Assembly: GCA_051530055.1 (NCBI GenBank) | Contig: CM121341.1 | Coordinates: 6,798,784-6,862,783 of the forward strand | DNA length: 64,000 nt | DNA from: Neoechinorhynchus agilis | Lineage: Eukaryota > Animalia > Acanthocephala | Reading direction: 5' to 3' | In this document: positions 1 to 64,000 of the stretch, piece after piece | Position numbering within the stretch: the stretch's first letter is position 1 | How the letters are laid out: every line of letters begins with the position of its first letter | Position numbers and translations under genes: made by a program | The notes under the pieces: model-generated | Seen by the model: only the letters and a program-made list of their open reading frames with translations | Told to the model about the DNA's origin: nothing | Databases searched by the model: none

Positions 1-25
1 AGTTTTAAAGTTTAAATACACTTAC

Positions 26-341
26 AGAAGGCTCACATTGCAAGTTTCTCAATGCAGTATTCGCAATGATGAACCCGACTTCATCGGCTGGCCCGTTCAG
101 CATTTTTCTAAAGTACCAATACCCGTCCGATGGTACCTGGATTTCAAGTAAGTCCAATAGCGAAGTCAATTTAACTTACGTTTCCAAACTCAATAAAGGA
201 ATATCGTTTTTGTAGATCGATTGCAACCTTTTTTTCGTCCACTCCTTTGTTGAACCAAACGCAAAAGTCAACAAATCCATCATCTGGGCCCAGTGGAATG
301 GCGGAGGCTACGAAGAAAAGAAAAACGAACAAGAAAAGCAT
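26..341 (-). CDS. 5' end of a secreted protein resembling a proprotein convertase (furin/PC-type) prodomain; continues off the window edge
   Basis: Exon 341-180 (MLFLFVFLFFVASAIPLG signal peptide ... YSFIEFGN), 43-nt GT-AG intron 179-137, exon 136-26 (VPSDGYWYFRK...LRNLQCEPS), then a gtaagt donor. The pattern recalls furin GFLNLGQIFGDYYHF...RLQREPQV. Family call is tentative. Confidence 0.45.
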
Positions 342-442
342 CGCACTTTGATTAACGTAGAGCGTAACTATTTCTAACTCTAGTAGGTGTATTCTTGTTT
401 TCAAATTGACTTGTTTAGTAGCAAACTAGTTGTCGAAAATCG

Positions 443-1548
443 TTACCTCATCTGTGAGCACAAAATATTTTTTAAAATTAATAAGTGAGTTTTGAAGTGC
501 CTTGGAATGTTCCTAATATGCTTGCTGAAACGATATTGCTGCCTATTCTGAACATTTGGGTTCACTAGAGAAACGATATTATTTTTAAAAACATCGAAAT
601 TCAATTCTTTAACAATATGCCAAAAAAGACATGGCAATTTTTTGAACAAATCATCTTCCTTTTTAAATTAGAAAGCATCATCCAGTGAACCGATACCTTC
701 TCTCAACTTGCGTTCGATTTTCTTTAAAACATTGGACAAAATAAAACTAACTATGTCGGGGACACCACCACGATTGTCGTGTTTCCTATCACCGATTTTC
801 CTATGTAAGTTATCTATAAAGCTTATAAGCTCCTCATCATTACCATTTGGCTGCTTTTTTTGAAAACATTCTATCACATTCACATCAATAACAAAAGAAG
901 ACTCTAAAGACCTTCCTGTCCTACCCACCACGTCCGCCTTTACCATTTCAGGGGCAACAGGTTTGCCAAACTGGTATTCTTGGGGAGCAAAAGACGATTT
1001 ATCCACAATGCTCGTTTTCATTGAATCTGCAGTCGAAGGTTTCTTTAAACGGTTCACGGTATTGTCGATGTGGTAACGATTTTCTCTAATGTAGCTGCGA
1101 ACCTGTGTATTGAGCTCAATAAAGTTCCTATTTTTATATTCACTTAATTGATCGCTTAAATATTCATCGGTGACTAATTCAATATTCGAGAGTTCTCTTC
1201 GGGGAAGTTGCGACATAACGGAATCTATGCGTTCACCTGTTACCTTCGTCATTTTCTGCAGCGAATGAAGATCTCGACTTTGGAATGGGACGAAACATCT
1301 CCTTAGTCTAGTAAAAGTTTCATCAGGAATTCGATCGCCTTTTTTACGCAGCTCATTTTTATTGTTTGTTTGTATCCTGCATGGATCATTTAATGTACTC
1401 AAATAATGAGTAGTCAGAATTTTGGCTGTGGATTTATGAAGTTCGTTCATCAAAAACTTCTTTTTCCTCTCGGTGATCCGATGCGGCACGCTGAACTTCC
1501 TATCACGGTTTCGTCCTCTGGCTCTATCACCCAGTTTTTCAAGGATGC
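443..1548 (-). CDS. Unknown protein, 3' exons (long basic exon plus a probable final exon)
   Basis: The 273-aa ORF 668-1489 extends in frame up to a tttag acceptor at 1549-1550. A ~42-nt GT-AG intron would join it to ORF 443-649. No family recognised; start not found. Confidence 0.55.
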
Positions 1549-1628
1549 CTAAATATTTTTATTAGGCAAGTTGAAAATTCTATAATGTATCCTGAGAAAG
1601 GTTTTAACATTTTATCGTTAGCCTAAGC

Positions 1629-1969
1629 TTTTTTGATTTTTTAGACGTTGAGGGACACACTCACAATCTTTTATTGAATCCGATATTTCGGCGCCTCACG
1701 CCTTCTTCAAGTTCCTTGATAATCTAAAACACACAAAGGGAGTTCACAAGAGGTTCATGCTCCCTGTCAATTCGTCTCGGCGGTTCAGGTTTTCCCGTTT
1801 GCGGCCGAGATCCCCACTTGCACCCGACCGCACTACCCAATCACAGTTGATCAGCAGGGCTTCCGAGATAGAGAGTTCAATGGGAATCGGGCATAAGATC
1901 CCATTGAACTCCATCGGATTCAATAAAAGATTGTGAGTGTGTCCCTCAACGTCTAAAAAAATCAAAAAA
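1629..1969. repeat. ~55-bp inverted repeat (arms 1629-1683 and 1914-1969) around a ~230-bp spacer
   Basis: ttttttgattttttagacgttgagggacacactcacaatcttttattgaatccga and its near-exact reverse complement. Confidence 0.9.
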
Positions 1970-2143
1970 CCATATACATGAGGATACACAATAAAGAGGC
2001 CTTCAATCAGGTTAGCCTAAGCGTTGTGCAGTCGAACTCACAAGTTACTTTTTAGATTAAAATGCATCATTTGTTATCTGACTATAATAATCGTTCCTGA
2101 AATCAGAAAAAGCGCAAGATACAAGTTTGGTAAGATCTTAACT

Positions 2144-2882
2144 GGTTATTTTATGGCGAAGACATTGAAATGATTTTATTTTAAATCCTTTTGATCAAGG
2201 TTTCGTATAAAGGTGTACAAGATTGTGCCTCCGAAAACAATTGAATTTAAAATAAAACCATTTTAATTTCTTCGCTATAAAACAACCAATATGAACAGTT
2301 CAATCTTCAAACAAGATCTTAAGTATTGACAGATCCAATGATTAATTGTTTACACGGAGATAATATGAAGCGCAATTTTCTAAAATGGAAACTAGAGAAA
2401 TAAAAATATTTGGCTTTCTTAACACTGATTGTTGAGCAACTCGTTAAATTTTTTATCGGTTCTTCGCAAATTAAAATATTGTGATAAAAATTCATAAGGT
2501 CTTACTTGAATGGCAGAAATATTTCATTTAACAACCACCTACAAAGTAATCTATTAAATTGTTTTAATTAGTTATTTGAATGAACTTCATGTAGCCGTGG
2601 AAACAGCAGTACATTCGTTTAAGGAAACGATATCGAGTAGAGCTTCAGTTTTGACAATTGAGGCAAGAGTGTTTACTGAGTAAATATGTTTGAAGATTGA
2701 ACGCGAAGAAATTGAAATGATTTTATTTTAAATCCGATTGTTTTCGGAGGCACAATCAAGGTTGTTTCGCAAAAACTAACAAATTTGCGAAACAACCTTG
2801 ATCAAAAGGCGTACAAGATTGCGCCCCCGAAATATCGGATTTTAAAATAAAATCATTTCAATTTCTTCGCCATAAAACAACA
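2144..2882. mobile_element. Two MITE-like foldback copies (2144-2287, ~2700-2882) of a family also seen at ~52495-52985, ~56750-56870 and ~58090-58250
   Basis: Shared termini gcgaagaaattgaaatgattttattttaaatcc...gattttaaaataaaatcatttcaatttcttcgc and a shared internal tgttttcggaggcacaat; no ORF. Confidence 0.75.
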
Positions 2883-3338
2883 GAGTAAACAGCTGATAGT
2901 CTTTCAAATATTTATCAGTTTAGCCATAATATTGATTTTACATTTTGGTCAGGGATGAAATACGTTTTAATAGAAGAAATATTGCTGGGTGCACTTGTGA
3001 GTAGGTAGCATCATTGCTCTACAAAAGGGGAAAATATTATTAGTGTTTTTGCAAACGCTGCTCTGCAACATTAATGGACTTCTCTCTTATTCTTGACATT
3101 GTGGGAAAAACATTTCGCTTACTCTAGGCAATGAACACTCCTGAAAATCCTAACGTTTTGGCTGTTGCGATTGTTATAAAGTTTTTAAAAATTGCAGCGC
3201 AAATGTCAAGCTCACATTTTCAAATGACCGATTTCCTTTTCGGACCAAATAATATCCAGAATCTCCCATACGTACGGCTGAAAGCGTTGAGAATGGATTA
3301 TAACTAAATCCGAGTCCGAGTGATTCTTAAGAAGTCAT

Positions 3339-3897
3339 ATAACGAATTCGCTCAACACTACTGTTCATAAGTACAATATCGTTTCTTTAAGATGAAAAAT
3401 CAGCATCTTCCCCTATACATATCAGGAATTGTTGAACCCGGGTTCAAACGGGGAAGTCGAGAACTTGGATTTCCAACTGGTATGGAACTTTTTGTTTATG
3501 TGAAGCAAACTTAAGCGTGTGAATGAATCACACACTTAAACGTGAAGTTCCAACGAACCCAGTACTGCAAATCACCATAAAGCGGATTTTATTAAACTTC
3601 ATTTTTCCTTTTTATTTCCGCTAAGATAATATATACGAATTTTAAGGCACTTTTAGGCTCTTAGAACGTTCTATTCCTAGAAGATAAAAATGATTATTTG
3701 ACAATTCTTAAACTCTGTTCAGCCAATTTAGACGATGAATGTGTCCAGGGACTACCGGATAGTTTCGAGGACGGAGTCTATTACGGTTACGCTCGCGTTG
3801 AACGCATAACGAATTCGCTCAACACTACTGTTCATAAGTACAATATCGTTTCTTTAAGATGAAAAATCAGCATCTTCCCCTATACATATCAGGAATT
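3339..3897 (+). pseudogene. RFK: Riboflavin kinase 5' fragment (exon 1, intron, part of exon 2), circularly permuted, with a terminal 92-bp direct repeat
   Basis: ATG at 3392: MKNQHLPLYISGIVEPGFKRGSRELGFPT, phase-1 intron, then ANLDDECVQGLPDSFEDGVYYGYARVE...VHKYNIVSLR, stop at 3860-3862. Matches the RFK motifs GFGRGSKQLGIPTAN and GIYYGWA. 3339-3430 is identical to 3806-3897. No convincing C-terminal exons found. Confidence 0.8.
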
Positions 3898-4748
3898 CTT
3901 GTTGTGTGGGTTTAACCCCGAGAAATATTCTCATTACTTCATATTTCGTGGGCAAAATCCACCTCTTCAGACATCCACAATATTGGTTTATACGGATTAC
4001 CTTAGACTCAGAAGCGCGCCTCATACACGAGTCTTCGCCTCAAGTTAAATTTCATATTCTTTGTTAGTTCTTAAGACTTGATAAAACCAAGGATTCATGG
4101 CAAAATGTTTTCTCATATCTAACCATTCATTTAGACCGATCTTGGAGCGTGGATACGATTGACTGAGTAAACATCCCTGTACAAGATACAATTCGTTAAA
4201 GTTGCGCATAGATCCTTATCGTAAAAAATTTAACCAAGGGAATTTTTTCGAATATTCAGTAATTGCTCATTGGTCAATTCTCAAGTTTTGAAATACAAAT
4301 GTATACGCAATGTTCCGACTTATCATCGAAAATGCTTATAAGAAAGCTCGTTTTCGCATGCTTTTACTTCCTTACAGAATTTTCGAAATAAAATCCTTAT
4401 AGTGTTGCGATTTCGCCAATAGCCATTTCCTCAAAACCATTCTTCAATTTTACGTTTCGTTTAAATAATTTTCTCAAGGATGGGCGTATTTAAGCGATCA
4501 ATTTGTAAAGCCCGTCGACATTATTTTTGTTATGATTTAAGAATTTGTTTTCGCAAGCGATCAGCATGAAAATTGCCATTAGTGTAGAAAAAGGATGTAT
4601 TCATTGAATCACCACAGATAAGCAATTCGAAGAAAAGCGTTTTAGTTAAACGTACCGGCCAATTAAAGTTTCCTTGACAATAAAATGCGACAAAGTCGTT
4701 TACAACTTTTAGAAAAAAGTATTTTTAAAAAACATCTCATATGCGCAT

Positions 4749-7700
4749 TTAGCCAACGTTCATCCCGAATCCAAACTTAAACGCGCCGTTAGCGTGGTTG
4801 GCCAATCCACTAATTATCAAACTGAACGGCAATTGACTAAACCGCTTTTCCATGACTCCACCTACGTTCCAGTTTGAATCAGTGAATGCTAAAGTGTAGT
4901 GTTAACGTTTTGCAGTTCAATCGGATTTGTGTAAAATAACTAAAGTGATACCATTAACAAATTGAAATAAAAACTCTATGGTGCTGTTTTAGTAAAAATC
5001 TTATAGTATTCAATGGGAATGAATTAAAATACAAAATCTTTTGAAATGGTACAGTTGGAGTTTTGGGCATCATAATCCTTTGCAGGATAGAAAATATTTC
5101 ATTAATCATCGAGAGAGCGGGAAAATCTTTTGAGATGATAGAGTTTAAGATGTTGTGCTGGTGGTCATAATCCTGTGCCGAATAGAAAGTATTCTAATCG
5201 ATAAAAATACGTCTTATCCGAGGGGAGGATTACGTAGCCACCACATTTCCAACAAACCATTAATCATCGAGAGGATATAACTCGGGATTGTAAAATTTGA
5301 AAAGTGTTGATCAGAATCCCGGATAAAACATATTCTATTAATCAACAAGAGAAAATCTTTTGAGATGATAGAGTTTAAGATGTTGTGCTGGTGGTCATAA
5401 TCCTGTGCCGAATAGAAAGTATTCTAATGGATAAAAATACGTCTTATCCGAGGGGAGGATTACGTAGCCACCACATTTCCAACAAACCATTAATCATCGA
5501 GAGATATAAGATTGTAAAATTTGAAAAGTGTTGATCAGAATCCGGATAAAACATATTCTATTAATCAACAAGAGAAAATCTTTTGAGATGATAGAGTTTA
5601 AGATGCTGGTCAAATCCTGTGAATAGAAAGTATCTAATGGATCAAAATACGTCTTATCCGAGAGGATTACGTAGCCACCACATTTCCAACAAACCATTAA
5701 TCATCGAGATATAACTCGGGATTGTAAAATTTGAAAAGTGTTGATCAGAATCGCGGATAAAACATATTCTATTAATCAACAAGAGAAAATCTTTTGAGAT
5801 GATAGAGTTCGAAAGGCGATGGTCATAACCCTTTGCCGAATAGAAAGTATTCTAATGGATCAAAATACATTTTATCCGGGGGCCACATCTCCAACAAAGC
5901 ATTAATCAACGAGAGAGAAAATATAATTTGGGATCATCGTAGAGTTGGAAAAATGGTGGTCATAATCCCCGCTCAAATAAAACATATTGAGATATTTCAA
6001 AAGAGGAAGCCTGATTAGTCATCGTTCGAAGGTAGATAACATATTTTAATTTGGATCAAAATACTTTCTATACGGCGGGCATCTCCAGCAGTCAAATATC
6101 CGAGACAACTTTGAGATAATTATCGTAATTTTGATCACGAATTTTGGTTTCGACAAAAAAGGTGATATTTTCGCAAATAGTTGCACAATATAAGGCAAAT
6201 AAACAAATTTGGCTAAATTTGTTTCCTTTTAAACTGCAAGATATGAATTTCGCGTTTTTAAATTTTTGTTCGTCTTTTTCGTGATCAATTTATAAGTTTT
6301 TTCACAATGAGAGGTTCCCTATACTGGCCGAAGACAAATTCACGAATGGTTTTTCTAGCTAACCTTTGAAAGTGCAATCTCCACCTTTGTCCATGTCAAC
6401 TTGATAAGATAAAGTGGCAACGGCGTCATTGGGGCTGGCTTCTAACTCAACACCGAATTGTATTGGACTGAATAGACGTCTATGCCAATAACCGAGATGA
6501 ACCACACCGATCAGCGGGCTTACAGCTCCGGTCCAGCAATTCTCCTTTTCTGGAAAATATATTTTCTTGCTTTGATTTACATTTATAAAACTTACGCCTA
6601 TACCGAGCAGCCAATTGGAACATCCCAGCGTGAATGGATTCAAATTTCGCACTTGGTGCAGCCGCGTAGTTGTGACAATACTCGATACCAGCGTCAATGT
6701 TCTCGGTTATACGTCGTAAATATTGTCCAATGAAGATTCCTTTAAATAATAAAATTATTGCAAAAAAGACGAAAACGTTTTAAACTAATTTATGATTGGT
6801 CAGGGAAGTGCTCGTTTACGGGTTGAAAATATACAGAATTCGCTTAAAAGTGCGTTTTTTACGGGTCTGTGTGGCAATGTTCTCAATTATCTTTTTTGAT
6901 TTATTTTGAAAATTTAAGCAGTTTTAAAACAAATGTAAGTTATTTTTAAAAACCCATATATCGTAGTTTTTGCCACTTTTTTCAGAGACGAAACGTCGGT
7001 GTCAAAAATCACTTAGATTTGTTTTAAAAACCGCTTAAAATAAAAAAAAATAACATGCGTTTGAGAAATCAGTTTACAATTTACACACTAATCTCTAGAT
7101 TTGAAGCTACATTGAAAATAGAGATTAATTTATTGATTCTTTTTTCACACAATATTTCGTTCTTTACGTCAGACCGTAAAAGCAAAATTAATCTCTAATT
7201 CTAATCACTTCTTTAGATGATTAAGTTATGTTTTAGTGGTGGTGGTGGTGGTGGACACTTGGGCTAGAAATTAATGGGGAAACGGACATATTTTCGAGAA
7301 AAACCGAAAAACTGGGCATTCTTGATTTATGATTTGAAGAATTATTGTTTAGATAAGTCTTCATCATTCGATAAATGATTTTTTCGATTTAAAAGACGTT
7401 CTGCGAACCTCATGTTGGCTTCCATAAAAGATTTCTACCCTTTGAAACAAGTCTTCTCGTCGATCTACGAAAGGTTGCCAATGAAAATGAATTCCATGCG
7501 TCTATTACAAACAAAGCGAGATAATCCGACACGAGGTTCTGAGAAGATCTTTTTAATCGATCGCGGATGTAGACTTTGCCTAAACAATAATTTCTTGATT
7601 GAGGAAAAGCGCACAAAAAACAGGCGAGAACCTTGTTGTTTTATAAGATCGACATTGACCAGGTGAAAAGAAGCGGTAGACGTTGGCATTCGATAATCCG

Positions 7701-8224
7701 AGGACAATTGAACGGCATTTGCGTTCTTTTTAGCGATCTAAAAACACAAATGTGTGTGAAAATCGAGCCAAAAAATTGACCTGAACGATCATTTTCGTTC
7801 GTATGCGGTCGTTGAATTGATGAATGATATTGGCGTTCATGTTTCCATTAGCGTCCATATCGCCAATCATCACAGGAAAGATCTCATTTGCACTGTATTG
7901 ATTTGATCCAACATACGATGCACCCCATTTGAACGCATTGAGTCCTCCCATCGATAAACTGTGGTTCACTTGAAAGTGTGAACTAAGCGACTTGGACGCT
8001 GAAAACCGAGCTCCCTCGAAGCAATTTGGTGTCAGTTCTAAACGGATTGTTTATCATTCGCTGGAGCGAGCAAAAAAACCTTTGAATTTTCGGAACAGAT
8101 CCTCAAACGATCCTGGATTGCGACTAAAATCGCCACATGGTTTTTGAATGCCATGCGGAATCATCGGATACGGCGGCAAACGGTCATCGGACGACGCAAC
8201 CGAACCAGATTCTTCAGAACTCAT
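4749..8224 (-). CDS. TOMM40: Mitochondrial import channel TOM40, multi-exon
   Basis: Exons give NPGSFEDLFRKFK, ELTPNCFEG...HFQVNHS, FPVMIGDMDANGNMNANIIHQ, GIFIGQYLRRIT, QFGVELEAS...LSYQVD...FKG, and last exon 4888-4749 AFTDSNWNVGGVMEKRFSQLPFSLIISG...FKFGFGMNVG*. GT-AG introns. Confidence 0.95.
5090..6060. repeat. Tandem ~210-235-bp satellite (~4 units) in the last TOM40 intron; same family as ~43050-44620 (reverse) and ~55810-56680
   Basis: Recurrent gagaaaatcttttgagatgatagagtttaagatg and ccacatttccaacaaaccattaatcatcgag. Confidence 0.9.
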
Positions 8225-9255
8225 CTCGAATAAATAATCTGTGTTGTATTGAAGACGACACAATTTTATTAGGATTCTTACGTATTTAATTTTGAAATTG
8301 AGTACGTAATTTGGTCTGTTTTTATTTACTTTTTTATGTACGCGAAGGCCGAAAATTATCAAAAATAAGCCTCAATTGTTTGATAATTCGCTATGAACAC
8401 GGAGGTTTTTTTTAAAAAATCAAGAGGGTTTCAAAATATCTCAATGATTTTGAGTCTAGAGGGTAATTATCATTTTAAGGGTTTTTTATTCGGATTCGAC
8501 CAAAAAACCATTCAGAGCTGCCCTTTGATCGTATTTCGGATCATAAATCTTTGGGACGCATCGGCAATAAATTAGTCAATTTAAAAAAGGACGTATTGGA
8601 GTTGCGAGCTCTCATGTCTTCTGACAATTTGGTCATATTAATTAAACGGTTTTTGTAGAACATCCCTTATTCGGATTTTTCCTTTAGGCGCTCATGCAAT
8701 CGATATCTTGGATCAGAGAAGTGATTGAATCATTACGATTGCGAGCTTGTACATTTCTTCGGATCCTCAGATACCTCCTGTGGGGGGGAGACGATTTTAA
8801 TCAGTGATTTTATCGTTTTCTCATGTCTTCTGACAATTTGGTTATATTAATTAAACGGTTTTTGTAGAACATCCCTTATTCGGCTGATTTGTTGGGCGGA
8901 AGTGATTAAATCGCTTAAATCCCAATAAATCATACGGTTGCGAGTTTTGAACGCATCTGTCCGTATTCTCAGATGTTGGTTTTGAATCCTTTGACCCACT
9001 TAAGCACTAATTTTAGTTCTTCCTCTCGAAATATCACTATAAAATATTTTTTATCAAGCTTCATTATGATCACTGCAACTCCAACTTTATCATCCTGAAC
9101 GATTTTCTCTTGCAAAGGGATTATTTTGTATTCTTACAAAATTGATCTTCAATCGATTGTATTTGCATCAGTCGTCGATGAACGACAAAACGCGAAATCA
9201 AACTCGGATTTTTCCTTCAACAATTTTTTTAGATATTTGTCGATTTTGATCTTAG

Positions 9256-11099
9256 ATGGATCACAAACCAGGAAAAAAGCGATTTCTTGATTCAGTTTCT
9301 AAGGATCTTCGTGAGAATCGAGTAAAACCTCCAGAAAAGAAGCGCCGTCACACAGTTGGTCCCATTCGCCGGGCCAAAAATGTACACCACTCATATACTC
9401 GACTGGACGACTTCACTTCGAGTTCCAAAGAATTTCTTTGCTCGAACGCTGGCGTTTTGTTCACTGCTGTCATTAGCCCACGGCCATCGGCGACGAGACT
9501 TAAACGAAAAGCGAATTTCGCCGATAACAAAGGGTGTTATTTTGACGAATGCGATTTTGATGATTGTAAGACTGTAAAGACGTTCTTTGACAAATACTGC
9601 GATTCACCTTGCGTGTGGCGTACAGTGGATGAACTTAACGAGTTGGTGGAAAAATTAGATTTGGAACCTGTAGTGGAGAAAAATGGGACTGATCCAAGTG
9701 CACTAAAACCCAATGCTTCAACTGTGTCCAATGAATTTGATAAATTAGAGAAGCTTCTTCAAAACTTCGCGGATAGCGCTTCTCTTTGTGATCAAAAGGA
9801 AAACTTACCAGAAACTGAAATCGAATTACAGACGAATGACGAGTCGCTCAGTGCGCTAACGGATAATAGGAAACGGACTAGTATTGATCAAATGATCATC
9901 AATGATGTCGAAATAGAGAAAAAGGTACGAATAAAAGATTTGGACAGTGCGGAGAATGAACGATTAGAGTCCAAGTCGAGGTATTCCGTTGATACGGACG
10001 CCATAAGGAAGAAGTACGAACTTAAAGCACCCAGTATCTCGGCGCCAAAATATGGAGACAAACTCATAGAACTGTTACAAACGAATTCAAAGAGTTCAAT
10101 TCACGATGAGCTTGATAATGAAAAGTTTAAACATCTGAGATTCATGCAAGTTTACGTGGTAGATGTTAAGGTTGGGTTTTCATAGATTACTTTGAGAGAG
10201 CACAACATGAATCTCAGTAATCAGATTTTAAAAGAACTTGAAATAATTATGGTAAAGTTGAATGGTATTAAGCTCATAGATATACCGAATGACTCCTTTC
10301 AAATCTGTAAGCGGGAACTTCCATTTTACGAACAAACGATCGAGAGCATCAAAATACGCGAGCGAGCGTCGTTAATGGCCAAAAAATTATTTTCACCTTG
10401 GAAATTGACATCGATTGGTTCTTTAGGAAAATTTACAATTTCCTCAGACAATTCTATTGCTTCACTGAACATTGAAACACGTAACAAAGTGGGAACGGAC
10501 TACTTGGATACAAACTTCGAGATTCTGTCTTGCTCAATCGAATTTAACTTAAATGAATTTGATACGTACACTAAGAACGCGTTCAATACTTTCATAGATA
10601 AATCAGGAATTTATGATGTTTTATCCGAACCTCAAGTTAGCGTGAAAGATGTTCAACGTGTTATATTAGAAGTTGACAACGCTTTTCGAAATACCAAGAT
10701 GTTCGTTTCATCGGTCTACGAAAGTTGCAATAAGACAAAATTTGTAAGAATTCTAGAAGATGAACACTGGATCGATATTCTTTTTCGAATAGATAATTAC
10801 TCGTTTGTTTCGGTTCAGTTTGCACTGTCTTCAAGGAAAGATAAAGTGTTTGATTCGGGCATCGTCAAGATCATCGATCTTACTTTAAGGTGAATTCCTT
10901 TGTCGTTTGCGCCTTCTTGTTGTTAAATGCACACCATTCACTATTTAGGTACAATTGGGTTAATGGACTAAAAAAGAAATTAATCGATCTGATCGATGAA
11001 GAAATAAACCGAATTGACGAGTTAGTTTCTATTGATCAAATTGTTTTGCGTGTTGGATCGATCTTGAAGGCCAACGTTAGTGGTACTGGTGATCTTTAA
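9256..11099 (+). CDS. ~590-aa, 3-exon protein with a coiled coil and a C-terminal region resembling the KNL1/Spc105 tandem RWD domain (tentative)
   Basis: ORFs 9256-10185, 10192-10893 and 10890-11099 join through short GT-AG introns. PWKLTSIG..FTISSDNSIASLNI, VQRVILEVDNAFRNTKMF and IDILF..FVSVQFALS loosely parallel the KNL1 C-terminus. The CDS is well supported; the family call is weak. Confidence 0.55.
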
Positions 11100-11189
11100 T
11101 AAAATCTAGTTCGTTCTTACAATTTACTTATTTCGTTACAAATGCACGGGAAATAATATTTAAGTGATTGGAGAATTATTGTTTAGAAG

Positions 11190-11470
11190 TCGTCACCCGC
11201 GGTTGAAGAAGCCGTAAGACGGCAAAAGCCATCGGAAGGTGTTAAAGTTTTCCCGTGGCGAGAATGGAAAAGTCCTTCTCTCGGACGCCGTTCGCAGCCA
11301 TCAACATAAAATTCGCCACTATTAAACCAGAGGGGAAGCAGCAACCGCCGCTGAGGATCGCAAAAAGACCAAATACAGGGCCATTTGGTAGCGCGGCTTA
11401 AGAACTGGTCAATCAATTGTCGAAAAGAGATTGAGACGAATCACTGTCGATCCAAGAACTCCTCCTAGAA
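11190..11470 (+). mobile_element. Degenerate 3' fragment of an RLE-type (CRE-like) non-LTR retrotransposon
   Basis: Frameshifted DGK..EGVKVFPW.ENGKVLLSDA and EAATAAEDRKKTKY, matching the endonuclease region of the other copies. Confidence 0.65.
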
Positions 11471-12029
11471 AACAAGTCTGGCTAGGGGAAGGCTGTCTCC
11501 CTTCCATTCAACCGTTACAGTGAATGGTCTAACTTGTTATATAAAAATCTTTAAAAAGTTTAATTATTTCGGCATTGAAAAAACTGAAGCTTTGTGACTC
11601 AACTGAGTCTCTGGTATTATGAAATTAACTGAGAAAACATTGTGAAATAGCATATAATAAATGCAAGATTACATAACAATATTTTACTTCTTTGCTATGT
11701 GGTTTGTCGAATGAATTGGTCACTATTTCCATATCGATAAGGAACATTTTCCGTTGGATGCTTTTTTTGAACTAAAGGTTAAGTCATTCAAACCAAATGC
11801 CTAATTGATTAAGTCTTGAGTTATCCACTTTACCTTTTCATGTTATATAGTCAAAAGCGCCTAAAATAATGCATGACAGAAGATTGTTATAAACTAAAGA
11901 CCAATTCGAAGCTTGTGGATGCGATATATCGATGATGCTTTCATCATTATGGATTTTACAAGTACGATTGGAGAACGTCCGATTATGAGTAGTCTAAGCA
12001 CAACATTTTAATTATCCCGATGCGCTTCA

Positions 12030-12720
12030 TCGTCCAAATGACTACCATTGAAATTAACCCGGAGTGAGCAGGTATTAAAGTTGCATCATTCCTTCTTCCA
12101 ATGAGATTCTCATGTTAAATTCCTTTACTCTCTCTCCTCCCAGTCTAAACTCTTCTTATACGCCGACCATATCATCCTCATCACTCATTCACCACTCCAA
12201 ATCTCCCTCTCCTTAACCTCTAATGAAATCACATACATAAAAAATGTATGAACCAATCACAAACTCCACCTGAATTTCTCTAAGTGCTTCGAAATAATCC
12301 TCTCAATCTCCCGTAACCCAACATCCTCCTCCTCAGCTTCTAAATGGCATCCTACGAGTAACCTCCCCTCAGAATTCTGGGTCTCTAGTTTCAATCAAAC
12401 TTGAAATTGGTCTCGCATTTTACACTTTCTCTCAAACGCAATACCATTAAAATCTATTTTCTCAAACGCCTCCGACATTTAGAAATCCCTTCACCCTATC
12501 TCTACAAATTTTACGTCAGTTTTATTTTACCTTCCCTAATGGATATCCCGTCTTTTGCAGCCTAACCAAATTTCAATTTCGTCGCCTTGAAATGTTTCAT
12601 AAAAGAGCGTCTAAAATTTGCAAAGCTAATTTTCGCTCTCACCGAATGCCTTTCATAAAACGTCTATAAACCCTTGAACCACAATTTTTACCACATTTTA
12701 TTCCCATTTTCACGCGAGAA
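12030..12720 (+). mobile_element. Degenerate CR1/L2/Jockey-type LINE reverse transcriptase 3' fragment
   Basis: SKLFLYADHIILI (decayed YADD), then NHKLHLNFSKCFEIILS; C-rich composition; stops and frameshifts. Confidence 0.65.
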
Positions 12721-12889
12721 CAACATTCGTAATCCTAATTCGTTTCATTCTCCCTGAGGACCCAAAGGTACATGGGTCCTCTCCTTTGTGAATCTACAAA
12801 TAAAACGAGTTATTACAACGCTCTTTTGGGCCTTGAAAGATACAAGACAGATACATTTCGCATTTAAAGATTGAATACGAAGACATTTA

Positions 12890-13035
12890 AATGCTGAGAT
12901 ACTCGGGTCGTTTGGTACCGCGACGCAGGATCTGGTCAAGCAATTGTCCAAGAGACTCGAGCATTCCTCCTACAAAACATAAGTCTGCCCCTGCAACCAG
13001 GACGAGAACGCTGCATCCGTCTTATAGACCGTTAC
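12890..13035 (+). mobile_element. Extreme 3' fragment of a CRE-like RLE retrotransposon
   Basis: E(T)LGSFGTATQDLVKQLSKRL...FLLQNISL...NAASVL. Confidence 0.65.
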
Positions 13036-13320
13036 ACCAGGACGACACCTTGAGAGATTCTGAGAGGCGGGGCGTAACCCCTGATGGTTGTTTAAAATTT
13101 AAAAAATCCTTTTACGGCAGTGCATATTAATTTCAGTTATTTGTTTTTAAATTTTATAATTAATTAGCTACGCATGTTCTCCACTCGAATTAGATAATTG
13201 TTGCCTGGGCAACACAAGTGTTTAATTGTAATTTATAATTGAGTTGCATTTTATTTGTGAGAGCAGGTTTGTAATCTAATTTTTTAAATTTATCCTTTAT
13301 GCTCTGCTGGAGAAGGTAAA

Positions 13321-16300
13321 ATGTATGACAACCGTCAAGATTTACAACAGTTGGATAACAATCTACAAACCTCAATGATTGGATCACAAGTCTCTTGCCG
13401 AAAATTCAACAGGAAGAAGTTTATCTCAGATGCTCTAAGAGAGCCATATAATTTAGAGATCGTGAAGTATCTGTCTCAGGTAATTTCTTAAAATCGTAAG
13501 TGTATCCATCACGTTATTGCTGTTGTAATTTATTCTTTCCACTATTCTTTGGACTCGATTTTAAGCCAATACATTGGTATTGTACTATATTAAATAGAAA
13601 CTTACTTGTTGCTATAAAGAGATTATTTAAACTATATCAAAAATTTGACTATTTCGTTCATTTTGGTCTTCGTCACCACCCCAAGAATTAAACATTAATT
13701 ATTGAATTAAATATTTCGGAACCTGTGTTGTCTGTTCAGTAAATTATTTTTTGAAGAGGGAACCCGGGTTGCGAAATATTTAATTCAATAATTAATGATT
13801 AATTCTCGGGGTGGTGACAGCTCACAGAAAACCAAAATTAGATTCCTCCGAATGTAATTCTCAAAGATATTTCGTTTATGATCGCCTAATATGAGTCTTG
13901 TCTTTTATGGGTTCTTTATACACTTGATTGTTGCCAATTTTCAGACACGATTTAGTTTTTTCTTGTGACCTCTCAATAAGTTCAATTCCTCATTAAACTT
14001 CTCTTTCAAAGATGGATGAGATCATTGGAGATGTGGACTGTCATGAACTGCGTCTGCTGAGATTACGTTTGCTAAAAAAAATTAGATTTCTGGAAAATAG
14101 CGAAAATCAAGGAATTTGTGCATACAGTCATGTAAGTATTTGTTGCTTGGAATTTTGCTCTCCCAATATTAATAAATTTCAAGGCAATCAAGCAGTTAGA
14201 GATGAAAAACTGGATTGTTAAAAGGCGAGAGGATTGGAATAATCTTTTTCGCAAGTTTAGGGAAATCCCACTACTTCGTAAAATCGAATCTCAGAAAGCG
14301 GAAGTGACCTGTGTGGATGACATTATCGATAACGTAAATGAAGCAATGCAGGAAATGTCAATTTATGTTAGAACTGCAAAGGAAATATATAAAAACAATT
14401 GCCAAGTGTGAGCATTTATCTGCTTTCTGCCTTGATCGCTGGATCGGCACTGGAATACACCTAAAAATAAACTGTCGCCATCTCTTAGATTTAAACATTT
14501 CAAGTATAGACCACCAGCAGGAACGGAATTTATTGTCGAGCATGAATGTTTGATTCCAGTTCCATCTTATAATCCAAGTTGGCAATCCTTGTTACATATA
14601 AAGATTGTACCTAAGCCTCGCGATGACACGATTGAAAAATATCTTGTAAGTTCATTTTATGGCAGGGAAATTTATTCCTGCTGAAATCCTTAGACCCAAA
14701 GAATGGGCAATTCAGAATTGTTTAAATCAATTTGTGATTCAATGACTGTTCTGTATGACTTTAAAGACCGAATATGGACATTGGCCCAATCAAAGAATCC
14801 GTTTAAAGTTAAGATCTTTTTGTCTATCTCGCTCCTATTAACTTACAACGAAAATAGATGCACAAAAAATCTACCAAGAGTACTTTAGAAAGATCTGTAC
14901 ATCGATTGAAACTCTTAAAGCTAAACCACCATAAAGGGTATACTATTTTGCTACATGATGGGCTTAAAAATTAATTCTAAAATGATCGTTCTTGAGCCAA
15001 GATACCACTTCGAGTCCATTTGAAGAATTTAGGCCTTTAATCCCTGCATTGTTCAACCGAGGGTTATATTTAAATTCGCATAAAACTAATATTTTGGGAT
15101 GTACAAAAGATAAACGCGACTTCATCCGTAGGATAAAAACATAGATTACAATTGATGATTTCGCAATTTAAAATTATAGTGCGTGCAATCGAATTTCAAA
15201 GTCAAATTAATGTTCTAAAGATTTTTTTTCGAGTAACCCAAAAAATGGAAGCGAAAACTATGAATTGGTAGAAATGCAATATGTAGAAATTAAGTTTTTA
15301 AGCTGTATTCAATAGATTAATTTACTTATTAATCTACTTTTCATGTTAGCTTTTCTACGAGATTAAAAAATTTAAACGGCCTTGCTTATATTAACAGGTT
15401 CAATGTTTGTTTTGATTTCAAGAACTATCACAAGCGTAAGAAATCCAATGTTCGTCAAGTTACACCTGCCCGTTATGTCATACGAGGAGATTGGTTCGCT
15501 AAGCAATTGTCTACGGATATTTTCAAAGAAAGTCCATTACCACCTACTCCCGAGCCTTTAAAAAAAGTCAAGGACATGACTATAGATGAACAGACATCAA
15601 TTAAGGAAGATATTATTCATCACTTGCACGATTGCTCATTTGCTAATCTGATGGGAATTTTCGAAGGATTGCATAATTCGATTCCTATCAACTCCCAATT
15701 GCTCGATTTTGACTTATATCAGCCTGAATTCAGTATACTTTTGGAAAATTTGTTCGCTTACAACGAAGAGATTTTTGAGATCTCTAATATCATCTGGCAA
15801 ACAAACAAACAAATGGCTTCAGAAATCAGGTAGTTGATTTCAAACATTTTTCTTGCTAGTAAAACGGGTTTCACCATCACGGCACAATCAAAATCCATCT
15901 TCCTGCAGCATTTCCCTAATTAATATGAAAGGCATTTGTCAATTAAATTCCATTCACCTATAAATTTAAGCGATACACTTTTGTGTCTCTAAACTAAAAT
16001 GATAAATTGTTTTTTCAATAAGAGATGAATTCATGTACATTAACCTATAAAATTTCAATGCAGTAACCAATCAGATTCGTCCTTATTGGTTTCTAAACTT
16101 TGCAAAGACTGAGATTACGAATTTGTTCGTTTATATGCAACGTTCGTCGAATATTACCTTAATCAATGTTTTATTCGAGATTTTTATCCAACGAAAAATG
16201 GGTGTTTTTTATTTCTTAATACTCCAATTTTTCGACGTCTTGCGTCTTCGTCAGGGAGCTTCCCTTCAGTGATCTGACGCAAGGCGTCGAAGATTTGGAG

Positions 16301-19300
16301 TATTAAGACATAAAAAATACCCATTTTTCGTTGGATAAAAATCTCGAATAAAACATGATGGTGTTGGGAAAAGAGGCTTTCCATAATGTTAATCAATGTC
16401 ACATATCACCGACTTTTGCCCTTCATATTTTGTAAATGTGAATATTAGATGCCGTGATAAGTTAATTTATGATTTTTACTAATAACCAAAATATTGTCGC
16501 ATTTTCCTCTGAACTGTCACGAACTGTATTCGAAAATTCACATTAAAATTTTAAAAATTAAAAAGTGAAAATTAAAACTTTTTCCTATGCGACAACTATT
16601 TTAATGCTTATAGAGATTTTTTCTGTCGATTTAGGCATCCTAAAAGTACTCAATGCAGTTTTTTGAGTTCCCAAAAACCTGCATATTGAGAAAATGTATC
16701 CTGGATTAAGTTGTAAGTTTTACTGTCGCGATCCATCACACTTTTAATTTAAATGCAGCAACTAAGGAAAGAATAAACACTATAAATATTATTTAGGGAA
16801 AGGCTTGTTAATTTAACAAGTCTTCAGTCCGTATATCAATGTACGATTGTAGATTCTCTAAGGATATTAGACGCAGTCATCGAGTACAAGTGGGATGATA
16901 TCGAAGAACTTTTAAAAACTGAGCTGGGACCTAGGTTTAGATTGGTGGAAATTTTTGAAGAAATCGACAGCATTTTAAGAGTAGACGATGAATCTAGCCA
17001 AGAAAGCCCTCAGGAATGTGGTGAGATTGAAAACACTGAAGAAGGAACGCCGTCGAGTACTAAATCGACTGACTATATTTTGCCTGAACGATTGCGGCGC
17101 TTATTAGAGTCACCGATCACTAACGAGAGCGAAAAGGTTGCATCACAGCCATTCAAATCCGATCTCGGAAATTCACAAGTTTTTGGGGAGATCGAGGAAT
17201 TACTATCGCAGCATTTGAAGTTCATTACGAATAAATCTAAGATCCCTGATGAAATTGAGGAGATTGAAGAGCAGCAATTAGAAACTAATTTGATACCATC
17301 ACGAATGTCTGAAGAATATGGTGATTCTCGGTCAAAAGAACCCGAATACACGCAAAGCAGTTCTCAAATTCCTGACGAAAACGAGGGCATTGAAACACAA
17401 GAAATGGAGACAAATCCGAGACATTCACAAACTTCTAAGAGACGCGAGGATATTCAACAGCAAGAGTTGGATCCTAACGAAAGTATTCCACCAGAATTAG
17501 TTTCAAATGAGAGTGTCCACACAGAGGAACTGGAGAATGACGTGCGAAGTTCAATTAATGCTCATGGAAAGGAAATTATCTATGTACCGCGTATAAAATC
17601 CAATCGGCTCAGTGCACCAATTCCCAGCGGTAACGTTAGTATCGATGCAGATGAATTGCGGAATAAATTGAGAAACTCAAATATATCTGGCGGTATAAAA
17701 AGCTCACGAATTTTGTCCGAAATCGGTAGTATTCATGCACAACAAGTTGATACAAATGTGAGAAACTCCAGAGTTTCTGCAGAGATTGACAATGCTCGAG
17801 TACACTGGTTAGAGACTCAACAGAGAAGATCAAGCATTCTCGATGACTTAATGGGCTTACGAATGTCCGACAATCCTGACAATGTGACAACATCGCCAGT
17901 TTTGGACGAGAACGAGACAATTGAAGTACAGCAAATGAAAAAAAATCTAAATAACTCACAAATTTCTTCAGATATCAAGGATATTCAAGTAGAACCATTA
18001 GCTACTCAACAGAGAAGTTTAAGGATTTCAGACCTTTCGAGAAGTCCACAGATTCCAGAAAAGAATTTAACTATTCAAGGCCAACACTTAAGGTTTCAGC
18101 AGCGCTCAGAATATTCAAATGGCAATGCCCGCACTCAAATAAAACCAATGGATCCAAATGTAAAAAACTCACAGGTTTCCAAAGAATGCAAGAATAGTCC
18201 AACAAAGGAAGTAAATAATATTCAGAGGAAATCAACAATTTCTGACCTTTCGAAGAGTTCACAGATTTCAAAAAAGAACTTAACTGTTCACAATCAACAC
18301 TTAAAGTCCAAAGAGAGAAGTTCAAAATATTCTAATAACAATGCCCGCACTCAAATAAAACCAATGGATCCAAATGTAAAAAAATCACAAGTTTCCAATG
18401 AAGTTAAGAATGGTCCAACAAAGGAATCGGATAATATTCGGAGGAAATCAACAATTTCTGACATTTCGAGAAGATTGCAGATTCCTGAAAAGAAAACAGG
18501 TGCCCAAGGCCAACACTTAAAGTCCAAGGAGAGAAGTTCAAAATATTCTAATGATGGAGCCCGTATTCAAAAACAGCAGATCGAGACAAATTTAAGAGCC
18601 TCACCTAATTATAAACTAACACACCAATTAAGTAGCAGCCCAAAAAAGTCAATGATCAATAGCGACAGCAATGAAACTCAAGCACATCTATTGCATTCTA
18701 ATCTGAGAAGTTCAGGCGTATCTGTAAAGGGTGATAGCACTGAAGTACGACAACTGGGCATTAGCCCAAGAAACTCACGGATTTCCGAAAATAATACGGG
18801 TATTCGAGACCGGCGTTCCAATTTCGGGCAAGAAAACTCACGGCTGTTCGATTGTAATATGACTACTCAAGATCGACGAGTAAAGTCCATATCCAAATAT
18901 TCACGTATTTCTGACAATGGCGAAGAGGCACGAGCTGCTGCTAGTGAGTTAATATCCGTTGGACTATATGGTCACTTACCATTATCAGACATAACGTCTA
19001 ATAAAAGTGAAAACATCTCCAATGTGTTAGAAACGTGCGGTTGCATTCAGTTTAAGGAAGCACAGGATAATCCTAGCAACCAACTGAGCTCTACAATAAG
19101 CGACCGAATTTCATCTCAACAAGACGAGATTCTTCGAATCTTTCCAGATTATTTAATGCACGAAAGCTCACCGCGATTCGCATCTCAACAATTGGAACCA
19201 GCGCGGGTTTCTGAGAAGGATGAGATGGTACAACCTCTTCAATCGGATTCAATGGTAGAAAGCTCACCGAATGCTGAGAGTGAATTTAGTGGTCAAGACC

Positions 19301-21872
19301 ATCGATTAGATTCTAATGCAACATCTTCCCAGATTTTTGACAACTGCGATTGCATCCTACCCCGAGAGTCGTACGCTGTTCTGAGAACCACGAGCAGCGA
19401 CAAATCGGAATCAGTCCGACATTCGAAAAAGGATGAGATTATTTCAGGACTCAAAGCAAAGTCGATCCAAAAAAGCTCATGGTCTACTGAGCAGAATATG
19501 AGCATTCAAGATCAACAATCGACTCCTACTTGGAGGAATAACGTTTTGTCTCAATATAGTGAACAAGCGCTTCCATCTGAGTCTTTGCAATTAAGCTCAC
19601 AGCTTTCTATTGCCGACGGGAACATTGAAGACCAGGAAATTAAGTCGACTTTGACAAGTTCACGGATGTCTGAGAACCATGGTTTTGTTCGGACGCTTCA
19701 ATCGGACTCAATGCAAGACGCAGCGTTATCTGAGCGTTTAAAGTATACTTTGGGAAGTTCACTTATGCTTGATGATAGTAATGATGGTCTATTGTATCGT
19801 GTGGATTGTCTTCAGAAACGTTCAAGTTTTTCCCCTGAGATCGACTATACTCAGTCCGATGAAATGATATCAGATGTAAATTCTTTTCCGATTTATGATA
19901 GCTACAGTGAAGAATCTGAGAACAATTTAATATCGTTACAAACATCATGGGAATCCTTGGGCGATTGGCAACCGAATTTCCAACCTGACAAGCAAGAATA
20001 TAAGATTTTAGGGTTGGTGAGGCGCATTCGATTGCAACAGCTTAAATTTAATCAAAGTACTTCTGAATGTTTGGAAGAGATCGATGATGTTGAATCGGAA
20101 CCATTTAGCCTCAATACATTTACTCGCGAGGACGAACTACCACAGTCTTTAGAGTCTATGAACAAATGCGATTACTTATCCCCTCAGATTTCCGCAGAAG
20201 TTGTATCTGTTCTCGAAAAACAAACTGAATCAAGTTCGCAATATTCACTTATTTCGGAACCGAACGACAGTATTTCTTTACAACAGTTGGAATCTCGACA
20301 GCAAGTTGAGACTTGTTCAAGAAGTTCATCGATTTCTGAAGATAACGATGAAAGTGAAATGCAATTGTCGAGTTTAGGCATGGTGTCTTCAGAGATTTCC
20401 GATGACAGTAGCAGTTCTACACCGCAACTGCAGGTTTGGTTTGATAAGAGCAAGGCGATTGTGAAGGAGAGTTGTGATGATCAATCGAATTCTCAACAAA
20501 TGACTTTGGACCATAAACGCTTTGTGTACAAAAAGAAAACAGCACGAATTTTAAATGATGTGGAGAAGGCCCGGAAACAGCTGATACAGGTTAAAATGCA
20601 CGAAGTCGGAATTTTCCATGCACTTAAGTTTATTGAAGAATTAGAGCATGAAGCAAAAACTAATCGTAATTCGGACGAAATCAGGGAAACTGAATGTTTA
20701 GATTCAAGTTCCTATTTAACTGCTTCTGATAATTTTGACGACGTTGAAAGTACTCAATCGTTCCAATCAGAGCTTAATCAGATGGATTCACTGTTTATTG
20801 AGGAGGTCGAAAGTACTGTTAGGCAGCAGTCAACTTTAGGTCTGATAAATTCGGAAGTTGTAGAAGAGAATGAAAGTGTTCAAAGTCAGCATCTAGACGT
20901 CTCAAATACATCAATTATCGAGGAAACCAAAAGAGTTTACCCGCACTACATGCCTCGTTGCTCGGAAATTGTGCCAATCTGCAACGATGCTACAAATGAT
21001 GGATTGCAAACGTTAAAGTGCATCTCTACGAATTCACCAAATGTTAAGACGGTCGATGGCGTTCAAATTTCCGATGTAAACAGTAGCCCAATACCTTCAG
21101 CAGTTGAGGACAACAATGAAAATGATCGAGCGTTCCTTGAGATAGCTTCGCTTATTTTTAAAGAGTTGGAGCCTAATCTGAGATCCTCACGGAATGCTAG
21201 ACCAAGTCTTCATATTTGTCAGAGTGATGAGTCAATTGATAGTGAAGAAGAGGACGAAGTGGACGAAAGTCATTTTGAGATTGACATTGATAAAATTAAA
21301 GAAGTGTGCCCAAAACCGAAACCAATATTAGATCTCACAATACCAAGATGGGCAAAAATATTAGAAGGCCGTGCCAAAGATGTTATTGCTTTTTTGGATG
21401 TTTCTAGTTACTCAACTACGGACGATGTAATTTCTCAGGTTCTTTTTTTTGCGGTTTAAATATTAATAAATCTACAATTCTATAGGTAATCGATAGTATG
21501 GCTAAGATCGTCATGAAAAAAATTACATCCGATCGCGAATATGTGTGCAAATTGAGCACAATTGGATGGGATGAGGAAGATGAGCAAGAGAAAGCAAACA
21601 GCGTTTTAGAATTTAAACATTTTCCAAATGGTTTCAATAGTATTGGAAAAGATAGAGACACTCAGGGATTAATGGACGCAATCATGTATCACCCAACGAA
21701 GATTTCTTGTTCTGCCATTGATGCTATTGGTTTATCTGAGAAGAGACTCAAAGCCTCTATTCGACGTTCGCTGGGTGAAGACATTTCGGTAGTTATGAAA
21801 AATTTAAATAACATAATTGAATACCGTAACACGACGGATTTTAAACTATTTGAAGAAGTTCTTAATTCGTAA
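13321..21872 (+). CDS. Large (~2000-aa) unknown protein with one very long Ser/Gln/Glu-rich exon containing internal repeats
   Basis: Phase-compatible GT-AG exons at ~13321-13479, 14012-14120, 14171-14410, ~14480-14650, ~14695-14805, ~14860-14940, ~15398-15829, ~16797-21437 (contains the 1505-aa ORF) and 21487-21872. Joining into a single gene is inferred. Confidence 0.65.
16166..16356. mobile_element. Near-perfect foldback/MITE hairpin (~85-bp arms), intronic
   Basis: atgttttattcgagatttttatccaacgaaaaatggg... and ...cccatttttcgttggataaaaatctcgaataaaacat. Confidence 0.85.
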
Positions 21873-22469
21873 TAATTAAATAAACCATTTAATTAAATAT
21901 GCGTTACTTTTCGGCTATATCTTCACTGCTAAAAATAATTTAAGAACGTCGCGACTGCTAGACAAATCAATCATTGTGCATTTTCCACAGGAGGAAGGCG
22001 AATAAAATTTGCTCAAAATCAAATTTTTCTAATGAGATTTATAGTTAATTTTAAATATACTAAACGTTTCGAAGTTCTCATTAAATTCTCTGAGAGAGAT
22101 ATTTTGCTTAATATCTTTGAGATCTAAAGGGAGTCGTTGATTTAAGAGGAACCGGGATTAATTGTTTTATTGTCTCAATTGGGAATAATAAGCTTTCATT
22201 TCATTGTTTGAATTGCGGTGATGATAATCCCGGATCAAACGTATTTTATTGGATTGAAATATTTCGAAAGAGGAAGCCTCGCTTCATCAATCATTCTAAC
22301 ATTTTATCCGGTGAGATCACCACAACTCTAGCCTTCCGAATGATTTTCTCTCGATTAGTTTAGGAAATTATAAATCAAAAGCGCCCAATTTATATGCGAA
22401 ATACTGGCTCCAACATACATATAGCGATTTTTCTATATTATTCAAATTTTTTTGAAAAACGTAATATAC

Positions 22470-23030
22470 TTTTAACAATTCAAACAATCTGTTTGAAGCA
22501 CACTCACCACCTCCCGCCAAATTCCAGCTTTTGTCCTTCCTCGACCGTCGCCATCACGCTGGCAGCATTGGTTCGCTGTACTGCGAGCGAGATGTTTTGT
22601 CGAAGGAATACGCCTGCCCTTGAATCTCCGGTTGCCTCTATCAATTTCTTCGAGACATCCTGGAGCAGAGAGAGTGCCGAGCGCTCCATACGTCTCTACC
22701 CCAAAGGGGACAAAATAGTGAGCCCTCAATAACTGAATATATTTCCGTATTTTCCTCCCTTCCGCTGCACTGGCGGCACCACCGGCGATTTCGAGGGAGT
22801 AGGGGATGTTGCTGGCTGCGAGGGTGTCCCAGAGAAGGCATTTGCCCTCCCGCCACGGGAAGACCGAAATTCCGTCGGGCTTACGGCCGTCTAGTCGACA
22901 AAGGTGGGCGGGTTCCAGATTTCAGAATGGCGGGAGAACCTTGCTCCTGGCTTTCGGCAAACGAGACCGTGTCGCCCGAAAGCATCAACCAAAGACCCAC
23001 ATCGACAGCGATGGGGATTTAGTAATTTTT
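22470..23030 (-). mobile_element. 5'-truncated CRE-like RLE non-LTR retrotransposon (zinc knuckle plus endonuclease)
   Basis: CRCGSLVDAFGRHGLVCRKPGARFSRH (CCHC knuckle) and FVPFGVETYGALG...RAGVFLRQNISLAVQRTNAASVM. Confidence 0.85.
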
Positions 23031-23049
23031 CCTTTATTTTGGAAGTTAT

Positions 23050-23500
23050 AAACACCCAAATGTAAATTCCTAGATTTATTGCTGATATTTCGTCGGACAA
23101 TTTCAACATTATCAAGACACCTTCCTTACAAATGACCAAATTTAGCCTGGTATCCTTCGCATTTTGCTTAGACACAATCCAGAGTCCTATAAGAGATCTG
23201 CAGCTGTGTCACTGTTTCTAAGATCCTATAGAATATTCTCAACTAACAAGTTAAGAACGGTCAAAATGCGTCTCATTACTCAAGCTCTGAGAGCAAGAGA
23301 TAATCCCGAATGGGCAATAAGAATTTACCACAAAACCAAGAACATCGCTAATAGACAAGAGAAAAGAATCATTACATGTTCGGCGAATGAAAAACCTAAA
23401 TATCTAGGAATTAAATTCGTGAATAACAAACTTCAATCCATACTTCTTCATCGAGATTTGCGAAACCTGGACAAGACGATCATTTTCAAAATATGAGCAA
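23050..23500 (+). mobile_element. Penelope-like element RT C-terminal fragment
   Basis: KFLDLLL, followed after a frameshift by HNPESYKRSAAVSLFLRSYRIFS, resembling the PLE thumb HPxSxK...SLFxRAxRI. Confidence 0.55.
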
Positions 23501-23619
23501 CATGAAGTTGTATACGAGGTCCGCCGCAAAGATTGACTGAATTTAAGAAAAAATCGATTAAAAATGGAAGCCATCAAAATAGGCTGTTCAGTTCAACCTA
23601 TGGAAGGCAATAAGACAAG

Positions 23620-23960
23620 AATTAATTGTACATTTTAGAATATCGAACCAGTCACTCTCCTCCCATGGTGTTCCGGGTAAATACAAGTTTGGGATTTTAC
23701 CTGCCCCAAGACGCTCGCAGCATCCCACTTACGGGATGCCACCTCAAAAGCGGGAGCAGTCGCCAGCTTAAGCGAGGAACACTCCTCGCTCGATGGACAT
23801 TCACCCCGAGTGCGATGGAAACACTGGGATGCCTCGGAAAAGAAGCCGATTATTTCATTTTCCCGGCTGGGAAAGATGCCACCGTCGATATGCGCTCCAG
23901 CAGTTTCCTGCTGCAGCGAATCAGCGCGGCCATCAAGGAAGCTGCCGAACAATCATAACG
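23620..23960 (+). mobile_element. 3' fragment of a CRE-like RLE retrotransposon
   Basis: FTPSAMETLGCLGKEA...SSSFLLQRISAAIK; CPRRSQHPTYGMP/WD remnants in an adjacent frame. Confidence 0.75.
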
Positions 23961-24324
23961 TATGAGTCTGTAATATTGGGTTTGGATATTACAATAAATA
24001 CAGTTTAGAATGTTCCTATTTTCATTTTAAATTGCAACACTTTCAATAAAATCCAAAACCATTAAGAAGAGATGTTTCGGGATGGTAGAGTTGTAAAAGA
24101 TTGTTGTGATTATAATCCGCCCCCCGTATTTTATTGTAATATTTCCAAAGAAGCCTCGCGAGTCACCTAAAACGGTAATACAAGTGAAACTTTTTGTTTT
24201 GATGACAGACGAGACTTCCTCATTTGAAATATTTTTTCTATTCGTGATATCCAAAAGTGTTTAGATAGTTGAATAAAGTTTTCGTTTTTAGATTCGTCCA
24301 CGCACACAGAGTCATTCTCGTTTG

Positions 24325-26913
24325 TCAGTTCGTTTCCGAAGAAACGACTGTAGTGTAGGCTGGAGGAAGTGTTGTCTGCATATGCCGTTCAGCGCTAGGT
24401 AGCAAGGGAGCCGAAGGTTTATCCGAAGAGTGTTTCGGTCTTCTTCGAAGTCTGTGTCTTTCCACTCCTGCGATTGGTGTTGGTACAAACCTGAGCCGTT
24501 CGGAGCGGTAACTAAAATGTGATATGAATCAATACAAATAATACTATAGGTTAAAGTACCTGTCAGCCATCGATTGTCTGAATCTCATTAAGTAAAAGAT
24601 TAAAATGCAAGAGCTATAGAGTGTGTTCATAAGAATGAACGACAAAGTCACGCACATAAACCAGTAGAAACTGAAAAGAGGAAGGGAATCTGTTAGGTTG
24701 CGTCGGAAAATATCCAAACCCCCGGCTCCAACTATTTAAACAACTTGAAACTTACAGGATTGAAGTACACAGTGGAGTATTAACAGAGTCCATTAGGTTG
24801 ATTTTAAGATGACATTGACGTAAATATGGTACAATATGTGATTCGATCCAATGTTCCAGAGTAAGAATGTAAGCTTCCATTGGAGTTCGACCAGGAATTC
24901 GATTCTTTTTCTGTTGATAAGATGCGTCTGTTTGTGATGATTGATTACCTTGAGTGTACCGAATAACACTCAAGAGATGCTCGAGTTCATCAGCCGTTTT
25001 ATTGTGTTTTCCTGATTTGCAGTCGTGAACGAATTGGTGCCATTTTTGGGTCAAGATTGGAATGGAAGACGACGACTGAGTCACGATTTGGTAGATTTTA
25101 TCCGTTAAAGAGACCAGAGGAGCAGATGGAACTTTCTGTGAGCATTGATGAGCTGCTCCATTCACAAAGCAGGTGCATGAGTGTGTCACAAGGGAGATTC
25201 TCAACTGCAAAACAAAAATTTTAATGGAAAAACAGGAATCGCAGAAACCAGATGGACGAACACGTGTGTTTTAAAGGAATCCAGACACAAAAAACTCGTA
25301 GATATTCATTTTGATCAGTGACAAAAACACATGTTTTTTTGCTTGTGTTGAACATCATCCTTATCTTTTTTTTGTTAAAAAAGCCGATTGAACACCAAAA
25401 AAACACATTTTAATCCGATTGTGTATTGTTTGCAGTTTCACGGATCTGTGAGCGGCCATTTAACACCCAACACAGTGGTTCAATTGGCCAATGCTGTTCG
25501 CCCAGTGTTTAAGGTTTTGATACCGACTTTAATCAACAATGGGTTTTACGTCTAGAACCGGCGTACGTTCAGTGCAAATTCTGAAACTGTAAGCTCACAG
25601 ATCCGTGAATCTGCAAACAGTACACAATCGGATTTTATTAATAGACAATAAAAAGGGTATTCGAGGCTGCTGTGAGTGATTTAAGAGATCGTCCCTCAAC
25701 TCACCGCATAAACTAAAGAATTAAGGAACTGATTTGTGTCTTTGTTTGTATGAGGCGTGATTTTTAATAATAAAATAAACAATCGGATCAACAAGTGTGT
25801 GTGTTTTTTTTGGTGTTCGATCGTCGACGCTTTTTTTCAATTTTACAAAACGAAAGCCTTCTTAACAAAAATTCAACAATGGGTATTTTTGACTTTACGC
25901 CCGCTTGGCAGCTGAGAACCCCGCAGCTCTAAAATGACAAGACTTGGCAAACCAACGGCAGCGTGAACGACCACTGATCCGGCAAGTGCGGTACAAGTAA
26001 TTATGAGAGCAATTCTGAAGGCTCTGTAAGAGTTCAACGGTCCTTTTGCGCAATAGGCATGCATGAGGATAAGTGAAAGTATGGCGAACAGGGTAACGAT
26101 CCCGATTACGATTCCCCATCGACCGGATTCCAATTGGGTACAAGCACTATTGAAATTGATGTCAGGACATTGTTTAAAGGGTCTAAGAAGTTCTTTGATT
26201 TGTACAAGCGCTGTCTTCTGCCCTACGCCATCATCTTCGATAGCATTAATGACTTCACGGACAACGTTACAATTGTTTGCGTAATCATTGGTCAATTGGT
26301 TGATGGAGGCACAAAAGCTTTGATTATTCGAGTTCGATTGTTGATCATGATGATGGTCGCTGCTACTGCTGCTGATTGGAAGAACTCCGACAACTTCATT
26401 ATGAAGACGTTCAGATGAGAATACAAGAGTGCAGATTGCACCAAGACTCAGAATGTGAACGAGAACAAAGAAGGCTGTTGAAAGGCGGCTGTAGAATTCG
26501 TTTGGTCGCCGTCGACTGGATGACGGTGAGGAAGCCGGAACTGATAGCCAACGCCGTCGTTGCTGTTGAGAAAGACCGAAGCAGCACCATGTGAGGAAAT
26601 GGCTCAATAGTAACCACGTCCATCCGAAGGCTATAAATACAACGACCAAGAAGTATAAAATTAAAGAACTTGTGGATATTTCCGAAGCGTTATCAGGATT
26701 CGGACTTGTATTGTGAAGTTTTGATTTATGAAGAAGATTGATCAGCACTTCGGCGACACGAACCTCGATTGTTCGAAGCAACATTGAGAGGAGTTCTGAA
26801 GAGGTGTGGAAACCGCTGGTCACTTCAGACAAATTACAGTCTGCAATGGACGATGGTCTATAGGGAGATCGATATCTTCGAAGGGGGAGATCTGGTAGGT
26901 GGCAGTCAAGCAT
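24325..26913 (-). CDS. Tweety-family (TTYH) five-TM membrane protein; prominin is the related alternative
   Basis: INLLHK before TM1, WCC after TM1, SSERLHNEV after TM2 (cf. GNDDLHNG), ESGRW at TM3, TM4, loop exon 25210-24752, TM5 FYWFMCVTLSF.., and a C-terminal PPAY (PY motif known in TTYH2/3). Start codon and one junction are unresolved. Confidence 0.65.
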
Positions 26914-27714
26914 AGAATGGCCGCAAGTTTCGTATGTTAGAGGTAGACAATGTACATGTTAAATGGCAAACGTATAAAGTTTAAAATTTTAAGACTGCTG
27001 GTCGTAAGCTTCGAATGCTTTTGAGAACCCAAAGGTACATGAGTCTTATTCTTTGTGATTTAACAAAAAAAACGTATTATTTTAAACGTGATCAAATCAA
27101 TTTAAACAAATAACCAAAAAAAAGGAAACGTCGTAATCCCATCGTGGACAAATATTTATAAAAGTTGTAAATTAATCTCAACCACTACAAATACCGGGTT
27201 CAATGGATTACTTCACTTTTTTCGGTCACAACAAAAAGGTGAACATATCAATCTTCAAAAATATAGAAGAAACGGATCACACAAAGATAGATTAACTTCA
27301 ATATCGATGTTGGTGCGAACTACAGCGATGGAATCATTGACCAATATACAAGGTCGCTAAATAGTTATGACGGATTTAAGCGTTAGGGGAGGAGACGGAA
27401 GGGAATACGCTTTAGAGGGAAAGTTTGCTTCTCTATGGTACGAGTTTCGTAATTCCAAGATTAAGTCGAGTTTGCACTTACGATAGCGATGGACCGAGTT
27501 ACGTCCGAGGCAAGGGGAAACCTAAGAATACGAAAAGAAATCCGAGTATTTGACACTAATCGTTAACAACGATTGAAATTTACAAAAAAGGCGCACGCTT
27601 AGTTATCAAAAAAGAATGGAAAAAATAGACAGAATCTTTGATCGATTAAATGCCCTCATTTCTGACCTTTTTAAATTCATTAGCCAATTCAAATGAATGC
27701 TAACGAAACCAAAA

Positions 27715-28575
27715 ATAAATCTAGAAACTTTTACCGCTTAACGACTCTCCTTTTTTACTGAAATTTTCTTGAAGGTTTGTCAACATTCTATAAAAAAATT
27801 AAAAAATTGGAAAAAATGCAAAACGAAAAAAGCTAGAAACTTTTACCGCTTAACGACTCTCCTTTTTTTACTGAAATTTTCTTGAAGGTTTGTCAACATT
27901 CTATAAAAAAATGGGAAAAAACGCAAAACGAAAAAATCTAGAAACTTTTACCGCTTAACGACTCTCCTTTTTTTACTGGAATTTTCATGAAGGTTTGTCA
28001 ACATTCTATAAAAAAAATGGGAAAAAATGCAAAACGAAAAAATCTAGAAACTTTTACCGCTTAACGACTCTCCTTTTTTTAAACTGAAATTTTCATGAAG
28101 GTTTGTCAACATTCTATAAAAAAAATGGGAAAAAATGCAAAACGAAAAAAGCTAGAAACTTTTACCGCTTAACGACTCTCCTTTTTTAAACTGAAATTTT
28201 CATGAAGGTTTGTCAACATTCTATAAAAAAATTAAAAAATTGGAAAAAATGCAAAACGAAAAAAGCTAGAAACTTTTACCGCTTAACGACTCTCCTTTTT
28301 TTACTGGAATTTTCATGAAGGTTTGTCAACATTCTATAAAAAAACTAAAAAATGGAAAATGCAAAACGAAAAATCTAAAAACTTTTACCGCTTAACGACT
28401 CTCCTTTTTTTAAACTGGAATTTTCATAAAGGTTTGTCAACATTCTATAAAAAAACTAAAAAATGGAAAATGCAAAACGAAAAAGCTAGAAACTTTTACC
28501 GCTTAACGACTCTCCTTTTTTAAACTGAAATTTTCATGAAGGTTTGTCAACATTCTATAAAAAAGATGGGAAAAA
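27715..28575. repeat. Tandem satellite, 8 units of ~105-118 bp
   Basis: Repeats of tagaaacttttaccgcttaacgactctcctttttt...gaaggtttgtcaacattctataaaaaa; length varies mainly in A/T runs. Confidence 0.97.
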
Positions 28576-29044
28576 ATGCTGTATTCTTGCTGTCTCGAAG
28601 CAATGGAGATCGTAACAAAAACGCTGAAATAAAGTGGTGCACTTTAAAACGCTCGTTCGATAATTACAAACTATTAATCAACTATGCTGATTTTAAGACG
28701 AATATTAATAAAGCTTTTAACTACGAACCATAAGCCGTTACCTTTTTTTTTGAAAAGGAGCTTCTCACATTTGCACTAGATAAAAACTCGGTGATGAACT
28801 CTAATTACCGTGTGGTCGCGTTTATAATTGGTTAAAGGGAAATTCATAAGTTTCTTAATTTCATTACAGTACTTGTTCGATAATCGTTGTATTGATTCTT
28901 TTAAATCCTCGTTCCTAAGTTCAACGTGAATATTGCTAGTAGCAGCAGAGGACTAAAAGAAGACTTAAAACGAACTACAGACAACATCATTTGCGGAAAT
29001 TTATTGAAGTGAACTACGGTTTTCTGTTCTAGTAAAGATTACAA

Positions 29045-32000
29045 TTAGTTAAAGAGGGCCAAAGAACCACTTATAGATTTGTATATTTGGTACAGTCGTG
29101 CCTGCCAAACGAGTGCTTGTTGCCGCAAGTGTGAAAACAGTCTTTGGTAAAAGTGGCTGGCTTCATGTTGTCTATAATACTGTTCCCGAGTGAGAACACA
29201 AGCTTGATGTAATTGCAAAAGTGCTGCGAATCTTGCACCTAGTTGAAATTCAATGGATTCAAGGAGGCGATTTGTCTTTAAGAGAAGAAGCATTTGTTCG
29301 GGAATGCTGTTAATTACTCCGGCAATGTCGCTAAAGTAATCCGGGATTCGATCTCGCAATGCAGCAACCTAATGAACAATTGAAATAAGTTCTCAACTTT
29401 CAGTTCAATACCTCGGATAATGTAGGTCGCTGGGTCGATAAGCCTTTCTGAACCGAATCCCATGTCCGTCCGCTCACAATTACAGCCAACATCTTATGAA
29501 GCCCAACTGGAACTTCAAAGTATTCGGACAAACGCATCAGCTCCGTTTCATCTCCAGCCAGTAAACCTAACCAGAATCGACTGTAGTTGTACCGAAAGAG
29601 GTCATCCAGTTTCTAAACAAAAAATTGGTGCGGAACATGTCAAAGCGTTAAATTCAAATTGTTTTAGAATCCCGACATGGAAAAACACACAAAGAAAATG
29701 TGAAGTCCTGTCGAAATTGGACCGGCCTAAATTCATTAAAGATACACACGCTCGAGATGATACGAAAATGATGATTAAAGGCATCAAAGATGCAAGTTTA
29801 TGAATTCGTGATAAAATTCTGAGTGCATCGATTTCTTCTCCCATAAATTATGGACCTCGAAGATTCTCACTAACACGAGAAACTTCTCGGATGGGTTTTA
29901 GGAATTTTGATGGTTATTTAAGAGATGTCGATACACTAAAAGAGTAACCAAAGCCTCGACTATTGTGAAAGAATATACGCAGAAAGTGTTCCTTAAAAAT
30001 TATCAGATGAGAAAATGAGTACAAAATGTAGATAAAATGGATGCGAATTCAGACATGCAGTAAATCATTGATTTCGAGAAAAGATCACATTGACTGATTA
30101 AGCAGCACTTAATCTCGTCCAAACACAGAGGTTAGTCAGGTTGCCCGAGAAACTCTGGAATGTATATGTCAAACGAATGATTAATCATTGGAGGAGATTA
30201 TCCATTGGGCGACGACTGTAAATAATCGAGTTTTGGACGAAAAAGTGAGTAATTTTGATGTTGGGAAAAAACTATATGCGAAAATCACGGATCAATTGTG
30301 CGTTCGGTGCGGACATCTTTGTTTCCTTTTAAAGATTGTCTTAATCGCAAGCGGCTATAAAACCATCTTAGCGACAAAAATACCAACCTGATAGAGAGCA
30401 TGATCGAGTAGAATGACCTTAACGACTCCATTTTCTCGGCATACTTGGAGATTTCCAGGATGTGGATCACAATGCACGAATCCGTGTTTAAAGATCAAAT
30501 CACTAAAGATCTTCCCCATTTTCCAAGCAACCTTAGGTTTTCGTAATGAAAAAGACAGAACGTCTAGCAGCTGGCAAACCTCTTTTGGGTTAATCTTTCC
30601 AAGCCTGATTAAGTCAACATCAGTTATCTTGTATCCATCGACGAACTCCATCACCAAAACGCGGTCTGAGCTTATGATAACAACGGAACCCTTAGCGAAC
30701 CCCTGGCACCGCCGCTAATATATGTCCTTGTATACGCGAGGAATCTTCACAAAATTCAAGTCCGATAACATTTCCGATACTTTCTCACCATGTTCAGCTT
30801 CCGATATGAAATCAAGTTCCATCGGGATCTTCAGACGAGCTTGTTGAGCCACTCGAGCCAGTGGGAATTCCGGAAATATGCGTTTTACTGTTTTAGTAAA
30901 CAGTCTAAGCATCTCAAGATCAGCCATTCCCCTCTTCTTGACATTAGGATGTTGTATCTTTACTGCAACGGAGGTCCCGTCATGTAGACGGGCTCTGTGG
31001 ACTTGCGCCAATGAGGCCGCTGCTATTGGCTCCTTATCAAACCACTCGAATATATCGTCTGCCTATTTGCATTTAGAGAGAGTGGAATAACAGTTTGAAA
31101 GTATATTTAGGTCACCTTATGGCCGAGATCTTCTTCAAGTACAGATAAAAGTTCTTTGAGTGAAGACTTGGGTGCGGAGTCTTGCATTACACGTAAGGTT
31201 TGTATGTATTCCGGTGGAACGAGGTGGTATAAAGATGAAAGCACTTGACCGAACTTTATAAAGAGACCTCGATTTCGCAGGCATAAGTTCAGAATTCGAT
31301 CGGCGCCGCGTTGGTGTAACTAAATGATCACTCGTTGAAAGAGAGATGATTACGTTCAAATTCAAAGACGATTATAAACATTGAGTTTGTTAGTTGTGAC
31401 TGAGAAAAAATTTTCAAGGTATTTCAAGGTAATTGCGAAAATTTTATCAATATTCTAAAGAGTACGTCTAAAATCTTTTGGACCGTAACACTTGCGAAAT
31501 ATGTGAGCATTAATACCCTTCAGGCGAGTGATATAAAGACAATTTCGCAATGCTTAAATGTATTTATTTTCGGTACAAAACGGACGTTTAAATCAATTCT
31601 GAATCACTTGTAGTAGCAATATTAAAAAGTTTCAATTTTTAAAAGCATTTTGTGCATAAACTGTCCATTGCTTTAAGTATGAAATGAAAAATTATACTCG
31701 TACGTTGTGCGTTTTCGGTCTGAGAGATATTTAAAATAAACCAAGTTAATTTCTCCATTTTGTAATGCTTTTTTTGATCAAACCAAAGTCACGCTGACAT
31801 TATGGATTGTATCTGTTAAAGGTGCTCAGGGTGTTGCGATCTAGATTGGTATTTCATGATAAGCCGATCAAGAAGTTTTCAGCTCAATTTCATATGCACC
31901 CTTTAATTAGATAGAGAAATTTTATGAAAGCACGAGAATGAGTTTCTTTTAACAGTTTGGGAAGAAATGGATGAACAATTTTGGAGCGAAAGGGTGGGTT

Positions 32001-32732
32001 TTTTGGACAAAATTATAAGATTTGATTTTTCAGCGAACCAGGACAGCAGGTAATGATTTGAGAGGTTCCATTAAATATCAATATTTGCATGAATGGCCTA
32101 AATATGGCGTTTTATTAAAATAATTAGTAAACGTCGTCAAGAGAAAATCCTCCGGGATGATAGAGTTGGAGATTTGGTGAATCGTGCGAGAAAGCCTCGC
32201 CTATTTAGTCATTGTTTTTCAAGTTATAAAATATTTTCTATAAGGTTTAATTATGATTATCACATCTCCAACCTAAATAAAAACTATATTCTGCCAAAGT
32301 AATATTGAAAATTTTTTGCACTTAATCAAGCAGGAATGTTTAAAAATTCAATACTGATAAGAAAACCAAAACCGATGCATTAAAGCTTTTCGAATGAGTG
32401 GGATTAAAAAAGCTGATAAAAGTCCTCTCTTATCTGGCATTAAAAAACGTGCATCATAGATTACCTCTGATAGTTTTTGTTTATAAACCTCTTCGTCGAG
32501 TTGAGCGTCCAGAGTAAATTTATAGGCTATCTTGTAATCAATCACGGTGACGAATGCCTTTTATGAAGATTGATACCAAGAAAATCTTCAGCGGTCTTAC
32601 CGTGCTAAATGCGCGTCCGAAGCGAATAATGGTAAAGTTCGACAATGAGTCCGGGGAATATCTGTCCGTTGTCCATAAAGTGCCGATTCCTGCTCCAAAA
32701 AGAAACAATCCGCGTCGGCTAATAAAACGCAT
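29045..32732 (-). CDS. ADCK1: AarF-domain (UbiB) atypical kinase ADCK1, multi-exon
   Basis: LCLRNRGLFIKFGQ, PIAAASLAQVHRA...VAVKIQHP, ELDFISEA, VLVMEFVDG, GFVHCDPHPGN, LLDHALYQ, GRTWDSV, LLLLKTNRLL. One unexplained in-frame interruption at 30677-30724. Confidence 0.93.
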
Positions 32733-33332
32733 CTAAAAATAAAAGATATTTCGTTTTCTAGATCAATCAATTATGTAGCTGAATTAGAAAATGCAATTAT
32801 TTTTTGTTTATTAAAAAAATCATTGGAAATTGTGCGGTAAAGCATAGAGCGCAACACCGGAATTTGAGTAAAAAAATCCGACAGCATTTTCCCCATCTAA
32901 TCTAGAAAAAAGTTTAGGGCTGATTCGAACTTCACAATCAATAGTGATTTGTTTCCATACATATATATTTCAACAGTTATCGTACCTCATTGAGACATTG
33001 AAAGGAGTATCTTGTAATAATGAACTATATTGCCACGGGAGTGCATGAGTGTTTGTTTACCATCTCGACATATGATCAGAAGATCGAAATTCTTTAAAAT
33101 GGGTTGCTGGGCTTCTTTTTTTTGTTATAAACACAGAGAGAACTGCTATTTAAAAGTACAATGTGCCTTACTCAACAAAAGTCAAACACAAATGAGATGT
33201 GAGATAAAAAGGACCAATATTGTTCAAAGCGATACGTGCGATTTTCAGCGAGAACATTTCGTTTCTCAAAATCCGTACCTGACCTATTGTTTATCATTGA
33301 TTCGCTTCACCAAAAACAAACGACTAGTCCAT

Positions 33333-34692
33333 TTATTCATTTTCTCTTTGTTGATTAATGATGATCGTATTGCCCAAATTCGCAATAGCAGCGGCCGATT
33401 CGAGTAATCTCTGGACGGAAGCAGTGTTAGCGACCCGGCTGCCACCCACGTCAAGAGCAACACGAGCAGCAGCAACACCGACCGCCCGTCCATTCGGACT
33501 CCGTGGTCTGATGGACTCTATTCGTTCTGTAGTGCCGGTCATCGTTGAAAGACCACTATTTACTCCACAAAACTGTGCGGCATATTCACGGCTATTAAAA
33601 TGAGTATTAGAGACTTGTTCGCCGACAGTTACCCATCCTGGTCTTATATCTTGATCAGAAGCAAACAGATGAAGTCGTCTTCTTCCTAGACAGAAGCGTT
33701 CAATCACTCCAAAGATCTCATGTGGCATACGGTCGCTTTGTTCACTTATGAGTACATCAATGTCGATATTTGCATGGATGAAATCGTCGTCAGTTCCTCT
33801 TCTAACCGTCCCTCGAATGCCCATAAGGCAATGCTCTTTGGTTGGTTGAAAAACGTTTCCAATGAGACCTCCACTGCTTATGCTCGGCGTTGACAAGCGT
33901 TTGTTCGTTTTAATCCAGCAAATGTCTTCACACCGACGGAATCCCCATTTACGGAGACACTCTCGTCCTTCGTCCAGACCAACGCCTCCTCCTAGGCCGC
34001 ACCAGAGAAATACAAAAGATCGAGGAGCTGCAAGTTGATCGATAGGCAGATTCATGACTTCATTCCAAGTCCATGATTTTAAAGTAATCACCGATGAGAA
34101 TACAGGAGGTCGAAGAAGGACAACGTCGAATCTATTGAGCTCAGATGAAGGTATTAATGGAGCTTGAAGAACTTGACAAAATGGGAACGTCCGCATGTTT
34201 TCTATTGAGATAGAAAGCATTATAGAAGAAGAAGAAATAATGCTCTTATATCTAGCACACATGAACATAAGCAGCGGGACTATTGGTCATAGCCACGTGT
34301 TCATCTTTAAGCCTGAACAATTCCGCGAGTTTAGGGTGGTCTTTGAACCTCTTTGAAGGATCCTCAGCTTCACGGATGTAGTTCTGCGGTCGTTTTCCAG
34401 TGTTCACAAAATGAGTGGAGTAATCATTGAATATTCCTTCTTCGTCCTCGTCGCCGAAATCGGCGATTTCATCAATTAAACGAAAATCGTTCGATAAGCT
34501 CCTACGTAAATTCTCAAAACATTCGGCACGAAGGATATTTTCACATGGCCGACTAGTTGACATAACTGGTTCGTCCTTAGATGGCACATGACGGCTTCGA
34601 TGCAATTTGAACTCCTTTAAAATCTTCCTTCGCTTACATGAACGCCGATAAATTCTATCAAAAACCTGAACCGAAACACTAGGCTTTGTCAT
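33333..34692 (-). CDS. METTL14: m6A methyltransferase non-catalytic subunit METTL14, 2 exons
   Basis: [116 protein letters not shown]. Confidence 0.96.
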
Positions 34693-35519
34693 CTCAGAGT
34701 GAACAAAAACAACAATCATATCCGCCAGTTACTTAGGTTCTTCCGTGTTTTTTAAACTTTGAACACTACACTTGTAAACAACCTATGAAAGAAAACAACC
34801 TATTTATGTTTTTTATTTGTCGATAGGAGAAAATAAATGAAATTAAAATTTTATTGGATATTTCGGTCCACTATCTAGGATCTTCTTCAACAATTATAAA
34901 TTGATGGACAGATCTAGTCTATTAGATTAATTTACGATCGCTGAAGAAGATCCGAGATAGTGGATCGAAATATTCAATAAAATCTTAATTTCATTTTCTC
35001 CTATCAACAAATAACAATGAATTATCTTTTCAGCAAACCTATTTATGAACAGTGTTCAATCTTCTGATTCATTGTTGTCGGTGTTTTCATAAGCGACCTA
35101 AATGAAGCAAATTATCAAACAATTGATTTATTTGATAATTTTCACTCTTCGCGTAGTCTATCCAAAATGCAATCAAGAAACACTCAATTTGGTTTATCCC
35201 ATGGGATCCTCAGATTGAGTGTGTAATCCGCTTTGTTGCTCACAAATCAATTATTCGATAATTCGCTATATAAAGTGTTTTTGTAGAATATCCTTTAGTC
35301 GGCGTTTTCCCTTTTAGGCACACATCCAATCGATATTTTGGATTTTAAATGGTATATGTTAATTTTTTACTGGCAAAAGCGAACTCAGATCTATCATAGG
35401 AGCAATTTTTAGGCTGAAGGTCAATCAATCGTTAATCTCTCATAACGTTTTTTTATTGATGTGAATTATTTTAGCACTTTCGGTGGTCGAATTTTATGTT
35501 TTACATCAGAGAAGTCCTT

Positions 35520-35680
35520 AGATACCTTCTGAGGAGGCAAAACTCATCAGTGAGTTTCCTCCTCCTTTCAACGAGATATTTCGTCCCCTTTGATTATGGG
35601 TCATCGGCGGTAACGGATTCGAAACCCTTTGACCCAACAAACTGGAATCGGGAGTGTTAGTCAACTTGACCACCTCTACA
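35520..35680 (-). mobile_element. tRNA-derived SINE-like repeat; second partial copy at ~39160-39250
   Basis: Minus strand GTAGAGGTGGTCAAGTTGACTAA (A-box-like)...GGGTTTCGAATCC (B-box-like), then a body gatgacccataatcaaaggg...aactcactgatgagttttg shared with 39160-39250. No clean cloverleaf. Confidence 0.5.
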
Positions 35681-36447
35681 CAACTACGAAATGAACATTT
35701 ATGAAATGAATTGTCTTTTTTTTTCTAAAAGATTGAAAAATTTCAATAAATTAGGATTTTTTTAAGGATTCCATTAATATAGAAAAACATAATCGTGTTT
35801 GTGAGATTTTAAATCGAGAATGGAAAAGCGATTACTCAAGAAACACTCAATTTCGTTTATCCGGTGGTATCCTTCAGATTGAGTGATTAATCCGCCTTGT
35901 AAGACCGAATTTTAAAATATTCGAGTTAACGAAAAGGCCGAGTATTTTCAAGATGAATTTATTTCTGAATCAAACATCGCTAATTGAAACTGCTCAGAAT
36001 CACATCTTAGTCAATTATTTGAGAGTTTTCGCTATAAGAAAAGTCAAAATGATGAACATCTTTACAAATTCATTGCACACAAGTGAAAAATTTAGCATCC
36101 CGATATGGATTTTCTCTCGATAAATGCTTTAATTTTACGATGCGTAAAATAAGGTTTTATTATCTTTTAATGCAATGGAAAATCAAGACATAGCGATCAT
36201 TTCCATAGTTTGAATCTCAGCTTTCTGCACCAACAGAGAACAAGCCACAATTTGCGGTCATTCCAGGCAATTCATTATTCCGTGATTTTCGTTAGAATGC
36301 TAAAAAAAGCCGACGATAACTTGAATTCGAAATTTTGAGATAAAAAATTAATTTTTATCCCACAGGTTTAGCGACGCTGTCGTCAAACCGAGAAAGAACA
36401 CAAATACATTTGGAATTTGGGATTTTTACACGTGATTTTATTGACGA

Positions 36448-39400
36448 ATGTCGGAATCTTTGCCTGTGTTGAAGGATAATCGTCGGGACGATCTAATTCT
36501 AGCGTTAGTCAACAACACACTCGAATGTATGATATGTTGTTGTTGTATAAGGTTGTTAACATTTTCTCTTCTTAAAATTCTAAACTCTCAACGATAAGGT
36601 CTGAAGTGGCCGTGTTCAGCTGTCGAAGTTGCTTTAATGTGTTTCATTTGTATTGTGCTAAGAAATGGTCAAGGACTCTGAGTAGCGATAGCCACCGGAT
36701 CACCTTATGGCGATGTCCTGCTTGTCAAGTCGAATCCGACACTCATCTTCCAATTCAATATCGGTGTTTTTGTGGTAAGTTTATCAACCCCCCCCACCGT
36801 TTCAATTATGGTTCAATGACTTAAAAAATTAACGCTCAATCAATGAACTTTACGCTTTTTTTCGCAACCACACACACAAAGACCATTTGATACTGTTCGA
36901 ATCAAAGCATCTGATCTTAAACCTTGATTGCTCCAGAAATGGCATCAAATTCCTCCCGAATGAAAGTGTGAACACTTTCCCCGTGAGATTGATGGTAAGA
37001 AAGTCAAACGAAGGTTTTTGTTTCGTAGTCGTTTGCCCGGTACAGGGTTCGATTCCCCCCCACAAAGACCATTTGATAAAGCATCTGATCTTAAACTTTG
37101 ATTGCTCCAGAAATCTTTCCCCGTGAGATTGACGGTGAGAAAGTAAAACGAAGGTTTTTTGTTCCGTAGTCGTATGCCCGGTCCAGGGTTCGATTCCCCA
37201 CTCCCCCCACACACCCAATATTTCACGTCGTCTAATAATTCCGACATTTTCCCCGAGGTTTGTAAGTTTTTTGTGTGGCAAAAATACTAAAAGAAAGTTT
37301 CTTTTCCTCCACGGATAAGAACCCGAGACTTTTAGTTATTTTAAGATCGTTTCCGCCCATCGTAACCAATTTTTTAAATCAAGATTTTGTGTCTTTTGCA
37401 TCAATAACTTCTTAAGTGACAATTAAAGTTCTATTCAATTCGTTTTAATCGGCCATTATTACTGGTCTTGGTTCAATCTTGCGTTTCCCAAACCAGAATT
37501 CACATTATAGGCAAAAGAAGAGATCCTCCGGCTACTCCGAGCTACTCCACACCTCACAGTTGCGGCGATATATGCGGACGGGAACGAGTGTCAATTTCCA
37601 CTGGACAAACATGCGACCACTTATGTACGGAACTGTGCCACCCTGGACCATGTCCTCAATGTGTTTTTCTTATCAAGATCTCATGTCATTGTCTTAAGGA
37701 ATCAAGAAATCAGCAATGCGGTATAGCCTTAAAGTGGTCTTGTGGTAAGATATGTGGAAAACGTTGTCAACTAGGAGTTCATTCTTGCTCTGTTGTATGC
37801 CATTCGGATCCATGTCCGCCTTGCGAACACATATTTACGTCTACTTGTCATTCACACGGAATAAAGAGAGAAATCAAATGTAGTGATCTCGACCAATTAG
37901 CTCAGTGGTTCCCAAAAAGTTTTTTTCTTTTAATGCTATAAAACAATTTTGTTCAAGTATTTATCAACATTTTTTTGTTAGACTGAGTATATTTCAGCGG
38001 TATTTCGTCCTCTTTGACTGTGAACTATCGGTGCCAATAGATTTTGTAACCTTTTGACCTTGAAACAAAGATTCGGGCCACGAAATTCAAAAGATTTTAA
38101 ACGTGGGTAAAACGTTGGATCAAAACTGTGACCTCAATGCTCGTATCCTTCATTTTCTCCGTTTTTTACATACTTCCATTAACATAACAAGTTTGAAAAC
38201 CCGAATGCCTTGACGTTGTTCATTGAGGCTCAAATTGATTTTAATTTCTTCCCTAGCTTTGGGAACCACTGATTTAGCCCCTGATGACTCTTATTCTTGT
38301 GGTGCGATATGCGAAAAAAGGCTGGAATGTGAAGGTGGACACTCATGTATGAGACTTTGTCATTATGGAAACTGCGGCCCATGTCCGCTCTTGCCTTCAT
38401 TGGTCACTCATTGTCCGTGTGGGAAGAGTCTCATTGAGAACAAACGATCAAAGTGTACGGATCCAATCGAATCCTGCGGAAAACCTTGCATGAAAGCAGT
38501 CGAAGGTTGTGGGCATCCATGCGTCCTAAAGTGCCACACAGGTGATTGTTTGTGTATTTTTAAGCGATTCTCAGCGTTTGAAGACGCATTAGTTTTCTAC
38601 ATACGTTTTTGCGTTGCCCGGAGAAGTTTTAAAAGTTGTTTTTTACTTGTGTGTGGTGAATATGCTCTTATTTTATTTATCTTAAATCGCATACAATCAG
38701 GGCCTCACGGCATGTCTTTGGGGGCCTCTCGGCTAACTCACAGACTTCGGAGGCGCTCCATCGCACTCGAAGGGTTGTTTCTGGGGCCTATGGGCGATCC
38801 CAAACCTGACCCCACCCTTCCAGCAGCCTCGCAACCCCCATGGAACCCAGCGACCAATCGAGCGCATTTTGAATGCGCAATACTCGGCCATTGGGCCCCT
38901 AATATACTCGCCCTAATAAAAAAATCATTTTATTTTTCGCGAAATATTTCGAAAAAGGGGAAACCTATAAGGCGAGGTTTCCTCTCTTTCGAAATATTTC
39001 GCGAACAATAAAATGATTAAGTATCAATGTGTGGCCTTTTTCCACGGCTAATAATTTTCCTTTTGGTACACAGCCCACCGATCCCTTGCATCCGAGAAGT
39101 GATTGAATCACTTAGACTCTGATGCATACGGTAAAGAATTTGTACATTCCCGAGGAGACAAAACTCATCAGTGAGTTTCCTCCTCCCTTCAACGAGATAT
39201 TTCGTTCCCTTTGATTATGGGTCATCGGTGGTAACGGATTCGAACCAGTTGACTCTTAACTGGGATCAAGGGCTTAGGGCGATTCACCACATACAGACAA
39301 TTGAAAAATTTATCATCCCTGTGTGGATTTTCTCTGGTTATGATTTTTGTACACACTTCTTCGGATCCTCAGATACCTTTCCGGGGATAAGACGATGATA

Positions 39401-41019
39401 GCCACACTCCTACTTTCAGCCGACTCCTACTGAGAAGAAAAAACTCAAGACAATTGAGAATCGTTTATGTTAATCGAACGACCCAGATTGAATGTAGGTG
39501 TAAGCTAAGAGTTAAAAAAGACGTCAAATGTTCAGATCTTGAGAAACATGGAAAGGATGGAGTATATTCGTATGTTTGTAACCGGACATGCGACGCCCGA
39601 AAGCCATGTGGACGACACCGGTGCCAGGAAAAATGTTGTTTAATCAGTGAGCACATTTGTCTCCTTGAATGTGGTCGATTGTTGAAGTGCAAAAAGCATA
39701 ATTGTCAAGATTTGTGTCATGCGGGTCCATGTAAGAGTCAAAGAAAAGTTTTGGGTTGAACTTTTTTTAACTTAACTCTGGCTCATTAAGCGATGTTTGG
39801 TGGCTACATTCGACGACTGGACTTGCGAATGTGGTCAGACCGTGGTACAGGCTCCGATTGTTTGTGGTCAAGAAATGCCAATGTGCCCAAATCCATGTAC
39901 TCGGAAACACGAATGCGACCATCCGGTTCGACACAACTGCCACTCGGACCCTAAGTGTCCCAAGTGCACTTTTCTCGTCGATAAGAAGTGCAAATGCGGT
40001 CGAAATGTAAGGCGTTCTCGTGTTTAAAAATCTAAATATTCGACTTTTTCCCATTAAGGAGATGAAGAACATTCCTTGTTTTTTGCCGTCCGTGAGTTGT
40101 GGAGATGTATGCGGACGAATGTTAGCTTGTCAAGTGCATTCGTGCCACAAGACTTGTCATACGGTCAGTTTTTGTAATTGTGAAAGAAGTTCAATGTCGA
40201 AAAACTAGGGACCATGCGAAAAGGACGGAGAGAAATGCACACAAAAGTGTATTAGATTACGAATTCAGTGCGGTCATCCGTGTGGCGCACAGTGTCATGG
40301 AAATGAATCAGACTGCCCGGTCTCCGAGTGTCAAACTGAAATTCTTTTAAAATGCGAATGCGGACGATTAAAGCAGATCGCCCGATGCGGTATAAAGAAC
40401 CAAAAAACGGATAATATCGAGGTTGAGATAGACAAAATGTAAGTATTCTGAATCTATTAGAAAAACAACAACATCATTTGTTCTTTTTAGATTAGAATGC
40501 GACAAAGAGTGTAAACGACAAAAGAGATTAAAGCAAATTGCGGATGCCTTGAAAGTGGACGTTAACACTAGTGGACTTCCACCTACTGAATATCCAAGCG
40601 AACTTAAGATGCGAGCCATGGAGCTTGGTATGAAATATGTGATTGGAATAGAGGAAAAGATAGCCACACTGGTACACGAGACCATTGAACTTAAGAGTCC
40701 TAGTCGTACGCTCTATTTTGAAGCATGTGGTTGGAAAAAACGGGAGTTTGTCAAAGCCTTAGCCGAATTCTACGGGTGTTCTGGTCTCAGCCAAGGCTGG
40801 AAATCTAATCGGTTCGTAATGATTGATGCGAGATTTGGTGAATGTTATACGCCTACGAGAAGCATCACAGATGCGCTGGAAGCCGATCGACGAATCCCAA
40901 AGCCGGTGGCTATTTTGCCTGAAACCGAACCAAACCTAACAGAACACGGAATCATGGAAAGAACACAATTAGCAAACGTAACTGATGAACTTAATGACAA
41001 CGAACTGAATCAAGATTGA
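36448..41019 (+). CDS. NFX1: NF-X1-type zinc finger protein (RING/PHD, NFX1 repeats, R3H-like C-terminus)
   Basis: LECMICC..IR.EVAVFSCRSCFNVFHLYCAKKW, WRCPACQ, YRCFCGK, many CH.GPCPPC repeats, LECDKECKRQKRLKQIADAL, and an R3H-like tail (IEEKIATLV...REFVKALAEFYG). Confidence 0.95.
36875..37205. repeat. Two-unit intronic tandem repeat ending in a tRNA T-arm-like GGTTCGATTCCC
   Basis: cacaaagaccatttgat...aagcatctgatcttaaa...ttccccgtgagattga...gcccggt.cagggttcgattccc, twice. Confidence 0.75.
37903..38271. mobile_element. hAT-type MITE inserted in NFX1 coding sequence
   Basis: 14-bp perfect TIR cagtggttcccaaa / tttgggaaccactg; 8-bp flanks aattagct / atttagcc (6 of 8 match), consistent with a decayed hAT TSD. 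Confidence 0.85.
38710..38880. repeat. GC-rich dispersed repeat; inverted copy at ~58270-58490
   Basis: ggaggcgctc...gcactcgaagg...aaacctgaccccacccttccagcagcctcgcaa.ccc.tggaacccagcgacc occurs at both loci. Confidence 0.8.
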
Positions 41020-42017
41020 GTTCCACTTATACTTAGCGGTTTTAGAGCCATAAAACGAGATTTATTGAACTATCGGGTTGTCCGAAAAGTTCTCTCAATA
41101 AAGCCAACAACAGTCGCTCTTAACTCGGTTGAAGAAATGAGGACACTAAGCTCTCATCGATTTCTTGATCTTAGAAATCTACATGGTGTACAGTGAGCAA
41201 TTGACGGTTACAGCGGTCAACAGAGTTTGCCCGGAACCGCAGCGGAAAAGCGCCCAATCCGCGGTCTAGAATCAGATGTTGTTCTTGTCTCTCTTTTTTT
41301 ATCTACTGCGTATCTGAAACGCCATCGAAACTTAGTACTTTTGGATTTTAGAGTAAACCACAACCGAGCCAAAAAATTAGTCCGGACATGGAGAAAATAT
41401 TTCATTTTGTTTTATTTTGAACCATAAATCATCCTACACAGGGCCTGAAATACTCCATAATTTCTGAATTCGTCTAATAAAAGAAAGTTTGGAGTTATTT
41501 AAATTACAATGATTAAAAATTCAAAGAGCGATTAAATCTCGGTACGCAGTTAGCATTTCGACGTTGCTCCAAAGCCACAAAAATTCTCAAAGGTTTCGTG
41601 TCGAGCTCTGTCGAACAGTGAAAATATCAAAGCCAACAATTACCGAATGCTCCAAAATGTTAATTCTTAAGATCGATTTTTTTGCGGATTAGAACTTAAT
41701 CAGGTTATTAAGTACAAACTGTGATTGTCAATCCCATTTGAGCTAAGATCATGATTTTCTGTTTATAAAAAAGTCCGCTAATCTCACTGCCAAATTATAC
41801 AAAAAGAAAACTCAACGCATAAGAACTCATTACGAAAGAGAATGAGAGAAAATGCATGAAGGTTATTTTAAAAGGTTCAAATACACAAGACCACTAAATA
41901 AAATTATGCGTTCAAGGAAGCTTTTTCAACGTTTTTCAAGGACTTAAACCCCGATAAACCCGTTTGTCCGGTCACTTGGTTGTTTATTCGGCGACTCTAC
42001 CACCATTCGAACGGTCC

Positions 42018-42445
42018 TCAATAGCCCAGTTTGACGAAATAGTCACGAAGACTACCAAGATTATTGGCAACAAGTTCTGATTTGACGGTATCATCATGAG
42101 TGGCAATCAAAATACCTAAATTGGAAAAATAGAACGAAAAAAAGGATTGAGTTTTCGAGAACACGTACATGAGTTGGCTTTAAACGCAACCAGTCCAGCG
42201 GCTCCTAGTTTTAGAACGCAGAATTCACCACAAGTCCTAACAGCGATGTATCGGCCATCGCCGACTGTGATTCCATCAGAAATCTTTTCAAAATCACTCG
42301 TTCCTTGAATCAGTAACTGAACTTGGGAACTATCCATCTTAAAGTTTGAACTCTCACACCACGGATTGCCGTCCAGACCATAGATCCCAGCTTGATTTAC
42401 GCCTTGAATCTCCTTTATTTTGTCGATGTACGCTTGCCAACTCAT
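42018..42445 (-). CDS. Profilin, 2 exons (53-nt intron 42168-42116)
   Basis: MSWQAYIDKIKEIQGVNQAGIYGLDGNPW...GITVGDGRYIAVR...CILIATHDDTVKSELVANNLGSLRDYFVKLGY*. Confidence 0.95.
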
Positions 42446-43049
42446 CTTGAAGAAAACAGCAGAATTCGGAGAAGAGACGTCGGTTTCATGGAGTGGCGAG
42501 ATGGGAAAGAATCAAATGGACGAGACTGGGCTTTGACGTCTGAGAAATGTGACGAAAACGATTTGGCAGCAAGTTTTCGGGTTTTGAAAGCGAATATTCG
42601 ACGATTTCATTCAAGTGAAATATCATGAGCCTGTTTTTTTTCGTCCTCTTGAAAAACAGAGATCAGTGTTTAAAAACAAGTATGCCGAAAATATTTGTTT
42701 TTCGAACAACAATGTTCAATCTCTCGTTTCTTCAGAGTGAAAACGAAATCCATAGAAATTTTCCCGATCAAAAAAACCCGTCAAAATCCTTCATATTGAC
42801 AGTTGTGCTGCACGATGATTTGTTCGCAAAGTCACCGAATATTCGTTCTTATAATGAGCGATGCACATCTTTTGGTGCTGTATCAAGTTAATGTTTGTTT
42901 CTAAGTGAGGAAATGCATCCCGGGTATTTCTGTAATTCCGCCGTCTCAAGATGCGTCTTGTGTGCTAAATGATATTTACGGAACTGACTTGTAGAGCTGA
43001 GGTGCCTGCTTTGTGTAAGGTATTGCGAATGAGTGTCATACGCGATAGT

Positions 43050-44620
43050 GGAGGAAAAGTGAGATGAAGAGAAGGCTAGACGAGAAAGGATGCGTAAAAT
43101 GGTGGAGAATCATTCGAGTTTCTTAGAACTCGTGGAATGTATCGGCTCTTTGTTTGAACATGTAAACTTTGTATGTTCAGTCATTCAAAAAGTGGGCAGT
43201 TTAGAATGGGGGTTTTATGTGGCTCGGGAACATGAAAGCTTTCTGTTCGTGCAGAAAATTGAGATTCAAACAAAAGAAATGATCGATAGGAGTTCAGCTC
43301 ATACTTCTAAAGTTATCCGGCTAAGGATCATCACATCTTCAACTATATCTTCCTGAAGGATTTTCTCTCTCTCTCTCGATGATTAGTTTATTTGGAGATG
43401 TGATGATCAAAATCCCGGGTATAGAACATATTGAGAAATACTTCGCGATGCAAAAAATTGAGATTCAAACAAAAGAAATGATCGATAAGGGTTCAGCTCA
43501 TACCTTTAAAGTTATCCGGCTAAGAATCATGATCACCACATCTTCAGCTCTATCTTCCTGAAGGATTTTCTCTCTCTCTCGATGATTAGTTTATTTGGAG
43601 ATGTGGTGATCAAAATCCCGGGTATAGAACATATTGAGAAATTCTCAAATGCGAATTGTTACACACTCGAGTTTTATTGAACTCTTCATTGCAAATTTTC
43701 AAGGTCTCAGCCTCCTTCTGAAGCATTGTCTAGGCTGAGGCCTTCAAAAAATTGCAATAAAGAGTTCAATAAAACTCGAGTGTGTAACAATTCGCCATTG
43801 AGAATACACATCCACTCGAAGGTACAATTGGATAGAATATTGAGAAATACTTCGCGAGGAATCCTCGTTTTTTCAGTCATCTAAAAAACGGTTTTATAGT
43901 TGTTTTTTATGTGGCTCGGGAACGTGAAGGCTTTCTCTTGGTGCAGAAAGTGTAAATTCAAACAAAAGAAATGATCGATAGGAGTTCAGCTCATACTTCT
44001 AAAGTTATCCGGTTAAGGATCATGATAATCACATCTTCAACTCTATCTTCCTGAAGGATTTTCTCTCTCTCAATGATTAGTTTATTTGGAGATTTGATGA
44101 TCAAAATCCAGGATAGAACATATTGAGAAATACTTCGCGATGCAAAAAATTGAGATTCAAACAAAAGAAATGATCGATAGGAGTTCAGCTCATACTTCTA
44201 AAGTTATCCGGCTAAGGATCGTGATCCCCAAATCTCCAAGTCCATTTTCCTGAAGGATTTTCTCTCTCTCGATGATTAGTTTATTTGGAGATGTGATGAT
44301 CAAAATCCCGGGTATAAAATATTGAGAAATACTTTGCGCGAAATCCTTGCCTCAACAATAATTTAAAAAGGGTTTCAGTTGTTTTTGTGTGCCTCGGGTA
44401 AATAAAAGCTTTCTGTTGGTGCAGAAAGGTGAGATTCGAACTATAGCAATGATAGCTACAAGTTCAGTTCATACCTTTAAAGTTTTTCGGTTGAATATTA
44501 TGATCACCACTTTTCCAACTCTATGATGCCGAAGGATTGTATATTGGTGATCAATAAAATATATTTTATCCGTATCATAATGGTCATCACATTTCCAACT
44601 CTATTTTCCCGAATGATTTT
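43050..44620. repeat. Degenerate tandem array of the TOM40-intron satellite family (reverse orientation), interrupted by a hairpin MITE at 43641-43805
   Basis: Repeats of gagattcaaacaaaagaaatgatcgataggagttcagctcatacttctaaagttatccgg and cctgaaggattttctctctctcgatgattagtttatttggagat. Confidence 0.9.
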
Positions 44621-45064
44621 CTTTCAATTATTAGCTTCTTTATTCAATTAGAAAACTTTACGTTTATTAAATAGGATGTCTTTTCAGAATGTTGGACGAG
44701 TTCTACGCTTCCCCGAAAAGTTCAAAATTTTAATAACGTAGTTTTTTAGTATGAAACATAACGAACGCTACCATTGGTGCTTGAGTTTGATTAGTCCGAA
44801 ATTAAACTTACACTCTTTCAATCCGCTGTATTTTTATTCGCGATACGCTGTGTTAGGTCTACATTTGCTTTTGTTGGTTTCCTGACTTGCATCAGAAAAC
44901 GTCTACCATGAACTCTTCCAAAAATATATGCAATTACTTTTCCCTCTGCATTTCGGCCATTGAAGCCTTGAATGAAATCAACCTACACTATAACCATTCG
45001 TTAATTCTTATTATATCAGATTAATGAACACAATTCATAATGTACTTTCTGTATCCAGATAAGT

Positions 45065-48000
45065 CTAGGGATCAACAAATGAAACCAAAATGTATCTAGT
45101 TCCATTCGTAGTTTGCAGTCCTTCGTGATAGTGTGTCAGTCTTCCTGGATGCATCAAAGCCCATCCCATCTTTAGATCCTTTATTACCGTGTTGTATCGA
45201 ATGAACTTGACGCCACCTCCTTGATAATCGATATTTGGTCGATTAAGAGCGATATTGATTGTATAGGTAGATGCATCATGGTGCGGACGTAGACGGTCTT
45301 GTCCATCTTTATGGTACCTTACAACAAAACTCAAAGGAGCGTTGGGCTCCGCCTTTTCATATCCTTTAAAAAGCTTGATTTGCATCGGACGAACAATGGT
45401 TTTTAGTATGTCGTGCCAGGTTTCCGCGAACCCAATTTGAGAGAAGTGGATATCGTCAGTTGGTACATTCTCGTAGCCCCCAGGAATCCGTTGATCAGTA
45501 TGCTTTCCGCCCGACCATAAGTCTGGATGAGCTTCAACTGTGGCCACTAAGTCAGTGCAAAACTTCTCGGAAAACAGGGGAAACCAAAACACATCCGGTG
45601 CTGGTTGTTGATTTCGATCGGCTTTCAGGTGAGCTGCAAATTCAGTGTGGATGTATTTTTCGGCCCATATCTAACACGTATCATAGAATGTTTCTTTAAC
45701 CGAAAATATGTCGAACCTTTTGATTTGATTTAAATTCATAAAGGTCCGGTCGAACTAGAGACGTATTGTAATTACTAACGTCAACCAATGTTCCGTAAGT
45801 GTCATAATTTGTCACGAACATGTGAATTCCCTAAATCGAAGGACAACTATCTTAAGTAGTCTGTAAAAACAGCAAGATGGTCGATTGTGAAAACGGTTTG
45901 ATCAGTAGTTCAATAACGCATTGCACTAAGCATCGAATTTAAAGGTCTCATTGAATCTTAGTAAGATCAATTTTTGTAAGTAAAATAACCTTTAGATTAA
46001 AGGTCTTTCCTCAAAGATATAAAAGGTGACATCTCTCGACATTTTCTAATCCACTCTATAAAAATAAGATATTTTATGAAAGATATATTTGTCATTAAAG
46101 TAAACAATTGCCTAATTAAAACTCACGTGAAATTTTGAGCGTGAATAATCGATAATTTGATCGGGCGTGCTAAGTCTCTTCCTCCACGATTATTCCACAA
46201 AAATATCTCTTGCTATGCTTGAAAGCGCTGGAGTAATTTTAAACAGGTTTACCTTTTTCCTTAATTCATGCGTGATACCAATATCGAAATCCACCCTTGA
46301 GTCTACTCCATCGATTTTAAGTAAGGTATCTTTACGAAACGCAACAAATTCGGATACAAATGGAACATTCCATAGACCACTGATTTAAGAAAGGAGTAAG
46401 TTTAACGGTGGTTATTAGTTACAAACCTCGTTTTGTTATCAACAATGTCAAGATAGTCTTGGGATCGAACATAGTATCCGGCATCATCCACGTCGCCCCA
46501 AAAATTACTCCAATACGTCCCCGCCCGTGTCATTAAAGGTGCTATCACTGATCTATTGATAAAAGCGCAGCGATTTAAATCTATATGAAGACAAATACTT
46601 ACTTATTCCATGAAATCAAATCTTTTAAAGTCTTTGGATTTTCGACGTGAACCGTTGATTCAAGTTGGACGTAAAATTCTATGTCAAACTTTCGTGCTTC
46701 CATGCTTAAATGGATATTATTAGCTTGAGGAGGCAATGAACGATGGAGTCTCCTTTATAGACATCCTTTAAAGTATTGTAACCATTTAAAATTTAACAAC
46801 GAACAAAAGCTAATCGCGACAACATGAAAAAGCCACTTAAAAGAATTCTATTTAATTTACATTCTCTGAAAAGTTCGTTGAATGTGAGATTTGAAAAGTA
46901 TGCAAAGTTTTCTAGAAAAAGTTGTATTAGTTCTTAAGTAGAACCGAATGAAACTACTGATTTCAGAGAATCACTATAAATTATGAAAACGTGAAATGTA
47001 ATCAAGTTCGTTCACACCTTACATTGCAGCGTTTTTGGCCTGATTTTCGAGGATATCATCTTGGGATGGTAAATACTTAATCTTCCCATAAGTATTTTTG
47101 TGAGCAGAAATAAAATCTTCGACTGTTTGATTGTGAAAATCGATCTAAATGCTAATTTTAGTTTCGCTCACGGGTCTTGCCAACGGTATACGCACTGCGT
47201 TATGTACAAACAGATATATTTTGTCTTTTGGGTAGTCGATATTTGTAAGTTTCTCGAAAAATTCATTAAGAAATGGCGTTGGCTGTTCAACGAAGACACC
47301 AATTGATACTAGTGGCAGATCTTCAAACAAATCGAGCTGAGTGTAACATCGATTGCAGAGACCGATCGAAGGTAGATAGTTCGAAACTTGATTGATTACG
47401 ATCTAAGTATGAGATGGTGATAGAGATCATTGAGGTGAAAAATAAACGCACGCTGTCATCTTCGGAGAAGAGGACCGATGAGGATGAAATGCTAGTGAGT
47501 GGTCGACTCAATTTTGTAAATATTGCGCTTTCATCGTCGACTTTTATCGTATCCTAAACCGAAAAAAGAGAGATGTCGCTTTAATTTTCCGGTTGGATAT
47601 TTAACCTTGGCTAAAGCCATCCGTATTGCATCGATTTGATTTGTGTTAAATGGCACGATGAGGGATTATATAGGGAGACCTGTATAAAAAAATTTGATTT
47701 GGTCCCGTGTTTTGGCCAATTGCTAGAAGATAATTGAAACGCTGTAAATTGTTTTAATTGGGTTGCAATTTTTTATTATCTTTCTGGGGATTAAATATCA
47801 CACACACAAAATGTTATTCGGATAAAATTTTGGCATGATCAAACGGATTGATTAAATGCGATTTTGAAAGCAGGGCACTGCTTTTTTATTTATTTATAAG
47901 AATTTCTTAATTAAACAAAAAGGAAAATGAAAACTTAATATATGTTAGTCGAGCCACGAGTGCATCAACAAATTACGGTTTGGTAAAACTTTTCCCGTCA

Positions 48001-49183
48001 GATTCTTCACTGTACCATTTACTATTAGTGAAAAATAGTTCTTTTAAAATGCTCCTTTTACCAATGACAACTGTCGGAGATTCTTTAATTGTTTTCAGAC
48101 TGCATGTCCCCTCGCGAGAACAGTTAGGCGAGGGGATTACAACAGGAGCAGTCAGTTTATCCAGGTTAAAGAGTAGCTGCTGACCACTCGAAGGAATCAA
48201 AAAGTTGAAACCTTTCAGTAAAATGATAAATTCCTTCTTTTTATCACTTTTATCATTTTTAAGGCAACTCTTGATCCATTCGTTCCCATAATTGTTTTCG
48301 TTGATGAAAGTCTAAACACAAAAGTTGTTAGAGAACGCTCATTTAAGCGAAGCAGCTTGTCGTTTGAATATTTCTCGGTAAAACAATCACGGATCGTAAA
48401 GGAAAATTCGATTCCCAAATTTTTGTTTAACCTTTAAGTTTCCCCATTGAACATTGCACACAACAGAATCGTCCAACTAATCAGGTGTTTTTACGTTATT
48501 TTAATCGAACTAATTGGTTTTTGTAAAGAATTTGTTCACGGATATATGTATTTTTTGTGATGAGAACAGATTGATTTGTCGATATGTGAGGAGGTACTGG
48601 GGAATGTGATTGGAAATATTGATTAGAAGCCTTCATCACTCGGTAAATGATTTTTTCGATTAAAGACGTTATGTGAACCTCGTTTTATGGTAATCATCAG
48701 TTTGTTAGTTAGCGTTGATCGAGGTTCGAAACGTCTTTAATCGAAAAAATCATTTACCGAGTGATGAAGGCTTCTAAACAATAATTACAGAGATTGATTT
48801 ATTATCGTCAATATTTCGTTCGTCTCATCGGACGTCTTCAGGTTATTTGCTAGTGTTCACGGCTTCAGATCGAGTGAAGTCCGACGAGACGGACGAAATA
48901 TTGGGAATTGATGTGTTTCTCTTAGGTCAAAATACCTCGAGTGGTCTATAGTAGAAATGCAAGTGAAATTGGAGACAAACCTTAGCATCATAACCATTCA
49001 TTGCTAAAGTAGATTCCAATCTTCGTTGGTTATCAAACTCTGTTTGATTTGCGCATATTAAAACGCTGATTGACTGCGTAGCTAAAAACTCGATTTCTTA
49101 ACAAAAGAGCATATAAAAGAGAGAGAGTAAATACCTGCAATTATTGCGTAAAAAACCAATATCGATCCAATCAAATAGCTCAT
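45065..49183 (-). CDS. PLOD paralog A: intact Fe(II)/2OG lysyl hydroxylase domain, degenerate N-terminal glycosyltransferase domain
   Basis: Signal peptide [17 protein letters not shown]; [19 protein letters not shown]; [20 protein letters not shown]; [16 protein letters not shown]...[12 protein letters not shown]...[10 protein letters not shown]. At least one middle exon (~47600) not resolved. Confidence 0.9.
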
Positions 49184-49252
49184 CTAGAAATAGACGGTCA
49201 CTTATTTTACCGGAGCTCAATGAATAATTATTTTTATTTCACAATGGAATCA

Positions 49253-52200
49253 TTAGGGATCAATGAATGACACTAAAATGTACCGCGTTCCTTCGGTAAT
49301 TTTTAGACCTTCATGGATGTGGGTAAGTCTACCCGGAAACATGACCGGCCATCCAATTCTTGTGTCCACCAATGAACAATTATATCGAATAAATTTAACA
49401 CCACCAGCCTTATAATCAATACCGGCTCGATTTAGAGCAATATCCAGGGTATATGTAGAAGCGTCGTGGTGTGCTCTGAGATGATCTTGAATAGAAAGAT
49501 CGTACCTAACCACAAATGTCAAAGGAGCTTGTGGTGGATCTTTATAATATCCTAAAAATATCCTCATCTGCAAGGGCTGAATAAATTGTTTAAGAAAATG
49601 GTGCCAATGATCCTGCCATCCGATTTGCGTCATGTGGATATCGTCAGTCGGTACGTTCTCATATCCTCCTGGAATGCGACCGTCTGTGTGTTTTCCCAGT
49701 GACCATTGCCCAGTGTTGTTGACGGTCTCGATCATCTCCCTTGCAAATCTTTCCGATAATAGGGGATACCAAAACACATCTGAGCAAGGCTGAATCTTGA
49801 AATTGAAGAAAAATGACTTAAAATCTATTGACCCTACCTGTTGAATAAAGAACTTATCGGTCTCAATCTCCACACCAACCAAATCGCTCAAATATTCTCG
49901 TCTCCACTGCTCCAAAGGAATCTCTTTTTGTTTCGTATACTCTAAGAATTTTGGATGTAAATATCGTACTTTCCAATCTTCGAGATTACTAAAAATTTCA
50001 TAAAGTTCAGGGTGAAGCGCTGTTGAGTTGAAACTTTCAGGATCGACCAAATGACCGTAACTGTGGAGATTAGTCGCCCACATGAAAATTCCAGAATCTC
50101 GCAAATATTTTGTAAGTTCCATGTCTTCATCGATTTCCTTCTCTTTCCACCCACCTGCCTTTTCAAGGCGGTCAACGATTGCTCGTTTTAAAAGAATAAA
50201 CGATGAAATATGTGGAACATTCCACATACCCACTCGTTCATCTTCAACGATCGATACATAATCGCTTGATCGCAAATAATATCCGTTTTCGTCAATCGCT
50301 CCCCAAAAGTTTGAGAATAGTCGACTGGGTCTTCGCAGTATAGGAGCAATCACCGATCGATTAAGTCCTATGAGGAAGGCAAGCGTCTCAGGTTCATCAA
50401 TGTGGGCAGTAGCGTCCATTATAAGAAGATAGTCACAGTTCATACGTCGACATGATTTGATAAAATGGTTCCTGGCGTCCTTTTGGTTCAATTTCTTGTC
50501 TCCATGATGTTCATATAGTCGATAGGATTTTTTTAGTTTACCAGCTTCGAAAAAATGTTTGATTTGTTTGTCATGAATTGGAGCACTATTATGAATTACG
50601 AGACCAATTTTGGATTGTGGGTAAGAAATGCTAGTCAGTTTTGTAAGAAATTCTTCAAAGAAGGGCGTTTCGGATTCAGCGAGGACGCCAATTAAGACCG
50701 ATGGCCATTTGTTTCGCTATGATAGGAACACATAATTTCAATGAAGATTAAAGTGTCCTACTCACGTTCACAGCTTCCAAGTCAAATACATTATTTTCGC
50801 AGTGACGGCAACCGAAATTAGGAATCCAGCGTTTTGCCAAATAATTGGAAAATTGGTTGAACAGTAGCTGCACAGGTAAAGCGAAAATAAAGATGGAGAG
50901 AGGTTAAGTTTTGGTTAAAAACTTTTACAAACTAGCGGAGCCATCGATGTGAATTTGAGACGAAAATGATAAAAACGAAAATAAGGGGGAAACTTGAACC
51001 GATTATTTTGAAATGGTGAATGAGGAAAAGTTTAAGATAGTTTGAACCAGAGAAGTGTTGAATGATTAATAATTGGAAAGGATGAATGGAGAAAAATGGA
51101 TATAAAAAGATTAGAAGTTCGAAAGGAGGGGAAGGAGGGAAAGTTTAAGATAGCTTGAACCAGAGAAGCGTTGAATGATTAATAATTGGAAAGGATGAAT
51201 AGAGAAAAATGGATATAAAAAGGTTAGAAGTTCGAAAGGAGGGGAAGGAGGGGAAGTTTAAGATAGTTTGAACCAGAGAAGTGTTGAATGATTAATAATT
51301 GGAAAGGATGAATAGAGAAAAATGGATATAAAAAGGTTAGAATTTCGAAAGGAGGGGAAGGAGGGAAAGTTTAAAGGAAATAAAAACAAAAAAAGGAGAC
51401 AATGAAAATGATAAGAGAATGGGAAGTTGTGGAATGAGAGGAGGATAAGAAAGCGAGTGTAGTAAGCGCATCGAAAAGGAGGAATAGAGAAAATTTGTAA
51501 AGTGAAAATGATCCTAAAGAAGGAAACTAGAATCGGAATGAGCGTATTGTGGAGCACGAAACGGGTTAAAGGATCAAAATGAGAATAGTGAACATTGTTC
51601 ATGGGAGAAGATGATCGAAATTGCAGCAGCAGAAAGGTCGTCCGGTCTTTTAGTTTTGACGGGTAGAAGGTTGGTAAAGAGCAATACAATAAACAATTGG
51701 ACGAAGAGAATTTTTGTACAAATATTTAAATTAAAAAATTATAAGACTGTACAGAATTATGCCGAACCTACCTTAGAAGGGCCATTTCCATGCAAAATGG
51801 ACGGACGAGTTCCAGATTGGAAATTGGTAAGAATTGAGGTAGCGTTTTCAAACGTGATCTGCAAATCTTTTTGAGCTCCATTCAGGCTTTGAAAGATCTC
51901 AGACTTTGTATCGAGTCCAACGTCCTTCTGTCCCTTACGTTTCGCCGCATTAAGATAGAAATTTGTATACGCCAACTGATCATCATCAGCGTCCTTAATC
52001 GACAATGAGTTTATTAAATTTATAACATCATCTTTATAGCCCATGAAAAGGCCAGAGTTTAGGAACCGACTTGCGTTCTCGGAAACTTCTGGATATTTTG
52101 CCTAAATAGAATAGAGTTACGACAATTTCAAACGAGAATCTTTATATTACTTCGAGCGTTTTGTCTGGCCAGCAGAATGTTTCTGCGGAAAAGATAATGC

Positions 52201-53231
52201 GTTTGTCGAATGTGACGAATTTTCTAACAATTTCATCGGGTTCATCGTTGAATATCACATCGTATCTGAGGAACTGTTTAACAAAAAAAACTCTATTTGT
52301 TCTGATAAACATACCCGTCAGTGTAGAGAACGAGAGTCTCATTCACGGATTTAATCTCATTTAAATGCCGTTTGAGAATGTTTATTTTCTGACCACCTCC
52401 AACGCTCGTTTTGACATCACCTCCTTTCCATTTTTCATTCAAACCAAAAACCTATTTTAGACAACAAAAAATTTAAAGTCTCTCACAATACTTTATATTT
52501 TTTTGGCGGAAAAAAATGAACTAAATCCGATTGTTTTCGGAGACACAATATTGTGTCAAAATGTCGATATTTGAGGAAAAAGTTATTGTTTAGTTAAGTC
52601 TTCATCAAGCGGTAAATAATTTTTTGCACTAAAGACGTTCTGTGAAACTTTACGAACTTGTTTTTCGAGCATTTCAATTGATTGAAAACCGCTTTTATTA
52701 CCGTCTAAAGCTTGTTTTCAAAAAAATCAAAAAGGAACCATTCAATCGGCGTAAACTCGGAAATAAATATTAATTTTTAATATTTAAAAGCATACAAGAA
52801 AACTGGTGATGAATAGGACACAAGGTTCGCAGAACGTCTTTAGTGCAAAAAAGTATTTACCTAGTGATGAAGACTTCCCTAAACAATAATAAGATTGTAA
52901 ATTAGAATCAAGTCGATTGGGATACGCCTTGCCGAAAACAATAGGATTTAATGAAAATTCCTTCAATTTTTCCGCCATATAAAAAAATGAACAATGTTCA
53001 AAAACCCAATACCTTATAGTCGTAATCATAGAAGTCAAGACTCTCTCTAAGCAATTCGAACCCGTCCGTTTCATCTGTCGCAACAGTGAAAACAAGAAGG
53101 TCTTTGCCGTCTGAACATGTTCAATTAATATTTTCTTAGTACAAAATAACTTAGCACTTACTTAAAATCCCGTTTACGAGCGAACAACAGGCGAACAGTA
53201 GCACAACAACAACATTGGTTGTCAAGTTCAT
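49253..53231 (-). CDS. PLOD paralog B: canonical multifunctional lysyl hydroxylase/glycosyltransferase (LH3-like)
   Basis: LLVFTVATDETDG, WKGGDVKTSVGGGQKINIL, YTDGYDVIF, FSAETFCWPD, RFLNSGLFMG, DADDDQLAY, ILHGNGPSK, RAHHDASTY, PGRLTHIHEG, RYILVSFIDP*. Confidence 0.95.
51028..51372. repeat. Three ~113-bp purine-rich tandem units in a PLOD-B intron
   Basis: aagtttaagatagtttgaaccagagaagtgttgaatgattaataattggaaaggatgaat...gaaaggaggggaaggaggg, three times. Confidence 0.95.
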
Positions 53232-53617
53232 TTAAAAAGAAGACGGCAGTGTACGGTTTCTAAAACGCAAAAATCCGGACGTAAAAGCGATATTCCTTCA
53301 GAACAAGTTTCTGTGTATCTACATCGCAGTATCCTCCCATCTTCCTTCGTTATAGACAAGAGACGCTATATTCCCCCTCCCGTAGACGCCAGAGAATAAG
53401 TCGTAGAATAGAAGAGACATTAAGACCACGGAACACTACTCGATTCAGCATAATTTTTACAATGTATGCGCACTGCTTATGCTGAGAATTTGCTAGCTGG
53501 GCCAACCAAAAGCAAGGCTGTATTGGCGCAAAAAATCAACATAATTTTTTCTTTTGGCTGCCTGGATGCATGTCGAACCTTGGGTTTTGTGAAAATAAAC
53601 ACATTGAAACAAACATA

Positions 53618-54425
53618 GAAATGATTTGTGGACTTTGCTATAAAATACAAGGGGAAAATCTTCTCTCTTTTAACGCGACAAAAAATTGCCAGAGAAATGC
53701 TAAAGTTCCAACTTTCTGCGCGATGATTTTTGGATAAAAAAAACATAACGGCCGACTTTTAATAAAAGGGTTGAAACTCCCTTTTTCAGAAATGATTTGT
53801 GGACTTTTCTATCAAATACAAGGGGAAAATCTTCTATCTTTTAACACGACAAAAAATTGCCAGAGAAATGCTAAAGTTCGAACTTTCTGCGCGATGATTT
53901 TTGGATAAAAAACACAACGGCCGACTTTTAATAAAAGGGTTGAAACTCCCTTTTTCAGAAATGATTTGTGGACTTTGCTATCAAATACAAGGGGAAAATC
54001 TTCTCTCTTTTAACACGATCAAAAAATTGCCAGAGAAATGCTAAAGTTCGAACTTTCTGCGCGATGATTTTTGGATAAAAAACATAACGGCCGACTTTCA
54101 ATTCAAGGGTTGAAACTCCCTTTTCAGAAATGATTTGTGGACTTTTCTATCAAATACAAGGGGAAAATCTTCTCTCTTTTAACGCGACAAAAATTGCCAA
54201 AGAAATGCTTAAGTTCGAACTTTCTGCGCGATGATTTTTGGATAAAAAACACAACGGCCGACTTTTAATAAAAGGGTTGAAACTCCCTTTTTCAAAAATG
54301 ATTTGTGGACTTTTCTATCAAATACAAGGGGAAAATCTTCTCTCTTTTAACACGACAAAAAATTGCCAAAGAAATGCTAAAGTTCGAACTTTCTGCGCGA
54401 TGATTTTTGGATAAAAAAACATAAC
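53618..54425. repeat. Tandem satellite, ~5 units of ~170 bp, upstream of PLOD-B
   Basis: gaaatgatttgtggacttt...atacaaggggaaaatcttc...ttctgcgcgatgatttttggataaaaa...gggttgaaactccctttt repeats. Confidence 0.96.
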
Positions 54426-54699
54426 GGTCGCCTAATTCTACTTTTAATCGAAGGGTGTATTTTTCTCTTAATTCGACCAAATACAAATTCCCTTTGCCCT
54501 TGCTAATAATTGTAATTCTCACGTCCAAATAGAATTTCAGTTTCAATTAGCGATGCTTGATTCAGAAATAGATTTACCTTGAAAATTTTCGGCCTTTTCG
54601 TTGGCCTTCTTTAGTCAATCTATTTCTTAATCAAACATCGCTAATTGAAACTGAAACTATAATGAATAATTTCTTTCCAAATAGAATTAATCGAAGAAA

Positions 54700-55780
54700 G
54701 AAGAAATTCCATTGATTCCGGTGGTTTAGATTGTGAAAGCAGCCATTGTCGACCGCATCTATCAAAGTTTCGATGTCAAACACGTTGAAGCCTTAATTTA
54801 AATCACATTTAAAGATTTTTAACTTCTCACATGGAGAAAACGTAAATGAGGCGAATAACATAGGCTGTCTAAGAATTTCATAGTATTCGTGTTGAATCCT
54901 TATCAAGAAAACAGTCACTATATCAGAGTTTGTCGGAACTGAGGAGATGCGATTGATATCGAGCGTCTCAACCAATTATTAATTTTCTTCTTTTTTAAAT
55001 ATAGAACAAAAGCCAATACGTTAGATAAATTATTTATTATGCACTCTGGGCGTGCACTTTATAAAAGTTCCGAATGGGAGGAACGTCTTTGTTTCTCATT
55101 ATCTCGAAAATTCAGCATTTCCTTTGTGAATCATTGATTCCCGGATACAAAAAATAGATGGATCCACCCTGTGTTTTTGTTGCCGGGCGCCAAAGTCGTC
55201 GGCTCCCGAAAAACTTGAATTTCGACATAGCACAAAAAAATCGTTTTAATGGCTACTCAGAAATCGTCAAGATTGTCAATTGCAGTCAATATTTCATCTA
55301 GAGATAATTTTTGCATAGCTCTATTACCCGATAAGATGACATCATCTGCATCCAGGTCTTCAGACCCAATTATATTCCTTAGAGAATTGACAGTATCTTC
55401 ACATAAAGCAGCCATTGGTATTGTGCAGGTAGTTAGCACTTTTTTACAAAACTCAGTCAAGTCACCATGTTTCGAATCAATCTTTAAATTCACGTCATTC
55501 CTCATGGAATCGAGTGATTTTCGCTTACTGGAAGCTTCATTTCTCTGCAATCGATCTCGACTGTTAGATCTTCTACGTCCAACCTTACGCGTCAATCGAA
55601 TTCAATTCAAAAAGGCAAAAAATCGAACTCGATATGCAAACTTGTGCGACGAGCTCGTCTACGGCTACTGCAATCTGAACGACGGTGCTTTTCCAACGAT
55701 TGCCGATCATTGTGATTCGATAACTTTCTTTTCGTACGTCCTACATGCCCAGTTCCAGTATTTGATTCAGTGGAAGGCAT
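54700..55780 (-). CDS. Unknown multi-exon protein with an Arg/Ser-rich basic N-terminus
   Basis: ATG at 55780, 4 nt after a ctgcag acceptor (MPSTESNTG...RRRARRTS); ORF 55257-55595; possible further exons near 54975-54700. Junction phases not resolved. Confidence 0.45.
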
Positions 55781-55809
55781 CAATCTGCAGACTTTATATT
55801 TTATTAATC

Positions 55810-56680
55810 TTCGAGAGAGAAAATCTTTTGGGATGATAGAGTTTAAGTTGTGGTGCTGGTGGGATGAAAAATATTTCAAAGGATCAAAATACGTTTTATC
55901 CGGGGGGGGGATTACGCAGTCACCACATTTCCAACAAACCATTAATCATCGAGAGAAAAAATATAATTTGGGATCATCGTAAGAGTTGGAAAGGCGGTGG
56001 TCATAATCCTTTGCCGGATGAAAAATATTTTAAAGGGTCAAAATACGTTTTATCCGGATGAGGATTATGATCACCACCTTCAAAACAAAGTATTAATCAT
56101 CGAGAGAGAGAAAATCTTTTTTGGGATGATAGGGTTTAAAATGTGGTTATCATGATCCTATGCCGGATAAAAAATATTTAAAAGGATCAAAATACGTTTT
56201 ATCCTGATGAGGATTACGATCACCACCTCCAAAACAAAGTATTAATCATCGAGAGGGAGAAAATCCTTTTTTTGGGATGATAGAGTTTAAGATGTGGTGC
56301 TGGTGGTCGTAATCATTTGCCGGATAGAATTTTTTATTAAACATCGAGGCAGAGAAAATCTTTTGGGGTGATAGAGTTTAAAATGTGGTGCTGGTGGTCA
56401 TATTCATTTGCCGGATAGAATTTTTTTATTAAACATCGAGGCAGAGAAAATCTCTTGGGATGATAGAGTTTAAGATGTGGTGCTGGTGGTCATAATCATT
56501 TGCCGGATAGAATTTTTTTATTAAACATCGAGGCAGAGAAAATCTTTTGGGGTGATAGAGTTTAAAATGTGGTGCTGGTGGTCATATTCATTTGCCGGAT
56601 AGAATTTTTTTATTAAACATCGAGGCAGAGAAAATCTTTTGGGATGATAGAGTTTAAGATGTTGTGCTGGTGGTCATAAT
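55810..56680. repeat. Third array of the TOM40-intron satellite family, ending in four 92-bp units
   Basis: aaacatcgaggcagagaaaatc starts at 56339, 56431, 56523 and 56615. Confidence 0.93.
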
Positions 56681-57119
56681 TCTTTGCCTTATGGAAAATA
56701 TTTTGTGTTTGTCTATGGCTATGAAAAATTTAGAGGAATTTTGGTTAAATTCGATTGTTTTTGGAGCCCCAATCTTGTACGCCTTTTGATCAAGATTGTT
56801 TCGCAAATTTATAAAGGCAAAGATTGTGCAGAAAACAATCGGATTTAATATAATTCCTTCAATTTTCATAGTCATATTAAACTATGAACAATTCAGTGTT
56901 CAAACAGAAAATATTTTATTAATTATCAAAAGAGAAAAATTAGCTTTGGATCATCGTAGAGCTGGAAAAGTAGTTGTGTGGTGATCATAATCCATTTCCT
57001 TATGGAAAATATTTCATTAATTAGTTCTCTTAGAAATTTAAGATCAAATAATTACAGGCTTTCCTAATCTCCACTAGCAGTTCTTTACATTACATTAGAC
57101 CCATTACATGTCATCCGGA

Positions 57120-57760
57120 CGGTGGCAGCGTTCCCACGCTGGATCGCCAGACTCAAGTTTTGTCGCAAGAAAGTGATTGACTGCGGCTCGCGATACGTCG
57201 CCCAGTTCAATCACGAATTCCGTTGCGGCCTTTCCAAATGCCCCACTAAGTCTCGACTCCGAGGGGCAGGAACAAAAACTGAGAGGCTAATTCATGATAC
57301 TTCACGGTCTTACGTTCCTCCGCTCTCGTTGCCGCGGCTCCTGCGCCTAATTTAGCGGTCGTTATATTGCTGTTTGCCAGCGTATCGACGCATGTTGCGT
57401 CCCATATAAGGCATCCGCCACGTGACCAGGGAAAGACCGTTACCCCGTCAGGACGTTTCCCTTCTGAGCGGCAGAGATTATTTGGCTCCAGGATGCAGGG
57501 CACATGGATCGATCTCAGCGCTCGACTTATGATAGCATTGATTTCAGCATGACGGGGAAAACGTCCTGCGGACCGCTTACATGAGAGACCGTGTTGTCCC
57601 GACACCACATCGACATTTATGAGCGACGCAAATGTCCATTCCGAATCTGAAGGTCTCATCATCCAGTAAAGTGCCCAAATTTGAGGATGGTATAGCATCA
57701 AGCCAGGCTCCAGATTCTTTGGTTGAACAAGCAGCGAGACGAATTCTAGCCATTTGATTC
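57120..57760 (-). mobile_element. Best-preserved 5'-truncated CRE-like RLE retrotransposon
   Basis: HGLSCKRSAGRFPRHAEIN...EPNNLCRSEGKRPDGVTVFPWSRGGCLIWDATCVDTLA...AEERKTVKY...FLPLGVET...RGNAATV. Confidence 0.9.
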
Positions 57761-59244
57761 GTTCTAAGACTTTTCTGACTCTACGCTCCCGAGCTAATTT
57801 TTGTTAAAAACGAGAAGATTCTATTCAATTGTTCCTTCGAATGGATGTGTATTCCCAATGGCGAATTGTAACACACTCGAGTTTTATTATTGAAATCTTC
57901 TTTGCGAATTTTCAAGGCCTCAGCCTCCTTCGCAAGCATTTCTAGTAATTTTTTTCCAATCAAACAATGCTTGAGAAGGAGGCTGAGGCTCTTAAAATTT
58001 GCAATGAAGAGTTCAATAATAAGAGCCGAGTGTGTAACAATTCGCCATTGAGAAACAAGATGTTTGAAGATTGAATTGTTCATATCGGTTGTGTTATGGT
58101 GAAGAAATTGAAATGATTTTATTTTAAATCCGACTGTTTTCGGAGGCACAATTTTATACCCCTTTTTTATCAAGGTTTCTTGTAAGTTTATAAATATTCG
58201 AGTTGAAACCACACGAACTCAATCATTTTAATTTCTACGCCAAAAACAACCTAAACGAGGGTGTGGTGTGCGCGTTCATAATGCGCTTGATATGTCGCTG
58301 GTTCAACACCACCGGTCGCTGGGTTCCACGGGTTTGCGAGGCTGCTGGAAGGGGTGGGGTCAGGTTTTGAAATCACCCATCGGCCCCAAAAGGGGGTTGG
58401 CCCTGTTCCTTCGAGTGCGGCTGAGCGCCTCCGTTGTGTGCAAGTTAGTCGAAAAGGACTCCAAAGGAACATAACCGAAACTCCCAAAGGAAGATGTCAC
58501 AGACCAACAAGTGTATGAAGCCCTTGATAATAAATAAATAATAATAATTCATCTAAAATCGATCTTCTTATATAGCTCCTTCCTTATTTATTGCGGTAAT
58601 TTAAATTCAATGACGTCATCCTATTTTTCGTCGTTGTGTAGTGGCGACAACATTATGTAAGTTTGTTAAATCCATGTTTCGGCTCAATCCGGAGAAAAAC
58701 TTACAAGCAATCTTGATAAAGGCTCTGAATTGAGCCGAAACATCGATTTAATAAATTTACATAATATTGTCGCCACTACACAACAATCATGAGCAGTTTC
58801 ATTTTTCAATAAATCTATTTTTCGTGTTGAGAAGTAGAAATACCGGATTCTTTGTCGTTCGCAGCAATCTCAATTTTATTACTTTTTCGTTGGAAAAAGC
58901 GCATATTTCCTTTAAATTGTCGAATTAAAAAAATTCACTTTATAGTCGTTGTTGTTCTGCTTTAGGTTCCCGTGATTTTGTTTAAGAATACACGAAATTT
59001 TAAATTTATTGTGCATTTGAAAAATAAAGCGGTTTTCCTCTGGAGAAACTATGCAAATTTTTAAAAAAAAATTCTATATTGTTTTAATAACGCAAACGAT
59101 TCAGCAACCTTTTCAATTATCTCATAAGAAACCATTTAATCCGAATCACTGTCGTCAGGAAACAATTCGTCAAATTTGCCAGTGTTGGTCAGACTTTCAA
59201 ATATATTCTTAACCTAAAATGCATTTTAGAATACGATTAAAAAA

Positions 59245-62200
59245 CTAACAAGCAACCTCATCAAGATCAGTATCAGTAAAGAAAAAATCAGCGTTCGCCG
59301 ATAAATTCTTTACTTTTATTAATCGAGATAATTGTAAGTTTGTTTGGTCGTTATCAACAAAACTCGTTTGTTCATAGCTCAAAATAAACAAGGTCTCTGA
59401 TGTTACGAGATGGGTTTTGTGTGTGCATTAGTAGTGAACCTGGTTACAAACCTGATTTTTCGTTGAATTTAGACAATTCATTGTAGACGTTTTGAATGTG
59501 ATTCTGTTGGTTGGGTTCATTGCAAGATCCATAAACGATATCTGTTACATTCACAAATGCTTAAAGTAAACAACAACAATAACGTACGCATCGGACCGCA
59601 ATTCTCGATTTGATGGTCGATAAAATAAATCTCAGGTAGATGATGATCAGAATAGAATAAGACTGATCGCTGCTCAAAATAACGAGTATGGTTATTTAAT
59701 TATGAATCTGTACATTGCGGGCGGGCGGTTGATGGTTGCAATTTTCACTCTTACGAGTTTCCCAAGTCTTCCACTACTAATAAAAATTTTGACTTGAGGT
59801 GATATTTGAAATATTTCGAGCGAAGTAACCTCGACTCCTCACCAAAAGTATAAACTTTGATTAACTCGAAGGATTTTCTGTGTGGAGATGACTAATAGAA
59901 ATCATCGACAATGAAAATCCTTCGGGTTAATCATTGTTTATACTTTTGGTGAAAATAATCCCCATGTCACAACTTATTTAATTTTAATTTATTTGAGATA
60001 TTTCGCGAAGAAACAATTTACAATGACAGATAATGCGAGGTTACTTCGTTCGAAATATCTCAATTTTCGGTTTAATCAATGTATATACTTTTGGTGAACA
60101 TGCATCCAGTCATAACCTATATTTGATTTATTTTCTCTATACGGCCAGTTTTTCCTTCCTCGAGATTTATTTGTAAGCATGCAAATTTTCAGGAAAAAGA
60201 AGACAAGTCGAGCGAGAAAAAAGATTCATCCGAGTTCATTACATTTCCTCAAAAATGATCGAACTCTGTGAATCTCATACCGTACTACTAGGCAGGAGTG
60301 AATTTGAACAGCGTTTTCAAGTCGAAATCGGAGCAACTCAAGGGCAATGATTACGTGGTCAACTCTGGAGCCTGCAAAAACTGTGACAATGTCTTTATAT
60401 TGGACAAACGAAGCAGGGTATTTGGAAAAAAAAGCATGAATACGCACTCAAACGGAGTGATGTGTCATCGGCCATTTTCAACTTCACCATGTAAAACGAT
60501 CACACAACCGACTTCGGAGGAACGAAGGTGAAAATGGTGGAAAACGGGCTCCAAAGAAGGCTCTGATCAAGGAAACTCTTCTCATCAACGCGGAGAGGAC
60601 AATGGAAGGCAACAAGAGCAACTTCGCTCTTGTCCTTCCGACAAATAACCTCCGTGGAGCAGCAGGGTGAAGAGTCACCTCGGAAATTGATGGTCCCGCG
60701 TCCAGGGATCAAATGAACTCAACTTCTGCATGTGATTTTAGATGCTTGATAAGAAGGTTGAGGCCTCGAAAATTTGCATGTAAATCTCGAGGAGGGAAAA
60801 ACTAGCCGTATAGAGAAAATGAACTGAACCAATCGAAGGAAAAACTCGATCTATTTGAGATATTTCGCGAAGAAACAATTTACGATGACAGATAAGGCGA
60901 GGTTACTTCGTTCGAAATATCTCAAATAAATCAAATATAGGTTATGGCATGGGGATTATTTTCACCAAAAGTTTACTAGTAGAAATATTCTAAGATGAAT
61001 AAGTTCTACAATTCGCTTTTGTATGGGCGATGCTACCTAAAGTCATAAGAAAAAACGCTTCACTATCGGCATCATATAAATATCCATAGTTAATAAGATG
61101 GAAAGAAAAAAAACTAACCTTACTTTCGCTTAACAAATATCCCTTTCTCAGAAAAATACACCGCGTTAATACCGGTCGATGAATAGCGTCGATCATTGCC
61201 GAATTGATCAGTACCGACTTGGAATACAGTCTTGAAATCTGGCCATTTTCTCGCTTATATTCGATCGTTAGTCGATCTGCTGAGTCAATTAATTTGATAT
61301 CGTTCATTCCGAGGTAAAAAGTTGCACCACTAACCGCTGAAAACCTAATAAGTGGACACGATTACGCTTTAGTTTAAGTGGAATAATTCCTTAAAATGCA
61401 GCTAATTGTTGCCAATATGGACGCCGGTCGCATTCAAGTATTTCTCGAATTTGCGAAATTAATAACATCAAAAAGGGAGCTCAATGTGATCCAAAGCGGG
61501 CGGTGGTATGAATTATTTCTGCTCCGAGATTAAGTGAACCTTTATAGGTCACGAAATTTATACGGAATTAATAGTTAAATTCAGGAAACTGTCGAACACT
61601 CTCACCTTAACATTTATATAACAGAGTTATTAAAATTTGCGAGAATCAGTTGTTAAATTAATTAAATAAAGATTCCGAAATTACAGTTTTCTTTATTTAC
61701 GATAGCAAAAACGAAATTTCCGAATACTATTTGTTGTGAGGCAAATCAGAATATCAAAAAAAACGCGTTAGGTATTTTTCTAGATTCCCGCTTCGAAAAT
61801 TCGATTTCATTGTGATGCATAGACGAAGCCACCTCGTTCTTTAGATTTGAACATAAAACTATTTTATGAAAAAACCTTTTTTGAACAAACCTGCAGAATC
61901 CTTGGCATATATCAGACTGCCCATAACCACTGACAAGTAAAGGCGACGGGCCAAATCTCCCCGCAGAAACTATCAATCGTTTTGCCCGATCAATTGCAAA
62001 TTCAATATCTGATGACTTTTTTACCATACAAATGGCATTCGAGATCATATTTGAGATGTTTGGTAGTGTAGAATCCAGTATATCCACGAGTGCACGATCT
62101 TTCTTCATTTCATCTATATCAGATATGCACATAGTGCAAAACTTCATGAGATTTCGCTTTTCGCGAAATGTAAGATTTTTACTAGCGAAAACTTCTGATC

Positions 62201-62956
62201 GACTGCATGGGACCTATTTTTGTTTTTAATTGGACATTAAGAACAAATTTTAAAACACTGACTTTCTGTAATCCACTCTCTGTTAAGGTCATAATATCGT
62301 CCACCTGATGAAAGCAGCAATATCGATGAACCCCAGTCTTCGCTAAGATATTGATTATTGGATCTGAAGCTCTTATAAGCTTAGGACTTATGTCAACTGA
62401 AAGTGTTCTGTTGAACTTTCGCACTTCTTGATCCGTCCATGCGTTAAATTTCGATTTCACAGTGCATTAAAAGACTTCGAACTGAGAACTCGCAATTTTC
62501 CCTCTTTCAGTAAACTAAGCAACTCGTCCAAGGTGTCGCCTTTTACCTAGTGATTTGTTCTTTTTATCGAAAACTTGTATCATTACTTACAAATTTCAAA
62601 GATCGATTGACAAATTGACATTGTGAAGATATTATATGTGAAACTTTATTTGTTGGACTAATCGATTTTGCCCATTGAACAAGTTCGTCCAAGCAAAATG
62701 TCGATGATTCACTTCCGTATGTTTTGTCACTTCCGAAATGTCTTTTGTCCAAATAAATGCTTTAAGCACGAACTTACCAATCCACATGGAGAATCCTTTT
62801 GCCTGACTTAGACAAATAAGCAGAAATTATACTTTCAGGAAGTCCTAAAGATTATTGCGTAGAGCGGTCCATGGAGGAAACTTTAAAATTCTACATGCCT
62901 GTACCAATGACAACGCAATCAAATTCCTGTTGAATCAGATCTGAACTCTCGGTCAT
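59245..62956 (-). CDS. CHM: Rab escort protein (Rab GGTase component A, CHM/REP)
   Basis: [104 protein letters not shown]. C-terminal exons (~59770-59245) are tentative. Confidence 0.88.
59939..60973. mobile_element. ~1-kb foldback element with composite ~220-250-bp inverted arms, in a probable CHM intron
   Basis: Both arms begin acttttggtgaaaataatccccatg and end ttttctctatacggc.ag...cctcgagattt...catgcaaattttc (right arm reverse-complemented). Confidence 0.75.
62845..62898 (-). other. GC-AG intron (54 nt) in CHM/REP
   Basis: ggtacag|gcatgt...ctttag|gacttcct restores the conserved GTGLPES; the nearby GT gives a frameshift. Confidence 0.85.
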
Positions 62957-64000
62957 CTATAATAAGTTCTAATCAAAATGAAACCGTTGATAATTGCGAT
63001 TTTTATGCAATTGTAAACATTTTCTTGAAGAACCGACATTTTGTATTGTTTATTGAGACAATTTTTAAAGTTAAAGTATAGATAACTAAGTTCTAATCAA
63101 AATGAAAACTATGCAATTGTAAACATTTTCTTGTAGGACCGACATTTTGTATTGTTTATTGAGACAAAATTTGTAAAAGTTCTGATGGGAACGAAGGAAC
63201 ATCTTTATTTTCTTTTATTAGTTTTGCCATCCCGAATTTAAATTCACTAATTTATTTCCTCGATATTCCACGTCGGATAAACAATGACAAACCTTGACGA
63301 AATGTCGGAATTATCTGAGAAATGAAATATCGAGGAAATAAATTAGCGAATTTAAATTTCCGGGGTGGCAAAACTAAGAAAAAGAAACTATCTTTTCCCC
63401 GAAGATAATAATCCAGAACATCTTTATTTTCCTTTGTTTGTTGTTGTTGTTGTTGCGACTAACCATTTTCCAATTAAAACTCTACTCAATGGTGGGAGAG
63501 GTTTGAAAATTTAGAGCGAGACGGGTCGGGGCATTTGTAATTCTCCCTTTTTTCGACGGTGTCCTTTTCAGCACTTCACCGGCCCATAAAACTGCAAAGG
63601 ACAAGAATCGATTTGAAAATGGATATTTACGCCTGAAATTTCACGGCAGACTAAAAATCGGTACAATAAAATCGTCCAGTGTGATTAGACGAAATATTTC
63701 AATTAAAGTCAGTCTCATTTTCAATTGGTAGAAGTGATTTTTTTAGCTAATAATCCTAATTAATAATTCAAATAAAATGTAGTTTTGCGCTATCAAGATC
63801 TAAAAGCAAGATAGTGATAATTTAATTATAAAAAAATTATTTAAATTTAATTCTACCCGTGGCATTAATCACGACCCATCTCGAACGCCCCAATCGAAAT
63901 TGCGTCGGTAATTTTCAAACTAAACTTCAAAATAACGACTAAGGAAATTCTTAAAATTCTAATAAAGGAGGGGCGAAGGATATAAAATATCCCTTGGAAC

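What the first reader, a model, noticed from the sequence alone, without database searches (positions are those of the whole stretch)
3382..62958. Splice acceptor fused to the start codon (AG|ATG) in most genes: likely spliced-leader trans-splicing
Seen in sequence: a pyrimidine-rich acceptor ends exactly at the ATG in RFK (tttctttaag|ATG, 3392), TOM40 (tttattcgag|, 8224), ADCK1 (ttatttttag|, 32732), METTL14 (ttcactctgag|, 34692), profilin (ttttcttcaag|, 42445), PLOD-A (ctatttctag|, 49183) and CHM (ttattatag|, 62956). The unanchored gene at 9256 also shows it (gatcttag|). PLOD-B, NFX1 and the convertase-like gene do not. That is far more than chance AG frequency would give. Established: SL trans-splicing acceptors often lie at or near the ATG in nematodes and other trans-splicing animals. 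Inference: these mRNAs receive a common leader directly on the start codon, so the leader would supply the entire 5' UTR and initiation context.
Basis: partly seen in the sequence, partly recalled or inferred. Interest (0 to 1): 0.82.

Follow-up and report, generated by a model that had tools for sequence, protein, structure and literature searches.

The report
Splice acceptors fused to start codons
In this piece of the genome of the thorny-headed worm Neoechinorhynchus agilis, most genes carry a splice-acceptor signal that ends exactly at the start codon, which is what you would expect if a shared leader RNA is trans-spliced onto the mRNAs; this process is known in related bdelloid rotifers, has not been reported for acanthocephalans, and is not proven here.

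Summary
All eight AG|ATG junctions are at the stated coordinates, and I found a ninth at 14012. Only 7.3% of the window's ATGs follow AG, yet 7 of 9 genes whose N-terminus is fixed independently of the AG do (P = 3.5e-7). A separate gene caller picks the same ATGs.

The AGs look like real 3' splice sites. A pyrimidine tract sits only at -12..-3 (T 60%, Y 77%) and matches confirmed cis acceptors in the window. Every site also has an AG-free zone of at least 12 nt upstream.

PLOD-A's ATG lies 69 nt after PLOD-B's stop codon, with an AATAAA in between, which resembles an operon. In Pomphorhynchus laevis, the METTL14 and PLOD orthologues have strong acceptors 2 nt before the ATG.

Spliced-leader trans-splicing is the best explanation (about 0.65), but it is inferred. 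The window holds no SL RNA gene, and no transcripts of this species could be reached. The rivals are cis 5'-UTR introns and near-leaderless transcription.

SL trans-splicing is known in bdelloid rotifers. I found no open paper reporting it in acanthocephalans. This would be a new member of a known kind, and the public RNA-seq data (PRJNA1223661) can test it.

The parts
3370..3394 (+). RFK: pyrimidine tract, AG (3390-3391) and ATG (3392-3394)
   Evidence: Sequence. Residues 7-58 match Flavokinase profile positions 4-51. The site lies inside a 96-nt direct repeat, 3339-3434 and 3806-3901.
8222..8246 (-). TOM40: tttattcgAG|ATG (A of the ATG at 8224)
   Evidence: Porin_3 profile 1-127 matches residues 36-162. 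The collection's gene caller starts its 325-aa Porin_3 gene at 8224.
9234..9258 (+). Gene 9256 (no known domain): gatcttAG|ATG
   Evidence: The 309-aa ORF is on record as a called gene. It has no Pfam match, so the start is not anchored by homology.
13990..14014 (+).
   Evidence: Found in my scan. The collection's gene caller starts a 179-aa gene exactly here. It has no Pfam match.
32730..32754 (-). ADCK1: ttatttttAG|ATG (A of the ATG at 32732)
   Evidence: The gene caller starts its ABC1-domain gene at 32732. The N-terminal resemblance to ADCK1 rests on my recalled human sequence.
34690..34714 (-). METTL14: a long pyrimidine tract, then cactctgAG|ATG (A of the ATG at 34692); an in-frame upstream ATG lies 27 nt before it
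   Evidence: The N-terminus aligns with homologues P0002 and P0026. The gene caller's 146-aa first exon starts here. Upstream ATG.
42443..42467 (-). Profilin: ttttcttcaAG|ATG (A of the ATG at 42445)
   Evidence: Pfam Profilin profile 1-127 matches residues 1-124. The gene caller's 124-aa profilin starts at 42445.
49181..49255 (-). PLOD-B stop codon TAA (49255-49253), AATAAA (49238-49233), then ctatttctAG|ATG of PLOD-A (A at 49183): a 69-nt operon-like spacer
   Evidence: PLOD-A exons 1 and 2 parallel PLOD-B exons 1 and 2. PLOD homology by tblastn.
62954..62978 (-). CHM/REP: ttattatAG|ATG (A of the ATG at 62956)
   Evidence: Residues 9-66 match GDI profile positions 2-54.
53229..53275 (-). PLOD-B start (ATG at 53231, signal peptide MNLTTNVVVVLLFACCSL...) with an acceptor-like ttttgcgttttAG that ends 28 nt before the ATG
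   Evidence: GT_PLOD profile 3-148 matches residues 27-172.
36350..36450 (+). NFX1 start (ATG at 36448) with an acceptor-like tttttatcccacAG that ends 83 nt before the ATG, and no ATG in between
   Evidence: The gene caller starts the gene at 36448.

Best explanation
These are outron 3' splice sites used for spliced-leader trans-splicing in the acanthocephalan Neoechinorhynchus agilis.

Proposed mechanism. Primary transcripts start upstream, or continue from the gene before, as for PLOD-B into PLOD-A. The spliceosome recognises a short pyrimidine tract plus the first downstream AG, which in most genes lies directly against the AUG. It then joins a capped leader exon from a small Sm-class SL RNA, encoded elsewhere in the genome, to that point. 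The mature mRNA would be leader followed directly by AUG, so the leader provides the cap, the whole 5' UTR and the bases at -1 to -3. Upstream ATGs in the outron would be discarded.

Shown: the acceptors are real in sequence terms, they sit on true start codons, and the pattern is far beyond chance.

Inferred: that the partner is a trans-acting leader rather than a gene-specific upstream exon, and that PLOD-B and PLOD-A form an operon.
For: - Seven of nine independently anchored starts are AG|ATG against a 7.3% background (P = 3.5e-7). An independent gene caller picks the same ATGs.
- The 20 nt before the AG are 49% T and 65% pyrimidine. Confirmed cis acceptors in the window give 44% and 63%. 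The other 147 AGATG sites give 31% and 47% (Mann-Whitney P = 3e-5).
- The enrichment is confined to -12..-3 (T 60%, Y 77%). Position -6 is T in 9 of 9 sites, and -5, -9 and -10 are pyrimidines in 9 of 9.
- The previous AG lies 14-82 nt upstream at all nine sites.
- PLOD-A's ATG is 69 nt after PLOD-B's stop codon, with an AATAAA 49 nt before the ATG. That leaves no room for a promoter, an exon and an intron of the 42-55 nt seen here.
- The two genes without AG|ATG have strong acceptor-like sites ending 28 and 83 nt upstream of their ATGs.
- P. laevis orthologues read aatttgcag|AT-ATG (METTL14) and ttttcttatcatag|TA-ATG (PLOD).
- The organism is N. agilis: the contig is 19,375,080 bp, equal to the 'Largest contig 19,375,080' in the supplement of PMC12690905. 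NJ trees of METTL14 and PLOD place the window's proteins next to P. laevis.
- Bdelloid rotifers trans-splice a 23-nt leader onto more than 50% of their mRNAs (PMC1925144; PMC3795323).
Against: - No leader sequence or SL RNA gene was seen. Rfam at gathering and at permissive thresholds found none, and the bdelloid leader is absent from the window and the fetched loci.
- No transcript of the species is in the protein collection, so cis and trans cannot be told apart directly.
- The base at -3 is a purine in 5 of 9 start-adjacent sites, including two GAG, against about 2 of 15 cis acceptors (Fisher P = 0.06). These are somewhat unusual acceptors.
- The monogonont rotifer Brachionus plicatilis showed no leader in ESTs (PMC1925144), so the trait varies within the clade.
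- Neither N. agilis genome-related paper mentions trans-splicing.
- PLOD-A's first exon is anchored only by exon structure shared with its paralogue, not by a significant alignment.
- The sample is one 64-kb window of about 13 genes.
Confidence: 0.65

Rival explanations
1. Ordinary cis-splicing. Each gene has a short non-coding first exon upstream, and the 5'-UTR intron happens to end at the start codon.
For: The sites are indistinguishable in composition from cis acceptors in the window. Introns here are tiny (42-55 nt), so a nearby upstream exon could easily go unnoticed. No SL RNA gene was found.
Against: No known force would place cis 5'-UTR acceptors exactly on the ATG in 7 of 9 genes. 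PLOD-A has only 69 nt between the upstream stop codon and its acceptor. The best GT in that spacer would give an intron of about 27 nt, well below the 42-nt minimum seen here. The same near-ATG acceptors occur in P. laevis, whose introns are long (its PLOD spans 35.7 kb).
Confidence: 0.15
2. Near-leaderless mRNAs. Transcription starts within or next to the pyrimidine tract (a TCT- or TOP-like initiator), so 5' UTRs are only a few bases long, and the AG is part of an initiator or initiation context.
For: The genome is a very compact parasite genome of 46 Mb. Pararotatorians are reported to lack several eIF3 subunits (PMC12256650). The conserved signal lies within 12 nt of the ATG.
Against: An initiator needs a pyrimidine-purine step at -1/+1. 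The base before the A of the AG is a pyrimidine in only 4 of 9 sites. T at -3 in 4 of 9 sites is the poorest Kozak base. The two non-AG|ATG genes and the P. laevis orthologues show the YnAG motif at varying distances (2, 26, 28 and 83 nt), which fits an acceptor rather than a fixed initiation context. Leaderless translation is not known in animals (my own knowledge).
Confidence: 0.08
3. Chance, or bias in choosing start codons: the ATGs were picked because an AG precedes them, or they are internal exon starts.
For: Gene 9256 and the 14012 gene have no homology anchor. An ab initio gene caller may have learned the AG context. RFK looks degenerate downstream.
Against: Pfam profiles begin at or within a few residues of the chosen Met for profilin, RFK and CHM, and after a signal peptide for PLOD-B. 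Seven of nine anchored starts give P = 3.5e-7. Internal fragment starts from the same gene caller are AG-preceded in 0 of 5 cases.
Confidence: 0.02

Closest known systems
Spliced-leader trans-splicing in bdelloid rotifers (Adineta ricciae, Philodina; Pouchkina-Stantcheva & Tunnacliffe 2005, as cited in PMC1925144 and PMC3795323)
   Same: Same clade (Syndermata; acanthocephalans are placed with bdelloids in Hemirotifera, PMC12256650). A leader is added to more than half of the mRNAs. The leader ends in ...GAG, which would put a purine at -3 when joined directly to AUG (my inference).
   Different: No leader or SL RNA has been seen here. The bdelloid 23-mer is absent from the window. Whether bdelloid acceptors abut the AUG this often was not documented in the papers I could read. 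Operons have not been reported in rotifers (PMC7986045), whereas PLOD-B/PLOD-A looks like one.
Nematode SL1 trans-splicing of outrons and SL2 operons (C. elegans)
   Same: A pyrimidine tract plus AG acceptor lies close to the AUG (consensus TTNCAG, PMC5580712). The native 5' UTR and its upstream ATGs are removed. Downstream genes in operons are trans-spliced a short distance after the upstream polyadenylation signal.
   Different: It is an unrelated phylum. The acceptors here are mostly TAG, AAG or GAG, never CAG. The candidate spacer (AATAAA to acceptor, about 45 nt) is shorter than the roughly 100 nt usual in C. elegans (my own knowledge). How often C. elegans genes have zero spacing was not verified here.
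Tunicate SL trans-splicing with very compact operons (Oikopleura dioica, Ciona)
   Same: A compact genome, very short introns, a single leader serving both first and downstream cistrons, and minimal intercistronic spacers (my own knowledge).
   Different: It is a different phylum, and none of these features has been tested here apart from the spacer length.
Flatworm spliced leaders ending in AUG
   Same: The leader-mRNA junction coincides with translation initiation (PMC3795323, PMC9851317).
   Different: In flatworms the leader can donate the AUG. Here the AUG is encoded by the gene, directly after the acceptor.

Membership tests
Spliced-leader trans-splicing system | The same non-genomic leader sequence at the 5' end of mRNAs from many genes | not testable with these tools
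   No transcript-derived protein of this species is in the collection.
Spliced-leader trans-splicing system | An SL RNA gene: a leader exon, a GT donor and an Sm-binding site flanked by stem-loops, usually in many copies | tested here: inconclusive
   The 64-kb window gives no Rfam hit and lacks the bdelloid leader. A 169-nt tandem repeat (53617-54427) carries the Sm-like motifs GATTTTTGG and ATTTGTGG, but its folding is no better than shuffled sequence (z between -0.7 and +0.9). The gene may lie anywhere in the other 46 Mb.
Spliced-leader trans-splicing system | 3' splice-site signals (pyrimidine tract, AG, AG-free zone) upstream of the coding region of many genes | tested here: met
   The composition equals that of cis acceptors, the enrichment is local to -12..-3, and the previous AG is at least 14 nt away in 9 of 9 sites.
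Spliced-leader trans-splicing system | Operons: same-strand genes with a short spacer holding the upstream poly(A) signal and the downstream acceptor | tested here: inconclusive
   One candidate pair, PLOD-B to PLOD-A: a 69-nt spacer with an AATAAA. There is no RNA evidence, and PLOD-A exon 1 is anchored only by paralogous exon structure.
Cis-spliced 5'-UTR intron | A gene-specific upstream non-coding exon with a GT donor at a workable intron distance | tested here: inconclusive
   This cannot be judged without RNA for most genes. For PLOD-A the 69-nt spacer cannot hold an exon plus an intron of at least 42 nt.
Kozak-type initiation context | A purine at -3 as the dominant conserved position | tested here: not met
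   At -3 the counts are T 4, A 3, G 2, C 0. The conserved positions are instead -1, -2, -5, -6, -9 and -10.
Initiator / TCT core promoter overlapping the start | A pyrimidine-purine step at -1/+1 of the transcription start | tested here: not met
   If the A of the AG were +1, the preceding base is a pyrimidine in only 4 of 9 sites. A start elsewhere in the tract is not excluded.

The most novel reading that the evidence does not exclude
Acanthocephalans trans-splice a spliced leader onto most mRNAs, with the acceptor fused to the AUG in about two thirds of genes. The leader would then be the entire 5' UTR. At least some neighbouring genes, such as PLOD-B and PLOD-A, would be processed from polycistronic precursors. 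That would be the first SL trans-splicing reported for Acanthocephala and the first operons in the rotifer-acanthocephalan clade, and it would date the leader to the common ancestor shared with bdelloids.
Probability: 0.45. Interest if true: 0.6.

Novelty: new member of a known kind. Interest (0 to 1): 0.5.

Why it matters
SL trans-splicing is scattered across animals, and whether it arose often or was lost often is still debated.

Within the rotifer-acanthocephalan clade it has been shown in bdelloids and was not found in a monogonont (PMC1925144). Evidence from an acanthocephalan would show whether the leader dates to the common ancestor of bdelloids, Seison and acanthocephalans.

It also matters in practice. 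Gene models for N. agilis and P. laevis could use the YnAG|ATG signal to place start codons. Mapping of transcription starts would have to allow for outrons. Operons would change how co-expression is read in these fish parasites.

A leader that supplies the complete 5' UTR of most mRNAs, in a lineage reported to have lost several eIF3 subunits (PMC12256650), would be a useful case for studying translation initiation.

Tried and rejected
That search was wasted.
- A spliced TOM40 N-terminal query found only distant vertebrate TOM40B. It gave no relatives and no transcripts.
- Accession searches in the paper library (GCA_051530055, CM121341) found nothing. The organism was identified instead through gene trees and the exact contig length in a supplement.
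- Literature searches for AGAUG or AGATG together with 'spliced leader' were unproductive. The C. elegans papers I read did not give the trans-splice-site-to-AUG distance.
- Look-ups meant to extend the window failed for the ORFs at 671-1450 and 55249-55833. As a result I have no independent gene calls for 45-64 kb and no flanking sequence.
- P0142, a neighbour in the PLOD tree, turned out to be an intron-poor metagenome eukaryote or virus and was uninformative.
- My greedy exon-chaining script produced wrong gene models and was dropped. Exhaustive pairing of short introns was too noisy. The cis acceptors I used were curated by hand from homology-guided junctions.
- A scan relating AG|ATG to ORF length did not discriminate.
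- The AG|ATG at 43880 lies inside a roughly 200-nt satellite and was rejected as a gene start.
- The 169-nt repeat as an SL RNA gene: one reading puts an out-of-frame AUG inside the leader, the other relies on a weaker Sm site, and neither folds better than shuffled sequence. I did not adopt it.
Full report
**1. The observation**

There are two on the + strand (3392, 9256) and six on the - strand (A of the ATG at 8224, 32732, 34692, 42445, 49183, 62956). Across the window, 156 of 2133 ATGs (7.3%) follow an AG.

The main risk was circular choice of start codons, so I anchored the starts independently.
- Pfam places profile position 1 of Profilin on residue 1.
- Flavokinase positions 4-51 fall on RFK residues 7-58.
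- GDI positions 2-54 fall on CHM residues 9-66.
- Porin_3 positions 1-127 fall on TOM40 residues 36-162.
- GT_PLOD positions 3-148 fall on PLOD-B residues 27-172, after a signal peptide (all).
- METTL14's first residues align with the N-termini of homologues.
- ADCK1's N-terminus resembles the human protein as I recall it, which is a weaker anchor.
- PLOD-A's first two exons mirror those of PLOD-B. Each has a signal-peptide exon ending in phase 1, then an exon of 101 versus 98 nt ending ...K|gt. BLASTP and Pfam do not detect the similarity.

Seven of these nine anchored genes are AG|ATG (P = 3.5e-7).

The gene caller behind the sequence collection independently starts profilin, METTL14, ADCK1, NFX1, TOM40 and gene 9256 at the same ATGs. 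It adds a gene at 14012 that is also AG|ATG. Its five internal fragment starts are never AG-preceded.

**2. Are these AGs splice acceptors?**

I curated cis introns from homology-guided junctions in TOM40, profilin, PLOD-B and ADCK1. They are very short, mostly 42-55 nt, and mostly end in TAG or CAG, sometimes AAG.

- The 20 nt before the start-adjacent AGs are 49% T and 65% pyrimidine. That cannot be told apart from the cis acceptors (44% and 63%). It differs clearly from the other 147 AGATG sites (31% and 47%; P = 3e-5).
- The enrichment is confined to -12..-3 (T 60%, Y 77%) and is gone by about -40. Position -6 is T in 9 of 9 sites, and -5, -9 and -10 are pyrimidines in 9 of 9.
- The next AG upstream is 14-82 nt away in all nine sites.
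- T is the commonest base at -3, so this is not a Kozak context. The base before the A is a pyrimidine in only 4 of 9 sites, so it is a poor initiator.
- One oddity: 5 of 9 sites have a purine at -3, including two GAG, against about 2 of 15 cis sites (P = 0.06).
- The two genes without AG|ATG have strong acceptor-like motifs that end 28 nt (PLOD-B) and 83 nt (NFX1) before the ATG.

**3. Which organism?**

METTL14 has no relative above 57% identity in the collection, and its genomic ORF sits on NCBI contig CM121341.1 of assembly GCA_051530055.1, which is 19,375,080 bp long.

Neighbour-joining trees of METTL14 and PLOD both put the window's protein next to Pomphorhynchus laevis, an acanthocephalan. 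PLOD identity is 55% to P. laevis against 49% or less to all others.

The supplement of the Neoechinorhynchus agilis genome and transcriptome paper gives 'Largest contig 19,375,080', total length 46.2 Mb and GC 38.8% (PMC12690905). The window is therefore from N. agilis.

That paper, and a companion paper on gene loss in the clade, never mention spliced leaders. Only two open papers contain both 'acanthocephala' and 'spliced leader' or 'trans-splic', and neither reports the process in acanthocephalans.

**4. Cis or trans?**

There is no direct evidence.
- Rfam finds no SL RNA in the window at either threshold.
- The bdelloid leader is absent.
- No transcript-derived protein of the species is in the collection. 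Its RNA-seq was deposited in 2025.

Three indirect arguments favour trans-splicing.
- PLOD-A's ATG lies 69 nt after PLOD-B's TAA, with an AATAAA 14 nt after the stop codon and 49 nt before the ATG. A promoter, a non-coding exon and an intron of at least 42 nt cannot fit there. Resolution of a polycistronic precursor can.
- In P. laevis, whose introns are long (its PLOD spans 35.7 kb), METTL14 reads aatttgcag|AT-ATG and PLOD reads ttttcttatcatag|TA-ATG. THOC7 has an acceptor-like site 26 nt upstream. A YnAG that hugs the ATG at slightly varying distances fits an acceptor, not an initiation context.
- Bdelloid rotifers, close relatives, trans-splice a 23-nt leader onto more than half of their mRNAs (PMC1925144; PMC3795323). 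A monogonont showed none, so the trait varies within the clade.

**5. Mechanism proposed (inferred)**

The outron is removed at the first AG after the pyrimidine tract, and a capped leader is joined directly to the AUG. The leader then supplies the full 5' UTR. Upstream ATGs are discarded. They occur within 150 nt in 8 of 9 genes, including an in-frame one 27 nt before the METTL14 ATG. A leader ending in RAG, as the bdelloid one does, would also give a purine at -3.

**6. Verdict**

That the sites are acceptors is well supported. SL trans-splicing is the best explanation at about 0.65, followed by cis 5'-UTR introns (0.15), near-leaderless transcription (0.08) and chance or bias (0.02).

This is a new member of a known kind. 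The process is known in the sister rotifer lineage and unreported in acanthocephalans. Public RNA-seq can test it directly.

Noticed in passing
window 3339-3434 and 3806-3901 (+); RFK locus 3392-4100: A 96-nt direct repeat (99% identical) copies the RFK acceptor, ATG and first 43 coding bases to a site 467 nt downstream, just after exon 2. Only RFK residues 7-58 match Flavokinase. The downstream part reads in three shifting frames, and the collection's gene caller does not call RFK. It is probably a decaying copy or a local misassembly.
   Followed up: partly
window 53617-54427 (+), just upstream of PLOD-B: A tandem array of 4.8 copies of a 169-nt unit (94-95% identical). Each unit has the Sm-site-like motifs GATTTTTGG and ATTTGTGG and a hairpin AAAAGGG-N8-CCCTTTT followed by a T run. 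I considered it as an SL RNA gene array, but folding is no better than shuffled sequence and no clean leader and donor emerges.
   Followed up: partly
window 45068-53231 (-): Two PLOD (procollagen lysyl hydroxylase) genes lie in tandem. PLOD-B is complete. PLOD-A keeps the C-terminal domains, but Pfam and tblastn cannot detect its N-terminal glycosyltransferase domain. PLOD-B intron 5 (904 nt) holds a 113-nt minisatellite at 51018-51374.
   Followed up: partly
window 10183-10185 (+): The 309-aa ORF of gene 9256 and the following 235-aa ORF are in the same frame, separated by a single TAG. The gene caller splits them into two genes (the second starts at 10207). This could be one gene with a read-through, a sequencing error or an unrecognised intron.
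   Followed up: no
window 5028-5920; 27757-28579; 43250-44338; 55862-56688: Several different satellite-like tandem repeats (units of about 92-230 nt) fill the intergenic space. Some share peptide-like motifs across loci.
   Followed up: no
window 43649-43797, 34839-34991, 38914-39025, 13674-13816, 57893-58033: Long perfect hairpins (like miniature inverted-repeat elements) match plant microRNA models on both strands, well below the gathering scores. One sits 150-300 nt upstream of the METTL14 start.
   Followed up: no
window 11187-11400, 22364-26958, 57246-57701: Remnants of transposable elements. They share a ...RPDG..VFPW..G..L.WD... motif in three places and give a weak ALOG-domain hit. 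A 545-aa gene called at 26784-24325 has no known domain.
   Followed up: no
window 16786-21456 (+): A 1557-codon open frame rich in S, E, Q and N has internal 216-nt repeats (18025-18552) and no Pfam match. The gene caller models a 1677-aa product starting at 16449 with a 5-nt first exon, which looks artificial.
   Followed up: no
window 58245-58321 (+): A single tRNA-Met (CAT) gene lies among repeats and transposon remnants.
   Followed up: no
window 33333-33340 (-); 32805-32815 (-): The METTL14 stop codon is embedded in an AATAAA (gAATAAAtgg). Another AATAAA lies about 75 nt before the ADCK1 acceptor, and a 41-codon AG|ATG ORF (32896) sits between the two genes. A METTL14-ADCK1 operon is possible but untested. 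AATAAA occurs 1.4 times per kb per strand.
   Followed up: partly
L006 (P. laevis PLOD locus) compared with window 49256-53231: Genome architecture differs sharply within Acanthocephala. PLOD spans 35.7 kb in P. laevis but about 4 kb here, where most introns are 42-55 nt. METTL14 has no introns in P. laevis and one intron here.
   Followed up: no

Follow-up and report, generated by a model that had tools for sequence, protein, structure and literature searches.

A hAT-like transposable element in a coding exon of the NFX1 gene of the acanthocephalan Neoechinorhynchus agilis, a candidate for intron gain

What becomes of a transposable element that lands in the middle of a coding exon, when the gene around it looks conserved? 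The question is raised by a locus of Neoechinorhynchus agilis, an acanthocephalan parasite of mullets with a genome of 46.2 Mb. In the stretch of 64 kb that we analysed (hereafter the window), taken from the 19.4-Mb chromosome CM121341.1, an NFX1-type zinc-finger gene is interrupted by a short element with inverted terminal repeats. A sequence-only reading of this DNA had described it as a DNA transposon that became an intron by the mechanism published for introners. Here we examine the ends of the element, the exon into which it inserted, the type of transposon to which it can be assigned, and the splicing routes that could remove it from the transcript. The features discussed are collected in Table 1.

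The element is bounded by a 15-nt inverted repeat without a mismatch (TCAGTGGTTCCCAAA, 37902-37916 paired with 38258-38272), one nucleotide more than the 14 bp previously given for it, and the element length of 369 bp given in the same reading is confirmed. In first-order Markov simulations of the window, inverted repeats of this length and perfection turn up 0.18 times per 64 kb. The 8-mers on the two sides of the element, AATTAGCT and ATTTAGCC, are equal at six of eight positions, a level reached by 0.6% of the 8-mer pairs lying 377 nt apart in the window; the degenerate 8-bp target-site duplication noticed earlier is upheld, with a chance probability of 0.006, and it has a central TA. Both mismatches of the duplication fall on third codon positions. 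When terminal repeat and duplication are pooled there are two differences in 23 paired positions, and the two kinds of sequence are not significantly different in this respect (Fisher's exact test, p ~0.11). Stop codons occur in all six frames of the element, and Rfam searches of the 64-kb window and of positions 35300-39500 gave no match on it.

Table 1. Features of the NFX1 locus and local introns used for comparison. Positions are those of the window; a slash marks a splice junction.
Feature	Position	Strand	Length	Sequence	Remarks
Non-autonomous hAT-like element (MITE), without long ORF	37903-38271		369 bp		Terminal inverted repeats and target-site duplication; stops in six frames
Left terminal inverted repeat	37902-37916			(T)CAGTGGTTCCCAAA	15/15 complementary to 38258-38272
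Right terminal inverted repeat	38258-38272			TTTGGGAACCACTG(A)	Pairs with left repeat
Target-site duplication, left copy	37895-37902			AATTAGCT	6/8 match to right copy
Target-site duplication, right copy	38272-38279			ATTTAGCC	Fits nTnTAnRn profile at central TTAG
Internal segment, ~69% similar to short repeat at 35523-35692 and 39143-39309	37992-38077
NFX1-type zinc-finger gene	36448-41019	+			Homology; publicly annotated as three models (236, 220, 331 aa)
Coding exon 5' of insertion	37511-37902	+		End ...KCSDLDQLA	Preceding intron 36775-37510 agrees with model P0001
Coding exon 3' of insertion	38280-38555	+		PDDSYSC...CHTGDCLC
Candidate intron, both sites in element	37919-38256	+	338 nt	aaa/GTTTTT...CCCTAG/ct	In frame by frame arithmetic; 39 nt (QWFPKTLGTTDLA) retained
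Alternative candidate intron, acceptor in right duplication	37919-38277	+	359 nt	Acceptor ATTTAG/cc	In frame; 18 nt retained (QWFPKT)
Local intron	36552-36598		47 nt	Donor GTTGTT, acceptor ATAAG
Local intron	36775-37510		736 nt	Donor GTAAGT, acceptor TATAG
Local intron	40007-40058		52 nt	Donor GTAAGG, acceptor TTAAG
Local intron	40164-40208		45 nt	Donor GTCAGT, acceptor ACTAG
Local intron	40439-40490		52 nt	Donor GTAAGT, acceptor TTTAG
Local intron	42116-42168	-	53 nt	Donor GTACGT, acceptor TTTAG
NFX1 intron E	39748-39790		43 nt	aaa/GTTTTG...TTAAG	Demanded by ortholog alignment

The two coding segments fit together as one exon. The frame 5' of the element ends in ...KCSDLDQLA at 37902 and the frame 3' of it reads ...DLAPDDSYSC; joining 37902 to 38280, that is, removing the element and one copy of the duplication (377 nt), gives the stop-free sequence KCSDLDQLAPDDSYSC and the empty-site exon …GACCAATTAGCTCCTGATGAC…, so the restoration of DQLAPDD that had been proposed for this junction holds. 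In the empty-site protein the loop between the two flanking cysteines has 13 residues, exactly as in the closest relative, P0022 (KCCDLVELPTSNFYQC). Orthologs differ widely in the length of this loop (8 to 104 residues in a set of 40, most often 11); the insertion thus sits in a linker between zinc fingers that tolerates changes in length. The terminal repeats directly abut codons on either side and there is no leftover sequence of an older intron, which leaves no space for an earlier intron at the site. Judged from these features, the insertion of a hAT-like transposon into a formerly continuous NFX1 coding exon, also postulated in the sequence-only reading, is very probably real.

The conceptual protein of the host gene has 755 aa, and a whole-library protein search returned 2340 relatives at E<=0.001. 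P0022, the closest of them (UniParc UPI00079E60F4, known at the protein level only), is 56% identical over residues 10-713 (704 residues). The hallmarks of the NFX1 family are an N-terminus of RING/PHD type and, after it, a series of NF-X1 Cys/His fingers; by its relatives and its conserved Cys/His residues the gene is an NFX1 ortholog. Cys/His residues occupy 113 columns that are shared by at least 85% of 39 orthologs; the N. agilis exons keep 110 of these, and the three exceptions are common to P0022. All exons 3' of the element are open, and the conserved zinc ligands there are intact. In a Pfam scan of the conceptual protein zf-NF-X1 reached 22.0 bits, slightly short of the cut-off (22.7), and an R3H domain was not detected, so that the N. 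agilis NFX1 is a divergent member of the family. The exon sequence is 100% identical to the hypothetical protein ACOME3_001590 [Neoechinorhynchus agilis] (CM121341.1, GCA_051530055.1). A full-length NFX1 product of N. agilis was not found in the collections searched. The supplementary tables of the genome paper were searched for NFX1 expression and nothing was found.

The ends of the element are of the hAT type, in agreement with the previous description. In fact, the terminal CAGTG agrees with the hAT motif YARNG, and the first 13 nt of the left repeat are those of the published Anolis hAT-N3_AC repeat (CAGTGGTTCCCAACCT), which belongs to a SPIN-like group of vertebrate elements with 8-bp duplications of the pattern NYYTARRN (PMC3014272). 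A Tc1/mariner reading of the CAGTG terminus was ruled out, there being no TA duplication. A scan of metagenome contigs for two 14-mers spaced 326-356 nt recovered at least 120 MITE loci with termini identical to the left 14-mer of our element. Among the matches listed, these MITEs form one family of 355-383 bp with a mean pairwise identity of 83%; the duplications of these listed matches (n=119) are perfect 8-bp repeats in 50 cases, agree at 7/8 positions in 34 and at 6/8 in 13, and 8 bp is the sole supported duplication length among them. Of 84 duplications, 80 have TA in the two central positions (4-5); the target profile nTnTAnRn was measured on these 84, and the flanks of the N. agilis element share the central TTAG. 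It is on these data and on the terminus that the hAT-type call rests. The hAT-N3_AC and metagenome elements thus resemble that of N. agilis in the terminal 13-14 nt (CAGTGGTTCCCAA[A]) and in the 8-bp duplication with central TA, and the metagenome family is of comparable size (~355-383 bp); they differ from it in having no internal similarity to it, since blastn against the metagenome family revealed none beyond the terminal repeat and nhmmer matches were confined to that repeat. As far as sequence comparison goes, the evidence is for a shared type of terminus and not for membership in the metagenome family. Among the 18 ORFs of at least 140 aa in the window, 10 were scanned for domains and yielded no transposase domain.

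Two canonical in-frame splices had been proposed for the element, of which one stands. The pair 37919/38256 is in frame and retains residues derived from the terminal repeats, as had been predicted, giving QWFPK^TLGTTDLAPDD (^ marks the junction) with 13 additional residues in the loop. The pair 37905/38277 shifts the frame: it takes out 373 nt, four short of the 377 required (a +4-nt shift), and its product is not LAHPDD but LA^HP followed by two stops, the error having arisen from an overlooked C in gcccct, which has four. It was through this second pair that the published introner mechanism was supposed to act, and that proposal does not survive the frameshift; moreover, the donor ca/GTGGTT has a poor score and is located within the 15-bp stem formed by the terminal repeats.

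The donor at 37919 can also be joined to 38277, which adds six residues to the loop; this combines a donor in the element with an acceptor in the duplication and is in frame, yet it is not clean, as 18 nt are left behind. Further in-frame pairs are 37880 or 37883 with 38256 or 38277, and 37905 or 37908 with 38227, while 37905/38256 is out of frame. Under 37919/38256 the nucleotides retained (16+15+8 = 39 nt) are open in all three phases and, since both sites belong to the element, splicing by this pair would be frame-neutral wherever the element inserted. Exact removal of the 377 nt offers no canonical GT-AG in any of nine registers (CT..AG, GC..TA, AT..GA and similar), and no frame-preserving pair that is divided between element and duplication achieves clean removal. 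In-frame splicing, if any, would probably keep 18 or 39 nt in the mRNA and amount to a partial exonisation rather than to a clean, introner-style removal.

How good these sites are can be judged against the local introns, which were fixed from the annotated products P0001 and P0023 and from the profilin gene. All introns of the window that could be verified are of the GT-AG type. Among the local acceptors only TAG and AAG occur, and donors are mostly GTAAG-like, two being weak and T-rich. The candidate donors are all weak, none having the GTAAG of most local introns, and the donor 8-mer at 37919 (AAAGTTTT) is identical to the inferred donor of NFX1 intron E (39748). In a crude weight matrix built from seven local introns the candidate acceptors do not outscore random AGs; seven introns are too few to rank acceptors and allow a qualitative use only. 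When the interior of the element was shuffled, none of 2000 shuffles was without an in-frame, stop-free GT-AG pair (on average 5.7 per shuffle, against eight observed), and 58% contained at least one in-frame pair with both sites within the element; the presence of such pairs consequently proves little. The RNA fold of the whole element has a z-score of -0.58, without unusual stability apart from the terminal-repeat stem, whose 15 bp are present in both the minimum-energy and the centroid folds. The sites 37919 and 38256 lie 2-3 nt inside this stem.

The reading that we prefer is that a non-autonomous 369-bp MITE of the hAT type jumped into the continuous NFX1 coding exon, making the 8-bp duplication, and that the bulk of it would leave the pre-mRNA as a new spliceosomal intron, which we propose as the likeliest reason why the gene looks fully conserved. 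We infer that the weak donor aaa/GTTTTT at 37919 would be used together with the acceptor at 38256 or at 38277, either of which is in frame; 39 or 18 nt of terminal repeat and duplication would then persist as 13 or 6 additional loop residues, and the 15-bp stem of the terminal repeats would juxtapose the two splice sites. We give roughly even chances to the element working in this way as a candidate intron. If the mismatches of the duplication post-date the insertion, a downstream coding sequence freed of constraint should show damage, and none is seen; the undamaged downstream exons would mildly favour a tolerated, spliced insertion.

The insertion may instead be disruptive, being a recent and perhaps polymorphic null or hypomorphic allele, or a first step of pseudogenisation, that was assembled by chance; we consider this quite possible, at less than even chances. 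Transcripts would then end 12 codons into the element, leading to a truncated protein of 236 aa or to nonsense-mediated decay, and this is exactly what the annotated BRAKER model ACOME3_001590 does, entering the element and reading ...DQLAQWFPKSFFLLML before a stop. The annotation, which was guided by RNA-seq, is however fragmentary across the locus: it omits NFX1 exon 4, the second NFX1 model runs on into intron D, and the neighbouring ADCK gene is split at an in-frame TAG, so that an unspliced element in one model weighs little. Some of these irregularities can also be turned in favour of a lesion. Intron D (after exon 3; 38556 to ~39458) has no canonical in-frame pair that spares the conserved CLC and NRTTQIEC, and the TAG in ADCK sits in a stretch of 48-51 nt devoid of any GT donor; the two together may raise the chance of true lesions or errors in the assembled haplotype. 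The perfect terminal repeats (15/15) would suit a young insertion not yet purged, but the duplication has diverged at 2/8 positions and, if it did so after the insertion, there was time enough for lesions to appear downstream, where all exons are open; in the gene as a whole 110 of 113 zinc ligands are kept. The weakness of the splice sites and the in-frame pairs expected by chance suit a disruptive insertion, as does the widespread loss of regulatory genes that the genome paper reports for N. agilis. Finally, the genome derives from pooled worms, which leaves room for a polymorphic allele; as a consensus of about 50 worms (a hybrid Nanopore and Illumina assembly from this pool plus single females), it favours common alleles and makes it less likely that a rare null allele is the assembled one.

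Three other explanations have much lower probabilities. Exact removal of the 377 nt by non-canonical splicing, guided by the pairing of the terminal repeats and restoring DQLAPDD, seems very unlikely to us: the 15-bp stem would bring the ends of the element together, MITE-derived introns of Fritillaria or euglenids are documented, and two other junctions in the window cannot be bridged by canonical GT-AG sites without losing conserved residues, but none of the nine registers is GT-AG, all verifiable introns of the window are, and to our knowledge nothing is known about non-canonical splicing in Acanthocephala. That an ancestral intron existed at the site and the transposon landed inside it would fit with the repeat-filled state of other long NFX1 introns; such an origin is barely credible given that codons lie immediately next to the repeats and duplications at either end, with no spare intron sequence, that the empty-site loop has the same length as that of P0022, and that the boundaries of element and duplication carry no canonical site. 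An artefact of assembly, such as a chimeric long read placed in the exon, is conceivable for a hybrid Nanopore/Illumina assembly of pooled animals and has next to no weight here, because perfect terminal repeats framed precisely by an 8-bp duplication of hAT profile are not what it would produce.

Supposing that the element is spliced, should it be counted among the introners? An introner family comprises by definition four or more similar introns, located in unrelated genes; in introners the element supplies one of the splice sites and the duplication its partner, which results in clean removal. Among animals such gains are very rare, and a survey came across them in two animal groups only. 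Like the DNA-transposon introners of Micromonas and Aureococcus and the families of Gozashti et al. (2022, 2025), the N. agilis element is MITE-like, has terminal inverted repeats and a duplication, and fills a gap between coding segments. Those introners, however, are verified as spliced families with clean removal, whereas in N. agilis one copy is seen and the in-frame options leave 18-39 nt. A second copy was not found in the window, either with the 14-mer at up to three mismatches or with a low-stringency blastn of the whole element, whose sole match there is the resemblance of an internal 86-bp segment to another kind of repeat; as the window represents 0.14% of the 46-Mb genome, this says little about copy number. 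A six-frame translation of the element compared with 5.8 billion proteins gave nothing at E<=10, a search of low sensitivity for a sequence with stops in every frame. The locus is a candidate single intron gain and not a demonstrated introner, and should not be filed as such. An introner-like system in Syndermata appears unlikely; it would consist of a genome-wide family of spliced, partially exonised elements in which internal GT and AG sites beside the terminal-repeat stem, with 39 nt retained, would render each sense-strand insertion into an exon frame-neutral. Equally unlikely appears the alternative that N. agilis splices such elements at non-canonical borders.

By analogy, the closest known behaviour is that of Ds1 of maize. 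Ds1 is a non-autonomous hAT element of about 400 bp that is spliced from exon insertions. Both Ds1 and the N. agilis element are short and AT-rich, are of the hAT type and share only their termini with other family members; both interrupt a coding exon and have cryptic splice sites, a donor and an acceptor, in or beside their termini, and in both cases few nucleotides are, or would be, left in the mRNA. The splicing of Ds1, in contrast, was shown on RNA in laboratory mutant alleles, whereas that of the N. agilis element is deduced and its host is an acanthocephalan. The Ds1 papers concern Adh1-Fm335 (Dennis et al. 1988) and wx alleles (Wessler 1991) and include 'De novo synthesis of an intron by Dissociation' (Giroux et al. 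1994), to go by their titles in the reference list of PMC3260210.

At present the locus offers one well-documented exon insertion and a putative intron, and its immediate value is practical: NFX1 is currently mis-annotated as three genes, and public RNA-seq reads of N. agilis (BioProject PRJNA1223661, 74 worms) exist that could decide the question of splicing. If verified, a transposon-born intron in the 46-Mb genome of an acanthocephalan would be a useful natural example of a neutralised exon insertion.

Some minor observations concern the other repeats of the window. Hammerhead and tRNA readings of the short repeat neighbouring the element were considered and dropped, as Rfam did not support them. 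A scan for elements lying within ORFs covered the 68 segments of the window bounded by inverted repeats, and only the element at 37903-38271 was convincing. One further segment, of 83 bp at 10135-10217, was rejected as an element in an ORF: it is an ordinary short GT-AG intron, with a 12-bp repeat occurring by chance in its flanking exons.

In the public annotation, NFX1 (36448-41019) is divided among three 'hypothetical proteins' of 236, 220 and 331 aa, and exon 4 (about 39459-39747) is absent. Comparison with P0022, the closest ortholog, supports instead a single predicted product of about 755-770 aa.

In the intron following exon 3 (38556-39458), no canonical in-frame GT/GC-AG pair preserves both the CLC and the NRTTQIEC residues conserved in P0022; the best canonical splices add 7-11 residues or lose one cysteine. 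Its flanks, GTTTGTGT (38548-38555) and GTTTATGT (39463-39470), match at 7/8 positions and resemble a duplication; excision of the insert together with one flank copy leaves the sequence one base out of register. Internally, the intron is made up of a repeat mosaic (38778-39309), whose components are listed in the table together with other repeats of the window.

Repeats in and near NFX1, and examples of hairpin-like elements in the window
Feature	Position	Match
Repeat in NFX1 intron after exon 3	38778-38855	87% identity to 58314-58391
Palindrome (96 bp) in NFX1 intron after exon 3	38923-39018	
Repeat in NFX1 intron after exon 3	39152-39253	93% identity to 35531-35633
Direct repeat in NFX1 intron 36775-37510	36904-36940	97% match to 37078-37114
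Direct repeat in NFX1 intron 36775-37510	36975-37058	92% match to 37115-37199
Hairpin-like element	13672-13818	
Hairpin-like element	16166-16356	
Hairpin-like element	57852-58054	

The segment at 58314-58391 overlaps the 3' end of a tRNA-Met (58245-58321). A repeat of about 170 bp is present in two copies, one upstream of NFX1 (35523-35692) and one within the intron (39143-39309), with 79.5% identity overall and 93% in the core; its minus strand carries a tRNA-T-arm-like motif, GGTTCGAATCC, and neither ARAGORN nor Rfam recognises the repeat. An internal segment (37992-38077) of the hAT-like MITE inserted in the NFX1 coding exon is a distant relative of this repeat. Direct repeats (36904-37199) also make up much of the unusually long intron 36775-37510.

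The 14-bp termini of the N. agilis element are shared with a family of metagenome MITEs (at least 120 copies of 355-383 bp) carried by contigs that include JGI24158J21664, JGI24159J19872, JGI24021J15306, JGI24022J15233, Ga0210059 and MDSQ01... Among the matches listed, these termini are identical to those of the N. agilis element, pairwise identity within the family is about 83%, the consensus starts with CAGTGGTTCCCAAACTGTGGTACGCG, the 8-bp duplications follow the profile nTnTAnRn, and the interior of the family shows no homology to that of the N. agilis element.

On the minus strand, two neighbouring BRAKER models, 29045-30651 and 30715-32732, belong to one and the same ADCK-like (ABC1/ADCK) gene and share its reading frame, with an in-frame TAG (30717-30715) between them. 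This TAG lies in a stretch of 48-51 nt (30671-30721) that ends with a typical ATAAG acceptor and has no GT or GC donor ahead of the TAG; the stretch could be a short non-canonical intron (AT-AG or TT-AG), or else stem from a mutated donor site or from misassembly. Elsewhere, an uninterrupted plus-strand ORF of 1505 aa (16942-21459) has no Pfam match at E<=0.001.

MITE-like sequences are abundant in the window, though the N. agilis genome is compact. Perfect 15-mer inverted-repeat matches number 223, vs 0.18 per simulated window (first-order Markov), and 22 distinct perfect axes of at least 15 nt have arms 50-1000 nt apart; many of the inverted repeats are hairpin-like elements of 80-200 bp.

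Follow-up and report, generated by a model that had tools for sequence, protein, structure and literature searches.

Tandem PLOD genes in the acanthocephalan Neoechinorhynchus agilis: an LH3-like copy and a paralogue with a putatively eroded glycosyltransferase region

Two PLOD genes in tandem

Two PLOD (collagen lysyl hydroxylase) genes were found on the minus strand of the window, the 64,000-nucleotide stretch of DNA from Neoechinorhynchus agilis (Acanthocephala, thorny-headed worm) analysed here. They are arranged head-to-tail, with copy B at 53231-49253 and copy A at 49183-45065 (Table 1), and the data support their being tandem duplicates. The original prediction had already placed tandem PLOD duplicates at 45065-53231, and these limits coincide exactly with the final base of the copy A stop codon and the ATG of copy B; all the strings that it quoted were also found (YTDGYDVIF, DADDDQ and HGNG in copy B; LLKGFNFLI, SEESDGK and FSEDDS in copy A). 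The locus gave exact matches to the N. agilis proteins ACOME3_001594, ACOME3_001595 and ACOME3_001596. In GenBank, copy B is ACOME3_001596 (755 aa) and copy A is represented by two genes, ACOME3_001595 (162 aa) and ACOME3_001594 (506 aa); these models stem from BRAKER annotation with RNA-seq hints (PMC12690905).

Table 1. Positions of the features of the two PLOD copies within the window
Feature	Position	Strand	Remarks
Copy B gene, 755 aa	49253-53231	-	Translation identical to GenBank KAL7675333.1
Copy B exons	53231-53162, 53110-53013, 52451-52315, 52265-52151, 52101-51772, 50867-50766, 50716-49838, 49789-49253 (incl. stop)	-	Derived splice junctions
Copy B GT-domain exons	51772-53110	-	W75, glycoloop GGDVKTSVGGGQKINI, DxxD (TDGY|DV), CWPD (W145), DADDDQ, HGNG (H253)
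Copy B in-frame intron, 48 nt	49790-49837	-	GTAGGG...ATTCAG; not in GenBank protein
B-A spacer, 69 nt	49184-49252	-	Between B stop and A ATG; AATAAA at 49238-49233; acceptor-like TTTCTAG directly before ATG
Copy A exon 1	49135-49183	-	ATG and signal-peptide-like hydrophobic stretch; in GenBank ACOME3_001595; next intron phase 1, as after B exon 1
Copy A exon 2	48981-49081	-	Counterpart of LLVFTVATDETDGFELLRESLDFYDYDYK of B; ends at same phase-0 intron position as in B
Copy A exon 3, eroded GT core (putative)	47977-48311	-	LLKGFNFLI opposite LYTDGYDVIF of B; CSRE/TCS for FCWPD; SEESDGK
Conjectural copy A mini-exon, 43 nt	47680-47722	-	Would restore frame from exon 3 to the 47553 exon; weak GTCTCC donor
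Annotated first exon of ACOME3_001594	47606-47620	-	5 codons (MALAK); no signal peptide
Copy A C-terminal GT remnant exon	47452-47553	-	Contains FSEDDS; ends at same phase-0 intron as HGNGPSK|LLFNQFSNYL of B
Copy A linker (CxxC), AC and LH	45065-47402	-	Exon map reproduces ACOME3_001594 (P0039) exactly
Copy A linker/AC/LH exons	47402-47196, 47144-47023, 46704-46603, 46552-46427, 46379-46253, 45830-45717, 45670-45065 (incl. stop)	-	

The roles of the glycosyltransferase (GT) residues of human LH3 have been described by Scietti et al. 2018 (PMC6082870): D112, D115 and H253 are Mn2+ ligands, W75 and Y114 stack on UDP, G72-G87 form the glycoloop, W145 is a gating residue and D190/D191 belong to a poly-Asp loop. 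In copy B, W75, D112, Y114, D115, W145, D190, D191 and H253 (LH3 numbering) are all kept; its poly-Asp loop carries a single D-to-A change at 188 and its YTDGY|DVIF motif is interrupted by a 49-nt intron (52314-52266). Human LH3 aligned with copy B over its full length (E = 6.8e-183), and the Pfam GT_PLOD model (PF25342) matched residues 26-270 above its gathering score (312.7 bits, E = 1.8e-93). The Fe2+ and 2-oxoglutarate residues are complete, and the N-terminus, MNLTTNVVVVLLFACCSLVNG, was judged by eye to be a putative signal peptide. Copy B thus keeps the GT hallmarks of LH3, as predicted, and the sequence supports its assignment as a complete LH3-like enzyme (GT, AC and LH) with the architecture and the GT and Fe/2-oxoglutarate residues of human LH3/PLOD3 (6FXK, 6TEZ, 8ZGC; PMC6082870). 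The insertion of about 20 aa before QPCSDV that had been ascribed to copy B turned out to be the 48-nt in-frame intron, which is spliced out in the GenBank protein; without it the sequence reads ...DKFFIQQ|PCSDVFWYPL and is colinear with LH3, Pomphorhynchus and all homologues.

The AC and LH domains of human LH3 and its linker CxxC are also found in copy A, which differs in its N-terminal region, where the GT determinants are missing. Residues 263-738 of LH3 aligned continuously with residues 214-677 of copy A (E = 2.3e-130), and the linker motif GLCNRC corresponds to GCGFCN of LH3. The Fe2+ ligands H667, D669 and H719 and the 2-oxoglutarate-binding R729 (LH3 numbering) are intact in both copies, as had been noted for the H-x-D...H...R motif of copy A, and Pfam 2OG-FeII_Oxy exceeded its cutoff in both. 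Identity to other PLODs was 36% (AC) and 56% (LH) for copy A and 36% (AC) and 54% (LH) for copy B, figures which support the view that these domains are as conserved in copy A as in copy B.

The duplication arose within Acanthocephala, before Neoechinorhynchus and Pomphorhynchus (Eo-/Palaeacanthocephala) diverged. In neighbour-joining (NJ) trees copy B grouped with Pomphorhynchus in 100/100 bootstraps and the clade of A, B and Pomphorhynchus was recovered in 86/100, with A and B alone in 0/100; this bears out the statement that the duplication is separate from the vertebrate LH1/2/3 split. The branch length of copy A equals that of copy B. We find it hardly credible that the whole of copy A is non-functional or a pseudogene: the disruption of its N-terminal region and the failure to find an orthologue would fit, but its eight AC/LH exons have intact GT-AG introns and no stops, every Fe/2-oxoglutarate residue is present, and conservation and branch length have stayed equal to those of copy B although the duplication precedes the separation of Eo- and Palaeacanthocephala.

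The glycosyltransferase region of copy A

The N-terminal region of copy A is approximately 35-50 aa shorter than the GT domain of LH3 and shows 17-18% identity to PLOD GT domains, compared with 42% for the GT domain of copy B. No match to Pfam GT_PLOD was obtained for full-length copy A or for the ACOME3_001595 product (P0135), even at E<=10, and phmmer of copy A against LH3 aligned nothing before residue 214 of copy A. A purpose-built GT HMM matched exon 3 at E = 4 among 3379 ORFs of the window. Comparison of the copy A N-terminus with the GT profile by hhalign gave P values of 0.011 and 0.0058, colinear over 157-212 columns, and the score was reached by 1/300 shuffles; the MAFFT register agrees overall with that of hhalign. 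BLASTP of the 506-aa product against full PLODs extended into the exon segment of the GT remnant that matches IKLDxKSxIF of the homologues. Three intron positions and phases around the GT region are also common to the two copies. Taken as a whole these comparisons suggest a weak but real homology to the GT domain. AlphaFold2 modelling of the region gave a pLDDT of 37 without an alignment and of 69 with one, the latter being alignment-driven, and a Foldseek search with the model returned no significant match. Searches of 1.84 billion representative proteins and of a word-indexed database found no orthologue of copy A or of its N-terminus.

Alignment of copy A to human PLOD3 near D112/D115, proposed earlier as a check, placed K at D112, F at Y114 and N at D115, and no acidic residue occurs in the stretch aligned with the DxxD motif of copy B. 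W145 is lost and the glycoloop (G72-G87) is about 12 aa shorter. The segment that bears HGNG is deleted (an 18-23 aa gap by BLASTP), with no His at the H253 position of the remnant. The counterpart of the poly-Asp loop is ambiguous: hhalign pairs SEESDGK with DADDDQ, whereas MAFFT pairs KELFFTN with DQLFYTN, so that the loop would at best read E-E-S-D-G. The motif equivalences first put forward for copy A fared unevenly. LLKGFNFLI does lie at the DxxD position, SEESDGK is an uncertain partner of DADDDQ, and FSEDDS, which BLASTP places opposite ‘FSxKDS’ of the homologues, probably does not correspond to HGNG. Overall, the alignments support the loss from copy A of every alignable glycosyltransferase determinant.

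Gene structure of copy A and its in-frame stop

The open reading frame of copy A had been described as staying open. Exon 3, which is uninterrupted in copy A and broken by two introns in copy B, is open for 112 codons and then ends in an in-frame TAA (47975-47973); continuity with the downstream exons would require splicing from a candidate donor, CC|GTAATT, which overlaps this stop and is consensus-like. It is because of the TAA that GenBank splits copy A into genes of 162 and 506 aa. Ten in-frame two-intron paths could join exon 3 to the 47553 exon, and the path through the conjectural 43-nt exon, the one that we prefer, is among them; the coding score of this mini-exon was uninformative. 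Exon 3 scored 0.087 per codon for coding potential, an intermediate value (coding mean 0.257, non-coding mean -0.055), with weak discrimination between frames.

If the annotation is correct, exons 1-3 would be a separate, secreted leftover of 162 aa or untranslated relics, the AC-LH protein would be made from its own start, and what resembles a GT domain would be a decaying remnant. We consider this account unlikely, though it has to be taken seriously. The TAA is the point at which the RNA-seq-hinted BRAKER model stops and a second gene begins, exon 3 could be joined to the 47553 exon in more than one way, its coding potential is no better than intermediate, and relics that resemble the GT domain seem to be spread over different reading frames (one, for instance, is in frame 2, upstream of the ATG of the annotation); the first three of these points also count against the reading that we prefer, as do the E = 4 of the GT HMM, the outcome of the orthologue searches and the structure models. 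On the other hand, the N-terminus of the annotated 506-aa product showed no hydrophobic stretch when inspected by eye, despite a linker CxxC of the ER type and full conservation of the collagen-hydroxylase core. No alternative signal-peptide exon was found between 47976 and 47560, and the sole signal-peptide-like exon upstream is that at 49183. Leaving aside its annotated MALAK start, a five-codon exon that is probably a gene-splitting artefact, the 506-aa model begins with an exon derived from the GT domain. Since the duplication is old, exons evolving neutrally would be expected to have lost their open frames and their alignability by now, and the survival of both the reading frame and detectable similarity disfavours neutral decay of copy A.

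Because the 506-aa product would be without a signal peptide yet keeps the ER-type linker, and because copy A has just one signal-peptide-like exon upstream and the GTAATT donor lies over the TAA, we favour a single gene, of which ACOME3_001594 and ACOME3_001595 are probably the two halves. A variant of the single gene, in which the mature mRNA skips exon 3 and encodes a signal peptide, a short stub and AC-LH with no GT-like domain, appears very unlikely to us. The phases would fit, as exon 2 ends and the 47553 exon starts in phase 0, and skipping would account for the tolerated stop and for the weak coding signal; however, exon 3 is open for its whole length in register with the GT profile and is included in the BRAKER model.

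A putative hydroxylase-type paralogue and its relatives

We propose, with a probability of roughly 0.58, that copy A is a hydroxylase-type paralogue with an eroded GT region, most likely one gene of about 677 aa, and that collagen glycosylation is left to copy B. Copy B would represent the ancestral type of LH3-like enzyme, with a signal peptide, an Mn2+/UDP-sugar-dependent GT domain, AC and an Fe2+/2-oxoglutarate-dependent LH domain. Copy A would be an old paralogue still constrained as a lysyl hydroxylase, in which AC and LH remained intact. Its GT domain, once freed of catalytic constraint, would have eroded, with loss of the three Mn2+ ligands, the UDP-stacking residues, the glycoloop and the gating Trp and deletion of two segments. 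From its eroded N-terminus copy A would still derive its signal peptide and, before AC-LH, a Rossmann-like remnant without catalytic function; its product would be active only in hydroxylation, with collagen glycosylated by copy B and COLGALT-type enzymes. The order of the genes, their exon maps, the state of each motif, the conservation of each domain and the age of the duplication are shown by the analysis, while in-frame splicing of the N-terminal exons of copy A to the rest of the gene, hydroxylase activity of its product and loss of GT activity are inferred.

The original prediction had gone further in speaking of a division of labour or subfunctionalisation. Copy B keeps all the GT and LH hallmarks and only copy A lost one function, so any such division is one-sided because copy B lost nothing; even the more modest case, in which one duplicate loses one of two activities, is unproven. 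A bolder version holds that the N-terminus of copy A is a translated, selectively kept pseudo-GT, re-purposed for instance in substrate or partner binding, within a hydroxylase-only paralogue co-expressed with copy B from one transcription unit. The single transcription unit is suggested by the 69-nt spacer with its AATAAA and acceptor-like TTTCTAG, and we judge the combination distinctly improbable. If true, it would amount to convergence on the vertebrate LH1/2-LH3 specialisation in a more extreme form, and would hint that genes in Acanthocephala can be organised in an operon-like way.

If, as in the preferred reading, copy A works as a hydroxylase although its GT domain is dead and shrunken, it would be a natural experiment on which parts of LH3 are dispensable for lysyl hydroxylation. 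It would also provide an invertebrate counterpart, of independent origin, to the divergence of LH1/LH2 from LH3 in vertebrates. By analogy, copy B resembles LH3 as a full GT-hydroxylase and copy A is presumably specialised for hydroxylation like LH1/LH2. The vertebrate split is nevertheless separate from the duplication inside Acanthocephala, and a GT domain can still be recognised in LH1 and LH2 (the PLOD1 and PLOD2 matches carry PF25342), whereas that of copy A is eroded in sequence. LH2 is reported to glucosylate collagen VI (PMC11957695). Drosophila dPlod is a single LH3-like gene (PMC3044864); copy B is similar to it and to other single-copy invertebrate PLODs, the difference in N. agilis being the presence of two tandem copies. 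The biology is incremental: the protein family and its fold are well known, and so are paralogues that meet such a fate.

A precedent for a non-catalytic GT fold exists within the same family, as the AC domain of LH3 is a GT-fold domain without catalysis that is retained as an accessory element (PMC6082870). That domain is ancient, conserved and found in all PLODs; the remnant of copy A is lineage-specific, poorly conserved and only putatively translated. Degenerate GT motifs also occur in other PLODs and are rare rather than unique to copy A, to judge from the alignments. Several of W75, D115, W145, D190/D191 and H253 are lost, with LH conserved, in PLODs of Loa loa (P0049) and Spirometra (P0119) and in part in those of Rotaria (P0002, P0004, P0011, P0243), and GT identity to the family is 18-27% in the Spirometra and Loa loa proteins. 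The proteins of all three groups still have a GT_PLOD domain of normal length that is detectable by Pfam, in contrast to copy A, which is without one and lies in tandem with an intact paralogue. Together, copy A and the Loa loa and Spirometra proteins hint that parasitic worms may repeatedly relax the GT function of PLOD.

Tandem PLOD genes and their GenBank models

The window has a eukaryotic character, with a GC content of 34-43% and short GT-AG introns. A protein search with the minus-strand ORF at 49253-50491 (412 codons) returned PLOD/lysyl hydroxylases from across the Metazoa, and tblastn with five of these proteins showed that the minus strand of this locus (GCA_051530055.1, CM121341.1) carries PLOD exons in two colinear sets. 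The upstream set (copy B) is annotated in GenBank as a single gene, and the downstream set (copy A of the original prediction) corresponds to two annotated genes, ACOME3_001595 and ACOME3_001594, combined. These gene models were generated using BRAKER 2.1.5 with RNA-seq hints (PMC12690905); the text supplement of the same N. agilis transcriptome paper holds no PLOD entry. The ACOME3_001594 protein (P0039) matched the downstream copy with 97-100% identity in most exons by tblastn, and was reproduced entirely from its sixth residue onward by exact mapping to the window.

Features of the PLOD locus, in window positions
Feature	Position	Strand	Description
Tandem array upstream of copy B	53617-54427		169-bp unit, 4.8 copies
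ACOME3_001596	53231-49253	minus	755 aa, GenBank; copy B
ACOME3_001595	49183-47973	minus	162 aa, GenBank; N-terminal part of copy A
Copy A exon 1	49183-49135	minus	signal-peptide-like
Copy A exon 2	49081-48981	minus	read upstream of 47553
Copy A exon 3	48311-47977	minus	putative eroded glycosyltransferase core, read upstream of 47553
ACOME3_001594	47620-45065	minus	506 aa, GenBank; rest of copy A
Tandem arrays downstream of copy A	43250-43642; 43956-44338		~200-bp unit, ~2 copies each
Profilin gene	~42018-42445 (15176-15603 of locus record L001)	minus	124 aa (PF00235); next annotated gene after copy A

Splice-site enumeration gave eight exons for copy B, the 755-aa translation of which is identical to GenBank KAL7675333.1. 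This protein aligned with human LH3 (PLOD3) from residue 34 to the C-terminus (E = 6.8e-183) and matched the Pfam glycosyltransferase (GT) domain GT_PLOD at 1.8e-93. In LH3 the GT site consists of the Mn2+ ligands D112, D115 and H253, residues W75 and Y114 that stack against UDP, the loop G72-G87, the gating residue W145, and D190 and D191 (Scietti et al. 2018, PMC6082870). Copy B has every one of these residues, together with those for Fe2+ and 2-OG. The insertion of ~20 aa previously noted before its QPCSDV motif was found to be a 48-nt intron (49837-49790, GTAGGG...ATTCAG), stop-free and in frame by chance, the excision of which renders the protein colinear with its homologues. This intron is also spliced out in the GenBank annotation, and the other short introns of copy B (48-51 nt) belong to the same size class.

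The 47553-45065 region of copy A comprises eight exons, which code for the last part of the GT region, a CxxC linker, and the accessory (AC) and lysyl-hydroxylase (LH) domains. The C-terminal two thirds of copy A aligned with residues 263-738 of LH3 (E = 2.3e-130), and H667, D669, H719 and R729 are all present, in agreement with the intact hydroxylase motif predicted. Identity to 62 other PLODs was 36% (AC) and 56% (LH) for copy A, and 36% and 54% for copy B; the tree branch of copy A is not longer than that of copy B. The AC-LH part of copy A is clearly under purifying selection.

The N-terminal third of copy A

Exons 1-3 of copy A correspond exactly to the GenBank 162-aa protein (P0135; 100% over residues 1-162 in a protein search, and confirmed by exact look-up). 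Nothing N-terminal of copy A residue 214 was aligned to LH3 by phmmer, Pfam GT_PLOD had no match in this region even at E<=10, and a search of the N-terminal 240 aa against 1.84 billion representative proteins returned its own 162-aa annotation as the sole match. A GT HMM made of 75 sequences, searched against the window's ORFs in all six frames, strongly matched the exons of copy B and gave only E = 4 for exon 3 of copy A, which is not significant alone. As this value was insufficient, we turned to profile-sequence alignment with shuffles. Using hhalign, the copy A N-terminus aligned colinearly with the 75-sequence GT profile over 157-212 columns (P = 0.011 and 0.0058), with a score reached by one of 300 shuffles. 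MAFFT independently placed it in the same register, and BLASTP of P0039 against full-length PLODs reached into the remnant, matching IKLDxKSxIF. Three introns are common to both copies in position and phase: one of phase 1 after the signal peptide, one of phase 0 after YD(A/Y)K and one of phase 0 before (I/L)xxNQxSNYL. Hydrophobic strands are also recognisable (among them ISVLICAN, the counterpart of LVLYTDGYDVIF, and PVVI for RIIF). Overall, these alignments, introns and strands point to a detectable homology of the copy A N-terminal region with the GT domain.

The loss of the acidic DxxD site from copy A was borne out, with D112 replaced by K and D115 by N. In addition, Y114 is replaced by F, and acidic residues are absent from the entire stretch opposite this site. 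The glycoloop is ~12 residues shorter, W145 is gone, and a gap of 18-23 aa deletes the HGNG-bearing segment in all four BLASTP alignments; His is absent altogether from the GT remnant. The proposed equivalence of FSEDDS with HGNG proved imprecise, as BLASTP sets FSEDDS against 'FSxKDS'. The counterpart of the poly-Asp motif is ambiguous: SEESDGK is paired with DADDDQ by hhalign, and KELFFTN with DQLFYTN by MAFFT. Across the GT region, identity to any PLOD GT domain is 17-18% for copy A versus 42% for copy B. Whichever alignment is used, the residues left in copy A would not allow binding of Mn2+ and a UDP-sugar in the manner of LH3.

AlphaFold2 modelling of P0135 alone was useless (pLDDT 37). 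When supplied with an alignment, the overall pLDDT was 69 and a beta-alpha-beta pattern appeared over residues 1-110 (pLDDT 70-89), a result that is alignment-driven, with the last ~15 residues misaligned by MAFFT. A Foldseek search of the PDB with this model yielded no match at E<=0.001, LH3 being placed only at ranks 12-16 (TM 0.41-0.43).

The ORF of copy A had been described as staying open; an in-frame TAA closes exon 3 (...TTT ACC AAA CCG TAA). GenBank ends the gene at this codon and opens the next one with a 5-codon exon, MALAK. The inclusion of the remnant in a PLOD protein is the weak point of reading copy A as one gene. A candidate donor (CC/GTAATT) overlaps the stop, and ten in-frame two-intron paths, none of them decisive, join exon 3 to the 47553 exon; the preferred candidate passes through a 43-nt exon (47722-47680) with a weak donor, GTCTCC. 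A direct skip from exon 2 to 47553 is likewise in frame. Several points favour a single gene: the 506-aa product lacks a signal peptide, although it retains an ER-type CxxC linker and the conserved core of a collagen hydroxylase; the interval from 47976 to 47560 offers no other exon for a signal peptide; and in the 506-aa model the first genuine exon derives from the GT domain. Furthermore, as the duplication is old, neutral exons would be expected neither to stay open over 112 codons nor to be alignable. The codon-usage potential of exon 3 was best in frame among the six frames when stops were penalised; with stops excluded it was 0.087 per codon (coding mean 0.257, non-coding mean -0.055) with a weak frame contrast, which counts against a single gene. 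ORFs of at least 111 codons make up 43 of the 7069 stop-to-stop ORFs in the window, so that the open frame of exon 3 is improbable by chance, yet not conclusive.

A frame 2 stretch at 47667-47606 (minus strand), adjoining and containing the annotated MALAK start, resembles the family motif LFYTKxYLDxxLRK and may represent what is left of the ancestral GT exon after a frame shift. On the upstream side its frame is ended by a TAA, and an AG acceptor is lacking between this stop and the stretch, which was for this reason rejected as a coding exon joined upstream. Only 69 nt separate the stop of copy B from the putative ATG of copy A (49253-49183, minus strand), and this spacer contains AATAAA (49238-49233) and an acceptor-like TTTCTAG abutting the ATG. 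It resembles intercistronic regions of operons with SL trans-splicing, a process reported in bdelloid rotifers and not in Brachionus (PMC1925144); we found no literature report of it in Acanthocephala.

Age of the duplication and family context

A neighbour-joining tree was built from 442 well-aligned AC and LH columns of 27 sequences. All 100 bootstraps grouped copy B with Pomphorhynchus laevis, and the clade of both copies with Pomphorhynchus was recovered in 86 of 100, while copies A and B never formed a sister pair. Identity between the two copies in this alignment is 48%, a level close to that between either copy and insects or vertebrates, and they are too diverged for dN/dS. These groupings and this identity place the duplication before the Eoacanthocephala/Palaeacanthocephala split. 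It appears to be specific to acanthocephalans on the basis of this tree, in which the 86/100 clade upholds its separation from the vertebrate LH1/2/3 split. No orthologue of copy A was found in the databases searched: the full-length model returned 16 matches, none above 45% identity, and P0039 returned 1923, all at or below 48%. The P. laevis locus WNNJ02000912.1 (L002) holds one B-like PLOD gene of ~35 kb that is cut short by the contig end; as the contig stops inside this gene, a tandem A copy is possible there. The N. agilis gene spans 4 kb, and the two species differ greatly in intron size.

The GT residues are nearly invariant among 196 PLOD homologues of at least 600 aa. The Loa loa protein P0049 reads S-D-F-N-gap-G-N-L at W75/D112/Y114/D115/W145/D190/D191/H253, and several GT residues are missing from Spirometra P0119 and some Rotaria proteins (P0243, P0002, P0004 and P0011), with the LH domain conserved. 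GT identity to the family falls to 18-27% in Loa loa and Spirometra. A degenerate GT domain is therefore rare among PLODs (~2%) and not unique; what is distinctive in copy A is erosion past Pfam detection, in tandem with an intact paralogue. Such full-length proteins, most of them from parasitic worms, suggest repeated relaxation of GT function. The AC domain of LH3, for its part, is already viewed as a GT fold whose catalysis was lost (PMC6082870).

The original prediction held in part: the eroded GT site beside an intact hydroxylase and the independent duplication stood, and the premise of a single invertebrate PLOD agrees with the one gene of the fly (PMC3044864). Its complementary subfunctionalisation did not stand, since copy B lost nothing and copy A alone lost a function that copy B still supplies. 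Heterodimerisation of the two copies is pure speculation. The nearest functional analogy is that of vertebrate LH1/LH2 versus LH3, but LH1 and LH2 retain a recognisable GT domain, unlike copy A, and glucosylation of collagen VI by LH2 has now been reported (PMC11957695).

Introns and repeats around the PLOD pair

Copy A has seven introns (46-422 nt) between 45065 and 47553, whereas copy B has a single 48-nt intron within the 1.46 kb of 49253-50716; conversely, the GT core is interrupted by two short introns in copy B (52314-52266 and 52150-52102) and by neither of them in copy A. These differences indicate differential intron loss or gain after duplication. The tandem arrays flanking the PLOD pair give rise to numerous short repeated ORFs. 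Intron 5 of copy B (904 nt) carries a 113-bp tandem repeat (51018-51374, 3.2 copies, 95% identity), purine-rich on the plus strand, which accounts for a GC-skew spike of +0.25 at 50001-52000.

Follow-up and report, generated by a model that had tools for sequence, protein, structure and literature searches.

Results

Two PLOD genes follow one another on the minus strand

We analysed a 64-kb stretch of Neoechinorhynchus agilis DNA from contig CM121341.1 (hereafter the window), in which two PLOD genes, PLOD-B and PLOD-A, lie in succession on the minus strand. The Pfam family 2OG-FeII_Oxy (PF03171) matches both, and both are PLOD genes; scored with a profile built from 73 full-length PLODs, the last exon of PLOD-B reaches 644 bits and that of PLOD-A 354 bits. 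The upstream gene, PLOD-B, is a public BRAKER call with a coding sequence of 755 aa (49253..53231), whose tblastn and HMM matches are collinear with PLOD residues 17-720. It opens at an ATG at 53231, in the sequence context TTTTTAA rather than AG, with a signal-peptide exon (53231-53162) and a 51-nt intron, and continues through GT-domain and LH-domain exons; introns of 49 nt are present as well. Its last exon (49253..50716; open reading frame 49253..50491) runs for ~487 codons without an intron, matches profile positions 278-720 with 643.8 bits and ends in TAA. An acidic DxD-type site (LYTDGYDVIF) is present in the N-terminal GT domain (PF25342), GT_PLOD is listed for the 755-aa product, and the 2OG-Fe(II) oxygenase signature HxD...H appears as RAHHDAS...THIHEG with a PF03171 match. 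The C-terminus is the conserved ...VSFIDP end of the family, followed directly by the stop.

In the BRAKER annotation of GCA_051530055.1, the coding sequence of PLOD-B ends at 49253 and the next one, of 162 aa, opens at 49183. An exon model of 49183-49135, 49081-48981 and 48311-47976 gives a product 100% identical over residues 1-162 to the stored public protein. Exon 1 (49135..49183) is hydrophobic and signal-peptide-like and ends in phase 1, the position and phase of its junction being those of PLOD-B exon 1/2. It is followed by intron 1 (49082..49134; 53 nt, GTATTT...TTTTAG), for which the splice model is exact, and by exon 2 (48981..49081), which matches PLOD-B LLVFTVATDETDGFELLRESLDFYDYDYK and, like its PLOD-B counterpart, closes in phase 0 after YDxK. 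The 33 residues of exon 2 were aligned against PLOD-B GKDLLVFTVATDETDGFELLRESLDFYDYDYK; the best HMM match here, at HMM 30-50, is in collinear order though weak. Exon 3 as annotated (47973..48311) comprises 112 codons plus TAA (47975-47973) and encodes a degenerate GT domain. It matches PLOD profile positions 73-125 with 3.2 bits (E 0.0013 for one target) and, by BLASTP, residues 37-139 of a full-length PLOD (P0090) collinearly with E 0.27. The three best profile matches in 49183-47400 are correctly ordered (positions 30-50, 75-127 and 193-213), and in each of the three 5' exons the codon usage speaks for the predicted frame, exon 3 lying at about the 96th percentile of random windows. Among 1.84 billion representative proteins, the 162-aa N-terminal product matched only itself.

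The remainder of PLOD-A is annotated as a separate 506-aa gene with 8 introns (P0039, ACOME3_001594; 45065..47620, minus strand), which corresponds to a normal PLOD from about residue 146-189 to the C-terminus. This product has neither a signal peptide of its own nor the first ~146-189 PLOD residues. Its LH domain retains the HxD...H and R residues (RPHHDAS...THYHEG; PF03171). By contrast with PLOD-B, the GT domain of PLOD-A lacks the acidic DxD site, reading LLKGFNFLI (KGFN) in place of the DGYD of PLOD-B, and it has no GGD...GGGQK loop. The family membership of PLOD-A rests on its accessory and LH domains, the GT domain being degenerate.

The public annotation thus divides PLOD-A into 162 aa (49183..47973) and 506 aa (47620..45065). 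From exon 3, the next exon with homology to PLOD (acceptor 47554/47553) can be reached in frame solely through the weak donors GTTGTA, GTAATC, GTTGTC and GTCATT, and the small exon with the annotated ATG at 47620 has stops in all three frames if entered from the strong acceptor at 47681/47680. Elsewhere, too, this annotation often breaks up single genes: METTL14 is split into 146 and 287 aa, 55 nt apart, with the 146-aa piece corresponding to METTL14 residues ~88-141 (E ~1e-17); ABC1 is split at an in-frame TAG into pieces of 258 and 246 aa with a 63-nt gap, and an NFX1-like gene is in three pieces. Because METTL14 and ABC1 are demonstrably split by the same annotation, the division of PLOD-A is weak evidence. 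PLOD-A is either one gene of ~600-650 aa or two units.

Given the signal-like exon 1, the intron positions and phases shared with PLOD-B and the complete C-terminus of PLOD-B, 49183 is judged to be a genuine PLOD-type gene start and the true boundary between PLOD-B and PLOD-A. An initial annotation of this DNA had proposed two PLOD paralogs arranged head to tail, and the profile scores (644 and 354 bits), the Pfam matches and the conserved intron positions and phases bear this out. It had also treated PLOD-A as the downstream gene; the start at 49183 upholds that, although the public annotation has two genes of 162 and 506 aa in its place. Two other arrangements were considered and rejected. 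The 69-nt gap does not result from an annotation splitting one gene, as PLOD-B has a complete C-terminus and PLOD-A reopens with a signal peptide; an in-frame fusion of PLOD-B exon 1 to PLOD-A would run into a stop codon within exon 2.

An AATAAA motif and an acceptor-like AG share the 69-nt spacer

The stop codon of PLOD-B (TAA, 49255-49253, minus strand) is preceded by ATT GAT CCC. Between it and the PLOD-A ATG (49183-49181) lies an intercistronic spacer of exactly 69 nt (49184..49252, minus strand; TGATTCCATTGTGAAATAAAAATAATTATTCATTGAGCTCCGGTAAAATAAGTGACCGTCTATTTCTAG), with the same boundaries in the public gene calls and a composition of A24 C10 G11 T24. On CM121341.1 it occupies 6,847,967-6,848,035. 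Its sole canonical poly(A) signal, AATAAA at 49233..49238, begins 14 nt past the PLOD-B stop and is embedded in the A/T-rich run AAATAAAAATAATTATT (49240-49224). This run could double as a TATA-like element ~50 nt 5' of the PLOD-A ATG; a motif search of the 69-nt spacer returned neither TATAAA nor TATA. At the other end of the spacer is the acceptor-like motif CCGTCTATTTCTAG (49184..49197), with 10 pyrimidines in the 12 positions ahead of an AG (49185-49184) that abuts the ATG. Scored with a position weight matrix from 18 local introns, which is noisy (leave-one-out scores of -2.5 to 9.5), this site reaches 1.4, a value inside the range of true acceptors and indistinct from that of random AGs.

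Two genes on the same strand are therefore separated by 69 nt, with an AATAAA motif (a putative poly(A) signal) inside the spacer, and the operon-like geometry at PLOD-B/PLOD-A is confirmed. The spacer, poly(A) motif and AG at the ATG described by the initial annotation are all found at the positions given above (stop 49253-49255, AATAAA 49238-49233, AG 49185-49184, ATG 49183). The remaining true same-strand spacers in the window measure ~2025, 2619, 600 and 2260 nt, among which 69 nt is an outlier. Operon-like spacing is not general in the window: only one gene pair is so spaced.

The acceptor-like TTTCTAG upstream of PLOD-A is accompanied by a candidate cis intron of 59 nt with a weak donor (GTGAAA...TTTCTAG, 49184..49242, minus strand; donor GT at 49242, acceptor AG at 49184). 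Splicing of this candidate would excise the AATAAA and bring the PLOD-B and PLOD-A frames to within 10 nt of each other. A second GT..AG candidate, of 27 nt, starts at GT 49210 and shares the same AG. The initial annotation had taken a candidate of ~27 nt to be the only one, which was wrong. Its range of 42-60 nt for local introns also needs correcting: the local introns are bimodal, with a short class of 46-53 nt (14 cases) and long ones of 318, 422, 561 and 669 nt. Its further argument, that the spacer has little room for a promoter, a leader exon and an intron of local size, is weakened by the 59-nt candidate. The donor GTGAAA carries A at +5 and +6, against G at +5 in 12/18 and T at +6 in 11/18 local donors. 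It is weak by these standards, yet the candidate exists, and so a cis-splicing reading of the spacer stays alive.

Three further genes of the window also carry an AATAAA behind the stop codon, at +6, +29 and +39; with PLOD-B, the motif lies 6-39 nt after four stops. Such short 3' UTRs make cleavage ~10-30 nt after 49233 plausible, and the distance from the predicted cleavage site to the acceptor would then be ~20-40 nt. After the stop of the 162-aa reading frame, AATAAA lies at +78/+82. DNA local alignment of the 5' flanks of PLOD-B and PLOD-A gave no significant similarity. The last 25 nt ahead of the two ATGs are weakly alike (CCGTCT..TTT.TA.ATG; shuffle p ~0.01 for an anchored, post hoc comparison).

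The AG at the ATG recurs at other gene starts

A pyrimidine tract and an AG directly before the ATG are found at further gene starts in the window. On the minus strand these are profilin (ctgttttcttcaAG followed by ATG; 42445..42459), with the true N-terminus MSWQAYIDK, METTL14 (P0121; ttgttcactctgAG followed by ATG; 34692..34706) and ABC1/ADCK (tcttttatttttAG followed by ATG; 32732..32746). A fourth case, on the plus strand, is a gene start absent from the annotation (gattttgatcttAG followed by ATG; 9242..9256), after which a 309-codon reading frame runs.

The window contains 2133 ATGs; an AG precedes 7.3% of them, and an AG with at least 8/12 pyrimidines precedes 1.3%. At credible annotated starts, the tract and flush AG are found in 4/7 (PLOD-A, profilin, METTL14 and ABC1), with the gene at 9256 in addition. 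The binomial p for 4/7 is ~8e-4 for the AG alone and ~1e-6 with the tract, values that come from only 7-8 gene starts and from a pyrimidine threshold picked after seeing the data. When all 13 annotated starts are counted, split ones included, p is ~0.01 for the AG alone.

The profilin ATG encodes the canonical MSWQ N-terminus, which argues that these sites are not internal exons. We found no GT 46-60 nt upstream of the AG at profilin, METTL14, ABC1 or the gene at 9256; PLOD-A alone has one. Short cis introns therefore fail to explain these sites, PLOD-A excepted. The simplest explanation common to all of them would be a leader joined at the AUG, supplied in trans or by a distant 5' exon.

PLOD-A and PLOD-B diverged before the split from Pomphorhynchus

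In a neighbour-joining tree of 436 columns, the PLOD of Pomphorhynchus laevis and PLOD-B group together (99%), with PLOD-A as the sister lineage of the two (90%). PLOD-A and PLOD-B share 48.8% identity, and PLOD-A is equally distant from insects. By this phylogeny, the PLOD duplication is older than the split from Pomphorhynchus. As the duplication is old, the copies are still adjacent and exons 1-3 of PLOD-A remain open and coding-like, the data suggest that the linkage of PLOD-B and PLOD-A is constrained.

The P. laevis PLOD gene spans 35 kb, and its contig ends 2 kb past PLOD, which places the downstream neighbour outside the assembly. A YAG lies 2 nt ahead of the ATG in 2/3 P. laevis gene starts (PLOD and METTL14). 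Rotaria has a single PLOD with an unrelated gene ~500 nt downstream; an AG abuts the ATG in 0/6 Rotaria gene starts examined, and the Rotaria PLOD has an acceptor-like ccttcAG 4 nt before its ATG. The N. agilis genome, a MaSuRCA assembly from Illumina and ONT reads, comprises 46.2 Mb with 13,655 predicted genes. For this species, 74 mRNA-Seq libraries are public (PRJNA1223661), and a Trinity transcriptome is deposited at Zenodo (10.5281/zenodo.17199078).

Searches of public protein collections with PLOD and METTL14 returned no transcript-derived proteins of N. agilis or near relatives, and in a profilin search of public collections the sole N. agilis match was the species' own annotated protein. 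The supplement of the N. agilis genome paper, searched for PLOD expression, yielded nothing.

Spliced leaders in the window and in related lineages

An Rfam scan of the whole 64-kb window gave no matches, and hence no SL RNA, snRNA or tRNA. The 23-nt bdelloid leader, for which an approximate query sequence was used, was absent from the window at up to 3 mismatches. Since SL genes usually lie elsewhere in the genome, a species that does possess a leader would also be expected to lack it in the window.

Acanthocephala are nested within the rotifers. In bdelloid rotifers a 23-nt spliced leader is reported on >50% of transcripts (Pouchkina-Stantcheva & Tunnacliffe 2005, as cited in PMC1925144), and the same citing text states that no leader was found among ESTs of the monogonont Brachionus (PMC1925144). 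A leader in Acanthocephala is for that reason not to be assumed. One published statement has it that operons are not reported in rotifers, and the searchable literature yielded no account of either trans-splicing or operons for Acanthocephala. Across animals, both SL trans-splicing and operons have a patchy distribution, and their origin is still debated.

Discussion

These data allow us to hypothesise how PLOD-A is expressed. RNA polymerase II starting upstream of PLOD-B would continue into PLOD-A, which would itself be without room for a promoter of its own. The PLOD-B mRNA would be cut and polyadenylated ~10-30 nt after the AATAAA at 49238-49233, and PLOD-A would obtain its capped 5' end from a short leader spliced onto the acceptor at 49184/49183. 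Such a leader, if the lineage has one, would most likely be trans-spliced and placed directly against the AUG. Co-transcription with PLOD-B and leader splicing at 49184/49183 is, tentatively, the best explanation of the features at this locus. The broader proposal, that acanthocephalans trans-splice a leader onto AUG-flush acceptors and that PLOD-B/PLOD-A is a leader-resolved dicistronic operon, we regard as possible but somewhat doubtful. We infer that an operon of this kind would couple expression of the two PLOD paralogs. In a bolder variant, the precursor would hold three cistrons (PLOD-B, the 162-aa frame and the 506-aa frame), and the strong acceptor at 47681/47680 would be used.

PLOD-A might instead be transcribed independently, from a promoter that lies within the last exon or 3' UTR of PLOD-B and fires in or just upstream of the spacer. 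Its mRNA would then either begin with an unspliced 5' UTR of very small size or have a short trans-spliced outron, and the AG before the ATG would be incidental or used only after independent initiation. The genome is compact, and the AAATAAAAATAATTATT run ~45-55 nt 5' of the ATG lies at a plausible distance for TATA, start and ATG with a 5' UTR of ~15-25 nt, but the spacer has neither TATAAA nor TATA, and the core promoter would have to overlap the PLOD-B coding sequence and the poly(A) site. PLOD-B, whose ATG has no abutting AG, indicates that such an AG is not required at every gene here, and the weak likeness of the 25 nt before both ATGs might reflect a shared initiation context. Against this, the four other starts with a tract and an AG flush to the ATG would be left unexplained. 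We consider an independent start rather unlikely.

A further alternative is that the acceptor at 49184 is used in cis, paired with the GT at 49242 or with an upstream donor in PLOD-B or a leader exon, and that, as with Adh/Adhr of Drosophila, PLOD-A is translated from a dicistronic or chimeric mRNA, by ribosomes that reinitiate or enter internally. The 59-nt candidate is close to the local short-intron class of 46-53 nt, although it exceeds every one of the 14 short introns seen. Its donor GTGAAA has a near look-alike, GTTAAA, among annotated local donors, but departs from the local preference at +5 and +6. PLOD-B exon 2 ends in a phase 0 donor, so that a splice from it to the PLOD-A ATG would stay in frame; the last exon of PLOD-B, on the other hand, has no strong donor-like GT[AG]AG[TAG]. 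The other genes with an AG at the ATG have no matching donor at 46-60 nt. Reinitiation after a long reading frame is inefficient in eukaryotes, and here it would have to follow a frame of ~720-755 codons. Cis-splicing or a true dicistronic mRNA seems quite unlikely.

That the 162-aa frame is an unexpressed relic of the duplication, with the 506-aa gene as the working unit, starting near 47620 (or at the acceptor 47681/47680) from its own promoter in the ~350 nt after 47973, so that the 69-nt spacing would be irrelevant to expression, is very unlikely. In its favour, the annotation divides PLOD-A at that point, exon 3 ends in TAA with only weak donors for in-frame onward joins, the exon with the ATG at 47620 has stops in three frames when entered from the acceptor, the 162 aa have no detectable homolog among the 1.84 billion representatives and have lost the DxD equivalent, and AATAAA follows their stop at +78/+82. 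Against it, neutral decay should have erased open exons 1-3 in so old a duplicate, whereas 162 codons are open, the canonical splice sites are still in their ancestral places and the codon bias is in frame; the 506-aa product lacks a signal peptide though it keeps LH residues and would normally work in the ER, and the annotation split carries little weight when METTL14 and ABC1 are likewise split.

If the co-transcription and leader-splicing model is correct, no operon will have been described before PLOD-B/PLOD-A in Syndermata (rotifers and acanthocephalans together), and the pair would be the first sign that Acanthocephala perform SL trans-splicing. Trans-splicing would then extend to the parasitic branch; among rotifers sensu lato, only bdelloids are known to trans-splice. 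The tight PLOD linkage would have been retained from before the eo-/palaeacanthocephalan split, making the pair a dated case in which a tandem duplication gave rise to an operon while the genome shrank to 46 Mb. Acanthocephalan gene models and gene counts would need trans-splicing-aware re-annotation; the present annotation already splits several genes.

Comparison with known systems

Among the closest parallels are the operons of Oikopleura dioica and Ciona, which are resolved by a single spliced leader and share with the N. agilis pair a compact genome, genes tens of bases apart, a poly(A) signal and acceptor within one spacer, and an acceptor near the AUG. Published summaries put the median intercistronic distance at 31-57 bp in Oikopleura, ~1 bp in Ciona and ~100 bp in C. 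elegans. The likeness to nematode and larvacean operon spacers that had been proposed for this locus thus holds for its geometry, with ~20-40 nt predicted in N. agilis vs 31-57 bp in Oikopleura. In the tunicates, however, the leader and the polycistronic precursors have been shown experimentally, whereas the N. agilis pair is known from sequence alone; the lineages are unrelated (N. agilis belongs to Gnathifera, not Chordata), and the N. agilis window holds one such pair.

In the SL2-type operons of C. elegans, too, an AAUAAA lies upstream and a 3' splice site downstream within an intercistronic region that is short. The intercistronic region of C. elegans contains a U-rich element and is served by a dedicated SL2. 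The N. agilis spacer is shorter (69 vs ~100 nt) and has no obvious U-rich element beyond the acceptor tract, and it holds the weak-donor 59-nt candidate where the C. elegans acceptor is without a cis donor. Operons can arise through loss of intergenic DNA once trans-splicing exists.

Of the relatives for which a leader is documented, bdelloid rotifers are the closest, and the acceptor-like ccttcAG of the Rotaria PLOD resembles the N. agilis arrangement; in contrast, the AG is not flush with the ATG in the six Rotaria starts, and the bdelloid leader, searched with an approximate query, is absent from the N. agilis window. The chaetognath Paraspadella gotoi is also of a gnathiferan lineage, with prevalent trans-splicing, and the published account places 18% of its genes in operons defined by spacers <250 bp. 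Its leaders are known and validated by RNA-seq, unlike the N. agilis case, and the authors of the chaetognath study regard trans-splicing as having evolved independently in each lineage.

Drosophila Adh/Adhr is, like PLOD-B/PLOD-A, a pair of tandem paralogs. Brogna and Ashburner are said to have described in 1997 that its downstream copy has no promoter and is expressed by read-through from the upstream one. That mRNA stays dicistronic and involves no trans-splicing, whereas the putative AUG-flush acceptor of N. agilis would point to processing.

Acceptor-like sequences at start codons

At five gene starts a pyrimidine tract and AG lie flush against the ATG: those of profilin, METTL14, the ABC1/ADCK gene and the lysyl hydroxylase paralog PLOD-A (42445, 34692, 32732 and 49183, -), and that of an unannotated gene at 9256 (+). 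Across the whole window only 1.3% of ATGs are preceded in this way. The pattern suggests that many mRNAs of N. agilis carry a spliced 5' leader joined directly at the AUG.

The 25 nt preceding the start codons of PLOD-A and its tandem paralog PLOD-B (49208-49184 and 53256-53232, -) are weakly alike, sharing CCGTCT.(.)TTT.TA.ATG, a similarity for which a post hoc shuffle test gave p of about 0.01. Immediately before the ATG, PLOD-A has TTTCTAG whereas PLOD-B has TTTTTAA, and an acceptor-like gcgttttAG is present 28 nt upstream of the PLOD-B ATG.

Gene models and other features

At several loci in the window the public BRAKER annotation divides single genes into neighbouring models. METTL14 (34692-33333) is represented by models of 146 and 287 aa, ABC1/ADCK (32732-29045) by 258 and 246 aa and PLOD-A (49183-45065), a putative single gene, by 162 and 506 aa, and an NFX1-like gene (36448-41019) is in three pieces. 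Gene counts and short 'intergenic' distances taken from the annotation are unreliable.

In ABC1/ADCK, an in-frame TAG at 30717-30715 (-) breaks an otherwise continuous frame (...IPRVYKDIY*RRCQGFAKGSVVIISSDRVLVMEFVDGY). Family-like sequence lies both 5' and 3' of this codon in the same frame, and no convincing canonical intron was seen around it. The TAG could be a polymorphism or error, the mark of a pseudogene, or part of an odd intron.

Tandem repeats were found some 390 nt 5' of the start codon of PLOD-B (169 nt x 4.8; 53617-54427), within the large intron of PLOD-B (113 nt x 3.2; 51018-51374), where the coding strand is pyrimidine-rich (GC skew 0.25, 50-52 kb), and between PLOD-A and profilin (two, each about 200 nt x 2; 43250-43642 and 43956-44338). 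A 151-aa ORF at 57246-57701 (-) looks like a putative mobile-element protein fragment.

Divergence of the PLOD paralogs

Introns have been lost or gained very differently in PLOD-A and PLOD-B: a single PLOD-B exon (50716-49253, -) encodes the last ~487 codons, and the equivalent region of PLOD-A (47144-45068, -) holds six introns. In the N-terminal glycosyltransferase domain of PLOD-A, the DxD-equivalent is gone from exon 3 (48245-48200, -; KGFN versus DGYD in PLOD-B) and the GGD...GGGQK loop is also lost. The HxD...H and Arg residues of its hydroxylase domain are retained. Together, the degenerate glycosyltransferase domain and the conserved hydroxylase residues fit a predicted role for PLOD-A as a paralog specialised to hydroxylation only.
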